Positions 1 through 53,415 of a stretch of DNA of 53,415 nucleotides are shown one piece after another. Below the pieces are notes generated by a model that worked only from the letters and a program-made list of their open reading frames with translations, was not told where the DNA came from and made no database searches. Origin of the DNA: a virus (taxonomy: Duplodnaviria; Caudoviricetes). Made by a program: the position numbers and the translations under genes. Within the stretch, counting starts at the first letter, position 1. Each line of letters starts with the position of its first letter. The stretch lies in the IMG/VR virus record IMGVR_UViG_3300031658_000010, positions 1 to 53,415 of that record; one strand, 5' to 3'.

Positions 1-2
1 TA

Positions 3-1271
3 TCTAACTCGGTTGCAACTACTAAAGTTATCGGTACAAATATTTCGCTAGATAATAAAACAAGTTTACTTATTAATGTTGGTCAAGCTATTGCCTTTAC
101 TGGTAGTGGGACTAACCCACAGAGAGTTGGTTTATATTCCAATGTAATAGATACACAAGCAGTATCTGATGGTGAAAGTATACTAACAGATTTAACTACT
201 GATAGTGGAACATGGGCTGGTTATTTTGTAGGCTGTGTAAATATTGATCAAGGCGGATTAGTCCTACCCTCTTCAACTTTTGCTAATAGGCCATTATGTA
301 ATGATATAAGCGGAGGAACTACAGCAGAAAGAACGTTATGGATTAATTCTGCTAACGGTCATTTATATAGAGGAACTACAGATATTGAAACAGGAACTCC
401 TAGTAATACACTGAATGGTTTAGATGATGTAACAATAAGTGGGTTAGCTGATGATAATTTATTAGTATATAATAGCTCAACATCAATGTGGGAGAATGCT
501 GCATTAGCTGCTTATAATTTAGATGCTATCGGTTTAACTAATGGTGGTGTAAGTATTCAATTAAGTGACGGTACTGCGAGTAGTGATATAGATTTACTAC
601 CGGGTACAGGTATAACATTTGCTGTGGATGAAGCTACTGATGAAATAACAATTACAGCAACCGGCGGAGTTGGGGCAACAGGTCCAACTGGTCCAACTGG
701 TCTAACTGGAGCTACTGGCTTAGGTGCAACAGGACCAACTGGCGCCACTGGTCCAACTGGAGCCACTGGTTTAGGTGCAACCGGACCAACTGGCGCAAAT
801 GGAGCGACTGGACCAAATGGAGCGACTGGAGCAAATGGAGCGACTGGACCAAATGGAGCGACTGGAGCAAATGGAGCGACTGGAGCAAATGGAGCGACTG
901 GAGCAGGGGCAACAGGTCCAACTGGAGCAACCGGCCCAACTGGAACTACCGGCCCAACTGGAGCTACTGGGTTTGTTGGAACTGCAACTGCTAACACTGT
1001 CTCAGGTACATTTATTTTAGATCTCAATAATGTTGTAGGTAATTATTATAATATGGGAAGTGTATACACTGGAGCTAATACATTTTCATTAGAAACACCA
1101 ACAGTGTTAGGTGGTTTTGCTAGAGTGTTATTAAATAATGCGACTCAACCAACTATCACGGGTGCAACCCTAATTAAAGGTGATTCATTTGCACCAAGCA
1201 TTGATATGTATATGACTGTTCAGTGGAACGGTTATGTATCGCAATATTGGTTAGAGCAAATTGCACCTTAA
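3..1271 (+). CDS. Collagen-like (Gly-X-Y) tail fibre/virion protein, 5'-truncated by the window
   Basis: The frame of ORF 486..1271 is open back to position 3 ([11 protein letters not shown]...). Long [12 protein letters not shown] collagen tract; [11 protein letters not shown]...[13 protein letters not shown] fibre-type motif. Confidence 0.75.
670..970 (+). repeat. Collagen-coding tandem repeats (9/18-bp units such as ggagcgactggaccaaat / ggagcgactggagcaaat)
   Basis: Near-identical 18-bp units are visible at about 801-905; degenerate Gly-X-Y codons flank them. Confidence 0.9.
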
Positions 1272-1289
1272 TAAGATATAAACAACAAT

Positions 1290-2561
1290 ATGAGAAAGAT
1301 AATTTCAGGAAGACGTGGGAGCGGTTCATTAGGTAGTTTTGTTTTTACAATTAATACTGCAATAGCCGGTGACTCTGGTGTAAATTTCTTTAGGATTCCA
1401 ATAGCAAGTGCATTTCCTGGTGGTGGTGGTACTTTTTCATTCATAGCGAATTGGGGGGATGGGACTCCATCAACTATCATCAATGCGTCTAACTACACCA
1501 CAGCAACATTGCATAATTATGGCTCGGCTTCAACATGGACAGTTAAGCTTACTGGTCTTGTACGTGGTTTTGGTTTTGGTAACATGCCAGCGGGTGGTAA
1601 TGATGATGTTAAGATAACAGAAGTCACTCAATGGGGAGATTACATAGGAACACAAAACAGAGTATTCAAGGACTGTACTAACCTATCACTAGTGAGTGCA
1701 GCTGATGCGCCACTATTAGAGCATCAATCTACAGCATTTGAAATGTTTTATAGATGTGCTAATTTAATTGCAATTAATAATATAGCTAACTGGGATACTT
1801 CTAGACTTACCACAATGCAACGGATGTTCAATTTATGTACTAAATTTCAGTTTGGTGATGCACCCGGGAGTACCAACCCAGATTTATCCGCATGGGATGT
1901 TAATAATGTTTCTAACTTCCAAAACATGTTTTATGCAGCTCAGGCATTTAATGGTAAAATGTTTGATGTAACAAGTACAGCTACAGGTTCATCATTAGAC
2001 TATATGTTTTTTAGGGCATATGCATTTAATAATAACGGATCTCCAGATATTGACAACTGGGATGTGAGTAATACGACACAACTGTCAAATGTATTTTTTG
2101 GTGCTAAAGATTTTAATCAGCCACTTAATAACTGGAATGTAAGTAGTGTTACAAGGATGGAGAATTTGTTTAGTGGGTGGAATAATGTAATGACATTTAA
2201 TCAACCGCTTAGTAATTGGGATACTGCTAATGTTACAAGAATGAATGGTATGTTTTTTGATAATCCTGCGTTTGACCAAGACCTAAGAAACTGGAATGTT
2301 AACGCATGGAACAATCCTAATTCTGGTTCGTATGTTAATATAACTGGAAGTGGCACTGGTAACGACTTAACTTTGTCTACTACTAATTATAATGCTTTAT
2401 TAATTGCATGGGACCAATACGCATTCCCATCATGGCCAGGTGGAACCGTTGATTTTGGAAATAGTCAATATTCATTAGTATCACCAGGTGGAGCAGTCGT
2501 AACTGCAAGAAATAGTTTAATTGCTAAATGGGGTGCTATTAGTGATGGTGGTGGAATATAA
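1290..2561 (+). CDS. DUF285/BspA-like leucine-rich-repeat surface protein with an N-terminal PKD-like segment
   Basis: Repeats WDTSRLTTMQRMF, WDVNNVSNFQNMF, FNQPLNNWNVSSVTRM, FNQPLSNWDTANVTRMNGMF; NWGDGT...HNY PKD-like motif. Confidence 0.85.
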   Translation: MRKIISGRRGSGSLGSFVFTINTAIAGDSGVNFFRIPIASAFPGGGGTFSFIANWGDGTPSTIINASNYTTATLHNYGSASTWTVKLTGLVRGFGFGNMPAGGNDDVKITEVTQWGDYIGTQNRVFKDCTNLSLVSAADAPLLEHQSTAFEMFYRCANLIAINNIANWDTSRLTTMQRMFNLCTKFQFGDAPGSTNPDLSAWDVNNVSNFQNMFYAAQAFNGKMFDVTSTATGSSLDYMFFRAYAFNNNGSPDIDNWDVSNTTQLSNVFFGAKDFNQPLNNWNVSSVTRMENLFSGWNNVMTFNQPLSNWDTANVTRMNGMFFDNPAFDQDLRNWNVNAWNNPNSGSYVNITGSGTGNDLTLSTTNYNALLIAWDQYAFPSWPGGTVDFGNSQYSLVSPGGAVVTARNSLIAKWGAISDGGGI

Positions 2562-2574
2562 AATATAACAAAAA

Positions 2575-2814
2575 ATGGCAATAGTTAATTACACAATAAC
2601 CGAAAATACTTTTTTTATTAGTTACCTTGATGGAGAAAAAACTATATATAGATTCTCATCTTTCCCAAGTGGTACTACTGAAAGGCCATGTACACTAAGT
2701 ATTGACAATGGTTTACAGAATACGTATAGTACACTGGAATTATATAATACAGAAATGATTTTACTAGGGCAGCCTCCGTTAGCAGTTGACCCTTTTGGTC
2801 CAGTTCAAATATAG
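2575..2814 (+). CDS. Hypothetical protein (79 aa)
   Basis: ORF packed in the + strand operon with an A-rich leader. Confidence 0.6.
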   Translation: MAIVNYTITENTFFISYLDGEKTIYRFSSFPSGTTERPCTLSIDNGLQNTYSTLELYNTEMILLGQPPLAVDPFGPVQI

Positions 2815-2840
2815 CCTACGCGCTAATTACAAAGATACTT

Positions 2841-2867
2841 AAACAATTATTATATTTAAGGTATAAT
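2841..2867 (+). promoter_or_regulatory. Putative class-2 promoter AAACAA-N15-TATAAT
   Basis: Intergenic; same architecture as copies at 11741, 40651, 49469 and 40336 (-). Confidence 0.5.
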
Positions 2868-2883
2868 AATAAATAGATACCAA

Positions 2884-3423
2884 ATGCAACAAGAAAATAC
2901 AACTAATGATTCTGATGAAGTAATAGAGTCTAAACATTGGCAATGGATAAAGGGTGATTTGATTGGTGATGTAGTTACATTCAAAGACACTGATGACCAG
3001 TGGATTAACTTTAATGAAGGTGGTAGGATTGCAATAGGTTTAAAAGATGAATTTTTAATAAGCCTTGATACTGATATTGCAGGGGCACTAATGCCAAACA
3101 CTGCAATTGGAATTGATCCCTTGGGAATAAGTAAACAATCAAGCATAGCGCCACCACTCAAAATTGCTACCATAACTAAATCCCCAATTAGATTATTGTT
3201 TGATAAGCAGAAAAAGAATGACACAACAAATCTTGTATTAGAATTTCCCGTAAATATTCCACCAAAAGGAATGTATGGCTTGATGAGTACATCCTTTGAT
3301 GAAACTGAAGTAATTACCGAACTCAAAAAATTTATATTAGACCAACTATCAAAAGATGATATATCAGAGTGTTTAACTAAAGGTATAGAATCATTAATCG
3401 AGAGTAAATACAAAGAAGAATAG
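2884..3423 (+). CDS. Hypothetical protein (179 aa)
   Basis: ORF track; co-oriented with neighbours. Confidence 0.7.
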   Translation: MQQENTTNDSDEVIESKHWQWIKGDLIGDVVTFKDTDDQWINFNEGGRIAIGLKDEFLISLDTDIAGALMPNTAIGIDPLGISKQSSIAPPLKIATITKSPIRLLFDKQKKNDTTNLVLEFPVNIPPKGMYGLMSTSFDETEVITELKKFILDQLSKDDISECLTKGIESLIESKYKEE

Positions 3424-3440
3424 CACACTTTATAACTAGT

Positions 3441-3449
3441 AATATATAA
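3441..3449 (+). promoter_or_regulatory. Putative late promoter AATATATAA
   Basis: Starts 22 nt upstream of ATG 3463; recurrent intergenic motif. Confidence 0.6.
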
Positions 3450-3462
3450 TAAAATCAATCAC

Positions 3463-3852
3463 ATGAACGAAGCAAATAACAAAACATCTGGAATTCCTAA
3501 TCGTAGCCAAAGAAGAATGGCAATGAAACACCAAGGGTTATTAAAACAAAAAAGAAACCTTTCATTATCTGACTGGTCTAAGTTATGTACAGAGATCAGG
3601 ATCAAGGGAAACGAAATACACCAAGCAAATGTTGAACGAAATGAAAACGCTATGTTTGCAAGATTAGAGGAAATTGAAGCTAAGAAGATTTCACAATGGA
3701 AAGAAGAAGGTTATAACGATAAAGAAATAGAACAATTAAGAGAAGCTCATGCTCTTACTGCAATCAAAGATAAAAATACTTGGAAAGCTGATAAGAAAAA
3801 AGCTATTGATATAATTAAAGAAACTAGAACAAACCTACAACAAAGATCATAA
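3463..3852 (+). CDS. Hypothetical basic helical protein (PNRSQRR motif)
   Basis: ORF track. Confidence 0.7.
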   Translation: MNEANNKTSGIPNRSQRRMAMKHQGLLKQKRNLSLSDWSKLCTEIRIKGNEIHQANVERNENAMFARLEEIEAKKISQWKEEGYNDKEIEQLREAHALTAIKDKNTWKADKKKAIDIIKETRTNLQQRS

Positions 3853-4188
3853 ATGGTAAAGATAATTTTAGAATCTGCTAGAAATGGCGTAATCAAAAAA
3901 GTCACTGATGATAACTATGGTGGTGGTAAAGAGTACTTTACTTCTACTGATGTTTATGAATCTGCTGACGAGCTTGATAAAAACAAAAAAAGTTATATAA
4001 AAAGATTCTTTTTTGATCTATGTGACGATCTAGGTTTAGAGATTGGTAGCAAGTTCGATAATAATATATTGGATATTACTTCAATATGGGGATCTCATTA
4101 TGAACCTACTGTTAAAGAAATTGAGTCTAAAATAAAAAAGCTTAAAACCGAGCTTATAGAATTAGAAGAATGGAAGAAGAACATATAG
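3853..4188 (+). CDS. Hypothetical protein with C-terminal coiled coil
   Basis: Abuts the previous stop codon (TAA-ATG). Confidence 0.7.
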   Translation: MVKIILESARNGVIKKVTDDNYGGGKEYFTSTDVYESADELDKNKKSYIKRFFFDLCDDLGLEIGSKFDNNILDITSIWGSHYEPTVKEIESKIKKLKTELIELEEWKKNI

Positions 4189-4562
4189 AATTTAATTTCA
4201 TATACTCAGAAGATGCTAGACGTGTCAAAACATTTTTGGGTAATGTACCTAGGAGTATTGAGTGTATAAATTATATGGATATATTTAACAAGCTTACAAA
4301 AAACGATTATTACCAATTTGAGCCATCTGATGCAGTAGTGTCATCTTATCTAATGAGGCAATTACAAAACGCAATAAGTCGTAATATCTCTACTACAATA
4401 TTTTATGTATTAGGAAATCTTGATAAAGATACTGTTAATGGAATACAAGAATATGTAGAATCATTATCCAAAAAACCTATTACATATAAAATCTATCATT
4501 CACCTGATATTATGGTCAATGGCACAGCTGAGCTATTCGATGACATAATAGAATTTGAATGA
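4170..4562 (+). CDS. Hypothetical protein, possibly a degenerate P-loop-kinase-like fold
   Basis: Overlap-coupled ORF; the alpha/beta pattern recalls AAA_33-type kinases but there is no Walker A motif. Confidence 0.5.
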   Translation: MEEEHIEFNFIYSEDARRVKTFLGNVPRSIECINYMDIFNKLTKNDYYQFEPSDAVVSSYLMRQLQNAISRNISTTIFYVLGNLDKDTVNGIQEYVESLSKKPITYKIYHSPDIMVNGTAELFDDIIEFE

Positions 4563-5122
4563 AAACCCACAGAATATTTAATAAAGGACAAACTGTATAT
4601 TGCTTATTAGCATCTCATACAAATCCAAATATACTTTTACCTGTTAAGGGTATTATTCTAGATTCCAAATGGGATCCAGTAAACCCACTCTATCAAATTC
4701 GTCTTGTTAAGTTTTATGATAATATGAAATTCTTAAAACAGCACTTCTTTGATATGAATTTCAGACATGTGTTTCAACACCGAGCAAGGAAGATGATCCT
4801 AAAAGCAGACGACTTTAAAACTACTAGTGTATTAGAGGCTAGGCTAAATGATATAGACCGTGAGAGGTTTTATGTCGTTATAGAATCTGTGATGTGTACT
4901 AAAACTAAAGTTAGTTTATCTGAATTATTTGAAAAGGTTCAATTTTATATGATTTCTAAAAATCTAAAAGAAATACGTGACATTTCAACAAGACCATTCT
5001 TTAAAGGTCCATTGTCACTAGATAGTGTAAAAGAGTTCGATGCTAAGTATAAAAAAGGCTGGTCTGATAAATTCGATAAGAGTAGTTTAAACATTGATAA
5101 GTATCTTAATAGCTTAGGTTAA
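4559..5122 (+). CDS. Hypothetical protein with SH3/KOW-like N-terminus
   Basis: IFNKGQTVY...VKGII...LYQIR pattern; ATGA overlap with the previous gene. Confidence 0.55.
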   Translation: MKTHRIFNKGQTVYCLLASHTNPNILLPVKGIILDSKWDPVNPLYQIRLVKFYDNMKFLKQHFFDMNFRHVFQHRARKMILKADDFKTTSVLEARLNDIDRERFYVVIESVMCTKTKVSLSELFEKVQFYMISKNLKEIRDISTRPFFKGPLSLDSVKEFDAKYKKGWSDKFDKSSLNIDKYLNSLG

Positions 5123-5130
5123 ATATATAA
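5122..5130 (+). promoter_or_regulatory. Putative late promoter AATATATAA, in the loop of an aggtta/taacct hairpin
   Basis: Starts 27 nt upstream of ATG 5149. Confidence 0.65.
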
Positions 5131-5148
5131 TAAAAATAACCTTACTCT

Positions 5149-6942
5149 ATGGGATTTAATCTAAGTGATAGTATACAAAATTTAAATGATGCAATGTTCC
5201 CTGGTCCTAATAAGGCTACGAACAGTATGATTAGTAGTTTTGGTGGCCAGTCAAACGGGTTTGCTAAAGGTATGACAGATAAAACTAGTGATTTGTTTTA
5301 TGTAGAGCGAGCTAAAGCATCAGCAGGTACTGTTGCTATGGGTATTGCAAACCAAGAAATACCACGTTCCATTGCAAATAAATATGCACTGTTTAACTTC
5401 CAGGGCTTTCATGGAAATTTAGCAACACCACAGGGCGATCATTTTATAGATAAAGCAAACAACCCTCTTATGGGTGGTGACGTTGGAGCTAAAACAGTTT
5501 CTATTTCAAAAATTATAAATTATTTTGAGGACAAGTATCCAAAAATAAGTTATAGACCAGCTGATTTTTTATATGGTAAATATTATAAAAAAATACCAGT
5601 TAATCATTTAATTACATTAAGAAGGTTTGCTACTCCTATTGCAGATAACATTTATAATTACAATATCAGACCAAAGGGTGGTGCTAAAGCAGACTCTGTT
5701 GATGCATCGCATGTAGCTGGTGTTACTGCCGTTACTTATCTAGGTGATACTGCTGGTAATAAATTATCGGAGTTGCTTAAATTTTCGTTCGGTTTAAACT
5801 GGAAGAAATTAGAAGCTGAAATGGAAGCAGTTGATACTGGTGGTGCTGGTGGTGGATATACACAGCAGCCATTTTATAGTAAGTTAGGTGGTATTGGGAA
5901 GGCAACTGCTGATGCTGCAAAGGGTGTTAGTTCTGGTGCAAAGTTCAGAGCACAAAATGGATCAGGTTCTTCTACCGCAGATCAATTAGGTACTACTTAT
6001 GCAAATTTTGTACTAGGGCCAATAAATGTAGTAGACGAAACTACAATAAGGGATCGTGGTATAAATTTTGCAAATGACATGAGTCTTACTTTTGAATATG
6101 AATTAAAATCATTAAGTTATGTCAATCCTAAAATAGCAATGATTGATATTATAAGTAACATGCTAGCAATGACTACAAACAATGCCCAATTCTTCGGAGG
6201 TGGTCATAGGTATTATGGTAGTGCAGGTTTTGTCGCTAGTCAATTTGGTGACCCTAGTAAATTAAGAAACGGTGATTTTGCTGGTTATATGGGAAGTGTA
6301 GTTACTGATGTTGAGACTGGTATGAAAGGTTTGTTTGGTGATTCGAGTGGAAACTTTGATGCAAACAGTATTGTAGATGGATTAAAAACTGTAGGAAAAA
6401 CTATGCTAGGTAATATGCTAGGTGGATTTTTAGGTAGCCAAGTAGGTGGACAAACCGGTACACAGGCGACCAAAGCCTTTATTAGTGGTGAACCTACTGG
6501 AGATTGGCATGTAACTGTTGGTAACCCACTTAACCCTATTGTTATGATGGGTAACATGGTTTGTGATAAAGCTACAATGACACTAGGTGCAGGTTTAGGT
6601 TATGACGATTTCCCAATGGAGGTAAAGTTTGATATAGATATGAAACATGGTAAGCCGAGAGATAAAGGTGATATAGAAAATATGTTTAATGCTGGTAACG
6701 GTAGAATATATGCTACAGTACAAGGAGCTGAAGATCTTCTACCAGCAGAAACGCCTTACTTAGGTGGAACTTTTGGTGGAAAGAAAACAAATGGTACTAC
6801 TCACATAGAAGAGTCGACCAATGCACCATCAACTAAAGAAGTAAAAGGAAATGAAGGTTCTAAGAAATCAACAGCTGCCGCGAATACTTCGGTGTCAGGA
6901 GAATATATTAGTAACCTAACCCAGATGTTAATCGACTCATAA
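5149..6942 (+). CDS. Putative baseplate/tail-tube initiator (T4 gp48-like)
   Basis: First gene of the baseplate block; C-terminal tube-like region (FEYELK...WHVTVGNPLNPI...DDFPMEVKFDIDM). Call rests mainly on synteny. Confidence 0.45.
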   Translation: MGFNLSDSIQNLNDAMFPGPNKATNSMISSFGGQSNGFAKGMTDKTSDLFYVERAKASAGTVAMGIANQEIPRSIANKYALFNFQGFHGNLATPQGDHFIDKANNPLMGGDVGAKTVSISKIINYFEDKYPKISYRPADFLYGKYYKKIPVNHLITLRRFATPIADNIYNYNIRPKGGAKADSVDASHVAGVTAVTYLGDTAGNKLSELLKFSFGLNWKKLEAEMEAVDTGGAGGGYTQQPFYSKLGGIGKATADAAKGVSSGAKFRAQNGSGSSTADQLGTTYANFVLGPINVVDETTIRDRGINFANDMSLTFEYELKSLSYVNPKIAMIDIISNMLAMTTNNAQFFGGGHRYYGSAGFVASQFGDPSKLRNGDFAGYMGSVVTDVETGMKGLFGDSSGNFDANSIVDGLKTVGKTMLGNMLGGFLGSQVGGQTGTQATKAFISGEPTGDWHVTVGNPLNPIVMMGNMVCDKATMTLGAGLGYDDFPMEVKFDIDMKHGKPRDKGDIENMFNAGNGRIYATVQGAEDLLPAETPYLGGTFGGKKTNGTTHIEESTNAPSTKEVKGNEGSKKSTAAANTSVSGEYISNLTQMLIDS

Positions 6943-6957
6943 AATAATATAAAGAAA

Positions 6958-7497
6958 ATGAATATTAGGTCTTTAGAATTAAAAAATAAATTAAGCATAG
7001 AAGAAACTGGCGAACAGTACTATGACTTATCAGCCCCGTCTTTTAGTTATAAAAGAGAACTTGGTGTCAAAGCTTTACATTATGTTACTGTAGATCAGGC
7101 TGGTCGTGTTGATAAGATATCCGAGCAGTATTTTGGAACAGGTGCTTATATAGACGCGATATGTATTGTAAACAATATTTTTAATCCATTTTCAGTTTCT
7201 GAAGGTGATATATTAGCAATACCGCAACTCAAGAACGAAGGGCTAGTATATGCAAGACCTAATGCTGCATCACGTCCTAGCGAAACTTTAGCACAATATA
7301 CTAACACAGATAGACAAAGTGCACCTGATCAATCAAGAATACAGAGACTAGCACAATTAGCTAAATCCAAAAAGAATGGTGTTAAATCACCAATCCCACC
7401 AAATATGCTACAACAAGGACAAGAGGCTAAAACATACGCGGGTGGTAAAATTTTATTAGGAGCGAATTTACCAACTAGGACTAAAACAAAAAAATAA
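6958..7497 (+). CDS. LysM-like baseplate wedge protein (T4 gp53-like)
   Basis: HYVT..AGRVDKISEQYFG...ICIVNNIFNPFSVSEGDILAIP is a LysM/gp53 signature. Confidence 0.75.
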   Translation: MNIRSLELKNKLSIEETGEQYYDLSAPSFSYKRELGVKALHYVTVDQAGRVDKISEQYFGTGAYIDAICIVNNIFNPFSVSEGDILAIPQLKNEGLVYARPNAASRPSETLAQYTNTDRQSAPDQSRIQRLAQLAKSKKNGVKSPIPPNMLQQGQEAKTYAGGKILLGANLPTRTKTKK

Positions 7498-7500
7498 GAT

Positions 7501-8982
7501 ATGTCAGAAAGTATAGTTGAAAGAAACATATTAACAATTATAGAACCGTCTATTGAATTGGATCCATTAGAAATATTGGATGCAGAAAGTGGTAGTGATA
7601 ATTCTGATGGATCAACAATGGAACAAAAACCATCGCTGTTTTCTCAAGTAGTTCCTGAGATAAGAGTAAATGGCTACGATGTTCAGATGGATAGATTAAA
7701 TCTATTCTCATTAATGAATGATAAATTCTACCCAACTTGTAAATTACAATTTGCAGATGTTGACGGGTTATTCACTGCAAGGTTTTATCCTAAAGATGGT
7801 GATCTTATGCAAGTTAATATTAGGTCACAGGGTGATGAAACTACATTCAAGCCAATTCGAATAGATTTTACTATCATTGAATGCAAGCCTATTGGTGGAG
7901 GTGGAGAAGCCGCTAACGAATATCTCATAAGAGGTAGAATGTTTGTTCCTAAACTATTTACAGAATCTGTTGATTACGAAGAAGACGTTACTAGCTTTAC
8001 TGCGTTGTCAAATATCGCAGAACGAATGCAATTAGGATTTGCATCTAATGTAGAAGATACTGCAGATGCAATGACCTGGACAAACCCTAATGATACTACT
8101 GAAACTTGGGTACAAGATATTGTAGCAAATAGTTATTTGAATGAAGAAACTTTTTTTACAAGTTACATTGACCCTTACTATTATTTGACTTTAGTAGATG
8201 TTAATAGATTCTTTAGCCAAGAAGGTGCAATCGAAGCTAGTCAAAGTTTTACCACAAATGCTGGTGATACTATGGGGGCAGATGGCGCAGAGGGCCAAAC
8301 TGACGGTATTCCAAACTACTTAAGTAACATGTTACAGTTGCAGGGAACTGCTAGGTATATTGTAAAACACCAAATGGTTAACAAGAGTGGTGCAATAAGC
8401 AAAGCTAATGGCTATAAAAGATATACTCAGTATTGGGACTTAGAATCTAAGGAATGGGTGAGTGAATTTGTCGATCCGTTGACTAACGATACACCTGGTA
8501 TGATACCTGCGACAAAAGGAAGATTGATAGACGGTGAAGTAGAAGGCCCAAGAAATGATCAAGTTAAATATAAGTATCTAGGGACACAGGGTGATAATGT
8601 CCATGCGCAATATCAATACAGTACAGTACTTAATTATCAAAATATAACTGAGATTAATAAGATGGGAATGGTCATATCACTAGATACAATCAATCCTGCT
8701 CTCATGAGATATACTAGAATATATTGCCAGATCTTAGAATTTGCAAGTCCAATAAAAAGTGTTTTACTTGCACCGTCACAAGATGAAATAGAAGGGGATG
8801 AAGCTCCACAGACTAGAGAAGGTGGTCCTGATGAAAATGATAAAGCATCAGAGAGCGGTGTAGTAAACGAATACTTAACTGGGTTTTATGTTATCTCTGG
8901 TGTGGAATGGATATATGCAAAACCTGGACCAATAGGAATGAAATTAACATTACAGCGTAGAGAGTTCACGCCAACAACATAA
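7501..8982 (+). CDS. Putative baseplate hub (T4 gp27-like)
   Basis: Lies between the gp53-like gene and the spike; C-terminal LTGFYVISGVEW...KLTLQRR is typical of hub proteins. Confidence 0.55.
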   Translation: MSESIVERNILTIIEPSIELDPLEILDAESGSDNSDGSTMEQKPSLFSQVVPEIRVNGYDVQMDRLNLFSLMNDKFYPTCKLQFADVDGLFTARFYPKDGDLMQVNIRSQGDETTFKPIRIDFTIIECKPIGGGGEAANEYLIRGRMFVPKLFTESVDYEEDVTSFTALSNIAERMQLGFASNVEDTADAMTWTNPNDTTETWVQDIVANSYLNEETFFTSYIDPYYYLTLVDVNRFFSQEGAIEASQSFTTNAGDTMGADGAEGQTDGIPNYLSNMLQLQGTARYIVKHQMVNKSGAISKANGYKRYTQYWDLESKEWVSEFVDPLTNDTPGMIPATKGRLIDGEVEGPRNDQVKYKYLGTQGDNVHAQYQYSTVLNYQNITEINKMGMVISLDTINPALMRYTRIYCQILEFASPIKSVLLAPSQDEIEGDEAPQTREGGPDENDKASESGVVNEYLTGFYVISGVEWIYAKPGPIGMKLTLQRREFTPTT

Positions 8983-9007
8983 TAAATATAAAAACAATTA
9001 AAAAGAT

Positions 9008-10474
9008 ATGGCAGATTTTTCAAGTATAGCTGGACCGTTTAGTGGTGCATTAGGTGGTAAGTCATTCCCAGCAAGTTATCCATTTGCAAAAAGATTTGTA
9101 CAAAATGCAACATCTGCACAAGGAAGTGGAAATAACGGTGTTACTGCATTAGATGACCCAACTTATTTAGGATTCGGTTTGATGTTTGATATTACGTCTC
9201 CATTATTTAATGCTGCATGGATTGGTGATGTACCACCTGGTGAGGTAGCACCTGAACCAGCAGCAACTAAATTAGATACCTTAGCAGGGAATGTTACTGA
9301 TGGTATTAATGGATTGAAAGATAAGATAGGAGGAGCACTAGGTATAGAAAACTTCGGTGGAGCCAAACCTCTAGAGGCTGGTAATACTGCACCTGCATCA
9401 TTTCCAGCTGAAGCATCAGCAGTAGGCTACTTGCATAAAATTGGGGAAGTTCAGCGAATGAAGTATCTGAAAGCATTTATACAAGGACTATTAGAAGTTA
9501 CTAATACTAGACCATACTACTTCCAAACTATTGCAGGTTTGTTAGAAGCCTGGAGTAAAAGCACCGAATTCACAGAGGATCCTTATACTGGTGTTGACGC
9601 TAAAGATGGTGTTACTATCGGTTGCCTAGAGGCTATAGATTTAAAAATGACTGGGTTGTTTAATTTATATAGAATGGCAGTATATGACGAGAGATACAAA
9701 AGATTTGTCTTGCCAAAAAATTTAATGCGGTTTGATGTATATGTAGACGTTCATGAGATAAGAAGATTTAAAGCAGTGAGAAACTGGCTAAAGGCATTAA
9801 ACCCTAGTGATACAACTAAAGATACTAAAGATTTTGTAAATGAAAATAGTTCACGAATTAGATTTAAATTTACAGAGTGTACATTTGACCCTGCTGCAAG
9901 TGGTAAAGTTTTTGATGGTGTAACTAATGTTGGTGGAAACGTAGCAGCAACCGAAATTAAATTTGGGTATGGGTCACTTGAACTAATGTCGCAGTATTCT
10001 GGGTTTGATGATAGTTTAGATGTTAGTAAACAACAAATTAGTTCTAACCCATCGTTCACAGATAAAATTAAGCAGTTTGGAAAGGCTCAGCTTGACAACG
10101 CAGTGCAGGGTGTTGCTAATAAATTAACATCGGCTGTGAATAGTACAATACAAGGTCTTACTTTGGGAAATGTATTTGGTTTAAGAAATGAATTATTAGG
10201 AACTTTAGCAAACCCGCAAGGTTTACTAAACGCAGCGCTAGGTGCGGCTGGCCAAAGTGGATCATTAGATACATTTGGGCAACCTAATAGAAATAATAAT
10301 CTTGGAGATAATCCATTGAGCGATGCAGTTGCCCCATTACAAACTATTAATTCAAATAGAGCATTTGACGATTCTACGGATAGTCATGGTGGACTAAAAA
10401 CAATTAACGCGTTTGGTGCACCTGGACCTGCGCAAGATAACGGAGGTTTAGCCTCATCAAATATTTTTGAATAA
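9008..10474 (+). CDS. Putative tail-tube-fold baseplate protein (gp54-like)
   Basis: Synteny; tube-like segment (LPKNLMRFDVYVDVHE...FKFTECTF). Confidence 0.4.
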   Translation: MADFSSIAGPFSGALGGKSFPASYPFAKRFVQNATSAQGSGNNGVTALDDPTYLGFGLMFDITSPLFNAAWIGDVPPGEVAPEPAATKLDTLAGNVTDGINGLKDKIGGALGIENFGGAKPLEAGNTAPASFPAEASAVGYLHKIGEVQRMKYLKAFIQGLLEVTNTRPYYFQTIAGLLEAWSKSTEFTEDPYTGVDAKDGVTIGCLEAIDLKMTGLFNLYRMAVYDERYKRFVLPKNLMRFDVYVDVHEIRRFKAVRNWLKALNPSDTTKDTKDFVNENSSRIRFKFTECTFDPAASGKVFDGVTNVGGNVAATEIKFGYGSLELMSQYSGFDDSLDVSKQQISSNPSFTDKIKQFGKAQLDNAVQGVANKLTSAVNSTIQGLTLGNVFGLRNELLGTLANPQGLLNAALGAAGQSGSLDTFGQPNRNNNLGDNPLSDAVAPLQTINSNRAFDDSTDSHGGLKTINAFGAPGPAQDNGGLASSNIFE

Positions 10475-11331
10475 TGAAAGTAAACCCAAGAAATTTCAAT
10501 GCAGACGATTTAAGAACTACTCAATGGGTAGGTATAGTCGAAGATACTGCTGATGATATCTTCGAAGGAAGGTGTAGGATTAGAGTGTATGGTAAAATGG
10601 ATGACAGAGTAGATCCTGAAGATCCTGATAGTGCATACAAAATTCCAACAGCAGCATTACCGTGGTCAAGACCTCATCAACTAATGTATGGCGGTAGTAA
10701 TACTGGTAGTGGTAAATTTGAAATTCCAAAATTAGGATCTATTGTTAGGATGACTTTTGATAATGGAAATCTTTACCAACCAATATATCATGAGAACATA
10801 TATCCATCTGACGAAACGAAGGCTGAGATTGAAGCTTCATATCAAAATTCACATGTACTTATCTATGATACTGCTTTTGGTTTAACAGGTGGTGAAAATG
10901 GTACAGAAGTTACAAATGATAGGGAGGGGGAACATGTTAAAGTTTTCTTCACTGAGGAGAAAGGTGTAATGATTGATTATACGACAACAGAAGGACCTAC
11001 TTCAATTAACATTAAACCAGATAATTCTGTAGAAATACTAAATGCAAATGGTGATTCTATTGTAATGTTAAATGATGGAAATATTACAATGACTCACTCT
11101 GCTGATGTTAATATAAATTGTGTAAATGCTACTGTTACTGCAACTGGAGAAACTCATATTAATTCACCTAGAATTAAATTAGGAGAAGCAGCAGCTGAGG
11201 CAGTTATTAAAGGTGATACTTTTGCAGGGATATTTGATGCACATACACACATTGGAAATTTGGGAGCACCAACAAGCCCACCGACATCAGTCACTGCACC
11301 ATCACTAAGTGCAAAGAATACTACCGACTAA
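10474..11331 (+). CDS. Baseplate central spike (gp5/gpV OB-fold plus beta-helix), no lysozyme domain
   Basis: WVGIVED..DIFEGRCRIRVYG...LPW...IPKLGSIV OB-fold motif; C-terminal HTH (HxH) tip motif. Confidence 0.85.
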   Translation: MKVNPRNFNADDLRTTQWVGIVEDTADDIFEGRCRIRVYGKMDDRVDPEDPDSAYKIPTAALPWSRPHQLMYGGSNTGSGKFEIPKLGSIVRMTFDNGNLYQPIYHENIYPSDETKAEIEASYQNSHVLIYDTAFGLTGGENGTEVTNDREGEHVKVFFTEEKGVMIDYTTTEGPTSINIKPDNSVEILNANGDSIVMLNDGNITMTHSADVNINCVNATVTATGETHINSPRIKLGEAAAEAVIKGDTFAGIFDAHTHIGNLGAPTSPPTSVTAPSLSAKNTTD

Positions 11332-11338
11332 TATATAA
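11330..11338 (+). promoter_or_regulatory. Putative late promoter AATATATAA
   Basis: Starts 28 nt upstream of ATG 11358. Confidence 0.6.
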
Positions 11339-11357
11339 ACTATAAAACAATTTAACT

Positions 11358-11723
11358 ATGCCACTATTAACAGACTTATTAGCAACACAACTGGACACTG
11401 CATTTAAAGATGCTTTAGAGATAGGTTTACATGATGCATTTAGAGAATTTCTAAATTTTCAACAAACTGCAACTGATGGGTCAAGCCAGGACCAGTTCGA
11501 GGCCGCTGTTGATTCAGCTGCTAGTGTTGGTGGGGCAATTGGTGGTTCTACATTCAAAGATGCGGCTGCTGATGCAATCGAAGCATTCGTAAAATCTGGT
11601 ACAGTTACAACAGTTGTAGCAACAGCCGTTGTGGTAGCGACAACAGGAACGGCAGTCGCACAAGCAGGTAGTGGGACTGGTGTTGGTTCAGGAACAGGTG
11701 CACCTTTTTCTGGAATATCATAA
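11358..11723 (+). CDS. Small Ala/Gly/Thr-rich protein downstream of the spike (putative spike-associated)
   Basis: AADAIEAFVKSGTV...GTGTG pattern; position. Confidence 0.5.
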   Translation: MPLLTDLLATQLDTAFKDALEIGLHDAFREFLNFQQTATDGSSQDQFEAAVDSAASVGGAIGGSTFKDAAADAIEAFVKSGTVTTVVATAVVVATTGTAVAQAGSGTGVGSGTGAPFSGIS

Positions 11724-11740
11724 TACTTAATTTAATAATG

Positions 11741-11801
11741 AAACAAATCTATAAGTGGTGTGTACAATAATAAATACATCCAGTAGATACCTAATATATA
11801 A
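11741..11801 (+). promoter_or_regulatory. Two putative promoters upstream of S1: AAACAA-N16-TACAAT (11741-11768) and AATATATAA (11793-11801)
   Basis: Both motifs are visible in the 108-bp intergenic gap. Confidence 0.55.
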
Positions 11802-11831
11802 TACAGATAACAACCTTTAAAAATAAAAAAA

Positions 11832-12971
11832 ATGACTGAGCAAGAAATCACAATTCAATTAAGTGATGATCCATTTGATACTAAAGTAATTAAAGTACAA
11901 GTTCCAAAGGGGACAAAACTAATGAGTACTGAATCTTATGCTGCTGATGTTTTAGCAATGTATGAACTTTCAGATTCTGCTATTCAAAAAACTCAATTAA
12001 CAGAAGACAATATATCTTACACTACATCTGGTGAAATTACTTATATCTCGCCTGATAGATCAAGAGCAACTATTGATACAAACTCTAAATATACAGCAAG
12101 TTGCTTTTTAACAAAAGAACCTGAGTATATTGTTGAGCAGATGCAAGTTGGTATGGAGATCGATGTAAAGATCAAAACTTCAAAAAATGGTGATGTTATA
12201 GCTTCCATTAATGATGCGTTGATGGATATTAAGTTAAAAGAAATTAAGGATGCTATAGGTAATAAAACGGTTGGTTTTACTGCCATTGTTAAAGAACTTA
12301 TACATGGTGGTTATTGGGTTGATGTTGCAGGTATTAATTGCTTCATGCCAGGATCTCTTGGTGGTTTAAATAAATTACACGACTTTAATTCTTTAGTAGG
12401 TAAAGAAATTATTGTAATGCCAATAACATATTCACAAGACAAAGCTACAATTGTAGTATCTCACAGAGAATATCTAAGAACAATGATACCAACCAGGATT
12501 CATGAATTGGATGAAAATATAAAAGAAGCTAGAACTGGGTTTGTAACTGGTATAACTAAATTTGGTGTATTTGCCCAATTTGATGATTGTTTAACTGGTT
12601 TAATTCCTAGAGCTGAATTAACTGATAAAATGAAAGAGGCATTAGATAATAGAGATATTAAAGCTGGTGATGAAATAGAATTCTGGGCTAAAGAAATAAT
12701 TTCAGATAAGAAGATTATATTAAGTCAATTAGGTCCTAAGGTTGATCTATGGGATGGGATAGATGAAAAATATAAACCTATGATGATTGTTGAAGGTACC
12801 GTTACTAAGATAACTTCATATGGTGCATTTGTCGAACTTGAAAAAGGTATTAGTGGTTTAATCCACAAATCTAAACTAAAAACTGCTGACTTGACCAAGG
12901 GCGATGTTATCAATGTTAAAATTGGTAGTGTTAATGTTAGTGATCGTAAGATTACTATGAACGTGGCATAA
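11832..12971 (+). CDS. rpsA: Ribosomal protein S1 (bS1) homologue with about 4 S1 domains
   Basis: GGYWVDVAGINCFMPGS...IVVSHRE (domain 2-like), TGFVTGITKFGVFAQF...GLIP, VEGTVTKITSYGAFVELEKGISGLIH...RKITM. Confidence 0.85.
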   Translation: MTEQEITIQLSDDPFDTKVIKVQVPKGTKLMSTESYAADVLAMYELSDSAIQKTQLTEDNISYTTSGEITYISPDRSRATIDTNSKYTASCFLTKEPEYIVEQMQVGMEIDVKIKTSKNGDVIASINDALMDIKLKEIKDAIGNKTVGFTAIVKELIHGGYWVDVAGINCFMPGSLGGLNKLHDFNSLVGKEIIVMPITYSQDKATIVVSHREYLRTMIPTRIHELDENIKEARTGFVTGITKFGVFAQFDDCLTGLIPRAELTDKMKEALDNRDIKAGDEIEFWAKEIISDKKIILSQLGPKVDLWDGIDEKYKPMMIVEGTVTKITSYGAFVELEKGISGLIHKSKLKTADLTKGDVINVKIGSVNVSDRKITMNVA

Positions 12972-12977
12972 CCGCAA

Positions 12978-13008
12978 TCCTGGTTTAGAATATATAAACA
13001 AATCAGGA
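12978..13008 (+). promoter_or_regulatory. Hairpin (tcctggttt/aaatcagga) enclosing the putative late promoter AATATATAA (12989-12997)
   Basis: 9-bp stem with one G-U pair; the 3' arm ends 5 nt before ATG 13014. Confidence 0.6.
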
Positions 13009-13013
13009 AATAC

Positions 13014-14306
13014 ATGTACACTAACGAACAGCTAAATGCTATATATGCATCAAAGATTGGTTTAGAATTTGAATTCTTTGCTAATGAAGGAATGGATGAA
13101 GTTAAACGAAGCCTTTCCCAGACTCTAAATAAACAAATACGAGTCGAGGAAAAGGCACACAGCGACTTTAAACCTAGTGATGAAATCTTTAAACTAGAGC
13201 CAGATAATTCTGGTGGATCTGGGATGATCGAATTAGTAACAGGCCCAATGCCTTTTGTTGAATCAAAGTTAATCATTGCAAAAACTCTAAAATGGATCAG
13301 GGAGAATGGATCTACTAATGACAGATGCTCTATTCACATTAACATTGCATTCGATGGACACAAACTTGGAACCGCTACTAATGTATCATCTTTGGATATT
13401 GGTAAGTTCGTTCTTAACTTCAACGAAAATGCGGTATACGAAGCATTCCCTGATAGAAAGGATTCTGTTTATGCCAAATCTATAAAATTTATTGTACCAT
13501 TAAGTGGAATGACACAACCGTCTCCTGAGAGAATTTCATGGAAGAATTATATGTTTGTGTCTGAGAAATACTATGGAGTAAACTTTTCTAAAATACCACA
13601 GAACTATATTGAATTTAGATATCTAGGTGGTAAAGATTACGAAAAGAAATATAACACTATAATGAATATGACAGAACATTTTGTTGTATCTTTATATGAA
13701 AGTTTAGTTGACCCTGTTTATAATGCAGAAGATATTAAAAAATTAGATGTTATATTAGAAAAGCATAAAGGTATCGTAGAATCTTACAAAGCATACCGAA
13801 CATTCAAAAGAAATTTTCCTAAAGTCAAATTAATGGTTGATTTACAAACCTATGACCAGATAGTCGAAACTTACTTCCCAAAAATGAGGGAAAAGATATT
13901 TGAACTATTAACAAAAGCAGGACTTACTGAAGGTTTAGTTAATTATGATTCTGATACTGGTAGGATGCAGTTAAAAAATGCTGAATTAATGAAATGCTTT
14001 GAAATACGAGGAATTGATATTGTCGATTCTAAGATTCAAGGAAACCTCATAGGGTGTGATATATTTAGTACTGAATTAATAAATTCCTCAATGATGGAAT
14101 GTAACTTATTCGGTTCGACTGAAGTTGCTGATTCTAAATTAGAAGATTCTTACGTTAGTAAAAATGTATTGTGTAAAGATTCTTATGTATTTGGTATAAG
14201 AGGTGTATTCAGTGGTGAAATGGATGGTGGTATATTTAGAAAAGGTAGAGCAACGAAACTTGCAAGATTTGAAAATACTGAAATTATTGAAATAGAAAAA
14301 ATATAA
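13014..14306 (+). CDS. Putative amidoligase (COOH-NH2 ligase, Amidoligase_2-like) with a C-terminal beta-helix-like tail
   Basis: GLEFEF, EPDNS..GMIELVTGP, CSIHINI, KYYGVNF, IEFRYLGG motifs. Confidence 0.8.
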   Translation: MYTNEQLNAIYASKIGLEFEFFANEGMDEVKRSLSQTLNKQIRVEEKAHSDFKPSDEIFKLEPDNSGGSGMIELVTGPMPFVESKLIIAKTLKWIRENGSTNDRCSIHINIAFDGHKLGTATNVSSLDIGKFVLNFNENAVYEAFPDRKDSVYAKSIKFIVPLSGMTQPSPERISWKNYMFVSEKYYGVNFSKIPQNYIEFRYLGGKDYEKKYNTIMNMTEHFVVSLYESLVDPVYNAEDIKKLDVILEKHKGIVESYKAYRTFKRNFPKVKLMVDLQTYDQIVETYFPKMREKIFELLTKAGLTEGLVNYDSDTGRMQLKNAELMKCFEIRGIDIVDSKIQGNLIGCDIFSTELINSSMMECNLFGSTEVADSKLEDSYVSKNVLCKDSYVFGIRGVFSGEMDGGIFRKGRATKLARFENTEIIEIEKI

Positions 14307-14312
14307 AATAAC

Positions 14313-15176
14313 ATGGCGAATACAAATACTTATTGTAATGATCCTGATGAAGCAGCATGCTTAGATGCATTGATCAAAGAAATTAACGAGGAGCTAACTA
14401 TTGCTTGTCAAATACCCTTCACAGTTCCTAAAAAAGAATTGGCTAATATCATCAAAAGAGCAAAAGGTTACTTCTACAAAATATATGAAGATAGTGTTGA
14501 ACAGATGTATATTGCATTACCAGCTGGCGCATTAGCTAAACAGACATTTAACCAAGGTGTACCGTTTGGGACTGGTGAAGCTAATGAAGTGATAACTAAC
14601 AAAAACCAAATATCAAACCCAAGAGGAGTTGTACAAATGCCGTCAAGGGTATATTCAGTTAATGCTGTATTTGAAATTGGTGGATTCTCTGGAGAAGATG
14701 GTGGTTTTGGTAGTGATGGATTTAATGCAGGTGATGTAGATTTTTCAGTTGATAAGTTTATCTATAATGATGTATATGGCGCAGGTTTAGGAAGTGAAAA
14801 TTTAATGTACTATGTAGTAAATTCATTATTTATGGATAATGCTAGACAAGTACTATTACCACAAATATCATTCACATATAATAGGTTAACTAAAAAGTTT
14901 AGATTCCAAGGAGAATTACCAAAACAGGCAGTTATATTTGAAATCTTTTCAACCGTTCCTGATTGCGCGCTATTCCAAGATGAAGCTTTTATTAGATACT
15001 GTATAGGTCAAGCAAAAATTCAATTAGCTAGAATACTAGGAACCTTCTCATTTAATCTACCAGGTAATATTACTATTAACTATGATATGATTTCAACTGA
15101 GGGTAGAGAAGAAGTAGATAGAATAGTTGAAGAAATTAAAAACGATGAAGGTGTTGATTATTTTTTCACTGGATAA
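14313..15176 (+). CDS. Neck/head-tail adaptor (T4 gp13-like)
   Basis: C-terminal YCIGQAKIQLARILGTFSFNLPGNITINYDMISTEGREEV matches the gp13-family pattern. Confidence 0.75.
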   Translation: MANTNTYCNDPDEAACLDALIKEINEELTIACQIPFTVPKKELANIIKRAKGYFYKIYEDSVEQMYIALPAGALAKQTFNQGVPFGTGEANEVITNKNQISNPRGVVQMPSRVYSVNAVFEIGGFSGEDGGFGSDGFNAGDVDFSVDKFIYNDVYGAGLGSENLMYYVVNSLFMDNARQVLLPQISFTYNRLTKKFRFQGELPKQAVIFEIFSTVPDCALFQDEAFIRYCIGQAKIQLARILGTFSFNLPGNITINYDMISTEGREEVDRIVEEIKNDEGVDYFFTG

Positions 15177-15207
15177 TTATAATCTGAAAGCTATTAATTA
15201 AAAAGAG

Positions 15208-15216
15208 AATATATAA
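15208..15216 (+). promoter_or_regulatory. Putative late promoter AATATATAA
   Basis: Starts 29 nt upstream of ATG 15237. Confidence 0.6.
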
Positions 15217-15236
15217 TAAAAAATTAGTGTTAAAGT

Positions 15237-15599
15237 ATGATAAGAGATATGTACAGCCGAAGTCCGGACACCGCTAATTATAGTGATGATACATTAGAAG
15301 TAAGTGATACTTTATCTCAGTTAATTCTAAAAATAGAAAATTGTCTTTTTACAAGAAAGGGCGATGTACTAGGAGCACCTGGTATGGGTGCCAATTTAGA
15401 TGAACTAATATTTTCATTAGTTTTAAATGAATCTAGTATACAGAATAATATTAATGGACAAATTGCAGCATACTGTTTACCGATTAGTAATGGCTTTACA
15501 GTAAATACTAGAGTAACCTTCTTTTCAACAGTAGAACGAAATGGTGCACTAGTCGATATTTTTGTTAATGAACAACGAGTATTGGGAGCACTTTTTTAA
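15237..15599 (+). CDS. Baseplate wedge gp25-like (sheath initiator)
   Basis: IENCLFTRKGDVLGAPGMGANLDELIF fits the GPW/gp25 motif. Confidence 0.85.
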   Translation: MIRDMYSRSPDTANYSDDTLEVSDTLSQLILKIENCLFTRKGDVLGAPGMGANLDELIFSLVLNESSIQNNINGQIAAYCLPISNGFTVNTRVTFFSTVERNGALVDIFVNEQRVLGALF

Positions 15600-15612
15600 A
15601 AAAATAAATTGA

Positions 15613-17469
15613 ATGTCATTTTTTAGCAAAACAAGAATAAAAGCAACTGAGCTATTCGAGGATTCATTTGAATACCTTGCACGTACCTATGATCAAGCGA
15701 TTGAGGTATTTACCCCCGCGTCACCATTCGGTCAGATCTTAACAGTAGTATCAAACTTAGGTGAAATGATTTTCTTCTATATTGAGGCTGCTCTTACGGA
15801 ATTAAATATCTCAAGGGCCAGAAATCTAGAGTCCATATACGGTTTGTCTAGATTAACTGGACATGACCCTACACGAGGTATATCTTCAAGAGGTATTATT
15901 GGATTACGACTTAACACGAGTGCATCTAGCCTTCTTAATGGGGATTATGTACAAATTATAAATGGAGCAAGCCTTGAGATTGGTCAGAACGGATTAACAT
16001 ATTTCCTGAAATTTAATAGCGACTTTATCCGATTAGATAAAACTACAAAAACATTTGTTAATGTTGAAATAGTACAAGGCGAAAAAGATGAGCAGAGTTT
16101 TACAGGATCAGGCTTAGCATTACAGAGTTATAATTTAACTACAAAAGATCCTACTGACCAATATTTAGTAGACGTTTTTGTGGATGGTGAATTATGGAAA
16201 AAAGTAGATTCATTATACGATATGAATAATGGCGAAAAAACTGCAATGGTTAAAACTAGTGTAAATGGTGGTCTTAGTGTATTCTTTGGAAACAATCAAT
16301 TTGGTAGGCCTCCTGCATTAGGTTCACGTATCCGAGTTACATATATAAAAACTAGAGGTAATGCTGGTAATATTGGAGGTAAGCAATTAGATATTAAATT
16401 TTCTACACCAGGTACTGATTCATCAGGAGAGCAAGTAGACTTAAACGAAATCTTATCACTTAACATTACAAGAAACCCAATGTTTGGTTCTGACAGCGAA
16501 GACCCTGCATTCACTAGGTTAATTGCACCATACCAAAGTAATTCATTCGTTTTAGCTAATCCTAATAATTATATTTACTATTTAAGTAAGTATGATTTCT
16601 GGTCATTCATAGATGCTTATAATACAAAGAATGACGAGTACTTAGATGATGATAATATTATTTACTTGTTTTTAATTCCTGATGTAAAAAAGAAACTGAC
16701 TAGTGACTTAGATTATTTCAGTGTACCTGAAGTTGAATTTACTATGACTGCTGATGAAAAGGAAATGACATATGAAATTATAAACAAAAGTGGTCGACAA
16801 GTAGTAACGGCTGAAACTAGAATAGTTGATCCAGTATTGCAAAAATACGCATTGAATATTGTTATAAGATATTTCGAGGATAACGATAAAGATGGGATAA
16901 GGATTGAAATAAGAAAAAACTTGGATGAATATTTCCTAAATGTAAATAGGAGAGATAGGATTCCAAGATCAGATATTATTTCTATAGTTGAAAATGTGGA
17001 AGGTATCGACTCTGTAAATGTATTCTTTATATCTGAGCGAAATGAACAGGCTATTAAAGATGGATTTTATTTCATTCCTGTTTATGGAACAGATCCTATA
17101 ACAGATCAACGTGTATTAATAGAAAACAAAAAAATAGTACTTAAACCTGGTGAAGATCCACAGTTAGGATTAGATAGTTTTGGTGATGTAGTTATAGAGA
17201 ATAATGAATTAGCAATAATCAGAGGTGGCTGGGAAGATAGGAATGGTACATATTATGAAACTATACCAGAGGCTAATAAGATTAGTTCTCTTAACGTGTT
17301 CTACAAAGAAGCTATAGCAAATAATCTTTATAATAAAATACAACAAGAGAAGTATAATAGTACACAAAGGAATAGGGGTACTACTATTGCGACTGGGGCG
17401 AACTCTGCCGGTTTAAATACTGGAAGACTACAGAGTACACCAACACTTAAAACAATGAAAGAACAATAA
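15613..17469 (+). CDS. Baseplate wedge subunit (T4 gp6 / baseplate J-like)
   Basis: ELNISRARNLESIYGLSRLTGH, VFFGNNQFGRPP..GSRIRVTYIKTRGNAGN, SDIISIVENVEGIDSV. Confidence 0.85.
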   Translation: MSFFSKTRIKATELFEDSFEYLARTYDQAIEVFTPASPFGQILTVVSNLGEMIFFYIEAALTELNISRARNLESIYGLSRLTGHDPTRGISSRGIIGLRLNTSASSLLNGDYVQIINGASLEIGQNGLTYFLKFNSDFIRLDKTTKTFVNVEIVQGEKDEQSFTGSGLALQSYNLTTKDPTDQYLVDVFVDGELWKKVDSLYDMNNGEKTAMVKTSVNGGLSVFFGNNQFGRPPALGSRIRVTYIKTRGNAGNIGGKQLDIKFSTPGTDSSGEQVDLNEILSLNITRNPMFGSDSEDPAFTRLIAPYQSNSFVLANPNNYIYYLSKYDFWSFIDAYNTKNDEYLDDDNIIYLFLIPDVKKKLTSDLDYFSVPEVEFTMTADEKEMTYEIINKSGRQVVTAETRIVDPVLQKYALNIVIRYFEDNDKDGIRIEIRKNLDEYFLNVNRRDRIPRSDIISIVENVEGIDSVNVFFISERNEQAIKDGFYFIPVYGTDPITDQRVLIENKKIVLKPGEDPQLGLDSFGDVVIENNELAIIRGGWEDRNGTYYETIPEANKISSLNVFYKEAIANNLYNKIQQEKYNSTQRNRGTTIATGANSAGLNTGRLQSTPTLKTMKEQ

Positions 17470-17470
17470 T

Positions 17471-17740
17471 ATGGCGACAGTTAAAGATAGGAGAACAGGC
17501 TACCCTAGTTTATATAGGGCAACCTATGAGGAGGGCTGGGTATTGAAAAATACTGGATTTGACTATACCAAAAACTTATTAAATAATACAATGTCAAAAT
17601 ATATGTTTAAGAATCCACAGATCAAGATATTCCTTGAGGACTACTTAACACCTATTATGGTATTCTATATTAATAAAGTTAAGTATGTGAGAATATTTTA
17701 CAACTTTGCAGTACCTAAATGGTATCAAAAAATAAATTAA
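17471..17740 (+). CDS. Small hypothetical protein (baseplate block)
   Basis: Tightly packed ORF. Confidence 0.6.
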   Translation: MATVKDRRTGYPSLYRATYEEGWVLKNTGFDYTKNLLNNTMSKYMFKNPQIKIFLEDYLTPIMVFYINKVKYVRIFYNFAVPKWYQKIN

Positions 17741-17747
17741 CAAGACT

Positions 17748-20700
17748 TTGAATCGCTGGCAACATTTACACTTCTTTGATAAAGAAGGACAGAATTATAA
17801 TATGAACTATGACAGTACTACTGACATGTGGACTGGTGACATATTTTTACCGCAAGTATCGATTGATTTATTTGAAGTAGGACAACTATTCATTTTACAA
17901 AAAATGGTTGATTCTACTAATAATTCTTTTCAGTTTGGATATCCTCATGATTATATAGATGGCTCTACTGGAGATCCTACTGGGACTGGTGGTTGTGGTT
18001 GGGATGCTGAATGGAAAACAATTGACCCAAAGGAAGTATTTCTATTTCAATTCGATAAAGATTTTAATACAGGTACACAATCTGCATTAGTACAAGAACC
18101 TGATGGCCCGCCATTAGTAAAATATGATAAGCTCAATATACCATTAGACTATGATGATAGCCAAACAATAAATGATGAGGGTTTTATCGTTACTGATGAC
18201 ATTAGATCTATTGCATTACAAATTAATATAGCATTTTCTTCTAGTGATGAAAATACATACAAGAGAACTTTACAGATTACTGATAAATGTACTAATAATA
18301 TAATTGCAGAATTTACAGTATGGGCTGAGAGTATAGAGGAAGATGAAAGACTTAAGGTTATGACCCAAAACATGGGGTATAATGTTATTGCTGCTGATAG
18401 TACAATTTTTAGAGATACTAACTTAAAAGAAGCATTACCTGATTTTGTTGAAATAAATCTTAAGCGTAAAGAAATAATGATGGAGGGTAATAATATTTAC
18501 CCATACATCGGGTCATACAAAGGTTTGATAAATGCTATTAAGTTTTTTGGGTATGACAATTTAAAGATTAAAGAATTTTGGAAAAATGTAAATGCAAATT
18601 CTCCTACATTTGGAAAGTATATACAGAGTAGCGCAGTTGATATGTTTTCACCTACTGTTAAGTTTGACGATAAGAGCATAACATTACCAAATAAGAATTT
18701 TAGAAAGACTAGTATGTTTAGTCTTATTTATAGAATTAATAAAATAAACCCAGATAAATTCACAAGCGAAGACTTACCTGTGACTGAAGAGGTTCAAGAT
18801 TTTACTATCGAAGAGGTATTACTAAAACTATTTGGCCTAAAGAGAAAATTAGAAAGGGAGTATCTCCCATTAAATGCCCATATCAAAGATATCACAGCTG
18901 AGGCTGATTATTTTGGGTTATTGGAAGTAACTAATACTATCAGTAGGAATGATACAAACACAGTTAAGGTTGGTATCAATACAGATTTTAAAGTATCACC
19001 GAGTTCATGTAGCTATTTGGAAGATCTTAGAACATTCAACTCATTCTGTTTAGAAGAGGCTGCTGTTGTTGGACCAGCTATTATTAATTTTTGTAATGCA
19101 TATATTGCACCACTTGCTGGTGGATCTGCTGCCGTTGGTGCCAACATGATAGCAGGACCATATACCCCAGGGCAAACCCTACCACCGCCACCAATTGGAC
19201 CAGATACAAACAGTGTATTAGGTACATTACAAGATGGTGGTGATGTTTCAATTAAATCAGTAGCTGGAGTATATGCAGCGTATTTTGCAAGATATGCCCC
19301 TAATTTAAATAGAACACTTGCTGAGTTTGTACCAGGGGAATCATCTAGAAGTTTACCTGACCAGCCTGGTGTTAAGTCAGGCGCATTAGTTACACTAACA
19401 AATGATAGCTTTAATAATGTCACTTGGGATAATGTTAGTAGTACATGGAACGATTTAAATAACGCTAATGATTTCTTTACGTTTGATTTTAACGTGCAAG
19501 GTGCAAACATTGGAGATATATTTAACATATCGGATCCAGCAACATCAACAAGTGTTACTCATACTGTTGCGGTTGGTGATACTATACAAAGTATTACTAC
19601 TTCACTGTATAATCAAGTTGCTTTACTAAAGACAAACCAAACAGACCCATGGTTGTGGTTTGATTGGTCGCAAGTAACAAATGATATCGGGCCGTGTATT
19701 AGATCTTATGGTAATGACGTTAACAGATTTGTCCCATCTGTGATACTAGCAAACAGTGGAAGCGGTGGTGCATACACAGAAACTCAACTACCTGGGGAGA
19801 CTCTATTTACATGGGATGGTATAGGCTCTGGTAATTTTACAGAAATAGAATGGACTGTTTATAAAGATGCATCAGAAGTTTCACCAGCGTACTATTATAA
19901 CATAAGAGGGGAAATAGGAACATACGGAACATTACCAATAACATTACCCTACGTTGGACACTATAATGTTGAAATGAAATTATTTGACGTATATAATAAT
20001 ATTTCTTCATCAGTAAAAACTTCAGCAATTTGTGTAGACGAAAGGCAAGTAGAATACTCAGGGTGGTATCAAGGAAGGAAACTAGACTACAACTGGAATA
20101 ATGAAGGTAAATATATTTGGAATGATTACGGTTCTTTATGGGATCTGCCAATTGCACCATCAACTACATGGGATGAAGAAACACCAAGTTTATATGATTC
20201 CCTTGATAGAGTTAATGCAATTTTAAATACATTTGGAATTGGGACTAGTACTGATTTTCAATTAATGAATTACCAAGATAATGGAAAGGCTAGTTTTAGT
20301 GGACCTTATCAATGGAACAACTTAAATACTAAACATACTGATTGGGATAATGCTTATCACCTATGGTGGGACATGACAGCAACAACAGGTGATAGCCCTG
20401 GGTTTTTTCAATTTAATGAAATACAACCTAACAGTTATTTAAAGATAGTAGATAAAAACGGTATAGCAGGTACAGAATATTTTGATTTTACTGTTGACAC
20501 TTTAGGAGAGGCTGTTAATTTACTTAACGTAAGTACAGATCCAGTAATTAATAAGTATGTTTATAATTTAGTGATGAACGCACAGAGTAATCAAATTTTT
20601 GTACAGGCAGTAGCTAGATATTATGGTGCTCATGGTGATTTTACTTCAGTTGATATGGTAAATGTAAACGGTCTTAGGATTTGTAGCGATGCAACTGGTG

Positions 20701-21053
20701 CAGTAGGCTGTGAAAGTATAATTTATAAATCAGGACAAAGTAGAACTAGTAATCCTACATGGAGTACTGCGAAGTTTATTAATAATGGAAAAACACTTCC
20801 GCCGATGACGTGGGCTATGTTTGTCTATGATAAATGTAGGATAGTTGGAAAGGCTGATCCTAAATGGACCATCTCCAATACTACTAACTCGTCAGTGGCT
20901 GATATATATTTTGAAAGCAAATATCTAACATATCTTTTTAAAGACCCAGGAAAGTATATGATAACTTTAGAACTTACTGATACGAATGGGAATAAATATA
21001 AAAAAAGTAGAAATATTTTAAATATAAAACAAACAAAACAAAATGGCAATTAG
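17748..21053 (+). CDS. Large structural protein, gp7-like wedge segment plus PKD-like domains (TTG start)
   Basis: IGSYKGLINAIKFFGY..IKEFW resembles gp7/gpI; GHYNVEMKLFD and PGKYMITLELTD are PKD-like; Trp-rich repeats. Confidence 0.55.
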   Translation: MNRWQHLHFFDKEGQNYNMNYDSTTDMWTGDIFLPQVSIDLFEVGQLFILQKMVDSTNNSFQFGYPHDYIDGSTGDPTGTGGCGWDAEWKTIDPKEVFLFQFDKDFNTGTQSALVQEPDGPPLVKYDKLNIPLDYDDSQTINDEGFIVTDDIRSIALQINIAFSSSDENTYKRTLQITDKCTNNIIAEFTVWAESIEEDERLKVMTQNMGYNVIAADSTIFRDTNLKEALPDFVEINLKRKEIMMEGNNIYPYIGSYKGLINAIKFFGYDNLKIKEFWKNVNANSPTFGKYIQSSAVDMFSPTVKFDDKSITLPNKNFRKTSMFSLIYRINKINPDKFTSEDLPVTEEVQDFTIEEVLLKLFGLKRKLEREYLPLNAHIKDITAEADYFGLLEVTNTISRNDTNTVKVGINTDFKVSPSSCSYLEDLRTFNSFCLEEAAVVGPAIINFCNAYIAPLAGGSAAVGANMIAGPYTPGQTLPPPPIGPDTNSVLGTLQDGGDVSIKSVAGVYAAYFARYAPNLNRTLAEFVPGESSRSLPDQPGVKSGALVTLTNDSFNNVTWDNVSSTWNDLNNANDFFTFDFNVQGANIGDIFNISDPATSTSVTHTVAVGDTIQSITTSLYNQVALLKTNQTDPWLWFDWSQVTNDIGPCIRSYGNDVNRFVPSVILANSGSGGAYTETQLPGETLFTWDGIGSGNFTEIEWTVYKDASEVSPAYYYNIRGEIGTYGTLPITLPYVGHYNVEMKLFDVYNNISSSVKTSAICVDERQVEYSGWYQGRKLDYNWNNEGKYIWNDYGSLWDLPIAPSTTWDEETPSLYDSLDRVNAILNTFGIGTSTDFQLMNYQDNGKASFSGPYQWNNLNTKHTDWDNAYHLWWDMTATTGDSPGFFQFNEIQPNSYLKIVDKNGIAGTEYFDFTVDTLGEAVNLLNVSTDPVINKYVYNLVMNAQSNQIFVQAVARYYGAHGDFTSVDMVNVNGLRICSDATGAVGCESIIYKSGQSRTSNPTWSTAKFINNGKTLPPMTWAMFVYDKCRIVGKADPKWTISNTTNSSVADIYFESKYLTYLFKDPGKYMITLELTDTNGNKYKKSRNILNIKQTKQNGN

Positions 21054-21696
21054 CATAACAGAAATTTTAGGAACGGATTCTTTATCCGGATCGAGGTTGG
21101 TAATAAATGATAACTTTAATGTTATCACGAGTGAGATCAATTCGATGGAGGTATATTTTGCCCCAGCAGCAGGTACTATCACTAACTTAACTAATGTTTC
21201 TACTGAGGCATTGAGAGTTGGTTTGAGTACAATATTACTAGATATTAACGCTAGTACTTTTGATATTTTAACAAACGTTAGAATGACTGGTAATCTTACT
21301 ATGTCAGGTGGCGGTGTATTCAGAAATGATACTAGCCCAACTACATTAGATGACGTAGGTCAAGGAATGCCTGCAGTAATACAAGTTGGGACGTCTACAG
21401 CAATACCAAATTATACTATGTATAGGGTTGGTAATTCAGATCCAACAGTTGGAGCAGGTGGTCTTTTAACATTACAATTAAATACTGGAAGTATTGGACA
21501 AGAAATTTTCTTTACATATAGTATTGGATCAAATATTGTAAATATAATAGGTAATGCTAATATGGTATTATCAGGTGGTGGTACGAAGATTACAATGAAT
21601 GAACTAGGCCAAACTGTACATCTTTTAGCTATAGATAATGGCGGAGGATTACCGATTTGGTATGTAGTAGGCGGTAACGGATATACAATAGCATAA
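21043..21696 (+). CDS. Putative short fibre/baseplate protein
   Basis: N-terminal DSLSGSRLVINDNF anchor-like motif; beta-rich C-terminus ending WYVVGG. Confidence 0.5.
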   Translation: MAISITEILGTDSLSGSRLVINDNFNVITSEINSMEVYFAPAAGTITNLTNVSTEALRVGLSTILLDINASTFDILTNVRMTGNLTMSGGGVFRNDTSPTTLDDVGQGMPAVIQVGTSTAIPNYTMYRVGNSDPTVGAGGLLTLQLNTGSIGQEIFFTYSIGSNIVNIIGNANMVLSGGGTKITMNELGQTVHLLAIDNGGGLPIWYVVGGNGYTIA

Positions 21697-21717
21697 TAAC
21701 AAAAGATAAAACGACAC

Positions 21718-23832
21718 ATGGCAACAACGCCCTTAATTAAAACACCGCAAGCAGATGGTGGAACATTTTACACATTCTCATCTTCTGCCAAAGACTTATC
21801 TAGGACCCTCAATAATGACGATCTTAAATTAGTCTTTTCTAAATTCGTGCTTCTTAATCTACCAGATATGGATAGGTTGGACCCAACGACATTTAGTCAA
21901 TATCAAAACTATATGCAGTTTGATACTATTGATGGTGCTATTTTTGCAGGCGGCTTAAAGGGTGATCCTAATGTTAACTTTACCGAGAGCCTTCAGAATT
22001 ATGCATTAAATTTAGAAGAACTCATTATAAGTGATGTAGGGTATGATAACACTACAAATTTAACTGTTACTGAGCGAGTATTCTTTAAGTGGTTAAAGGA
22101 AACTGGTGCTATGAGGTTTAGAGAGGCTACTGTATTAGAGCAAGTAGGTGGTTTAACAACGCCAAGATTTTGTGAGGAGAATGAGGTTACAACAGGAACA
22201 CGACAATATAGACCAGTTGTAAAGTATATCGGTGCTATAGATATTGTAAACAATGTAGATAAAGCAGGAGAAGCTTATACTGAGTTGTATATTAATGTCC
22301 CTACAGAGGTAGGTAAGACACCTACAATACTCTTTGATTCTATATCTGACACGAACTATCAACCATCACTAAAAATACAAGGAACAAGTGAATGGATTCT
22401 AGGTAGAAATTCAGCTACTATACACCCACAAGGATTAGATATTTTAGCTTGGTACGATTATGACCAACCTTTACAAGGCCCTAACTCTGCAGGTTATACA
22501 GATCCTAATGCAAATTGGATGGAGGAATCAACACCACCAAATACAATAGATGCGTACTTCACAGAGCCAACATCGTTTACTAGCGTATTAAATGCTAATA
22601 TTAGAAAATACCCTGCTGATTATGGTAACCCATCTGGTTACAATGGATCTGCATATGTAAGAAGTGAACTAGATGGAATTAGTATAGATTTTAATCCTGC
22701 TGATTACCAACAGATTGCTATAGATTCTGCAATAAGCACAATACCACAGTTTAATGGTAGTGATTTAGCACAGTCGTTTGAATTTAATGCAGTGTTAGTT
22801 TATTATGATATGGTCGACTTGAGTGATTCGTCTAAGACAACTACTAACTTATATGGTATTTTATTATTAGATAATGTAACGCCTACAACAGATGGTGGAT
22901 ATATTCAAAGATACCCAAAATATAAACCTAACACAACTACTGGACAAAACGGTAATAGTTATGGCTTCAAAATAAATTTAAGATTCGATGCTTCACCAGG
23001 ATCTGCTGGGATTGATACAATCGTAAATGATTATAATACTTTCTCAATGGGGCTTTTCTCTGATGCATCTGCTCAGTTACAAGCATCTGCTCAAATATTC
23101 CAAAGACAACAGCTAGAAATTGCTGATATGGAAATTAGATTAGCTGCAATGGAAAATACTTTAAATTCTGTTAGTACTTCAGCATTCTTACAATCACAGA
23201 TCACTGCACTAAATACTAAAGTTGATAATGCATCACTTGCCTTTGCGAGTAGTACTACACTGTTGGATCTTATTGCTAAAAACTCTGATGAGATTCAAGC
23301 ATTAGCTAACGGTGACGTTTCAACTAAATTACAATACAATACTTCAGTAGTACAACAAGGAACTGGTATTACTATTAATACTAACACACCAAACCAAATA
23401 CAAGTATCAAGTAATGTGCAGGCATACAACTTAATGGTTCCAGTAAATAATAATGATATACAAATAACTACAGCTAACCCATTAAACTTAAATGTTGTAA
23501 CACCACAAGTATTCACTGAATTAGATACTTATACTAATATGCTAAGATTAGACACCATTAACGAAGCTGGTGGCGATCTTAATATCTATATAAATGATAC
23601 AGGTACTCAGTGGAGAACCGGGCAAACTTTAAGATTAACATTCAACAATGCTTTGTTAATAGGATCAAGAAATATAAGATTATACACTGATGCACCTAGT
23701 AGGCTAAATAGTGGATCATACGGTAAGTTAGCTGCAAATATACCAAATACAGATTTAAGTAATATTCCAATCATTGATTTAATTTGCACAGAGCAAGGAG
23801 TATTAACTTTTGTCTATGACATAGTCAAATAA
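21718..23832 (+). CDS. Putative structural protein with coiled-coil segment (704 aa)
   Basis: Context; T/N/S/G-rich composition. Confidence 0.5.
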   Translation: MATTPLIKTPQADGGTFYTFSSSAKDLSRTLNNDDLKLVFSKFVLLNLPDMDRLDPTTFSQYQNYMQFDTIDGAIFAGGLKGDPNVNFTESLQNYALNLEELIISDVGYDNTTNLTVTERVFFKWLKETGAMRFREATVLEQVGGLTTPRFCEENEVTTGTRQYRPVVKYIGAIDIVNNVDKAGEAYTELYINVPTEVGKTPTILFDSISDTNYQPSLKIQGTSEWILGRNSATIHPQGLDILAWYDYDQPLQGPNSAGYTDPNANWMEESTPPNTIDAYFTEPTSFTSVLNANIRKYPADYGNPSGYNGSAYVRSELDGISIDFNPADYQQIAIDSAISTIPQFNGSDLAQSFEFNAVLVYYDMVDLSDSSKTTTNLYGILLLDNVTPTTDGGYIQRYPKYKPNTTTGQNGNSYGFKINLRFDASPGSAGIDTIVNDYNTFSMGLFSDASAQLQASAQIFQRQQLEIADMEIRLAAMENTLNSVSTSAFLQSQITALNTKVDNASLAFASSTTLLDLIAKNSDEIQALANGDVSTKLQYNTSVVQQGTGITINTNTPNQIQVSSNVQAYNLMVPVNNNDIQITTANPLNLNVVTPQVFTELDTYTNMLRLDTINEAGGDLNIYINDTGTQWRTGQTLRLTFNNALLIGSRNIRLYTDAPSRLNSGSYGKLAANIPNTDLSNIPIIDLICTEQGVLTFVYDIVK

Positions 23833-23855
23833 ATAATAAAATTGAAACTTATATA

Positions 23856-26800
23856 ATGGCTGCAACACCTAAACCAACTGGAACAAGTAAAGGAACTAAC
23901 AATTCAATACAGACGATGCTTCCTGAATTGTTAAGACTTTTTAACAATTCACTTGAGAGCTTTGAAAAAGTTAATCAAGCAATCACATCAAGTAGAGATT
24001 CTGTAACTGTTAATATACAGAACAACGACGGGACTAATTCTAGAATTACTATCCCAAGCTTTGGTTTCCTTAAAAATTCAGTTGACAGATTAAATACAAA
24101 CATCAACACTATTACTAATTTTAATGATGCTAATAGTTCTATAAGATTACCTGATGGTACCTTTAGGAAATTAGTATTAGCAAAGTTACCAACTGAGGCG
24201 TTCGATGTAACTGCAATGAATTCAGTAAATGAATTCAATGTTAAACCTAACTGGTTTTTTGAAGAACTAATTAATCCTTTACTTTATATTTCTTTTGATA
24301 TTACAGGACAAGCACCAATTGATACCGAAAGAGCAATTGTACAGAGATATATCCTAGATACTAATTCACAAAGTAAGATTAACTATTTTATTAATCAGTA
24401 TAATGGAAATGCTAACATCTCGTATGATACATTCCTACAAGAGATTGTTGAAAAGAATATATCATATGTTTTAGATGAAGCAGTTGTAGACTTACCACCA
24501 AGAGACAAGAGGTACTCTGGTGAATTTAGTGTAATCCGAATTGGTGAAGAAAGTATTACTGAGACTGTTAATGGTGTTTCACAAACAGTAGTTCAAAAAT
24601 TATATAAACTTAATAAAGTATTCTATACAGATTCAGAAGCTGATTTTGCTGACACTATACAGCTTAAGGTTGGTGATAGTCTAGAGGTCGTATCGACGCC
24701 GATTGATACTAGATATACAGTAACCCAAATAGACACCAGTACAAACTCAGTAACAGTAAGATTACAAGAAGGTTCGCGTACAATAAGTATTGGGGCTGGT
24801 GTATTAAAGATAGGATCAAGCTTAAATGATCTTTTAGAAGTTGACGTTACTGTTGGTTTTAATGAAAGATGTGTAACCTTTATCAAACCAATTGATCCAG
24901 ATTCTAAAATACCAGCAGTTAACTGGTCGCCTGGTAGTGGTTTTTATACTAATGACTTAACTACTATTGATACAAATGGTACACAACAGAACTTAGCTGA
25001 TTATTATCAGAGAAATGCAGTTGATTTTGGTAGATATCTTTTGTCATTTGCAGAAGATAAGATACCTACGAGTAGAGAAGGATTAAAACCTAACGCTCCG
25101 GTGCTGTCACCTGATGATTTTACAGTATCACTGATAAATGGACAAGTTAGTAACTCAGATGCTATTGTACAACTTAAAGATTTAAACAATCAGAAAAATA
25201 CGATTCAGTCTACATTAACTGAGTTAGATGTTGCAATTGCACAGAGTAGAGAAAAAATACAATCAACGAATTATTCTACTGAAGTTGAAAGAGATGCTGA
25301 TAAGAATGCATTACAAGGTCTTATTACCGAACGTGCATCACAGGCAAAATTATATTCATCAGTAGTTACCGAGATAGATGCATCTGCTAGTGACAATTCA
25401 GTAAGTAGTGTATCTCCTAAATATAGAGTAAGAGGGTTCTGGTCAATGCCAGAAGAAAAGTCAGCACCTGAAACAGGCGTACAGGATATAATAAAATTTA
25501 CATACCGTTACAGGTATCTGTCTGCTGATGGTGCAGCCAATCCAGTAAATCAGTTTACTTATACTGACGGTAGTGGAACTAGCCAAGGTGCATTTTCAAA
25601 TTATGTTATTATTGACAGTGTATTAAGACCTAGGACTAAGAATAGCATTACAGGTTTATATGAATGGGTTGCTATTGATGATGATAATGCAGACTCGGTT
25701 AATATTAACCAATTAGATATACCAATTAGAAAAGGTGAGCAAGTAGAAATACAAGTAACATCTATATCAGAGGCTGGTTGGCCATCAAATCCACTAAAAA
25801 GTGATTGGAGTACAGCAGTAAGAGTTGAATTTCCAGCCGATCTAGGATCTGATAGCGCGATAGATTCTATATTAGCACAGAACAAAGAAGACTTATCATT
25901 AGTTGCATTAAATCAAAACTTAGAATCTATTGGACTACCAACACATCTAAGTAGTTCTTTTACTGCAAACGAAACATACTTTGCTCATTCAACACCAGTA
26001 ATAGCATCAGGATTTTTATCAGAAAATCAAACACCTATTGATCTATTTACTAAGTTGAATGAAATGCAAAATCAGATAGATTTATTTGCTGAGATATTAA
26101 ATAGTACACAGGGTGAATTAACTACAACATTAGTTGATGATACTGGAAATACTTTTAATTTAAGAAGGAATGCAGTTACTAAAGTGTTCGCAGGTTTTTA
26201 TTCACAAGAAATAAAAGACTTAGACGACCCAAGAGGTGCAATCATCTCAAAAACATATTTCATTAATATTGCAAATTCTTCACAGACTGCATTACAATTA
26301 ATAGCTAGAATTACTGGTAACAGATCAAGAATGGTTAAACAATCAGAAAACGCTGGATCTTATTCAACAACAAATACAACCGCAGTAAGTAGTGGTGCTA
26401 CGATACTACCAGCAACATATGCATGGCTAGATAATAGCGCAGCTAACCAATCAAATAGTAGAGCTACGTACAGATCTGATGATGTAGATTATAACACAAT
26501 TAGAAAATATGATCTTACACCGATTCTATTGACTAACCCTTCAGTAACGGCTACAACAAAATATGGACAGACTGTTTCACTAGCACCGTTCCAATCAACA
26601 CAGAACAAGAATCAGTACATTTATAGTAGGTTTAGTGATGTTTCTGCTGAGGGTAATTTTTATAGTTATATTAATCCAAACGACGAATTCACAGTAAACT
26701 TAGATACTGTAGAAAATATTTATAGTGCAACTACCGATACTGGTGTTGCATTACCAGGTACTGAGTTTATATGGGGTGGTGGATTTACTGCAGGTGGCTT

Positions 26801-27734
26801 ACCAACAACAACACCGAGTTATCCTACTACTGATGAAGTAGTACAAGTTTCTATTGCTCATCCGTGGTTAAAAAGTTATAAAGCATACACTAACGCATAC
26901 AAAGCACTAACTGGTGATCTTGTAACATTACCAGCATTTGGTACAGCAGTAAACTGTACATCAGGCGCTGGTGGGAATGGTACAGCAGCAGTTATGTTTA
27001 GGCAATCTAAATTTGCACCACTTAAAATTGATGATACTTATGGAAAAGAACAAGCAATATATTTAAATGAGAATGTTGCTGATCTTACTGCATTAGCTAC
27101 ATCATTAGGAAATGTTGCGTTTGATAACGGTATACAAACTCTGCAGGCTAGCCCATCATTAGTTAATATTGCTAACTTATCTATTATTGATTATAGCAGA
27201 AATGCAAAAACATCATTTGAGGGGTTTGATCAATATACACTAGGTAAACAATCATGCGGATCTTATCTATTCGTTTCATCTGATAACCATCAGAATATAC
27301 AAGTTGATGGTGATGCAATACAGTCCTATGAAGTAGTTGCATTCGGCCAACAGAATGCTATAAGTATTCCATTAGTATTCCAGTATAGGATGTCTGATTA
27401 CTTTGGTGTTACATCTGGTAGTGGATTAGGAAATGTTGCAGGTGATTCATCAGGTAACACAGTTAATCTTGCTTATGCTAAAAGGGTTGGTATCGACATA
27501 TACCCAAACAACAGCGATGTTGTACAATTTGATATTGAAATCTCTGCTAACTATAGATCTGATAGGTTAAGTATTAAACAATTTCCACAGGCAACTGTAA
27601 CAAAAGGACTGAATGATTTAGAAAAAGTTGTAAGAGGATTAAGACCTTCATTAAATCAAGCAGCCATATCAAGAAACACTGCTCATAATGGAACGTCATG
27701 GGGTGGTAATACTGGTATCGGTGGCGTGATGTAA
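23856..27734 (+). CDS. Large putative structural protein (1292 aa; coiled coil plus FN3-like segment)
   Basis: QVEIQVTSISEAGWP..KSDWS is FN3-like; context. Confidence 0.5.
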   Translation: MAATPKPTGTSKGTNNSIQTMLPELLRLFNNSLESFEKVNQAITSSRDSVTVNIQNNDGTNSRITIPSFGFLKNSVDRLNTNINTITNFNDANSSIRLPDGTFRKLVLAKLPTEAFDVTAMNSVNEFNVKPNWFFEELINPLLYISFDITGQAPIDTERAIVQRYILDTNSQSKINYFINQYNGNANISYDTFLQEIVEKNISYVLDEAVVDLPPRDKRYSGEFSVIRIGEESITETVNGVSQTVVQKLYKLNKVFYTDSEADFADTIQLKVGDSLEVVSTPIDTRYTVTQIDTSTNSVTVRLQEGSRTISIGAGVLKIGSSLNDLLEVDVTVGFNERCVTFIKPIDPDSKIPAVNWSPGSGFYTNDLTTIDTNGTQQNLADYYQRNAVDFGRYLLSFAEDKIPTSREGLKPNAPVLSPDDFTVSLINGQVSNSDAIVQLKDLNNQKNTIQSTLTELDVAIAQSREKIQSTNYSTEVERDADKNALQGLITERASQAKLYSSVVTEIDASASDNSVSSVSPKYRVRGFWSMPEEKSAPETGVQDIIKFTYRYRYLSADGAANPVNQFTYTDGSGTSQGAFSNYVIIDSVLRPRTKNSITGLYEWVAIDDDNADSVNINQLDIPIRKGEQVEIQVTSISEAGWPSNPLKSDWSTAVRVEFPADLGSDSAIDSILAQNKEDLSLVALNQNLESIGLPTHLSSSFTANETYFAHSTPVIASGFLSENQTPIDLFTKLNEMQNQIDLFAEILNSTQGELTTTLVDDTGNTFNLRRNAVTKVFAGFYSQEIKDLDDPRGAIISKTYFINIANSSQTALQLIARITGNRSRMVKQSENAGSYSTTNTTAVSSGATILPATYAWLDNSAANQSNSRATYRSDDVDYNTIRKYDLTPILLTNPSVTATTKYGQTVSLAPFQSTQNKNQYIYSRFSDVSAEGNFYSYINPNDEFTVNLDTVENIYSATTDTGVALPGTEFIWGGGFTAGGLPTTTPSYPTTDEVVQVSIAHPWLKSYKAYTNAYKALTGDLVTLPAFGTAVNCTSGAGGNGTAAVMFRQSKFAPLKIDDTYGKEQAIYLNENVADLTALATSLGNVAFDNGIQTLQASPSLVNIANLSIIDYSRNAKTSFEGFDQYTLGKQSCGSYLFVSSDNHQNIQVDGDAIQSYEVVAFGQQNAISIPLVFQYRMSDYFGVTSGSGLGNVAGDSSGNTVNLAYAKRVGIDIYPNNSDVVQFDIEISANYRSDRLSIKQFPQATVTKGLNDLEKVVRGLRPSLNQAAISRNTAHNGTSWGGNTGIGGVM

Positions 27735-27758
27735 TTTAAACGTTGCCTAATTATTAAC

Positions 27759-27798
27759 TTTATCTTTTGGTGAATATATAAAAAAAGTAAAAGATAAA
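27759..27798 (+). promoter_or_regulatory. Perfect 10-bp inverted repeat (tttatctttt/aaaagataaa) enclosing the putative late promoter AATATATAA (27773-27781)
   Basis: The 3' arm ends 1 nt before ATG 27800. Confidence 0.65.
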
Positions 27799-27799
27799 T

Positions 27800-30700
27800 A
27801 TGGCTGAAAAACTGCTCGACCAAGCATCATACAGTATTGCAAGAACTAATCCTAAATTAACAGCTAATGTTAAGATAGTATCTGATGGAACGGATATTTA
27901 CTTAGAGTCGTTCAGTGCAAACACTAGATTAGCTTCCCAAAAATTTAAGGCCTTTAAGGTTGATGGAACTAGTACATATGACCAAGATGTATTTAGATTC
28001 TTTGATAGCGGAAAATTCCCAATAGAGTCAGCTTACGAAATTCATCAAGAATATGAAGATACTGCAATCTTATCTGATTATGGTAACCAATATGAAATGT
28101 TTTATTCAGCAGGTACTAGATCTATTGCATCAGAATCATATACACAAAGCCTAGGGACGTTAGCACCGCTATGGCTAAATGAACAGATACCTAGCTCGTT
28201 TGTAATTTTTAGATTAGACAATCCAGTTGGAGTTAACAATCTAAATGCAAAGGGTGAGAATGACGGGACGGTAGACGCGCAAACATCAGCTAACTTCACA
28301 AAGCAAGTATTAGAAAATTGCACAGCAATCAAAACGTTTGATCTAACAGAAGGTACTTTATTAGGTGCTTATATTAGAAACTATAGAAACCAAGAAGAGT
28401 TTCCAACAGTACCACTTAACATGACATGGAGAAAGGATGAGCCAATCTTATGGAATGGTATATCCTATAAAAATGGTGGATTTACTAGCAGTGGTAATTT
28501 TGCATATGATGATATGGTGGTTAAAGATTCAACTATTATACAAGACGAGTATTTATTTACACAAGGTTTCCAGAATAATGGAATACTTTTAGCAAATCTT
28601 TTAAATTTAGAATTCTTATTCGATGACCCAACTGCTGATGACTATACTATTAATAGATACTTTGGTATGTATGTTAATGAAATAGAAGAAGGTAGGTTTG
28701 ATTTGTCCGGTGAAGCATTTTATAAAAATACAGAAAAAACTCAGTTACCTAAAATAAAAACTATAACAGAAGTATCTCAATATTTAAATACTCCATTTGA
28801 AATTACAAACGAGGATGGTATTTTATTATTTTTAGATCCTGTTAAAACTACGACAGTTACAGGCCTACCTACACCGACTCGAGTAAATGAAGTTGAATCG
28901 GTATTTTATGTTAAAGATAAAGAAGACGACTACCATACAGTTAAAAAGGGTGGTACCTGGGGTAAAGATCAGATTAGATTATTTGATACTAAAGTAGACG
29001 TTTCATTATTTACTGGCTATAAACAACCTGATACCTTTGCAAATGCAAGTATTATAAACCACGAAGGTTTTGCACAAATGTACTTGAAAATTGTTGGAAA
29101 TACAGTACAACCTGTACCATACCCAACAGTGACAGCTGTTGTTAATGGGCAACAAATTAATGTAGCTGCTGGTGATACTATAAATATTAATAGTATTAGT
29201 AATACCATTGCAGTGGGCCGAGTTGTAACGTCTACACATAGCAGTGTTAAAATACCACAAGGTACTACAGTGACAACAATAGGATCGTCTACAATGACGC
29301 TAAGTAACAAAGTATCATTACTTGATAATGCGTTACTATTCTTTACACCAGCAGCAGTTCCTGATAACCAAGTACAGGAAGGTTCTAAAATATCTTTCTA
29401 TGACGGTGACCCTAGTATTGCATCAAACTTGACTGGTGAAATTTTTGCTGATAGTACATTAGCACCAATTCCTGGTAAGTCTTTTGAAAAATTCTTTAAT
29501 CCCAACGGTACTACACAAGAAGTTGCACAGGCTATAACATCAGCAATCAACACAGGTATATCTGAAAATGTTAGATTCTTTACAGCTACGTTTAATGATA
29601 GTACTGTTTACATAAAGTCAAGATTTAGTGGTTCAAGATTTAATCAACTTAGTTTTGGTTTGGACGTAACATACCCAGAACAGCTTACACAAATACAGTC
29701 ATACCCAACAACAGTAGTAGCTACCCCAATCAAAAACTTTGTTGGTGGTAATGATGTTACTCGTAGTTTACTTAAAGTAGAGAATAGTGACCAAGATAGA
29801 TTTATTAATGGAAACTTTGTACAGACTACTGGTGGCTATACTAATATTGGAGACTGGGTTCCATACACAGAAGAACCTATATACAATGGCTTAAATCAAA
29901 TTATAGGATATACTGATATTAATAAATATGTAGTCATAACTTGCAATGATAACCAGATAATGGTTACAAGATCTAATCAAGTAGCACTATACTCAGATTA
30001 TAAACCATCTTTTGGTAGATTTTCATTCTTTGATGTTAAAGATTTTGATTTTGATTTTTATAGTACGCTGTATAGCGAACAGGGTGAATTGGATTACGAG
30101 ACTACTGAATACAACCAACAATCAGTGACATTATCAGGTTCGGTATATGAAGGAGTTAGCATGAACCCACAAATAAGGAGTTTTTATGACAATGGTGGAT
30201 TTTATAATCTTATCGGTTTATTGGGTGATGCTGAGGATGAGAACCCAACCAACGAGTATATTAAAAGTGAATATAATAGACTTGAAGAAAATTACCTGAC
30301 ATCACAAGCTAACATATCAAGAATTGCTCCATACATTAATAAATGGGCATGGGTTAATGATGGTAGAGATGTGAGAAACCACCCGTATCGATTAGATATA
30401 AACCAAGCATTTGGTCTTAACAATTTTGCTCCATCCAGATGGGACTTAGTACAAGAAGCCAGTGGCTTCACCCATGAATGGTATTACCTATCAGAGTTTC
30501 CTAATTATTTTACACAAGACGCTATAAAAAGTTCATGGAGTTATATTGACACTGCACCGACAGATAATACACCAGCAAATATTATGACAGGTGCAGCGCT
30601 TATACCTGGTACATTCCAAGATGTTACAACAGATAACTTCAACGATTATTTTATTGTGCAGCGATTTACTACTAATGGAATTACCGAGATTGATAGGCAA

Positions 30701-32755
30701 CTAAGATATGGTAGGTTTGATTGTGGTAATAAAAACAACTATGCGCAAACATTCCTACGGGGAGTAAGAATTACAGTGAAGGAGAAAGCAGTAGGACAGC
30801 AAAAATCTGATTTTAACGCAAGGGCACTATCTTACGTAGAAGGCTGTTCGTTTGACGATTATCGATTCTCTGTTATATTAGTTCCAAATTTGCCAAATAA
30901 ACCAGAGAGCCAAGTTAAGTTTATAAAGAACGAAAAGTGGAAGACTATAGTAATGCTAATTTCTTTAGATTATGCTGATGATTGCTTAAATGGTAGTGTA
31001 AACTCTATCATAGATAGGACAACGTTATATTCTTTAAATAGTTCGTTTGATGTAAATACTGCATGTGAACCTAATCTTGACCCAGATGGTAATTATGAAT
31101 ACACCAACGGTGTTTTAAGAGGGGCCATAAATTTAGCATCATCAACTTATAATTCTACAACTGGATTATTAACAATTAATGGTATGCAAAGTGATAGTGG
31201 TGTCCAGCCTGATTTTGTGAATGATATTAGAGTATTACAGGATGGGAGGTATTCACCTATTGAATTTACTATATCTGGTAGTCTTTATAGAATATTTGGT
31301 ATAAAGAATATAGTATCGGCTAATCAACTTATATGTACTGAATTAACAAGGAATGGTATTGCAATATACCCACCAATATCTACACCAAGTCTACCAGCAC
31401 TAAGATCTGCTGTCTATAGTATTAAAAATAATGGATATCTACAATTTGAAAATAGATTAAATTCAATTAGCTTTGGTGAAATTTTCAATGCTGTTAATAT
31501 AGGTAACCCTAATGTTATTTATGAAACTATCAGCGAGGACGGTAGTCAGGTTAAAAATCTTGATGGTACATTAGCACAAACATTCTCAGTAAATCTGAGA
31601 GCACAGGCTGATATTCTTAAATCTGTGTATATTGGAATTTTACCAGACCCAGCCAAGCCTACTGCGTTTAATTTAACAGATGTTGTTGGTTATGATTTAT
31701 CTCTACGCAAGATACCTAACATAACACCGATTGCGAGACATTCAGGGCATTACGCGCCATATGCTTTACCTACACTATTTTTCAGAGACCCATATATGAA
31801 TTTAGACTTTAATGACCCACAGCAAGATTCTGTGTATAAATTAAAAGTATTAGAACTATGTAAATATAAAAATTCACAGTTTAATAGTAGTGATCCTAAA
31901 TTTGGACAAGTACAAAATTTCTTTTATCATAAAGTAAATGAACAAGATCCATCAACGGTGTTGGAGTTATCTAGAGAAAGCGCATTCCCTAGTCTATACC
32001 CGTTGATCAATGAGATTGGTATTGCTTATAAAGATTTCTATATGTTTTCTTCTAATTGGGAACCTTCTTATTTTACAAAAAGTATTGATAAGTCAGTAAC
32101 AGAAAAAATTATTGGAACAAGGTCAATGAAAGAAAGAAAGTCATTCTTTGGATCTAAATATTTAAAAGTTCCTGAGACTATAATTCTAGAAACATTTGAA
32201 CCAGATCCATTTGTTAGAGCAGCAATTAAACAAACTGAATTAATAAAGGGAACTTTTATGCACCAAGAAACACCGTCGGTTACAATTAATAAAAAATTGA
32301 TTAAGACTAAGGGTAATACAACAACCAGGTCTATTAAGAAAGTACCATCTTCACCAACACTTGAGTTCTACTTGCTAAACCAAAAAAGGTTGATGGAATA
32401 TCTGTTTGCCCCAATAAAGGCTCAATTTGAACTGTATATAAATAAACTATATGGGTGGGGTGACCTGGAGACCTTGGATGATGATGTAAATCAATATATC
32501 AAAGAAAACATATTAAAACTATATAAAATAGAAAAAGTAGATTTTTATACATTAGCTAGTCGTACAAAGAGTGGATCTGATTATGATACTGCTACACTTA
32601 CTGATGTTGAAAAAAGTAGTGCTGGATTAACTATTAATAATAATGTAGCTTCCAAAACTTTAAATACAAACCCATTTGATTTAAGACTAATATATAATAA
32701 AAGAACAGGTTTCTCAGAATCGTTTGGATTCAGTGTTACTATAGTTAAAAAATAA
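27800..32755 (+). CDS. Very large putative structural protein (1651 aa)
   Basis: Context; contains a small fibre-like beta insert (IAVGRVVT...IPQGTTVTTIGSSTMTLSN). Confidence 0.5.
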   Translation: MAEKLLDQASYSIARTNPKLTANVKIVSDGTDIYLESFSANTRLASQKFKAFKVDGTSTYDQDVFRFFDSGKFPIESAYEIHQEYEDTAILSDYGNQYEMFYSAGTRSIASESYTQSLGTLAPLWLNEQIPSSFVIFRLDNPVGVNNLNAKGENDGTVDAQTSANFTKQVLENCTAIKTFDLTEGTLLGAYIRNYRNQEEFPTVPLNMTWRKDEPILWNGISYKNGGFTSSGNFAYDDMVVKDSTIIQDEYLFTQGFQNNGILLANLLNLEFLFDDPTADDYTINRYFGMYVNEIEEGRFDLSGEAFYKNTEKTQLPKIKTITEVSQYLNTPFEITNEDGILLFLDPVKTTTVTGLPTPTRVNEVESVFYVKDKEDDYHTVKKGGTWGKDQIRLFDTKVDVSLFTGYKQPDTFANASIINHEGFAQMYLKIVGNTVQPVPYPTVTAVVNGQQINVAAGDTININSISNTIAVGRVVTSTHSSVKIPQGTTVTTIGSSTMTLSNKVSLLDNALLFFTPAAVPDNQVQEGSKISFYDGDPSIASNLTGEIFADSTLAPIPGKSFEKFFNPNGTTQEVAQAITSAINTGISENVRFFTATFNDSTVYIKSRFSGSRFNQLSFGLDVTYPEQLTQIQSYPTTVVATPIKNFVGGNDVTRSLLKVENSDQDRFINGNFVQTTGGYTNIGDWVPYTEEPIYNGLNQIIGYTDINKYVVITCNDNQIMVTRSNQVALYSDYKPSFGRFSFFDVKDFDFDFYSTLYSEQGELDYETTEYNQQSVTLSGSVYEGVSMNPQIRSFYDNGGFYNLIGLLGDAEDENPTNEYIKSEYNRLEENYLTSQANISRIAPYINKWAWVNDGRDVRNHPYRLDINQAFGLNNFAPSRWDLVQEASGFTHEWYYLSEFPNYFTQDAIKSSWSYIDTAPTDNTPANIMTGAALIPGTFQDVTTDNFNDYFIVQRFTTNGITEIDRQLRYGRFDCGNKNNYAQTFLRGVRITVKEKAVGQQKSDFNARALSYVEGCSFDDYRFSVILVPNLPNKPESQVKFIKNEKWKTIVMLISLDYADDCLNGSVNSIIDRTTLYSLNSSFDVNTACEPNLDPDGNYEYTNGVLRGAINLASSTYNSTTGLLTINGMQSDSGVQPDFVNDIRVLQDGRYSPIEFTISGSLYRIFGIKNIVSANQLICTELTRNGIAIYPPISTPSLPALRSAVYSIKNNGYLQFENRLNSISFGEIFNAVNIGNPNVIYETISEDGSQVKNLDGTLAQTFSVNLRAQADILKSVYIGILPDPAKPTAFNLTDVVGYDLSLRKIPNITPIARHSGHYAPYALPTLFFRDPYMNLDFNDPQQDSVYKLKVLELCKYKNSQFNSSDPKFGQVQNFFYHKVNEQDPSTVLELSRESAFPSLYPLINEIGIAYKDFYMFSSNWEPSYFTKSIDKSVTEKIIGTRSMKERKSFFGSKYLKVPETIILETFEPDPFVRAAIKQTELIKGTFMHQETPSVTINKKLIKTKGNTTTRSIKKVPSSPTLEFYLLNQKRLMEYLFAPIKAQFELYINKLYGWGDLETLDDDVNQYIKENILKLYKIEKVDFYTLASRTKSGSDYDTATLTDVEKSSAGLTINNNVASKTLNTNPFDLRLIYNKRTGFSESFGFSVTIVKK

Positions 32756-32764
32756 CAGAAAGAA

Positions 32765-35284
32765 ATGCCAATCACTATACAAGAAATAATAGCATCAGAT
32801 ACTATTTCACAACTTGTCGATAAGACTAACTTTAATTTTGACCAGTTGCTACTTAACGGTGGTGGTCCTGCTGGTCCTATTGGTGGATCCGGGCCAACTG
32901 GTCCTGCTGGTGGAAGAGGCCCTAAAGGGAGTACATGGTACGAGGATACTGCAACAGTATTACCAGGTACATTACCAAACGCTGCATATCCAACAGCTAC
33001 ACCAAGGATTAGCGATTATTACTTGCAATTAAATGGTGAGGTTTGGGAGTATGATGGTTTATCATGGTTGATAACTACTGTTGATTTAATGGGGCCAATT
33101 GGCCCTGCTGGTGCCGGTGGTGGATTTGGTGGAACTTTTGGTTCACCGTATGTAAATCAAGGAAAAAATACTAGATATAATCAACCCTTTGGATATGAAC
33201 CTGGGGTAAACGGTGGTGCAACTACTGATAATGAAGGTGTACCATCTATCGTAATAGGTGGGGTGCCAACAACAGCAGACGAAGTAGATCCTAGTATACC
33301 ACTAACTGCAAAATATATTATACCTGATGCAATAGCAGGTAGCATATCATCAGATGTTTCTTCATTGTTCATTCATCAAAAAGATACAGCTGGGACTTCA
33401 ATCACGTTTCAAGGTGGTGGGTTTCAACCAACAGATAAGTATAATCAGACAAGCATAGGCTCGTTGAGTAACATTCACCTAGGAGTTGATGACAGATTAG
33501 TAATGAGAGTACCAAAGGCACCTACTTCACCAACATCACAGGCAGATTTGATAGGATTCCAAGTTCTTACTGATATGCGTTCGCAGAGTTATGAAGCAGG
33601 TAGATCAATTAGATTAGTAACTGGGCAAGATAATGATCAGCACTGGCCAGGGCAAAATTCAAACTTTGAAATAGAAGTTGGAACAGGTAACACTGCTACT
33701 AATAAATTTAAAGTAGCAACGCTAGGGGCTACCGTTACAACAACAATTGAATCAGGTGGTAGCATCGATGTCACACCTGTAACTGGAGGACAAATCACAA
33801 ACGTTGGAACATTTCAAGTTCTAGCAGGTAATACTAATTTTGTTACTTCACCAGGTGGTCAATTTAGAGTTACTGCAGGTAGTGATATCAGATTACAAAC
33901 TAACCTAGGTACGTCTATAGGTGGAAATATTGGTTTATATTCTGCTGCTGGTGGTATTACTGCAACTAGCGCTGGTGGTACTATATCAATAGCACAAACT
34001 GAAACTACAACAGTCGGTAATATACAAATAGACCAACACTCAACAGAAGGTGAATTATTAATACGAGCTAATTCCAGTATAGTACTTGGTAAATATACAA
34101 GTCCGTCTGCATTAGCGCAGCCTAGTATCACTTTAGATTATGCTGCGATAACTGGTGGTAGTACACCAAACCCTCATATTAGAACTGTGGGAAGGTTAAC
34201 CTGGGCAGCTACACAAGCTGGAAGTACTATAACACAGCCATATTCAAATGTCTCCCAATCAAACAGTATGGATACTGTATTGGGTAGTGATCTATCAATA
34301 TTTAGACAAACTGGAACGGAAAGTGATACTGCGTATGTACCTGCTGCAACTATGGAAAGTTGGGTTGGTGGCTTACAGGCTACAACCGGTATAAACGCAG
34401 GTTTAATAAAAATAGTGATGGGTAATGAATCCGTATCGTTACCTGTCCCTAGTGATGAATTCATGTATGATAATTCATTAGAGTTAGCAGTTAGAGACAC
34501 TGATGGGATGGAAGAATATATTTCATTAAGTAAAAGTAAACTCGGTTTAGCAACACCATTAGTATTAAAAAGAGTCAGAGAGTTAAACTCCCTAAGTAAT
34601 TCACGACCTAATTCCCTCAATTTTAGTTGGACTAGTTCTGGTGGGAGCGGTAAGCCAACTACGAAATGGGGTTGGAATACTACAGGCGCGCAATCCCCAG
34701 GATCAACAGCAGGCATGCCAACTACTGCAGATTTAAATGTACCACTTATATACTTATCATATGGGATAGGTCAGTCTATCACAGGATTCACTGGTCAGAC
34801 ACAAAGTAATACAAATTATGATTATACTTTTAATTTCCCAGAAGGAGCATATCCAGGTCAAAAATTAACACTTAAGGTATATCACCAAGCAGCAAAATAT
34901 CTGTGGCAAGCAAATCAGTCTTCAAACTTTATTGAAAGTTGGGGAATGATCCAAATTAGGCTACCAAAATATAGGAATTCAATTCCACAAGGAGCAGCAT
35001 GGTCTAGTTGGTACAGACCGGCAGGAACAAATGGTGGACAGACTTATTCTGCAGGATACACAACATTGTACTCTGGTTTCAGTTCTTCAGATATGCTACA
35101 AGGTGAGGGTAAAATACAAACATACGATCTAATATGGGACGGTCTTGAAATATCACAGTGGGGAATGAATACGAGTGGTACAGGTCACTCTGCCTATAAT
35201 AGAGAATCATCAACAGTACAATTTGGATGGTCTATAATGGGTACAAGCTATGATGTAATTAATATCGGAGGCCCACCAACGTAA
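32765..35284 (+). CDS. Tail fibre-like protein with short collagen tracts
   Basis: N-terminal SDTISQLVDKTNFNF anchor; GPAGPIGGSGPTGPAGGRGPKG; G/T-rich beta region. Confidence 0.65.
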   Translation: MPITIQEIIASDTISQLVDKTNFNFDQLLLNGGGPAGPIGGSGPTGPAGGRGPKGSTWYEDTATVLPGTLPNAAYPTATPRISDYYLQLNGEVWEYDGLSWLITTVDLMGPIGPAGAGGGFGGTFGSPYVNQGKNTRYNQPFGYEPGVNGGATTDNEGVPSIVIGGVPTTADEVDPSIPLTAKYIIPDAIAGSISSDVSSLFIHQKDTAGTSITFQGGGFQPTDKYNQTSIGSLSNIHLGVDDRLVMRVPKAPTSPTSQADLIGFQVLTDMRSQSYEAGRSIRLVTGQDNDQHWPGQNSNFEIEVGTGNTATNKFKVATLGATVTTTIESGGSIDVTPVTGGQITNVGTFQVLAGNTNFVTSPGGQFRVTAGSDIRLQTNLGTSIGGNIGLYSAAGGITATSAGGTISIAQTETTTVGNIQIDQHSTEGELLIRANSSIVLGKYTSPSALAQPSITLDYAAITGGSTPNPHIRTVGRLTWAATQAGSTITQPYSNVSQSNSMDTVLGSDLSIFRQTGTESDTAYVPAATMESWVGGLQATTGINAGLIKIVMGNESVSLPVPSDEFMYDNSLELAVRDTDGMEEYISLSKSKLGLATPLVLKRVRELNSLSNSRPNSLNFSWTSSGGSGKPTTKWGWNTTGAQSPGSTAGMPTTADLNVPLIYLSYGIGQSITGFTGQTQSNTNYDYTFNFPEGAYPGQKLTLKVYHQAAKYLWQANQSSNFIESWGMIQIRLPKYRNSIPQGAAWSSWYRPAGTNGGQTYSAGYTTLYSGFSSSDMLQGEGKIQTYDLIWDGLEISQWGMNTSGTGHSAYNRESSTVQFGWSIMGTSYDVINIGGPPT

Positions 35285-35311
35285 TAGTATAAATTAATAT
35301 AAATTAATAAA

Positions 35312-35545
35312 ATGACAAAGAAAGAAATAACAGATTTAAACGGTTTTGTAAATAGATATAGGGAAATACAACTTTCTCTTGATCTAATGCAAAAGAGTAT
35401 CACTAGCTTAGGTAAGAAAAGAGACGAACTTTTTACTGAAGTAGATACAATGAAAGGAAAGGAAACTAAGTTTATTGAAAAAATAGCAAAAAAATACGGG
35501 GCTGCTGAAGTAACACCACATAAGCTTCTTAAGTATATAGGATGA
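35312..35545 (+). CDS. Small coiled-coil protein
   Basis: ORF track; heptad pattern. Confidence 0.6.
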   Translation: MTKKEITDLNGFVNRYREIQLSLDLMQKSITSLGKKRDELFTEVDTMKGKETKFIEKIAKKYGAAEVTPHKLLKYIG

Positions 35546-36327
35546 TATTAATTATTAAAAATATTCTTGGTATTATAACAGACCCAAAAAACACAAGGAT
35601 GTTTTTATTAGGTGGTATGGTGGTGCTTTTCTTTTTGCTTCTTAGACAATGCAATGAAACTGAAAATGCAAAAGGTGAAGTTGTTAGATTTCAAAATAAT
35701 CTAGTAGCTGCAAATGATACTATTAAAAATTATGTTAATATAAATGGCGAGTCAGTTGGGGAAATTAAAGGTTTGAGTTTATCATTAGAAGAATTGAAAG
35801 ATAGTTTGGAATATGAAAAAGGCAGGCCCCCCGTTACTATTATTAAATACAAAACTATAATAAAAGAAAAAATAGTGGAAGTACCAGTTATAACTAAAGA
35901 TACTATAACAGTTCAAGGTAATGCTAGTTTCAATTCAATATTGAGTTTTAGCTCTGATAGTAATTGGGCTAAAAGCTCAAGATCTATCAATGTTAAGTTG
36001 CCTTATAGTACAATAGATAGTTTAACCTTCGGTACTGCAACAATTGGACTAAAACAAAATATTTGGTTAGACGCTACACTGTCACAAGATGTAAAAACTA
36101 AAGAAATATTTATTAAATTAACTTCTGACTATCCAGGAACTATATTTAATAATACAGAAGGGATAATGATTGATAGAAAAAGCAAAGCGTTTAAAAGCTT
36201 ACAGATGCAAAACAGAAAACAATTTGGATTAGGTCTAAGTATGGGAATGGGAGTAACTGGTAACGGTACATTCGCACCTTATATTGGAATTGGTCTTTCG
36301 TGGAATCCAAAGCTTTTGCAGTGGTAA
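35542..36327 (+). CDS. Membrane-anchored protein, possibly spanin-like
   Basis: N-terminal TM/lipobox-like MFLLGGMVVLFFLLLRQC, coiled coil, C-terminal amphipathic beta hairpin FGLGLSMGMG...YIGIGLSW. Confidence 0.5.
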   Translation: MILIIKNILGIITDPKNTRMFLLGGMVVLFFLLLRQCNETENAKGEVVRFQNNLVAANDTIKNYVNINGESVGEIKGLSLSLEELKDSLEYEKGRPPVTIIKYKTIIKEKIVEVPVITKDTITVQGNASFNSILSFSSDSNWAKSSRSINVKLPYSTIDSLTFGTATIGLKQNIWLDATLSQDVKTKEIFIKLTSDYPGTIFNNTEGIMIDRKSKAFKSLQMQNRKQFGLGLSMGMGVTGNGTFAPYIGIGLSWNPKLLQW

Positions 36328-36341
36328 ATAAATAGAATAGA

Positions 36342-37766
36342 ATGGAATCATCAAGGTTTATACAATTATCGGATCAAATACTTATAGAGTATATCTATAC
36401 TAGTCAGTCCGCACCAACAGAGTTTGATACTACTGATTACCCGATTGAGCTCATGAGGGATGCAAATACTAAAGGAACTTATTTCTTTAATACTGACACT
36501 GTCAATGCTACTATGGGAAATGACAGAGATGGTGCTGCCGTTTCAAACAATAAAACTAAAACACAATATGTCTCGCTAGATACGAGTATAGGAATCCCAT
36601 ACAACGATTATAGTCCTGAGTTGACAGATAGCACAAATCTTTTACAGACATTTAGTCCTAATATAGATGTTGCATATGATAAAGTTAAAGTTCATTTTGT
36701 AGCAGGATTTAGCTTTGAGGGATTTGATGGTATTGTATTTGAAACTTTAGCACCAAGAAGAGACGGTGTTATGATGAATCTTGCATCTATTAACTTTCTT
36801 AAAACTGATACACCACAATTTGCAGCAGAGCCTTTATTACTAGCAGACAAGTTATATGCTACTTATATTGAATGGAGAGTACCTGCATTGTTCTTTATGA
36901 ATAATTCGTTTGACGTAAATGTATCAAACGGTGTGGCATACAAAATAACAGAAGGGCAAGGCTTTCTAGGAACACCACCAATTACACTGAAGGCTAGTGG
37001 AATTTACCAAACAACAACAGAGAATGCATATAGCTTCTATGAGATGCAAGAAATTAATTCTACATCTATATTAAATAGGGATATTTATGACAATCTATAT
37101 GCACAAGTAATACAATCAACTAATGGAGATTATTTTGAATTATCAGGACAGGTTGCTGGATCTTCATTCAGTAATCTTATTGCGCAGCTAAATTCATCAG
37201 GTGGTAATTATGTAGTTTTCCATGAAGTTAGTGTTACTGAACAAGTAGGAACTGTTTTTTCACAGACAAGTTTCCAAGTATATACACAAACTAGTGATTT
37301 TGACGATCCTATTTTATTTAGGCCAATTATAAAAAATGCAAATACTGCAGTTTCATTCTCGATTAATTATGTATTAAGATTATATAATAAGGCTGATGCT
37401 ACGCAGATAATTAAAAATGCAAAGTTAACTTCGTTTGCTACTCAGAAATATGGCAGGCAAATGTTACAGATTAATTTAGGAGTAGTACCAACAGTTGCGA
37501 ATGTTTATAATCAAATTAATAATGACACAGGGAAGCAATTAGTAATAGGCACTGGTGCACCTGTTGATACTGGTGCAAATACATCGGAACAGATTGCCGA
37601 ACAGTTAGTAGTAAAAACAAAATATGTAACTACATTTAGAGATAGGCTAAAAGTTAAAGCAGCCATATCACCAGTTAAAGTACAAACAATAACAGAAGAA
37701 AACCAAGAATCGGCTAGCTTTGGAACAGCAGTTAACACTGCGACAAGCGAACCAAAAATAAGTTAA
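36342..37766 (+). CDS. Putative structural protein (474 aa)
   Basis: Context; preceded by an AATAAATAG variant motif at 36327. Confidence 0.5.
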   Translation: MESSRFIQLSDQILIEYIYTSQSAPTEFDTTDYPIELMRDANTKGTYFFNTDTVNATMGNDRDGAAVSNNKTKTQYVSLDTSIGIPYNDYSPELTDSTNLLQTFSPNIDVAYDKVKVHFVAGFSFEGFDGIVFETLAPRRDGVMMNLASINFLKTDTPQFAAEPLLLADKLYATYIEWRVPALFFMNNSFDVNVSNGVAYKITEGQGFLGTPPITLKASGIYQTTTENAYSFYEMQEINSTSILNRDIYDNLYAQVIQSTNGDYFELSGQVAGSSFSNLIAQLNSSGGNYVVFHEVSVTEQVGTVFSQTSFQVYTQTSDFDDPILFRPIIKNANTAVSFSINYVLRLYNKADATQIIKNAKLTSFATQKYGRQMLQINLGVVPTVANVYNQINNDTGKQLVIGTGAPVDTGANTSEQIAEQLVVKTKYVTTFRDRLKVKAAISPVKVQTITEENQESASFGTAVNTATSEPKIS

Positions 37767-37769
37767 CCC

Positions 37770-38675
37770 ATGGCAATACAGACTAATATATCTTTAACTG
37801 CAACAGAGAAAGAGTACTTCCAGCGATTTGTTAACCTAGCGGTTAATGAAACTCCATTACCGCAAGGGGATGGTACAATACGAATATCTCCATTTGATGA
37901 TTATTTTCTATTTACTTTATTTGATGAAGTAGATGGTGAAGATACTCCAATTGATTTAAGTAATGTTGGTAATGTTTATATTAATTTCATTGGATCTTCT
38001 GATGAAATAGCAGTAAAAAATCATACCCAAGTACAAGAGGTTGATATGTCAAGAGGAGAGGTATTGTTTAGAATTACTAAGTCTGATAGTAAAAAGATTT
38101 TGGCTTTAGATAATAATAATTTTTATATCTCTACTAAGATGATCGACGAGGGTGACGGTTCTATCTCAGATGAATCGGTATTATATCAAGGTATGTGGTT
38201 GGCTTACAAGGATGCTAATAGGATAACTTTAACTTCTCAAATGGAGGATGAAAGATTAGAGTACAGTAGAATACTTGCAAGAATAGAGGGGTTATTGGTT
38301 AGTGCTAATACTAGGGGCAACAAATACAAACAGTTGTATGAGGAAGGCATAGTAACAATACAGGCATTAAACACTAGTAATGAAGAATTGACAAATCTTA
38401 ATACAGAACTGGCAGGAGATCTTAAATCATCGCAAGTTGAAGAAATTGCAAGAAGAGCAAAAGCTGCCCAGAATCTAGCACAAGCACAACTTATAATACG
38501 ACAACAGAAACAGGCATTACGACACAGTGGTACACAAAATAAAGCCAGAAAGAAAAGTTTCTTCAGGCAAGCCGCTAAGAATTTACAACAATACTCTGTT
38601 GGTAAGAATAGTGTATCTATGCCTAGCGATGCTAATGGAGGTAATTTTGACAACTTTAACAATAAAATGATATGA
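37770..38675 (+). CDS. Protein with Ig/BppU-like N-terminal domain and C-terminal coiled coil
   Basis: TPIDLSNVGNVYINF...RGEVLFRI pattern. Confidence 0.4.
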   Translation: MAIQTNISLTATEKEYFQRFVNLAVNETPLPQGDGTIRISPFDDYFLFTLFDEVDGEDTPIDLSNVGNVYINFIGSSDEIAVKNHTQVQEVDMSRGEVLFRITKSDSKKILALDNNNFYISTKMIDEGDGSISDESVLYQGMWLAYKDANRITLTSQMEDERLEYSRILARIEGLLVSANTRGNKYKQLYEEGIVTIQALNTSNEELTNLNTELAGDLKSSQVEEIARRAKAAQNLAQAQLIIRQQKQALRHSGTQNKARKKSFFRQAAKNLQQYSVGKNSVSMPSDANGGNFDNFNNKMI

Positions 38676-39226
38676 TATTAAGTGCTAGAAATAACCAGTT
38701 TAAATTTGATTTCCCAAGGAACTTTATTCCTAAGGAAATTGCTAAGAAGTATAAGCCATTCTTAACAAGAATACCTGGTGGGTTAATAAAAGAACCTATT
38801 GATTATTGGAATTATGGAATACAGTCTATTAATTTACCTGGACCTTCATTTGATCCTGTACAACAGACAGACTACCCAGGTAATACACGATCATTTAGAA
38901 CAAGTATACCTACGCAGCAATTATTTGATAAATCACTAACTGTTACAATGCAAGCATTTGATGGATATGTTAATTATTGGATGGCTGTTGAAATGTTTGA
39001 CTACTATTATAAACTAAGTGGAAAGCATCCATATTTACCTGAGGGTGTTGGTGTACAGATGTTAGATGCAGAGGGAAATGTATTTGTAACTGTACAATTA
39101 AAAGATATGTTTATAAGAAATATAGGTGCATTAGATCTAAACTTCTCAAGTAACACTGTTGAATTCCAAACTTTTGAGATGGAGTTTACTTACAACATCT
39201 TAGATGTCGTAGTCAATGTCACCTAA
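38672..39226 (+). CDS. Tail-tube-fold protein (T4 gp3/gp19-like)
   Basis: IQSINLPGPS...LTVTM...FIRNIGALDLNF...FEMEFTY. Confidence 0.65.
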   Translation: MILSARNNQFKFDFPRNFIPKEIAKKYKPFLTRIPGGLIKEPIDYWNYGIQSINLPGPSFDPVQQTDYPGNTRSFRTSIPTQQLFDKSLTVTMQAFDGYVNYWMAVEMFDYYYKLSGKHPYLPEGVGVQMLDAEGNVFVTVQLKDMFIRNIGALDLNFSSNTVEFQTFEMEFTYNILDVVVNVT

Positions 39227-39233
39227 TATATAA
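39225..39233 (+). promoter_or_regulatory. Putative late promoter AATATATAA
   Basis: Starts 27 nt upstream of ATG 39252. Confidence 0.6.
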
Positions 39234-39251
39234 ACAAATAAAGAACTCAAA

Positions 39252-39608
39252 ATGAAAACCTTTAAAGACTATTTAACAGAATCACATGATGATGGTGTAG
39301 ATATCCAAAAACTACTAAATGAATCACATACTTTAACCGAGGAACAGGATGCAGCTATTGATATGGCAGTAGACAGAATTATGGAAGAGCATAAGAACGG
39401 GAAGGATTTAGAAACTGTAGTAGATGAAATTGTAAGCGAAGGTATATTGGGAAGTATATTTGGTGGACTTACTGGTTTTGCTTTAGGTAAAACTATAGGA
39501 AAGGCAATTGCTAAAGTTCTAGGTATCCAAAAGGGTGCTTTGTATGATTTAATGACTTCACGTCTTGTTGGTGCTGCGCTAGGTGCAGTTCTCGGTAAGA
39601 GAATATAA
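39252..39608 (+). CDS. Putative internal head protein with capsid-targeting-like N-terminus and glycine-zipper C-terminus
   Basis: MKTFKDYLTE resembles T4 IPIII MKTYQEFIAE; GILGSIFGGLTGFALG...GAALGAVLG. Confidence 0.55.
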   Translation: MKTFKDYLTESHDDGVDIQKLLNESHTLTEEQDAAIDMAVDRIMEEHKNGKDLETVVDEIVSEGILGSIFGGLTGFALGKTIGKAIAKVLGIQKGALYDLMTSRLVGAALGAVLGKRI

Positions 39609-39613
39609 ACAAT

Positions 39614-40273
39614 ATGATTAATATAGGAATTGACTTTTCACTTAATAGCCCAGGAGTATGTATTGAAACTGCTGATGGTAAATACCACTTTATAACTTTT
39701 TTTAATTATGGGAATCGTATATGGGATGAAGAGGGTAAAAAGATACCCAAATCATTTAGTGTACATAAAGAACTCATGGATGATTCTGCTATGCTAGGAT
39801 TTCCATATAATAGAGAGGTAACAAGCAAAGAGTTTTTACCCAGGGAGCGTCAGAAATTAGAAGATGCTGGTAATATTAGTTCATTAATGGTCAACATTTT
39901 TTCTACACTATTTGAAGGCGACGAGGTATCAGTTGCACTTGAAGGTTTCTCGTACGGATCCAAAGGGAATTCATTTATAGACATTATTCAATATAATACA
40001 TTTTTAAGAAAGGAACTAATAGAAAAGTATACAATTGAGAATCTATCTATATTTCAACCATCTCATGTAAAGAAGTTAGCTGGTAAAGGAAATGCAAACA
40101 AACATTATATGGCTAAAGCATTCCAAGATGATGTCCTAAACGATAAGAACTTAAGATCAACTAAACTTTGGAAATGGACTCAAGGTAAAGACTTTAGCAT
40201 TAAAATACCAAAACCTATAGACGATATCATTGATGCCTACTTTATACTTAAAGCATTAAAAGCAAATAACTAG
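39614..40273 (+). CDS. RuvC-like Holliday junction resolvase/nuclease
   Basis: IGIDFSL, VALEGFSYG, PSHVKKLAG.GNANK, DDIIDAY: RuvC acidic catalytic motifs. Confidence 0.8.
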   Translation: MINIGIDFSLNSPGVCIETADGKYHFITFFNYGNRIWDEEGKKIPKSFSVHKELMDDSAMLGFPYNREVTSKEFLPRERQKLEDAGNISSLMVNIFSTLFEGDEVSVALEGFSYGSKGNSFIDIIQYNTFLRKELIEKYTIENLSIFQPSHVKKLAGKGNANKHYMAKAFQDDVLNDKNLRSTKLWKWTQGKDFSIKIPKPIDDIIDAYFILKALKANN

Positions 40274-40308
40274 CAATTAGATACTATTCTTCAATTCAAT
40301 AGTTAAAA

Positions 40309-40337
40309 ATTATATTGCAACTAGTGGAGTTTGTTTC
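40309..40337 (-). promoter_or_regulatory. Putative antisense class-2 promoter GAAACAA-N16-TATAAT
   Basis: Reverse complement reads gaaacaa actccactagttgcaa tataat; it points into the 3' end of the RuvC-like gene. Confidence 0.5.
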
Positions 40338-40366
40338 AGCTTTACACTAATTAAATTTAAAATAAT

Positions 40367-40651
40367 ATGTTAAAACCTCTAGGGAATAGAATATTTTTAA
40401 AAAAGGACGAACAACCAGATAGAAAAGGTAGTATACTTTTAGTCAAACAAGACGGTATGTATGCTCCGCCATATTCAGGAATGATCATTGGTGTTGGTGA
40501 TGGTGTAGAAGATGCAGAATATCAAATTGGTATAAAGGTTCTTTTTCATGATTTAGCAGGTACTGAATTTAAATATGATGGCAATACTGTATTTAGTTTA
40601 CGAGAAAACGATATAACTGCAATAATAGATAAAAATATTCATGTAGTCTGA
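40367..40651 (+). CDS. groES: Co-chaperonin GroES (Cpn10)
   Basis: MLKPLGNRIFL...GSILL...GMIIGVGDG...KVLF...GTEFKYDG...LRENDITAI. Confidence 0.9.
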   Translation: MLKPLGNRIFLKKDEQPDRKGSILLVKQDGMYAPPYSGMIIGVGDGVEDAEYQIGIKVLFHDLAGTEFKYDGNTVFSLRENDITAIIDKNIHVV

Positions 40652-40678
40652 AACAAACTGACTTAGTGAATATATAAT
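40651..40678 (+). promoter_or_regulatory. Overlapping putative promoters upstream of the SSB: AAACAA-N16-TATAAT and AATATATAA (40669-40677)
   Basis: Both motifs are present about 150 nt upstream of ATG 40827. Confidence 0.55.
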
Positions 40679-40826
40679 AAACAAAGGAATCAATAATTAA
40701 ATGGTTACTTTTTAAACAGGCGATAACACGGCAAAGTAAATAGGCAAATTAAATAATAGTTTAGGCACAGAGCTTTGTTATCAATTATAAACAATTAATA
40801 ATAATAACAAAAAAAAGGCAATTAAC

Positions 40827-41753
40827 ATGGCAAACGAATTCGACATTTTTAATGTAAGTGTAAAAGATTTAGACACTGGTGAAAGACCTTCCACAGGAGG
40901 AAGCGATTTATACACACCTAAACCAGATCAAGGACAAGACGGTATCTACCGATCTTTAATTAGGTTTCTACCTAATGCAAAAAACCCAAGAAAACCATTC
41001 GAACGTAAATATGTCTACTGGCTAGAAGACAGAGAAGGAAACGGCTTTTATGCTGATTCCCCTTCAACAGTTGGAGAAAAATGTCCAGTACAGGATATGT
41101 TCTTTAAACTAAGAAACTCTGAATCTGCAGTAGATAAAAAGATGTCAGAAGGTTTAAAGCGTAGAGAAGTATTCTATGCATTGGTACAAATCGTAAAAGA
41201 TCCACAAAATAGAGACTTAGAAGGACAAGTTAAAATTATGAAATTCGGTTATAAAATCAAAACTAAAATTGATGAAGAACTGAATCCACAATTCGACGAG
41301 CCAACTCAAGTGTTTGATCCATTCGAAGGAAAAAACTTTGAATTAGTAATTTCTAAGAAGGGTGGTTTTCCAAATTATGACTCAAGTAAATTCCATGGAA
41401 ATAAATCTCCAATGACAATCGGCGGTGAACCGGTTACTAATGATGATGCAAGCCGTAAAGCAATTTTAGAATTGTTAGGTACAGCACCAGATTTAAATGG
41501 TTGGGGTTACAAGGCATGGGATGATACTGTTAGAGGAAAGGTAATGGGAGTATTATCTCAGTTCCATTCTCCAGGTGATTCAATACAAAACATCACAAGA
41601 TCAAAACCAGCACCGGTTAATACAAAGGTAACTGAAGCCGCTGCAACTAAAGTAACGACTGAAACAAAAACTGAAACTCAAGCTGCTCCAACATCGGGCG
41701 GTACTGAGAAAAAAGAAGATTTTGATGAATTCATTAATGGGTTAGATCTTTAA
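40827..41753 (+). CDS. Single-stranded DNA-binding protein (T4 gp32-like)
   Basis: LIRFLP, STVGEKCPV, GQVKIMKFGYKI, FDPFEGKNF, NYDSSKF; acidic C-terminal tail EDFDEFINGLDL. Confidence 0.9.
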   Translation: MANEFDIFNVSVKDLDTGERPSTGGSDLYTPKPDQGQDGIYRSLIRFLPNAKNPRKPFERKYVYWLEDREGNGFYADSPSTVGEKCPVQDMFFKLRNSESAVDKKMSEGLKRREVFYALVQIVKDPQNRDLEGQVKIMKFGYKIKTKIDEELNPQFDEPTQVFDPFEGKNFELVISKKGGFPNYDSSKFHGNKSPMTIGGEPVTNDDASRKAILELLGTAPDLNGWGYKAWDDTVRGKVMGVLSQFHSPGDSIQNITRSKPAPVNTKVTEAAATKVTTETKTETQAAPTSGGTEKKEDFDEFINGLDL

Positions 41754-41758
41754 TAAAT

Positions 41759-42835
41759 ATGGCAGCAGAAGTAATAATATCTTCTGAAATGAAAGCTCGG
41801 ATCATCGACAAGGTGGTCCGAGTTCTTCATAATAACCACTCCCATCCGGAGAAAAGAAGAATTTTAGAAAGTAAAGGAAGACTAAATATGGCATGCCCAT
41901 ATTGTGGAGATTCAACATCAACACCTAGGAAAAAACGAGGTAACTTATATTGGAACGATTTATACTTCCATTGTTATAACTGCTCCGCACATTCCTCTCT
42001 AGATGTTTTCTTAGCAGACCATCATGAAAACTTTGAAGGTGATGATAGGATTGATGTAATAAATTATATAAAGGAAAACCGAAAACATTTCTCATTAGGT
42101 GAAAGTTTAGATTTCCATCTATTTGATAAAATTAAATCTATAGCATTAACTTTTGATGAAGTAGCTTTAGGATTTAATGTATATCCAATTAATAGTTTAA
42201 CGTATCAGGCATATCCTTATTTGAAGAGTAGGTTACTCCATCATAAAACTGAAAGGTTTGCATTTGATCCACGACGTAGAGAACTATATGTTTTTAATTT
42301 AACACCAACTGGTAATATTGTAGGGTTTCAAACAAGAGCATTAGGTGCTGATAATGTTGGCCCTAAATATAAGACTTGGAACATCGAAAGGATATATGAT
42401 AGATTAAAAAGACCACTAGAAGTAGATGAAGAAGAGTTAGACAACTTAAATAAAATATCAATGTTATTCGGTATTTTAAATGTAGATATGTCTAGAGATT
42501 TTTCTATCTTTGAAGGTCCAATCGATGCAATGTTTATGAATAACTCAATCGGTTTAACTGGAGTTAAGAAGCAGATAATTGAATTTAACGAAATACCTAC
42601 AGCAAGATATTTCTTTGATAACGATATGGAGGGTAAAACTCGAATGATAGAGAAATTAAAAGGTGGTCAAACTGTATTTATGTGGGAAAAGTTTTTAAAG
42701 GACTTTGATATCCCAAAAAGAAAAGTAAAAGATTTAAATGATCTAGTGAAATATGAATTTGCTAATCGAACCGGTTGTTTAGGTGACCTAGATAAATATT
42801 TTACAAATAACTCATTAGATATTATTTTTATATAA
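41759..42835 (+). CDS. DNA primase (T4 gp61-like)
   Basis: Zn finger CPYCGDS...FHCYNC; GFQTR; TOPRIM EGPIDAMF, FDND, KDLND. Confidence 0.9.
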   Translation: MAAEVIISSEMKARIIDKVVRVLHNNHSHPEKRRILESKGRLNMACPYCGDSTSTPRKKRGNLYWNDLYFHCYNCSAHSSLDVFLADHHENFEGDDRIDVINYIKENRKHFSLGESLDFHLFDKIKSIALTFDEVALGFNVYPINSLTYQAYPYLKSRLLHHKTERFAFDPRRRELYVFNLTPTGNIVGFQTRALGADNVGPKYKTWNIERIYDRLKRPLEVDEEELDNLNKISMLFGILNVDMSRDFSIFEGPIDAMFMNNSIGLTGVKKQIIEFNEIPTARYFFDNDMEGKTRMIEKLKGGQTVFMWEKFLKDFDIPKRKVKDLNDLVKYEFANRTGCLGDLDKYFTNNSLDIIFI

Positions 42836-43053
42836 TGAGTATACAAAAATATAATAATTTCGTGAGCGAAGAACTAGATGATTTTTATAAAGATGCAGAA
42901 GAGGATGGTAAAAAACTTAGGTTATTTTCTAAATTTAGTAAATCAGTATTAGGAGAAGTTAAAACTAAGTTCTCAATACCTGAACCTAAAAAGAAGTTTC
43001 AACCCAAAGTAAAGAGCTACAAGAAGATTAATAATGATAAAGGTATATTCTAA
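42835..43053 (+). CDS. Small hypothetical protein with capsid-targeting-like N-terminus
   Basis: MSIQKYNNFVSEE; coupled to both neighbours. Confidence 0.5.
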   Translation: MSIQKYNNFVSEELDDFYKDAEEDGKKLRLFSKFSKSVLGEVKTKFSIPEPKKKFQPKVKSYKKINNDKGIF

Positions 43054-43502
43054 TGGAGTACAATGATACATCAACAGGTGAGGCTAATGAGGTTCTAGCA
43101 ACTAGATTAGCTACTGACCGATCTAACTGGAAAGAAAAGATAACTAACCTTGTTGGTTTGTTAAAAGAAATGAGCAACTTGGCTGAATGTCAAGTACTTA
43201 TGTTATCTTACAGGCAAATCTTGTTAGATAAAATTACAGATTTTAAAACGACTAAACATAAAAGGCAAGCAGCATATGATCGCTATTATAAAATTAAATA
43301 TCGGGAGTATTCATTAGAATATGATATTAAATTAACAAGCGGCGAAAAGGTTGCTTTCATCAAAGCTGATTTGAGTCATTTAAGAACTCAGATGGAAATG
43401 CTACAATCCCACATGGACTATTACCAAGAATGTATAAAGACTTGCGATAATCTAGCATTCGCTATTCGTAACAGAATAAACCTGGACGATAAAGAATATT
43501 AA
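43053..43502 (+). CDS. uvsY: Recombination mediator UvsY-like
   Basis: Helical 149 aa; FIKADL...DNLAFAIRNRI C-terminal motif; directly upstream of UvsW. Confidence 0.7.
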   Translation: MEYNDTSTGEANEVLATRLATDRSNWKEKITNLVGLLKEMSNLAECQVLMLSYRQILLDKITDFKTTKHKRQAAYDRYYKIKYREYSLEYDIKLTSGEKVAFIKADLSHLRTQMEMLQSHMDYYQECIKTCDNLAFAIRNRINLDDKEY

Positions 43503-43505
43503 TTA

Positions 43506-45011
43506 ATGGAACTATCCCTATCAGAAAATAAAAAGTTTTTGGTCATCGATGCATGTACTGAATTAGAGTACGAGCAGTTGAAGAGCAGTTTAACTAAAAA
43601 GATTGAAGGGTGGAGATTTCATCCTTTAGTTAAAAAGAAAGTATGGGACGGTAACGTCTCCTTTGTAAAAAGAAATAAAATACCAGCTGGTTTATGGAAA
43701 GAGATATTAGATATCTGTAAAGATTATGATTTCCAATGTTCTTTAAATGGTATCACTGATATTTTTGATACTGACATCAACGAAGAATCATTTAGGTTAT
43801 GGGTAACAAGTATTTTTGAAAAACACCCTAATTTCAAACCTAGAGAATATCAAATAGATGCAGCATTTAAAATATTAAAATATAGAAGGTGTTTAGCTGA
43901 GCTTGCAACATCTGCAGGTAAAACTCTAATATCCTTTATGGTAGTTGCATATATGATGGATAAGTTAGGAAAGAAAAAAATCTTAATGATTGTTCCTAAT
44001 GTAAATTTAGTATTACAAGCTACTGGTGATTTCGATGAATATAACAGGTGTGGCGTTCCATTAAAGACTCAGCAAGTATATGCAGGTGCAGAGATTAGAA
44101 AAAGTTCTAACTTAGTAATAGGTACATACCAATCGCTAGTTAAAAAAGATGAGGAATACTTTAGTCAATTTGATGCTGTGTTTGTCGATGAAACTCATAA
44201 AGCAAAAGCTGCATCTATTCAAAAGATAATGGATAAATGTTGGCACTGTGATTTTAGGTTTGGTTTAAGTGGAACAATACCTAAGAAAGGAACTGTTAAT
44301 AGACTAAGCTTAATGTCGGCAATGGGACCTTTGGTTACTCAAGTAAAGGCAAGCCAATTACAACAGCAAGGATTTATTGCTTCATGTAAAGTTATGCAGC
44401 TCCACATGGATTATGCAACTGATGCTCAGAAAGAATCATTCTCGTTTCTTTCAAAGAACCCACAAGATAGACAGAAATTATTTGGATTAGAACAAAACTT
44501 TATTAATCAAAGTGAAAAAAGATTAGATTTTGTTTGCCAAGTAATTAAAAAATCAACATCAAATTCATTAGTACTATTTCATAAAATAGCATACGGCGAA
44601 AAGGTGTATCAAAAACTAAGACAAATAACTGACAAGAAAGTTTACTATGTAGATGGTTCAGTTAATGTAGATATAAGAGAAGAGTTTAAAGCCAGGATGG
44701 AAAAAAACGATGATGTTATTATTGTAGCATCATATGGAACATTCTCAACCGGTATATCTATAAAAAATATACATAACATATTCTTCACTGAAAGTTTTAA
44801 ATCAGAAGTGATCATTAGACAAAGTATAGGTAGGGGATTAAGAAAACATGAATCAAAGGATGTAGTGAAAATCTATGACTTTATTGATGATTTTAGATAT
44901 AAAGCCGAGGAACATGACTGGGTTAATTACGTTTATAGACATGGTATTGCTAGGCGAACAATATATAAAGAAGAAAAGTTTCCGTTTGATGTACAAAACA
45001 TCAGATTCTAA
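43506..45011 (+). CDS. uvsW: SF2 DNA helicase UvsW
   Basis: WDG, PREYQ, ATSAGKT, DETH, GLSGT, ASYGTFSTGISI, QSIGRGLR. Confidence 0.92.
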   Translation: MELSLSENKKFLVIDACTELEYEQLKSSLTKKIEGWRFHPLVKKKVWDGNVSFVKRNKIPAGLWKEILDICKDYDFQCSLNGITDIFDTDINEESFRLWVTSIFEKHPNFKPREYQIDAAFKILKYRRCLAELATSAGKTLISFMVVAYMMDKLGKKKILMIVPNVNLVLQATGDFDEYNRCGVPLKTQQVYAGAEIRKSSNLVIGTYQSLVKKDEEYFSQFDAVFVDETHKAKAASIQKIMDKCWHCDFRFGLSGTIPKKGTVNRLSLMSAMGPLVTQVKASQLQQQGFIASCKVMQLHMDYATDAQKESFSFLSKNPQDRQKLFGLEQNFINQSEKRLDFVCQVIKKSTSNSLVLFHKIAYGEKVYQKLRQITDKKVYYVDGSVNVDIREEFKARMEKNDDVIIVASYGTFSTGISIKNIHNIFFTESFKSEVIIRQSIGRGLRKHESKDVVKIYDFIDDFRYKAEEHDWVNYVYRHGIARRTIYKEEKFPFDVQNIRF

Positions 45012-45038
45012 TATAGAATATCTTTTAAGTAAGACATG

Positions 45039-45047
45039 GATATATAA
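45039..45047 (+). promoter_or_regulatory. Putative late promoter variant GATATATAA
   Basis: Starts 28 nt upstream of ATG 45067. Confidence 0.55.
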
Positions 45048-45066
45048 AAAAAATAAAACAACTAAC

Positions 45067-46818
45067 ATGAAATCAGTCAAAAAGTTTTCTGCAATGTCTG
45101 CTAAGGATCAACCGATCACAGAATCTGCAAAAGTAAGCCAAGAAGCTGTCGAAGAATTGATCAAAAAGATTGGTTTTAACAGTATAGATGAATTAAAGAA
45201 AGAGAAAGATCTTCTTTCTAAACTAGAAGCACTATCCAAAAGCTTTGCTAATAAAGATGATATATCTGAAGAAGAGATCGAAGAAGATCGTACAGAAGAT
45301 ATTGAAGATGAAGTAAATGCAAAAGGTAAACCTAAATCTGCTGAAGGCGAAGGTGATGCTAAACAGGGCGATGAAGAAGTCGTAGCTGCTGAAGAGGTAG
45401 AAGAAGTAGAGGAAGATGCTACTGAAGAAGAAATAGTATCTGACGAAGAAGCTGTTCCTGCTGAAGAAGAAGTAGAAGATGAAACTGAAGTAGAAGTACC
45501 AGTCGCAGATGAAGAAGTTGAAACACCTAAAGCTACAAAAAGAATTATGGCTTTTGAAGATTTCATTAAAGAAAAAGAAGAAACTATTAATAAGAACGTT
45601 AATTATCGTGATGATAATGAAGAAGAAGAAGACTATGCTGTTCCTGTTGCTGCTTCTGCTGATCCCCTTTCAGAGTCCGATGAGTCAAAAGGAAAGGACG
45701 ATGAAAAAGATGGTGATGAGTTAGAAGACAAAGGAGATAAGAAAGTTGATTCTGAGGATGATAAAGAAAAAGCAGACCATTATAAAGGAGCTGTTAAATC
45801 TGATGATGCTCAAATCAAATCTTTAAAGAAAGATGCTAAGTTTGATAAAGAGGAAGAGGAAGATGCTGAAAAGAATGAATCTGCTATTATGTCTTTTTCT
45901 AATTTTGTAAATGAAGCCTATGACAAAGTTGTTTGGGGTGGAAATAAAGGTGATGATTCTGAGTCTGAAGAAGATGAAGAAGATTATGAAGATGATGATA
46001 AAACTGATGAAGGTTTTGATGAAGTAACACTTGGTGGAAATAAAGGTGATAAATCTAAAACCAAAAAAGGTGAAGAAGATTATGAAGATGAGGTTGATGA
46101 AGATCGCGCCGAGGATATCGAAGATGAAGTAAACGCAAAGGGTAAACCTAAAGCAGTTAAAGAAGCTAAACAACAAAGTAACTTATTAGATTGGTTTAAT
46201 GATTTAACTGATAAGGATCTAAAATCAAAAGGATCATTTTTGAAACTCGGTAAATCTGCTGGGTATGATAAAAAAGATTTAGAGACTATTATATCTGATT
46301 TTGAACAAGGTGATGAGAGTTATATTCAGTGGGCTAAAGACGTGCATGTTAAAGAAGGTGTTGCTGAAGTAATTGCTAAAGTTGAAAAAGCTGAAGTAAA
46401 AGATCAAGTAGCTGGAGCTGACGGTATTGCTATTCCAACAATTAAAGGTGATGGTTCAGAAACTGCAGCTGGTATTGCTGGTGATATAATGAATAAGGGT
46501 AAAGTTAAAAACTTATCTGCATTAGCTGGTAAATTAGTTACAACAGATCAAAAGGTTACTGAAGTAATTCCTGATGAGGCAAACGATGTATCTGAAGATG
46601 GCATTGAAATTCCATTAGTAAAAGAAGCTAAGATTAATGAGGAAGATATTACTTCTGATGATCAATTCAAAGAATACGCAACTGCAGTGTTGAAAAAAGC
46701 ATTCGGTGATGATTATGATGAAGCTAAAGCAACTGAAGTAATTGACGGTTTAATTTCTAAACATGATGGAGACTATGGTGCAATGGTTGGAGCTTTACAA
46801 TCTACTATGGGATCATAA
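45067..46818 (+). CDS. Highly acidic putative internal head/scaffold-like polyprotein (583 aa; start moved from 44875)
   Basis: ATG 45067 follows the promoter-like motif and avoids overlap with uvsW; E/D-rich; internal repeats; internal IMAFEDFIKE and IMSFSNFVNE motifs. Confidence 0.65.
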   Translation: MKSVKKFSAMSAKDQPITESAKVSQEAVEELIKKIGFNSIDELKKEKDLLSKLEALSKSFANKDDISEEEIEEDRTEDIEDEVNAKGKPKSAEGEGDAKQGDEEVVAAEEVEEVEEDATEEEIVSDEEAVPAEEEVEDETEVEVPVADEEVETPKATKRIMAFEDFIKEKEETINKNVNYRDDNEEEEDYAVPVAASADPLSESDESKGKDDEKDGDELEDKGDKKVDSEDDKEKADHYKGAVKSDDAQIKSLKKDAKFDKEEEEDAEKNESAIMSFSNFVNEAYDKVVWGGNKGDDSESEEDEEDYEDDDKTDEGFDEVTLGGNKGDKSKTKKGEEDYEDEVDEDRAEDIEDEVNAKGKPKAVKEAKQQSNLLDWFNDLTDKDLKSKGSFLKLGKSAGYDKKDLETIISDFEQGDESYIQWAKDVHVKEGVAEVIAKVEKAEVKDQVAGADGIAIPTIKGDGSETAAGIAGDIMNKGKVKNLSALAGKLVTTDQKVTEVIPDEANDVSEDGIEIPLVKEAKINEEDITSDDQFKEYATAVLKKAFGDDYDEAKATEVIDGLISKHDGDYGAMVGALQSTMGS

Positions 46819-46836
46819 TAAAACTAAACTAAAGAT

Positions 46837-47292
46837 ATGAATAATATAAAAAAGTTTGCAGAATTTGTAAATGAATCAATTAATGAAGCCGAATTACCAT
46901 CTTGGGTTCAGAGCGGTCCTTACAACACTCTTTCTACCGTTTTACGCGATGGGGATGGTTATGATGATAATGGGAAAGAATTAACACTGGCTGATGTTAA
47001 TAAAAATTATAAACCAGCTTTAAAATATCTAGGAGTAAGATCTGTTGCTGATATGGTAATGGTTGCATCTACTAATGATGATGCAAAATTTGACCCTAAA
47101 GATAAAAAAGCTGACTTACTTGGAAATGATAATAGTATCTCCGGGCAACGTGCAACAGGAATGTGGCCAGCCCCATATACAGCAGCATATAAAGGAATGC
47201 TAGGAGATGTAAAAGTGATTATTGTTGCTGATGAAGGTGGTGAAGGTAGATATGCATATGCTGCAGGTGATTCTAAAGGAAACCTTAAATAA
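46837..47292 (+). CDS. Putative internal head protein
   Basis: MNNIKKFAEFVNESINEA N-terminus. Confidence 0.6.
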   Translation: MNNIKKFAEFVNESINEAELPSWVQSGPYNTLSTVLRDGDGYDDNGKELTLADVNKNYKPALKYLGVRSVADMVMVASTNDDAKFDPKDKKADLLGNDNSISGQRATGMWPAPYTAAYKGMLGDVKVIIVADEGGEGRYAYAAGDSKGNLK

Positions 47293-47295
47293 TTT

Positions 47296-47334
47296 CTAAA
47301 GTAAAATATAAACTAAAGTAAAATATAAACTAAA
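47296..47334 (+). repeat. 17-bp tandem duplication ctaaagtaaaatataaa x2 (+ctaaa)
   Basis: Exact copies at 47296-47312 and 47313-47329. Confidence 0.9.
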
Positions 47335-48605
47335 TGAAACATATAAAACTGTTTGAACAATGGCTGACTGACAAAAGTCAGCCATTGTTGTTAGAAGGTG
47401 GAGCTGCTGGTCATATGAAGCATCCATTTGATAATAAGAACTTAACATTTAGAGACTTTAAAAATCTCATTAATTCTGGTTTAAGTGGTGAATTGAATTT
47501 CGAGGAAGCACCTACAGAAAAAACAGATGGCCAAAACTTATTTGCTACAATACAAGACGGTGAAGTTAAATTCGCAAGAAATCAAGGTGAAATGAGATCA
47601 CCTTTAGATTTACAAGGAATTAATCAAAAGTTTGACGGTCATGCTAGTAAATTAGTGCAGGATACTTTTCAGTTTGCCGCCGCTGATTTAGCAAACTTAT
47701 TAATAAAGCTTCCAGTTAAAACACAGGATGAAGTATTTGATAATGGTAAGAACTTCATGAATATGGAATTAATATACTCAAAGAATCCTAATGTTATCCA
47801 TTATGATATTGATGTTATACAATTTCATGGTATTAAAAAGACAGACGGTGATGGTAAAATTATTGGAGATGATCCATCTGCTGCTAAAAAAATAGCCGGA
47901 GTTCTTAAGAAGCTTAAATCGGATATCGGTAAAACTTTTACGATAATCCCTCCAAAGGTTCTAGCATTAAGAAAGGATATTAACTTTGATGAAAATGTAG
48001 CTAAATTTATTAAAAAGGTTGAAGACTTGAAGAATGTATATAATTTATCAGACGACGATGAGGTTTCAAAATATCACGAAATGTGGTGGAGAGATCAAAT
48101 CGAAGCAAACTTCCCTGAACTATCACAACAGCAAAAAGAAGGTTTATTATTAAGATGGGCATATGCTGATAAAAAGACACTTAATCTAAGATCTCTTGAT
48201 AAAGATCTAGGTAAAGAAAAGGCAGCAATCATTAAGAAGTTTGATAAAGAAGATGTTAAAAAGAAACAAAAAGAAAACATTAGACCGTTTGAAGATCTGT
48301 TCTTAGAGTTAGGGAGTGTTATATTAAAGAATGCAAGTAACTTCGTAGCAGCTAATCCTACTAAAGAAATGCAAAGACTTCACAAGCAAATCAAAGCAGC
48401 AGCAGAAGGTATTAAAAAGAGTGGTAGTTTAGACCAGATTGAAAAGGTAACTAAAGAACTTGAAAGATTAGATAGGATTGGTGGAGTAGAATCAATCATA
48501 CCAACAGAAGGTCTTGTATTTAAGTACAAAGGTACTACTTATAAATTAACTGGAACTTTTGCTGCAATTAATCAGTTGATGGGTATTATGAGGTACGGTA
48601 GATAG
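47334..48605 (+). CDS. RNA-ligase-fold (covalent) nucleotidyltransferase-like protein with capsid-targeting-like leader
   Basis: TEKTDG (motif I), NMELI (III), QFHG (IIIa), EGLVFK (IV), YKLTG (V); leader MKHIKLFEQWL...LLLE-GGAAGHMKHP. Confidence 0.65.
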   Translation: MKHIKLFEQWLTDKSQPLLLEGGAAGHMKHPFDNKNLTFRDFKNLINSGLSGELNFEEAPTEKTDGQNLFATIQDGEVKFARNQGEMRSPLDLQGINQKFDGHASKLVQDTFQFAAADLANLLIKLPVKTQDEVFDNGKNFMNMELIYSKNPNVIHYDIDVIQFHGIKKTDGDGKIIGDDPSAAKKIAGVLKKLKSDIGKTFTIIPPKVLALRKDINFDENVAKFIKKVEDLKNVYNLSDDDEVSKYHEMWWRDQIEANFPELSQQQKEGLLLRWAYADKKTLNLRSLDKDLGKEKAAIIKKFDKEDVKKKQKENIRPFEDLFLELGSVILKNASNFVAANPTKEMQRLHKQIKAAAEGIKKSGSLDQIEKVTKELERLDRIGGVESIIPTEGLVFKYKGTTYKLTGTFAAINQLMGIMRYGR

Positions 48606-48705
48606 TTTTAAGATTGTTAATAACTTTCCAAAACAAAACAAGAGTTTATAGTACGAAACTAAACAAAATTGATTATATTTATAATATAATAAAAATACAA
48701 AAGAT

Positions 48706-49065
48706 ATGAAACATATGCATAGCTACGATTCTCTAAATGAATCAAACGAATTGGAAACAATCAAAAAACAAGTTTTGGATTTTGCTGAAAAGAAAGGTAA
48801 ATCTAAATGGGGAGACTTGCAGAAATTTATTTTAACTTTAAAAGGTTTAGATCCAGATGACAGAGATAATCGTGGTCAGTTTTCATCTTATTTTTCAGGC
48901 GGTTCTTCATGGAGAAAAAACACAATGAAACAAGGTGATCATGGTAGAAATGCAAATTCTGCTGGATTATTAATGAGACCGACTAAAAAAGATCCTAGGT
49001 ACTTAGAAAAAGATGGTAAAGATTATACTGTTAAAGTATGGGATGGTAAATCTAAATTAGACTAA
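48706..49065 (+). CDS. Small basic putative internal protein (possible winged-helix-like)
   Basis: MKHMHSYDSLNES leader. Confidence 0.55.
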   Translation: MKHMHSYDSLNESNELETIKKQVLDFAEKKGKSKWGDLQKFILTLKGLDPDDRDNRGQFSSYFSGGSSWRKNTMKQGDHGRNANSAGLLMRPTKKDPRYLEKDGKDYTVKVWDGKSKLD

Positions 49066-49066
49066 T

Positions 49067-49393
49067 ATGAAAAACTTTAATGAATTTATAACTGAGGCTA
49101 TTAAATACAAAGATCGAAGTGGTAAAGGCTTTAGCATCAAGGGAATTGATTTTGTTTATACTGAACAGGGTGGTAAATTTTATGGAACATCTTTATATGA
49201 TGTTGCTAAAACTGCAAATGTTAGTAAAAAATCTAAAATTAGTTTAGATGCAACTAATGAATTATTAAAGTCTATTGGTATCAAAGATGAAGTACCAAGT
49301 AGATACGAAACGGATGAACTTGATAAGATTTGTAAACAACTAAAGAAAAAGGGTATAGTATGTGACTACGGTGACCACATGGACATATCATAA
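49067..49393 (+). CDS. Small putative internal head protein
   Basis: MKNFNEFITEA is a close match to the T4 internal-protein leader. Confidence 0.6.
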   Translation: MKNFNEFITEAIKYKDRSGKGFSIKGIDFVYTEQGGKFYGTSLYDVAKTANVSKKSKISLDATNELLKSIGIKDEVPSRYETDELDKICKQLKKKGIVCDYGDHMDIS

Positions 49394-49433
49394 TGCTAAT
49401 GTAATAATATATTAAAATCACGTTAAGTGTATT

Positions 49434-49462
49434 AAAGGTGAGTTAAATGTCTCACCTTTTTT
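49434..49462 (+). terminator. Rho-independent terminator
   Basis: aaaggtgag-ttaaatgt-ctcaccttt stem-loop running into a T tract. Confidence 0.8.
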
Positions 49463-49468
49463 GTTCTT

Positions 49469-49496
49469 AAACAATCAAATATATAAAAGGTATAAC
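49469..49496 (+). promoter_or_regulatory. Nested putative promoters: AAACAA-N16-TATAAC containing AATATATAA (49478-49486)
   Basis: Immediately after the terminator and upstream of ATG 49509. Confidence 0.55.
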
Positions 49497-49508
49497 TAAA
49501 AACTAATA

Positions 49509-52352
49509 ATGAAAGAGTTAACAAACATATATAAAGAAACCGGGCAGCAATTCATAGATGATCTATTTAAAGATTACTTATTGGTGACTGAGAAATTATC
49601 AGGATCGTCATTCTCGTTTGAGAGACATGGCGATGAACTACGATTTTTTAAAGGTAGCAATAAGCAACCAATCAATTTAGTGGACAGGACACTAATGATG
49701 TATTATGAACAAGCAATTCAATACATTCTAAATAAAACCGAAGGTCATATAAAAGACTTGCCAGAATATTGGAGATTCTGTTTCCAATATTTTGTTAACA
49801 ACCAGCCTGGTGCAATCAAGTATGATAACTTACCAACTAATAATTTATTACTTACACATATACAAGTAAGAAACCCAAAGGGAAAGATTGCCAAAGTAAT
49901 CGAAGATCCTAGGGTACTTAGAGATTGGTCCTCTGCTTTTGACGTAACTCCACTTATTCCAATTTTTAGTGGTTATTTAAAAGAAGCACAAAAGAAAAAG
50001 ATTAGAGAATTCCTTGAAACACCAAAGGAAGATCAGTTAGAGGTATTTGGAACTAGTTCATTTGCTAAATATCTAATTGATGCATTAAATCCAACGATCA
50101 AACAAACAACGCTACAAAACGATTTAGACAAACCGATAGATTCTATAATCTTTAAGTTTTTTAAACAAGGCACTAATCAAATATTTACTGCAAAAATGAT
50201 TGATCCTTATACACAAGGATTAATGAAAGATAAAGAACCTATTGATTTAAGAAGAGCTCCTGCTGATATTAATGAAATCTTATTATTAGATATCTTAGCA
50301 TTCGTCGAAGAGCGAGGATTGCGTGGCGGTGAACTATTGACATCAGTACCTGAAGAAAGATACTTAGAATTAATGTCAAATCTGTTTAATGATTATATAG
50401 CCAAGAGAGGTGTTGATCTTCAAAAATTAGATATTGAAAAGGCAAAGTTTGCAAAAGGCCCAGAGTTTAATTTAAATTTAGACTTAATTAAAAATAATAG
50501 AACCAGGGAAATATTACAAAAATCTGAATCTTTACAAAACTTATATAAAATAATGGTTGGATCTTTAAGGAAGAAAAGAAATCCTGAGAGAGTAGGTTCG
50601 ATCATGACAAAATCAGTAGTAGAAGATTTTAACAAGATGGTTGATAAAATCACAGATGCAATTAATAAAGAAACTGATGGTGAATTCAAAACATTCGGGG
50701 ATTACTTAAATACTAAAGTTACAGAGACTATAAACTACAAAGATTTAGAGGAACTTGTAGTAGAAGAAAAAGTTCTTAATTATAATAACTTTATTCATTT
50801 AGGTAAGATTGATATTAATGAAGACAATATAAATGAAGCAAAGAAAATTACAAAGGGTGATGTTGAGAAGTTTTGGATAAAGGCATATAAGCAATATACT
50901 ACCAAGATGAAAATGATAACTGATTTTGTTAAAGTTTCAAATAGAACTGGCGATCATGGTGAAGTACTTAGGGGTAACTTTGGTCCTAATGATGGGACAG
51001 CAGAAGCTGCTATCGAAAAATTTCTTATATCAAATGTAGTAGGTTTAAAGAAAAGATCGTTTAAGATCGAAGAATTACCAGTTGGTTATCTTTCTAGTGA
51101 TTATGCTGCATATAAAATAATTATACAAAAAGCAACTGATAATAAACTAAGACAATCTTACGGCATTAGTGATTTCTTTATTATAACAAATCGTTATAAG
51201 ATCTCTAAGAAAACCGGGGAAGCTGCTATTGTAGGTAAGAAAGATTTAACACCAGCTAAATTAGGTATGGGTAATACTAACTATAAAAATTGGGCAAGTT
51301 TACTTTCACCTGTAGAAAAATTCTTGAATGATTCACACTATCCAGAAAATTATAAAAACTTTATGCTCGAGGCGGCTAAAGAAATTAGTAGTAATACTAA
51401 AAATGCTGGTAAATTTGAAGATTTTACTGAATATGCAAACGCACCAGTTCACACTATAACATACCCTATTACAAAATCTTTATTTGATGGTATTGATCAA
51501 TTATCAATTCAGAATATCAGAAATGACTACGGTGAAGTTTTAGGTGGCTTTATGCTACTTAACATACTAAGAAACCCTGGTGATGGTGTAAGCTATCCAC
51601 CAGGTGAAAGTGAACCTTTAGTAGATTTCTATTTTGATACATACAGTATATCATCAAAGGGTGGTAAAAAAGGCGGTACACCAACTGGCGATACTATCAT
51701 ACAAAGAATCTATAAAATGGCTAATGACAAAAAACGAGTACCAGGCCCATTGAGTTTTGAAACTGCAGGTGAGCAGGATTTTTATAATAATGTAATAGAT
51801 ACTTGGGTTAATCCTATGAAGTTAGCACGAAGTAAGATTTATGGCAGGATTATGTCTCTATGCAGTGTAAACCTTAATGATCATAACAAATCTGCATACT
51901 GGTATCTTTTGAAAGAAGCAGAGCTACAGCCTAGCAATGCAACACAAGATGCAGTTGAAGAATTCTTAGACAATTTATATACTGATAAAGCTGAATTTAC
52001 TAAGTTCTTACGTACCTTTTGGGAAAAATCAACTTATGAATGGAATGAGGCAAAATTAAAAACAAACGTTGATGGTTTTGAAAAGTTCAAAGGCAACCAC
52101 AAATTAGGTGTTGTGTTTTATCCATTAATGGTTGAGTTAACTCATGCTCTTAACCAAAAGTATACTAAAGAATTAACAAAGTATTCACAGATAGTTACAG
52201 ATGTCAAGCAATTGTATTTAGATGTAAAGACTAAGAATGGTAATTTTGAATTTAAAACAGTACCCTTTAGCACAGCAGATTTTGTGTTTGAGCAAAAAGC
52301 TAGTATACCAATGCCATTTAATGCTAATATGGGAATTGCAATACAAAAGTAA
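49509..52352 (+). CDS. Multidomain protein: variant ligase-fold NTase N-terminus plus PD-(D/E)XK-like C-terminal domain
   Basis: TEKLSG, DSIIFK, AKMID (variant ligase motifs); linker FKTFGDYL...INEDNINEA; YGEVLG...EPLVDF...ISSK nuclease-like motif. Confidence 0.55.
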   Translation: MKELTNIYKETGQQFIDDLFKDYLLVTEKLSGSSFSFERHGDELRFFKGSNKQPINLVDRTLMMYYEQAIQYILNKTEGHIKDLPEYWRFCFQYFVNNQPGAIKYDNLPTNNLLLTHIQVRNPKGKIAKVIEDPRVLRDWSSAFDVTPLIPIFSGYLKEAQKKKIREFLETPKEDQLEVFGTSSFAKYLIDALNPTIKQTTLQNDLDKPIDSIIFKFFKQGTNQIFTAKMIDPYTQGLMKDKEPIDLRRAPADINEILLLDILAFVEERGLRGGELLTSVPEERYLELMSNLFNDYIAKRGVDLQKLDIEKAKFAKGPEFNLNLDLIKNNRTREILQKSESLQNLYKIMVGSLRKKRNPERVGSIMTKSVVEDFNKMVDKITDAINKETDGEFKTFGDYLNTKVTETINYKDLEELVVEEKVLNYNNFIHLGKIDINEDNINEAKKITKGDVEKFWIKAYKQYTTKMKMITDFVKVSNRTGDHGEVLRGNFGPNDGTAEAAIEKFLISNVVGLKKRSFKIEELPVGYLSSDYAAYKIIIQKATDNKLRQSYGISDFFIITNRYKISKKTGEAAIVGKKDLTPAKLGMGNTNYKNWASLLSPVEKFLNDSHYPENYKNFMLEAAKEISSNTKNAGKFEDFTEYANAPVHTITYPITKSLFDGIDQLSIQNIRNDYGEVLGGFMLLNILRNPGDGVSYPPGESEPLVDFYFDTYSISSKGGKKGGTPTGDTIIQRIYKMANDKKRVPGPLSFETAGEQDFYNNVIDTWVNPMKLARSKIYGRIMSLCSVNLNDHNKSAYWYLLKEAELQPSNATQDAVEEFLDNLYTDKAEFTKFLRTFWEKSTYEWNEAKLKTNVDGFEKFKGNHKLGVVFYPLMVELTHALNQKYTKELTKYSQIVTDVKQLYLDVKTKNGNFEFKTVPFSTADFVFEQKASIPMPFNANMGIAIQK

Positions 52353-52367
52353 ATATATAGATTATAA

Positions 52368-53415
52368 ATGGACAACTTAAAAGACATAAACAATTTCTTA
52401 ACAGAAAAGAAAGTAACAGTTAAAAGACGGTATACTGAATCTCACCCTGCAAAAAATGTATCAACATCTGCAAGAATAAGATCTAGTATAATAGAAGCTA
52501 TAGCTGATGGTCATATTACTGAAGACGAAATGGCTAAAATATTAACAGAGCTTAAAGCTCATAAGAGATGGTTAAATAGAAACAAAACTTTGTTTAACAT
52601 AAGCGAAGATCAAGAAGGGGTAAAAACATTTTCATTATCACCATACGGACAAAGAGTTATGAATGCAACAAAGACAACTATCATCAATGAAGCTTTATCA
52701 GTTCCTCATAAAGAACAAGGTAAAAAACCAGTAAACATGTTTGTTGGTAGATTTCAACCTTTTACATTAGGTCATGTTAAGGTATTTGAAAAAATGCATA
52801 AAGAAAACGGTTTGCCTGTTGTGGTTTATATGGTGAGAGGTAGAAAGCCTGATCCAGAGAAAAGACCATTTGATGAAGATACACAACAAGCAATGTTTGC
52901 TAAAATGAAAAAGCAATATCCATTTTTAGAAGCAAGTTTCGTAGTTCCTAATGGAGCAATTGATACAATGTTTGCAGCAGCAAGACCAGCATATGAACCA
53001 ATGATGTGGGGATTTGGTACTGATAGAAAAAAAGATTATGGTAATATGATTGATAAGCAAGCATACCGAGATCAACTTGGAGTTCATCCAGATTTTAAAG
53101 GTTTTGAAATTCCTAGAACAGGTGAAAACATCTCAGCATCTAAAGTAAGAAATGCTCTTAAGATAGATGATGAAAAAACATTCAAACAACTAACACCGAA
53201 AAGTATACACAGTTTTTATAAAGCTTTGCAAAATACTCTAAGTCCAATAAAAGAAAATAACAATATTATGAAAAATTTAAAATCAATTAATGAATTCTGT
53301 ATAAACGAATCAGTAATTAATGAAAACGACGCTAAGACAATAGTTAAAGCGTTTATGAAAGCTTATAATAAGGGAGACGAAGTTACTACCGATGATTGGA
53401 ACCAATTCATATATG
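52368..53415 (+). CDS. HUP-fold nucleotidyltransferase (NMNAT/cytidylyltransferase-like), 3'-truncated; absent from the ORF track
   Basis: Manual translation: MDNLKDINNFLTE...IINEA...VGRFQPFTLGH...RPF...GTDR...ISASKVR; open to the window end; preceded by AATATATAG (52352-52360). Confidence 0.8.
   Translation, partial: MDNLKDINNFLTEKKVTVKRRYTESHPAKNVSTSARIRSSIIEAIADGHITEDEMAKILTELKAHKRWLNRNKTLFNISEDQEGVKTFSLSPYGQRVMNATKTTIINEALSVPHKEQGKKPVNMFVGRFQPFTLGHVKVFEKMHKENGLPVVVYMVRGRKPDPEKRPFDEDTQQAMFAKMKKQYPFLEASFVVPNGAIDTMFAAARPAYEPMMWGFGTDRKKDYGNMIDKQAYRDQLGVHPDFKGFEIPRTGENISASKVRNALKIDDEKTFKQLTPKSIHSFYKALQNTLSPIKENNNIMKNLKSINEFCINESVINENDAKTIVKAFMKAYNKGDEVTTDDWNQFIY

Follow-up and report, generated by a model that had tools for sequence, protein, structure and literature searches.

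Hairpins around late-type promoters may tie translation of two genes to their own transcripts in a marine giant phage

The window analyzed here, a 53,415-nucleotide stretch of an uncultured virus of the Caudoviricetes, appears from its sequence to come from a marine giant phage, and the named phages closest to it have Bacteroidota as hosts; no near-identical phage record was found for it. An initial annotation had described late promoters lying in the loops of hairpins that cover the translation start at three loci (i to iii), and all of the arms, ATGs, and loop motifs reported for these loci are present on the + strand. At locus ii, the 5′ arm tcctggttt (12978 to 12986; a type A hairpin) lies upstream of the motif AATATATAA (12989 to 12997), which sits in a 13-nt loop, and the 3′ arm aaatcagga (13000 to 13008) lies in the leader and contains the predicted late transcription start site (TSS; about 13002). 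The stem includes one G.U pair. The gene that follows (13014 to 14306, + strand) encodes a 430-amino-acid protein for which an amidoligase-like identity is a lead only, given by its ESM Atlas neighbours (PF12224 in 11 to 19% of the members of the neighbours at ranks 1 to 3); the protein had no Pfam match, and a PDB sequence search gave only a 0.069 match. At locus iii, the arms tttatctttt(g) (27759 to 27769) and (t)aaaagataaa (27788 to 27798) form a perfect 10-mer stem that ends 1 nt before the ATG at 27800, with the late-promoter-like motif (27773 to 27781; AATAAATAA in many relatives) in the loop and a predicted late TSS at about 27786. The downstream gene (27800 to 32755, + strand) encodes a 1651-amino-acid protein of unknown function (phrog_31887).

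The loop motif is real, strand-specific, and located close upstream of start codons, given that AATATATAA occurs 12 times in the window, always on the + strand, versus 4.28 ± 2.16 copies expected (12 or more in 0 of 100 shuffles), and that an open reading frame (ORF) starts 13 to 30 nt downstream of 9 of the 12 copies. In a 181-kb relative, G001, the pattern AATAWATAA is found 45 times on the + strand and 3 times on the − strand, 34 copies being placed 6 to 45 nt before an ORF, and the same genome encodes a match to the "late sigma" family phrog_234 (E = 3.8e-14), a gp55-type late sigma gene. The orthologue of gene 27800 in phage LR756500 is also preceded by the same late-type motif, and the neighbouring gene there, orthologous to gene 23856 of the window, has a product with 40% identity to its window counterpart. 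Enrichment, strand bias, placement, and similarity to TATAAATA together amount to T4-type behavior and support the earlier reading of the motif as a late promoter. We infer from sequence that the late genes of this marine giant phage carry a T4-like, −10-only promoter (AATAWATAA) and that a gp55-type late sigma factor would read it. From T4 geometry (PMC7892883), late TSSs were predicted to fall about 6 nt downstream of the −10-like element. A search for RNA runs covering window positions 5000 to 14999 returned none with this sequence. Scans of the window for the sigma-70 consensus returned 58 and 62 sites, at or below chance (62.7 and 58.8 expected), and a Bacteroidota-type promoter pattern matched once versus 2.5 times expected, its −7 element alone matching 92 times versus 77.8; by these scans, no upstream early promoter of host type could be assigned. 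The initial annotation had placed loci i and ii just downstream of class-2-promoter units. A second intergenic motif, ATTATATTTA, occurs at 2849 and 48672 only; locus i has one copy at 2.3 kb upstream, and locus ii has none nearby.

In T4, according to PMC3014915 and PMC2988022, longer transcripts form a helix that shuts off the initiation region, late RNA without the 5′ strand is translated, and the late promoter lies in the DNA of that strand or beside it, which bears out the precedent that had been cited for e, soc, and I-TevI. The T4 gating set comprises e, soc, 49, and I-TevI, and also I-TevII/III, segB, and Aeh1 mobE. As in T4, a putative gp55-type late promoter directly precedes the gene, a helix is predicted over the initiation region on longer RNA (in computed folds, at loci ii, iii, and i), and late RNA would be without the 5′ strand; given the predicted TSS, this placement would hold for every stem type described below. 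The lineage is very distant from that of T4, however, and the putatively gated genes differ from the T4 set, one encoding an amidoligase-like enzyme and the other a giant protein. The predicted leaders are only about 12 to 14 nt, and there is no Shine-Dalgarno (SD) sequence to hide, in agreement with the earlier description of the leaders as SD-less (an SD-like 4-mer in 1 of 44 genes); what the stem masks instead is an A-rich leader or the initiation codon. A second stem type of locus ii and several locus iii variants have the AUG paired, and in the window it lies 1 to 6 nt off the stem. According to PMC6847099, mRNA structure tunes translation in Bacteroidetes.

We computed an opening energy, the cost of freeing positions −18 to +15, for the long (read-through) and the predicted late RNA. 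The values were 12.8 versus 1.5 kcal/mol at locus ii, 9.1 versus 4.7 at locus iii, and 12.7 versus 5.6 at locus i, the long RNAs ranking 1, 6, and 2 among 44 genes, and the long-minus-late difference at seven other promoter-preceded genes ranged from −0.6 to 2.4 kcal/mol. Whether the stems themselves exceed chance depends on the null chosen. Inverted repeats around the motif, which the initial annotation had expected to stand out against shuffled controls, did so at loci ii and iii when each site's own flanks were shuffled (p = 0.015 and 0.045; 0.058 at locus i), with p = 0.01 for the third-lowest energy over sites, but not by summed energy (p = 0.11) or against a window-wide null, in which 10.6% of 7,621 positions fold as well as −9.4 kcal/mol and 3 of 12 sites give P = 0.13. 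With the 3′ side restricted to ATG+12, p was ≤0.05 at 3 of 11 sites (binomial 0.015; Fisher 0.13), and whole-segment folds were unremarkable (z = −1.58, −0.97, and −1.86). Of the motif sites, 3 of 11 in the window have a hairpin that stands out, as do 4 of 34 in G001; in the latter genome, the orthologues of loci ii, iii, and i have the best shuffle p. The other nine motif sites in the window have no comparable flanking repeat. Most late-type promoters are thus without a hairpin, and the device is not "repeated" in the sense of being general. An 11-bp promoter-start match in G001 (151112 to 151162) was ruled out as a switch, the long/short difference being absent.

These results bear on the possibility that the hairpins are short inverted repeats of AT-rich DNA whose arms are each conserved for their own reason (promoter context, leader, or coding), with the pairing incidental. 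The window-wide and summed-energy values are in its favor, as is the observation that, with a mock TSS, four motif-less genes reach long/short differences like that of locus iii. We nevertheless consider it unlikely in light of the relatives. A difference of at least 4 kcal/mol was found in 35 of 36 distinct relative contexts at locus ii, in 25 of 31 at locus iii, and in 11 of 15 more distant locus iii contexts, versus 1 of 43, 2 of 23, and 0 of 40 contexts (0 to 9%) for control genes at promoters of the same genomes, although such counts overstate the number of independent events because the relatives are phylogenetically dependent.

The case for locus ii is strong. The motif is invariant in 28 of 28 aligned relatives, and the 5′ arm stands out in them as a conserved block flanked by variable spacers. 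Clades without the window-type arms have a different hairpin of 10 to 13 bp, in which promoter and start codon pair with each other; overall, this second stem pairs the promoter block with the start codon and codons 2 to 4 over 8 to 13 bp and, as in T4 gene e, uses the promoter as the 5′ arm. Among 49 distinct contexts, 35 have the loop-promoter stem only, 10 the second stem only, 4 both, and none neither. The retention of one of two unrelated stems in every context argues against incidental pairing, as does the rarity of second-stem-like matches at 627 control ATGs (at least 10 bp at 4, at least 12 bp at 0). One-sided changes preserve pairing by wobble: C-G became U.G three times, and the G.U pair became A-U twice and G-C once. 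Classical covariation is absent from the window-type stem, the core of which has no double-sided change among the relatives, a point in favor of chance. Within a 19-sequence subset, one second-stem pair is A-U (6), G-C (3), or G.U (4), with 3 unpaired, and covariation in this stem was not significant by shuffles (97 of 500). RNAalifold gave no consensus and predicted no pairs on the mixed locus ii alignment, and one natural variant (L207) breaks pairing here. What stands of the earlier claim at this locus is a long RNA predicted to fold closed and a short RNA predicted to fold open, also in relatives with replaced arms. A possible outer helix of GCAT (12966 to 12969) with ATGT (13014 to 13017, including the start codon), with 87.5% of cells paired, was also considered; double-sided change is absent from it in relatives.

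Support for locus iii in the window is moderate. Its arms are paired in 95.2% of cells across 30 relatives, and the window-type stem again has no double-sided change; the RNAalifold consensus is only −1.78 kcal/mol, and five natural variants (L144, L145, L166, L152, and L162) break pairs. More distant clades use other arms, paired in 88.9% of cells compared with 38 to 63% when slid. In these clades, the covariation score is 0.205 versus 0.145 ± 0.020 (reached in 4 of 500 shuffles), and one pair is A-U in 8, G-C in 2, U-A in 1, and G.U in 1, never unpaired, which is difficult to reconcile with chance given that the arms are new. Of the compensatory changes that had been sought in relatives, this locus provides one clearly covarying pair, and the closed-long, open-short property persists even where the arms have been replaced.

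The case for locus i, in contrast, is weak. The stem that had been described, aggtta/taacct (5116 to 5142, + strand) around a motif at 5122 to 5130 and extendable by atag (5109 to 5112) and ctat (5147 to 5150), is itself weak and does not survive intact in the closest relative (L064), with 74.9% of cells paired and one pair U-A in 16 and C-G in 12 sequences. The minimum-energy fold is instead a 13-bp stem (5112 to 5124 with 5154 to 5166) that encloses the promoter, leader, and ATG at 5149 and is paired in 58.4% of cells in relatives. The long-minus-short opening energy is 7.0 in the window, with a median of 2.2 in relatives, and the switch is present in only 6 of 24 distinct relatives; this, together with the coding nature of the 5′ arm, favors the chance explanation here. 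Locus i may be gated through the 13-bp stem in this one genome, but the effect is not conserved. The fourth, weaker case, ccattta/taaatgg (52314 to 52371, + strand), is present with a 44-nt loop and the motif ATATATAG; we rejected it as a switch, since its fold (z = +0.58; 142 of 200 shuffles fold as well) and its opening energy (rank 32 of 44) are at chance.

The symmetry of the arms about the promoter raises the question of whether they act as DNA, binding a dimeric regulator or otherwise modulating promoter use. At locus ii the arms are about two helical turns apart and form an imperfect palindrome with one mismatch, as is typical of operators, and I-TevI binds a site overlapping its own late promoter and represses it, as PMC2988022 describes. 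We regard this reading as very unlikely, given that the arms are unrelated among loci (aggtta, tcctggttt, and tttatctttt) with no shared half-site, that substitutions preserve G.U-type pairing on the + strand only, and that the stems found in place of the window type, with coding sequence paired to the promoter at locus ii and displaced arms at locus iii, do not match what a protein site would need. Alternatively, a real RNA hairpin could protect or define the upstream message at its 3′ end, or serve processing or termination, with start occlusion as a side effect. Both conserved hairpins directly follow an upstream stop codon, and the LR756500 junction orthologous to locus iii has, before the motif, a strong hairpin that resembles a terminator and comes with a U-run. 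Like an intrinsic terminator, a hairpin between same-strand genes would keep upstream transcription from driving the downstream gene; unlike one, the stems at 12978 to 13008 and 27759 to 27798 are AU-rich, have loops of 13 and 20 nt rather than 3 to 8 nt, and have no U-tract after them; they would act on translation and not on elongation. The terminator scan was empty at both loci, and the promoter-to-start-codon pairing of the second locus ii stem makes no sense as a 3′-end device; this alternative seems improbable. Elsewhere in the window, at about 49436 to 49462, inspection by eye shows a canonical terminator shape.

We lean toward a mechanism in which a T4-like late promoter and a gp55-type sigma factor combine with hairpins at 13014 and 27800 to tie translation to each gene's own promoter. 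In the conserved hairpin, the short SD-less leader or the start codon would pair with sequence that lies upstream of the late start. RNA entering from upstream would carry both arms and have its initiation region closed, whereas own-promoter RNA would begin inside or just before the 3′ arm, escape pairing with the 5′ arm, and be open; translation would be tied to the gene's own promoter because only this RNA escapes. The initial annotation had regarded the device as a timing switch, which the upstream promoters do not favor. Those nearest to loci ii, iii, and i (11793, 23828, and 3441) are of the same late type; RNA from the motif at 11793 to 11801 (+ strand), kept in 40 distinct relatives, would run into locus ii, and RNA from the AATAAATAA motif at 23828 to 23836 (+ strand) into locus iii. 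No terminator-like site was found between 11793 and locus ii, and none on the + strand between 23828 and locus iii, so a large share of the RNA reading through would also be late. In this respect the phage probably differs from T4. The hairpins may therefore sort RNA by origin and not by time.

One tentative extension is that the hairpins are an insulator and not a clock. Translation of selected genes would be tied to own-promoter initiation, and dosage uncoupled from the heavy late read-through of neighbouring structural genes, with selection strong enough for several arm replacements (loop-promoter stem, promoter-arm stem, and displaced arms are seen across relatives) and a terminator as the alternative in a more distant relative. 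This reading is set in giant phage genomes that run in one direction, have few terminators, and are translated without SD sequences.

The T4 gating logic is already known, and what is new here is probably its occurrence in a distant phage group; among the articles listed by a literature search on PAU/pT24-type and jumbo phages, none gave an earlier description. If true, our findings would carry a classic T4 control device over to a lineage of marine phages that is abundant and uncultured. The probable hosts of this lineage initiate without SD pairing, a setting in which initiation is controlled chiefly through mRNA structure. The turnover of arms with the closed-long, open-short property kept would represent a natural experiment on switch evolution and may provide a rule of practical use when late-gene regulation is annotated in phage genomes from metagenomes. 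It also raises the question of whether gating by transcript origin sets protein dosage rather than timing.

The motif AATATATAA occurs 12 times in the window, always on the + strand, against 4.28 ± 2.16 copies expected, and none of 100 shuffles reached 12. Nine of the 12 copies stop 13 to 30 nt short of the ATG of a tiling + strand open reading frame (ORF). When either A or T was accepted as the fifth base, the count was 13 on the + strand and 0 on the − strand. The corresponding figures in G001, a relative genome of 181,663 bases, were 45 and 3, and 34 of these relaxed motifs lie 6 to 45 nt ahead of an ORF of 60 codons or more; long ORFs are essentially all on one strand throughout G001 (coverage per 10 kb, 0.27 to 1.0 on + versus 0 to 0.2 on −). 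At the orthologous site, many relatives have AATAAATAA, which includes the core of TATAAATA, described as the T4 late element (PMC3014915), and T4 late promoters are characterized in PMC7892883 as having a −10-like element and lacking a conserved −35. A G001 gene matches phrog_234, the PHROG family of T4 gp55 ("late sigma transcription factor"; E = 3.8e-14). In LR756500, an uncultured phage of 462 kb, the identical 9-mer stands upstream of the gene 27800 orthologue as well, and the neighboring gene, orthologous to 23856-27734, encodes a product 40% identical to that of the window. The prediction that AATATATAA is a late promoter is credible on these sequence grounds. By analogy with the −10 element, we set the late start 6 nt past the eighth base of the 9-mer, which predicts starts at about 5135, 13002, and 27786 for the three loci considered below.

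A second intergenic motif class, ATTATATTTA, is found at window positions 2849-2858 and 48672-48681 and in G001 intergenic regions at about 105 to 124 kb, where it is preceded by AACTTTTT...TTCAGAA inside a block of about 90 nt that is repeated. This motif probably represents a further promoter class, perhaps the "class 2" promoter of the initial annotation. Separately, a tandem direct repeat (two copies of CTAAAGTAAAATATAAA, 47293-47333) directly precedes ATG 47334, with the motif-like AAATATAAA in each copy.

The initial annotation had described late promoters in the loops of + strand hairpins covering translation starts, and its coordinates for all arms, ATGs, and loop motifs proved right on checking. 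Locus i pairs aggtta (5116-5121) with taacct (5137-5142), extended by atag (5109-5112) and ctat (5147-5150) into ATG 5149. Locus ii pairs tcctggttt (12978-12986) with aaatcagga (13000-13008) ahead of ATG 13014, in nine pairs including one G.U. Locus iii pairs tttatctttt (27759-27768) with aaaagataaa (27789-27798) ahead of ATG 27800, in 10 perfect pairs. AATATATAA is present inside all three loops. For the T4 genes e, soc, 49, and I-TevI, PMC3014915 and PMC2988022 describe initiation regions that are closed on RNAs from upstream promoters, with late promoters in or beside the 5′ strand that yield RNAs without that strand. Every stem variant found here shares this geometry if transcription starts where the −10-like element predicts: the hairpin would close the initiation region on upstream-derived RNA, and RNA from the locus's own late promoter would start without the 5′ strand and leave it open. 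T4-type gating is our best reading of the mechanism, in which we infer the transcription starts and translation effects throughout.

Stems were scored with the 9-mer kept unpaired and pairing allowed only between 30 nt on its left and 35 nt on its right. The energies were −9.4 (i), −11.2 (ii), and −9.6 (iii) kcal/mol, and those of the nine other motif sites were 0 to −6.3 kcal/mol. Among 7,621 positions in the mostly coding window, 10.6% fold as well as −9.4, which gives P = 0.13 for 3 of 12 sites. Dinucleotide shuffles of each site's own AT-rich flanks gave p = 0.058 (i), 0.015 (ii), and 0.045 (iii); over all sites, p was 0.01 for the third-best energy and 0.11 for the summed energy. Whole 90-nt folds had z scores of −1.58, −0.97, and −1.86, respectively. 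Because the outcome differs between nulls, the excess of stems over chance within the window alone is suggestive, not decisive. The weaker hairpin proposed at ccattta (52314-52320) and taaatgg (52365-52371), also on the + strand, was rejected (90-nt segment, z = +0.58), and a hairpin is clearly not a general property of these promoters, as stems with p ≤ 0.05 were found at 3 of 11 promoters in the window and 4 of 34 in G001.

We also calculated the free energy required to make positions −18 to +15 single-stranded, both for RNA with 100 nt of upstream sequence (the long context) and for the predicted late RNA. In the long context, this opening energy was 12.8 kcal/mol at 13014 (rank 1 of 44), 12.7 at 5149 (rank 2), and 9.1 at 27800 (rank 6), and in the predicted late RNA it was 1.5, 5.6, and 4.7 kcal/mol, respectively; for the other seven promoter-preceded genes, the difference was merely −0.6 to 2.4. 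The measure calls for caution, given that mock starts placed 14 nt upstream of each ATG produced differences of 10.4 and 7.8 in two motif-less genes with overlapping starts and of 4.2 to 5.3 in four more, near that of locus iii.

Several further genes were scored in the same way. The 120-aa gene at 15237 (window 15208-15237 and orthologues) lacks a switch in the window (difference, −0.2), and in relatives a switch appears in 14 of 34 distinct sequences (median, 3.6 kcal/mol). The gp55-like gene of G001 (L195; 15042-15320) has its own late-type motif upstream, at 15020, and a difference of 4.3 kcal/mol. On L197, an 86-aa ORF (8061-8344; G001 28061-28344) with a weak PHROG match to a membrane protein (E = 0.002) has a strong promoter-in-loop hairpin that pairs the start codon, with opening energies of 12.0 (long) versus 1.5 (short) and a shuffle p of 0.027; it is a candidate fourth switch, outside the window's region. 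A homing-endonuclease-like ORF on L197 (16986-17453; G001 36986-37453; phrog_314, E = 1.1e-9) also has a late-type motif upstream and a difference of 4.1 kcal/mol; in T4, the same gene class is gated by such hairpins.

Locus ii was followed through 143 loci from IMG/VR and metagenome scans (68 to 97% protein identity). The closer clades conserve both arms as islands separated by variable spacers, and RNAalifold predicted the stem from 24 distinct sequences (−5.53 kcal/mol), an alignment containing no double-sided changes. One-sided changes that kept pairing comprised three of C-G to U.G, two of G.U to A-U, and one of G.U to G-C; clade-specific pairs lengthen the base of the stem to as many as 14 bp, and the singleton L207 has one pair broken. 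The decisive observation came from clades that do not have these arms, where another hairpin of 8 to 13 bp (10 to 13 in nine of ten) pairs the promoter block [tt][a/g]GAATATAT with ATGTATTC[t/c]AA, which is the start codon and codons 2 to 4. All 49 distinct contexts have at least one of the two stems: the first alone in 35, the second alone in 10, and both together in 4. When 627 control ATGs were compared with the same promoter block, 4 gave a match of 10 bp or more and none gave one of 12 bp or more. In a 19-sequence subset, the pair between the base preceding the motif and the third position of a serine codon is A-U in 6, G-C in 3, G.U in 4, and unpaired in 3; covariation of this second stem was not significant by shuffles in that small alignment (97 of 500). 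The long-minus-short difference (median, 10.5 kcal/mol) was 4 kcal/mol or more in 35 of 36 distinct contexts, a level that the control genes in the same loci reached in 1 of 43, 2 of 23, and 0 of 40 contexts.

At locus iii, the stem is 95.2% paired in 30 distinct sequences of at least 72% protein identity, among which no double-sided changes were seen. Three transitions are taken up as wobble, five variants (L144, L145, L166, L152, and L162) break a pair, and RNAalifold gave just −1.78 kcal/mol; taken alone, these data show that the stem is conserved but do not prove a structure. More distant clades, at 68 to 72% identity, were reached by a profile search; in these, the 5′ arm is unlike in sequence and lies about 9 nt further upstream (e.g., ttaattttcac with gtgaaaattaa), and in further clades the arm is duplicated or the arms extend to ATGG. 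Across 12 distinct distant sequences, 88.9% of cells are paired, versus 38 to 63% with the partner slid, and the covariation score was 0.205 versus 0.145 ± 0.020 (4 of 500 shuffles); one pair is A-U in 8, G-C in 2, U-A in 1, G.U in 1, and never unpaired. The energy difference was 4 kcal/mol or more in 25 of the 31 closer contexts and in 11 of the 15 distant ones. The IMG/VR relative L178 has a different upstream gene and keeps the leader, with the promoter motif and 5′ arm absent, which suggests a recombination joint exactly at the promoter.

The high opening energy of locus i comes from a 13-bp stem (5112-5124 with 5154-5166), not from the stems originally described. Its left side covers the upstream gene's end, the stop codon, and the first three motif bases, and its right side covers codons 2 to 6; the 5′ arm of the locus is itself coding sequence (Leu-Gly-stop). 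In relatives, the original structure is paired in 74.9% of cells (one pair is U-A in 16 and C-G in 12) and the 13-bp alternative in 58.4%. The original stem is broken in L064, which at 93% protein identity is the closest relative, and the difference reaches 4 kcal/mol in just 6 of 24 contexts (median, 2.2; G001, 1.5). We regard locus i as possibly active in the window genome, not as a conserved device.

Elements of this kind could instead be protein-binding sites in DNA. RNA is favored because the arms of different loci are unrelated, substitutions are wobble-compatible on the + strand, and replacement stems take in coding sequence. Terminators were excluded, since the stems are AU-rich with long loops, no U-run follows them, and a terminator scan was empty at them. 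The annotation's proposal of timing was not established: the nearest upstream promoters (3441, 11793, and 23828) also belong to this late type, and the window yielded no host-type promoter. The scan gave no + strand terminator-like site between these promoters and loci ii and iii, and ahead of locus i it gave a single 5-bp site (2988-3002), with an overall count at or below chance. Much of the read-through RNA would thus also be late RNA, and what the hairpins set may be dosage, according to where a transcript originates. In LR756500, a strong terminator-like hairpin with a U-run precedes the motif at the orthologous junction and no occluding stem was seen, a single case consistent with two alternative blocks on read-through expression. 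Elsewhere in the window, a canonical terminator shape noted by eye at 49436-49462 (aggtgag, an 8-nt loop, ctcacct, and six T) precedes a late-type motif at 49478, which shows that the phage employs ordinary terminators elsewhere.

The leaders lack Shine-Dalgarno (SD) sequences, as the initial annotation had noted: an SD-like 4-mer lies at −17 to −4 in just 1 of 44 genes, and A makes up 59% of the last 15 nt before starts versus 37% overall. According to PMC6847099, Bacteroidota do not use SD pairing, and mRNA structure tunes initiation; SD-poor, A-rich leaders fit hosts of this type. LR756500 is nearest to the 1,292-aa window protein, followed by Flavobacterium, Tenacibaculum, Chryseobacterium, and Prevotella phages and Sphingomonas phage PAU. 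The window, which is the entire contig, occurs in marine metagenomes, and PHROG scans place tail fiber and baseplate hub and wedge proteins in the first 40 kb, followed by SSB, primase, and helicase.

Collectively, the initial observation was accurate, and its interpretation as gating is well supported at locus ii, reasonably supported at locus iii, and weak at locus i. Gating of this kind is already known from T4; the added interest lies in its SD-less setting and in the evolutionary turnover of the arms.

Follow-up and report, generated by a model that had tools for sequence, protein, structure and literature searches.

Linked ligase-fold proteins and a HUP nucleotidyltransferase of large T4-like marine myophages point to a possible, so far undescribed kit for RNA-end repair or modification

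Three neighboring genes of a tailed virus (Caudoviricetes), here called ORF1, ORF2, and ORF3, are best explained as a single functional module, conserved in large T4-like marine myophages, in which two ligase-fold proteins are combined with a HUP nucleotidyltransferase (NTase). RNA end joining and repair, or modification, is the best reading of the module and in our judgment a probable one, because the other fusion partners of its proteins form an RNA end-healing toolkit (P-loop kinase, CCA-adding enzyme, HD, and 2H phosphoesterase).

When phages escape tRNA-cutting defenses, RNA ligases play a central part, and these enzymes also serve as workhorse reagents. None of Pfam, PHROGs, and NCBIfam recognizes the ORF1 family. 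Its architecture is unusually split, and in most of its best relatives the protein is fused to a HUP NTase, a pairing without a described role in RNA repair; we know of no role of HUP NTases in that process, which was counted against the RNA-repair reading. Working out the module could define a new RNA ligase family and a new reaction for NMNAT-like enzymes, and it offers a functional lead for genes that carry the label “cytidylyltransferase” in many marine and cyanobacterial myophages. It would possibly also be the first case of capsid-delivered RNA-repair enzymes, if the delivery discussed below is true.

Locus and gene order

The window analyzed here is the whole record of one virus (53,415 nt), and ORF3 is truncated at the contig end. 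The coordinates and motifs reported for the three genes in a first-pass annotation of this DNA match the sequence. ORF1 (423 aa; 47334..48605, + strand) is preceded by a 151-aa small ORF (46837..47292, +) with the leader FAEFVNE and two [ILV]NE[SA] motifs, which is absent from the corresponding place in relatives. Directly upstream lies an acidic low-complexity protein (45067..46818, +) with a promoter-like element and two internal leader-like heptads, and in relatives ORF1 comes directly after such a protein. Between ORF1 and ORF2 (947 aa; 49509-52352, +) stand two small ORFs of 119 and 108 aa (48706..49393, +) that vary among relatives. ORF3 (349 aa; 52368..53414, +) has its 3′ end cut. No tRNA genes were found in the window or in six loci, and the window also showed no genes for a kinase or a phosphoesterase; the absences in the window were counted against the RNA-repair reading.

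ORF1, a putative RNA-ligase-fold enzyme of an undescribed family

The structural model of ORF1 (pLDDT 88.1, pTM 0.84) has the predicted fold of covalent nucleotidyltransferases of the RNA ligase type. All of the top 12 rows of the VIA search were ligases, led by the Naegleria RNA ligase Rnl5 (5cot; Z 9.1, 187 residues aligned, rmsd 4.0) and the ligase domain of fungal Trl1 (9r3w and 6n0t, Z 8.1-8.2, with 9r3w at 8.2), with further matches to 1xdn (Z 8.2) and 2hvq (Z 7.7). The Foldseek list consisted of ligases and capping enzymes, with only ligases at its top, among them T4 Rnl1 at E 4.4e-3. The Z values of 9-10 obtained for ORF1 and for the N-half of ORF2 (ORF2-N) are only moderately over the background of Z 7-8 stated for the tool. 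Neither protein matched a ligase family among the curated models of Pfam (E ≤ 0.1), PHROGs (0.01), or NCBIfam (0.05), and no ligase was found in the PDB by single-sequence or profile searches. The moderate Z values and the lack of sequence-level membership in an RNA ligase family were likewise counted against RNA repair.

Motif I of ORF1 (EKTDGQN, residues 62-68; 47517..47537, +) includes KTDG at residues 63-66 and the putative nucleophile Lys63. Invariant positions in 39 diverse relatives include E62, K63, D65, G66, R82, E145, E392, G393, K404, T406, and G407, and E62-K63-T-D65-G66 was likewise invariant in further relative sets of 38 and 49 sequences. In both ligase-fold proteins the conservation of the motif residues exceeds chance by far. 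The putative motifs IV and V (EGLVFKYKGTTYKLTG, residues 392-407; 48507..48554, +) include EGLV at residues 392-395 and coincide with model strands at 393-398 and 401-405; E145, E392-G393-L-V-F-K397, and K404 show no or almost no variation and fall on predicted strands. Motifs III, IV, and V were assigned by order and pattern, without residue-level superposition. According to DSSP of the model, an all-helical insert (residues 218-382, 165 aa; 47985..48479, +) separates the motif IIIa strands from motif IV. The VIA ligase alignments span approximately residues 24-417 and cross this insert, with only about 190 residues aligned. ORF1 differs from Rnl5 and Trl1 in this insert and in the invariant segment GGAxGHxxHP that precedes the fold.

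At E ≤ 1e-3 the ORF1 family comprises at least 1844 representative clusters (50% identity). Taken with the modeled fold, ORF1 would best be explained as the founding example here of an undescribed and very widespread clade of RNA-ligase-fold enzymes. ORF1 and ORF2-N are at most putative paralogs, since BLASTP gave no match between the two and hhalign of the families was not significant (E 0.14), with TEKtDGQNL aligned over TEKLSGSSF and the YD..H segments also aligned.

ORF2, a conserved variant joined to a swappable half

Residues 1-395 of ORF2 (49509..50693, +) contain the signatures KLSG, FCFQ, (D/E)SI(I/V)FK, and AK, with KLSG at 29-32 and DSIIFK at 211-216. In the VIA search the ORF2-N model matched T4 Rnl2 (1s68; Z 10.5, 187 residues aligned, rmsd 3.8), 2hvq (Z 10.4 over residues 1-320), and 1xdn (Z 9.2), and Foldseek returned 2hvq at E 8.7e-5. 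The ligase fold proposed for ORF1 and ORF2 in the first-pass annotation is thus borne out by VIA and Foldseek matches on the models, in ORF2 for the N-half. The model consists of an NTase fold followed by an all-helical C-terminal domain, the predicted arrangement of Rnl2 type.

Canonical Rnl2-type enzymes have a motif I Lys with characteristic following residues, a motif III Glu, EG..K in motif IV, and KxK in motif V. Like T4 Rnl2 and trypanosome REL1, ORF2-N has the adenylyltransferase fold with an all-helical C-domain, a Lys in EKxxG, and about 180 residues from there to (D/E)xxxxK. It differs from them in giving no sequence-level match, in the third residue of motif I (S/A at position 31), in Q93 (39/39 relatives, at the expected place of the motif III Glu, a position placed by eye), in S212 where motif IV has Gly, in a single motif V Lys, and in being joined to a 500-aa accessory half or to a HUP NTase. 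ORF2-N therefore has no canonical motif I Asp/His and probably no motif III Glu, and these deviations were counted against RNA repair. Across 39 relatives K29, G32, R60, Q93, H117, and K229 were invariant, position 211 was Asp in 31 and Glu in eight, S212 was found in all 39, and K216 in 38. Judged from this conservation, ORF2-N is a strongly conserved variant and not a decayed copy. It had been suggested to be a regulatory partner; because its Lys and motif residues are invariant and it is fused to the NTase in relatives, ORF2-N fits an enzyme better than a regulator.

A disordered linker (residues 395-447; 50691..50849, +; pLDDT below 50) with the motif INEA at residue 441 leads to the C-half (residues 448-947; 50850..52352, +). 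At the site of this linker, comparisons with P0205 and P0234 showed an inserted NTase or a different C-half, and another module stands in place of the C-half in 6 of 16 loci, which marks it as a swappable accessory module. Its invariant residues are E676, D706, S715, and K717. For residues 433-573 the model gave a weak lead to a Pol-beta-type NTase fold (VIA Z 4.6-5.9 to cGLR, TUT1, GLD-2, Trf4, CdnC, and SpoT), and for residues 574-926 an equally weak lead to a possible PD-(D/E)xK nuclease fold (Z 4.8 to I-Ssp6803I). Atlas leads for the C-half scored at most 0.90.

Synteny and fusion

The order ORF1-like gene, ORF2-N gene, NTase was kept in 16 of 16 related viral loci. In the 462-kb phage LR756500.1 an ORF1-like gene, located downstream of a similar helicase, is followed by a 653-aa ORF2N-NTase fusion, while Microcystis phage Mel-JY01 encodes a 639-aa NTase-ORF1-like fusion. 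Of the best 150 representatives of the ORF1 family, 109 have an ORF3-like NTase within the same chain (107 in the order NTase-ORF1, two in the order ORF1-NTase), with linkers between NTase and ORF1-like parts as short as 3-8 aa. The NTase was inserted in 4 of 120 ORF2 relatives. A check of co-occurrence and fusion across phages had been proposed together with the idea of a single uncharacterized unit of three genes; the genes do co-occur and fuse, and this idea is supported. A complex prediction for ORF1 (17-423) with the ORF3 NTase (100-300) spoke neither way (score 0.00, mark 0.32).

No HUP-ligase fusion was found in the literature searched, including the available parts of PMC9503650, PMC7824862, and PMC5512222, and no paper was found that joins RNA ligase, cytidylyltransferase, phage, and RNA repair; an earlier description in the survey by Burroughs and Aravind (2016) is possible. 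Known parallels include RlaP-RNA ligase pairs and phage polyvalent proteins, that is, an RNA ligase with a second nucleotidyltransferase and long multi-domain proteins of conflict modules, as described in the available text of PMC7824862 and PMC5512222, which does not mention a ligase-HUP architecture. In the present case the second enzyme that recurs has a HUP fold and not a Pol-beta fold, and the ORF1-ORF3 module has no MuF or portal fusion.

Partner domains and proposed function

Partner domains were scanned in 87 long relatives (38 + 49). A P-loop kinase (Zeta_toxin/AAA_33) was found in five of them, the head of a CCA-adding enzyme/poly(A) polymerase in four (P0269 matched 1miv at 2e-29), HD in two, and a 2H phosphoesterase and an ART domain in one each. 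RNA-healing partners are rare (12 domain matches in the 87 proteins), which was counted against RNA repair, and the long linker regions are mostly unannotated. Searched by sequence against the PDB, P0283 gave no match, and a polynucleotide kinase was not separable from a NadR-like kinase. With Trl1 the relatives of ORF1 share a P-loop kinase in one chain and, in one relative, the 2H phosphoesterase; their domain order is reversed, with the ligase C-terminal, and Trl1 lacks the HUP NTase that is the commonest fusion partner of the ORF1 family.

The folds, motif conservation, synteny, fusions, and partner domains rest on direct results; that RNA is the substrate, which reaction takes place, and what the NTase contributes are our inference, as follows. 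The ligase-fold domains would be adenylylated on their own lysines and then join or modify broken RNA ends, such as those that host nucleases leave on tRNA or mRNA. A phosphate-bearing compound would be the substrate of the HUP enzyme, which would contribute to this pathway by producing a nucleotide donor or by adenylylating an RNA 5′-phosphate. Of the functions listed in the first-pass annotation, RNA repair is favored by the fusion partners, and nothing was found for protein AMPylation or nucleotide signaling.

Highly unlikely in our view is that the ligase-fold proteins act on DNA, sealing or processing its ends in replication, recombination, or repair. The genes beside ORF1-ORF3 in the window, directly after which they stand, encode SSB, a primase, and a UvsW-like helicase with which they would act; these neighbors make a DNA role possible and were counted against the RNA reading. 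In LR756500.1 the same helicase precedes the genes and DNA polymerase B and RNR follow them, DNA ligases do occur lower in the fold lists, and the possible nuclease lead in the C-half of ORF2 would also fit. DNA ligases and capping enzymes, however, carry an OB domain after the NTase domain, and in the models motif V is followed by a single helix in ORF1 and by helices only in ORF2-N, with no predicted OB domain in either. Moreover, for both models the searches place the RNA ligases Rnl2, REL1, Rnl5, Trl1, Rnl1, and Rnl3 higher than DNA ligases and capping enzymes, the fusion partners are RNA-end enzymes, and ORF1 and ORF2 share the promoter-like element of structural genes, which the replication genes lack.

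Chemistry on something other than polynucleotides, in which the lysyl-AMP and HUP enzymes would carry out protein AMPylation or make dinucleoside polyphosphates or other nucleotide signals, is hardly probable at all. It is possible in principle, T4 RNA ligase being able to make ApnN; it would accommodate the HUP partner that classical RNA repair leaves unexplained, and the weak lead for ORF2 433-573 resembles Pol-beta and alarmone-synthetase folds. Nothing specific was found that points there, however, while the CCA-adding enzyme with its RNA-binding domain and the 2H phosphoesterase point to RNA ends, and the helical domains resemble the C-domain arrangement of RNA ligases (2hvq over residues 1-320).

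ORF3 and the question of NAD

ORF3 begins with a leader-like N-terminus and an N-region of about 100 aa, continues with the NTase domain (residues 107-299; 52686..53264, +; local HMM 4.1e-50), and ends in the start of a further module; its full-length homologs measure 440-522 aa. It carries GRFQPFTLGH at 127-136 (TLGH at 133-136), GTDR at 217-220, and ISASKVR at 255-261, and G127, F129, P131, H136, S256, and R261 were invariant in 19 sequences. Matches were obtained to PF01467 (2.5e-9; 37.9 bits vs. a cut-off of 21), to TIGR00125 (32.3 vs. 27.7), and to phrog_395 and phrog_3041, both “cytidyltransferase”. Its predicted domain places ORF3 among the HUP (cytidylyltransferase-like) nucleotidyltransferases, with motifs that resemble those of NMNAT, and the PF01467 match confirms the HUP fold first proposed for it.

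With archaeal NMNAT, NadM, and NadR it shares PF01467, TIGR00125, and the motifs GRFQPF.(H/T)xGH and ISxxxxR. It is conceivable, though clearly unlikely, that the module is centered on NAD. ORF3 would then be an NMN adenylyltransferase making NAD+, from which the ligase folds would take AMP in the way of bacterial LigA; alternatively, the pair would build NAD-type RNA caps. Such a pathway would keep running when host defenses deplete NAD+. The motifs GRFQPF.xGH and IS..K.R agree with this, as do the nearest PDB sequences (archaeal NMNAT 1f9a and NadM 2qjo); the NCBIfam models closest to ORF3 belong to NMNAT families. ORF3 nevertheless lies far below every NMNAT equivalog cut-off (NF002243 26 vs. 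127; TIGR01527 21.8 vs. 181; TIGR00482 22.1 vs. 112; NF003791 20.9 vs. 409), that is, at most 26 bits against at least 112, and the PDB matches have E values of 0.057-0.26. Some partners handle NAD or are NadR-like (the single ART domain, and the P-loop kinase beside the NTase); NadR itself is a HIGH NTase with a P-loop kinase according to the available part of PMC9503650. NAD synthesis would not account for the CCA-adding, 2H, and HD partners.

Tpt1/KptA, which was counted toward the RNA theme, and NadV, counted for the NAD reading, were found only in a complete huge phage. The lack of NadV in the four closer records was counted against the NAD reading, but these records are fragments and say little on either gene. 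That phage also has a second, better-scoring CTP_transf_like gene approximately 10 kb from NadV, and G001 has a second copy as well; relatives thus keep another HUP gene, and the ligase-linked NTase is not the sole NMNAT candidate in either. This type of NTase is moreover linked or fused to ligase-fold domains and not to Nudix. The model scores and the second HUP gene speak against the earlier idea of a generic NMNAT for NAD salvage, and RNA-end repair or modification remains our preferred reading.

Leader sequences, promoter-like elements, and possible virion delivery

Residues 1-21 of ORF1 (47334..47396, +) form a leader with the heptad FEQWLTD followed by LLLE, and a putative cleavage site lies after residue 21 (LLLE | GGAAGHMKHP), just before the invariant segment; residues 1-25 are disordered in the model. 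Of 117 close homologs, 114 have the strict heptad and all have [LIVM]xE ahead of GG. In distant relatives the strict leader motif was not enriched (3/141), and the relaxed motif occurred in 52 of 141 vs. 6.6. In 28 of 129 sequences GG is preceded by M, C, or A. In the window 5 of 46 ORFs carry the heptad at the N-terminus, vs. a shuffle mean of 0.16. The first-pass claim that all three proteins carry cargo-like motifs stands for ORF1, with its leader resembling the T4 capsid-targeting sequence (CTS), and approximately for ORF3 (DINNFLTE); it fails for the N-terminus of ORF2, which has no leader, is already part of the ligase fold, and is followed only by the INEA motif of the inter-domain linker.

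The T4 CTS is MKTYQEFIAE, as given in the available text of PMC8442874. The ORF1 leader keeps its pattern aromatic-x-x-aromatic-aliphatic-x-acid (cf. residues 4, 7, 8, and 10), followed by an [LIV]xE site. An Asp as last heptad residue allows targeting and blocks cutting in T4, according to the available part of PMC9026906, and this residue is Asp in the ORF1 of the window. The T4 internal proteins and Alt carry the CTS and are cut by gp21 (S77); here ORF2 is leaderless, and the cargo would consist of enzymes of 400-950 aa and not of small basic proteins. An S77 (gp21-type) prohead protease was found in three of five related records, the two without it being 27-31% complete fragments. There are no head genes in the window. 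The [ILV]NE[SA] motif marks module boundaries.

On these sequence grounds virion delivery is plausible. Counted for it were the leader motif, the boundary motif, the promoter-like element of structural genes, and the S77 protease in relatives; counted against it were the leaderless ORF2, the strict motif unenriched in distant relatives, and the replication-gene neighbors. The fuller idea that the module is a pre-made RNA-repair kit inside the capsid, injected with the DNA, is possible but on balance rather doubtful. The kit would comprise ligases of the ORF1 type, the HUP NTase, and accessory healing enzymes. These would be produced late, as leader-bearing proteins or long polyproteins, and a CTS-like N-terminal helix would target them to the prohead core, where the S77 protease would cut at [ILV]xE or [ILV]NE[SA] and expose the GGAxGHxxHP end of the ligase. 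Once injected, the kit would counter host anticodon nucleases and other RNA-cutting defenses before phage gene expression. The HUP enzyme would run the NMNAT reaction on a polynucleotide, adenylylating RNA 5′-phosphates, and the variant Rnl2-like ORF2-N would seal.

A search for the T4 late promoter TATAAATA gave five matches vs. 13 expected, none of them upstream of genes, and this candidate was dropped. The promoter-like element ATATA(T)AA(A) occurs at -45..-6 of 17 of the 46 window ORFs, mostly structural genes, and is common to these and to ORF1 and ORF2. Directly upstream of ORF1 lies a tandem 17-nt repeat (CTAAAGTAAAATATAAA, two copies; 47296..47329, +), each copy of which holds the promoter-like ATATAAA. 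The element of ORF2 (ATATATAAA; 49479..49487, +) stands about 30 nt upstream of the gene and is conserved in seven of nine relatives. The 108-aa ORF between the two genes, the second of the pair, starts MKNFNEFITE.

Predicted folds of ORF1, ORF2 and ORF3

The window, a whole virus record of 53,415 bases, is closed by three genes, here called the triad: ORF1 (47334-48605, 423 aa), ORF2 (49509-52352, 947 aa) and ORF3 (52368-53414, 349 aa). Three small ORFs are scattered among them, and ORF3 is cut by the contig end, its complete homologs having 440-522 aa. The first-pass annotation had read ORF1 and ORF2 as ligase folds and ORF3 as a HUP nucleotidyltransferase (NTase), and all motifs that it quoted were found at the positions it gave. 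No ligase family match was obtained for ORF1 or ORF2 in Pfam, PHROGs, NCBIfam, or PDB sequences and profiles. Structure models of both proteins were built on diverse alignments, and the ligase fold was recognized from these models.

The Foldseek matches of the ORF1 model (pLDDT 88.1, pTM 0.84) were exclusively ligases and capping enzymes (best match T4 Rnl1, E-value 4.4e-3). The top 12 rows of the VIA structure search (all-against-representatives) were all ligases, the best being a Naegleria RNA ligase (Z 9.1, 187 aligned residues, 4.0 Å), with further matches to TbREL1 (Z 8.2), Trl1 (8.2), T4 Rnl2 (7.7), and Rnl1 (7.2). The ORF2 model (pLDDT 75.2) had two folded halves with a disordered linker (residues 395-447) between them, and its N-terminal half (ORF2-N, residues 1-395) matched T4 Rnl2 in Foldseek (E-value 8.7e-5). 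In VIA it aligned with 1s68 at Z 10.5 and, across residues 1-320, with 2hvq at Z 10.4. RNA ligases ranked above DNA ligases and capping enzymes for both proteins. Since these Z values are only moderately higher than the background of 7-8 stated by VIA, the fold call was based on the uniform match lists and the conserved motifs together. ORF3 was above the cut-off for PF01467 and TIGR00125. The HUP fold and, in the predicted structures, both ligase folds of the annotation were recovered.

An OB domain after motif V was absent from the models of ORF1 and ORF2. Within the ligase-aligned range of ORF1 (residues ~24-417), residues 218-382 are predicted to form an all-helical insert dividing the strands of motifs I-IIIa from those bearing EGLVFK and K404. 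Among known enzymes, ORF1 is closest to Rnl5/Trl1-LIG, ORF2-N to T4 Rnl2/REL1, and ORF3 to archaeal NMNAT/NadM. A curated family threshold was reached only by ORF3, at the superfamily level. In the C-terminal half of ORF2 (residues 448-947; 50850-52352), residues 433-573 weakly resemble Pol-beta-type nucleotidyltransferases, and residues 574-926 gave a weak lead to a PD-(D/E)xK nuclease fold with invariant E676, D706, S715, and K717; if these leads are real, the locus encodes a nuclease as well as a fourth NTase-type domain.

Conservation of motif residues

Among 39 diverse sequences of the ORF1 family the invariant residues include E62, K63, D65, G66, R82, E145, E392, G393, and K404. In two further sets of the family G22, G23, G26, H27, and H30 of the segment GGAxGHxxHP, which is disordered in the ORF1 model, were also invariant. 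K29, G32, R60, Q93, H117, and K229 of ORF2-N were each present in 39 of 39 sequences and K216 in 38 of 39, while position 211 was Asp in 31 and Glu in eight. Judged from these sequences, ORF2-N is a fixed variant rather than a decaying copy.

Linkage and fusion of the three genes

The co-occurrence of the three genes claimed in the annotation was borne out by synteny and fusions. ORF3 was used to retrieve 16 viral loci, and every one kept the order ORF1-like gene, ORF2-N-bearing gene, NTase; the C-terminal half of ORF2 was the same in seven of them and different in six, and in three the NTase was inserted inside ORF2. The relative proteins P0205 and P0234 were compared for ORF2 architecture. 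In the 462-kb phage LR756500.1, only 31-47% identical, a 653-aa ORF2-N-NTase fusion comes after an ORF1-like gene; a similar helicase is encoded upstream of them, and downstream are DNA polymerase B and RNR. The cultured Microcystis phage Mel-JY01 encodes a 639-aa NTase-ORF1-like fusion annotated as "cytidylyltransferase like protein."

An exhaustive search (E-value ≤ 1e-3) placed 1844 representative clusters in the ORF1 family. In the best 150 of these 1844 representatives an ORF3-like NTase was N-terminal to the ORF1-like domain in 107 and C-terminal in two, and no NTase was detected in 41; the linkers ranged from ~0 to 1396 aa (median 218). No description of a HUP-ligase fusion was found in the part of the literature that was searched. 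The folds are known, yet the family and the very widespread ligase-HUP pairing are undescribed there.

Partner domains and probable function

Pfam scans covered 87 long relatives, 38 selected for length spread and 49 drawn in their listed order, up to a residue limit, from the 81 still unselected relatives of at least 700 aa. CTP_transf_like was found in 43 of the 87, DUF5661 in six, Zeta_toxin/AAA_33 kinases and ROS_MUCR in five each, CCA-adding/poly(A)-polymerase heads in four, HD in two, and 2H phosphoesterase and ART in one each. DUF5661 and ROS_MUCR zinc-finger domains recur in long NTase-ORF1-like fusions (the P0248-P0345 set).

Kinases, 2H, HD, and CCA-adding enzymes make up an RNA end-healing set, and ligase, kinase, and 2H together follow the logic of Trl1. 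On account of these partners RNA end joining or repair is favored as a reasonably probable function of the triad. Only a small fraction of the scanned proteins carries an end-healing partner, and the constant partner is the HUP NTase, for which no role in RNA repair is known. HUP enzymes move an NMP onto a phosphate, so ORF3 could make a dinucleotide that serves as donor, or could transfer an adenylyl group to the 5'-phosphate of an RNA. A module tied to NAD, with ORF3 acting as an NMNAT-like enzyme, would fit the NMNAT-like motifs of ORF3 and the presence of ART and a NadR-like kinase among the partner domains; this alternative is weakened by the score of ORF3, far below the cut-off of every NMNAT equivalog, and by a second HUP gene in LR756500.1 (~10 kb from its NadV) and in the related viral record G001. 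LR756500.1 also encodes Tpt1/KptA (81933-82445), a NadV-type NAPRTase (45016-45591), and the second CTP_transf_like gene (35594-35998), all distant from its triad.

Leader motifs and possible virion delivery

Packaging of the triad proteins in the virion, which the annotation had raised, is considered possible but rather doubtful. The T4 capsid-targeting sequence is MKTYQEFIAE (PMC8442874); residues 4 and 7 mainly govern targeting and residues 8 and 10 processing (PMC9026906). In favor of delivery, the heptad [FYW]xx[FYW][ILVMC]x[ED] begins within the first 12 residues of five of the 46 window ORFs, ORF1 included and all at 39-50 kb (shuffle mean 0.16, maximum 3; 1000 shuffles). A leader is present in 117 close ORF1 homologs; of these, 114 have the heptad and all 117 have [LIVM]xE directly before GGAAGH, the remainder of the leader being variable; distant homologs in LR756500.1 and the related locus L016 retain both. 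The region at ≥39 kb encodes 4499 aa, in which [ILV]NE[SA] occurs eight times (shuffle mean 0.43; 0/1000 shuffles reach 8), vs. twice in the structural proteins, which total 12,668 aa. The motif lies in leaders and where modules meet (the linker of ORF2, both flanks of the ORF3 NTase). An S77 prohead protease is present in three of five related records, and the promoter-like element that ORF1 and ORF2 share with structural genes (described below) also speaks for delivery.

Against delivery, ORF2 has no N-terminal leader, the ORF3 leader does not fit the strict pattern, the ORF1 heptad ends in Asp, and the triad genes lie outside any head module. The residue before GG is Met, Cys, or Ala in 28 of 129 ORF1-family representatives, so LLxE may simply be part of the domain. 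The strict heptad showed no enrichment among the 141 distant representatives (3 vs. shuffle mean 0.7), and the relaxed heptad did (52 vs. 6.6).

The Peptidase_S77 (T4 gp21-type) matches in the loci L021 (G001:C1:18245-18595), L022, and L019 fall within open frames of 582-635 aa. A prohead protease alone would be much shorter, which suggests fusion to other (scaffold?) modules. The 118-aa ORF at 39252-39608 (+) starts with MKTFKDYLTE, the nearest match to the T4 capsid-targeting sequence in the window. This ORF contains an LNES motif, is preceded by the promoter-like element, and is a candidate internal head protein.

Gene layout and upstream element

On the plus strand, tail-fiber and myovirus baseplate genes extend to ~35 kb, followed by SSB (40827), primase (41759), UvsW-like helicase (43506), and a very acidic low-complexity protein (45067-46818) between the helicase and the triad. 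The acidic protein ORF as listed begins at 44875, within the helicase gene, and 45067 is the likelier start. It contains two internal leader-like heptads (FEDFIKE and FSNFVNE), each right behind a Met, as if formerly separate leader-bearing genes had merged. Relatives have ORF1 directly downstream of the acidic protein and lack the 151-aa ORF 46837 at the corresponding place.

The sequence ATATATAAA precedes a gene set that includes ORF1 and ORF2. Promoter-like ATATA(T)AA(A) was found at -45 to -6 of 17 of the 46 window ORFs. Thirteen of these belong to the structural block, and the other four are 39252, the ORF of the acidic protein, ORF1, and ORF2. The genes 39614 through 43506, eight in number, all lack it in that interval; upstream of ORF2 it is conserved in seven of nine relatives. 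This shared element, AATATATAAA (upstream of the ORF starts at, e.g., 13014, 27800, 39252, 45067, and 49509), may be the late promoter of this phage group. Of 18 plus-strand copies of ATATATA, 11 lie within those upstream intervals, and canonical T4 TATAAATA is depleted in the window (5 vs. 13 expected). Just upstream of the ORF1 start, 47296-47329 (+) is a perfect tandem repeat of a 17-nt unit (CTAAAGTAAAATATAAA), both copies of which contain promoter-like ATATAAA; relatives lack the duplication.

Downstream of ORF3, the related locus L004 (11323-17862) encodes a DUF3008 protein, two unknown proteins, and collagen-like fiber proteins. Since a collagen-like tail-fiber gene (3-1271) also stands at the window start, the contig ends may lie close together in the genome.
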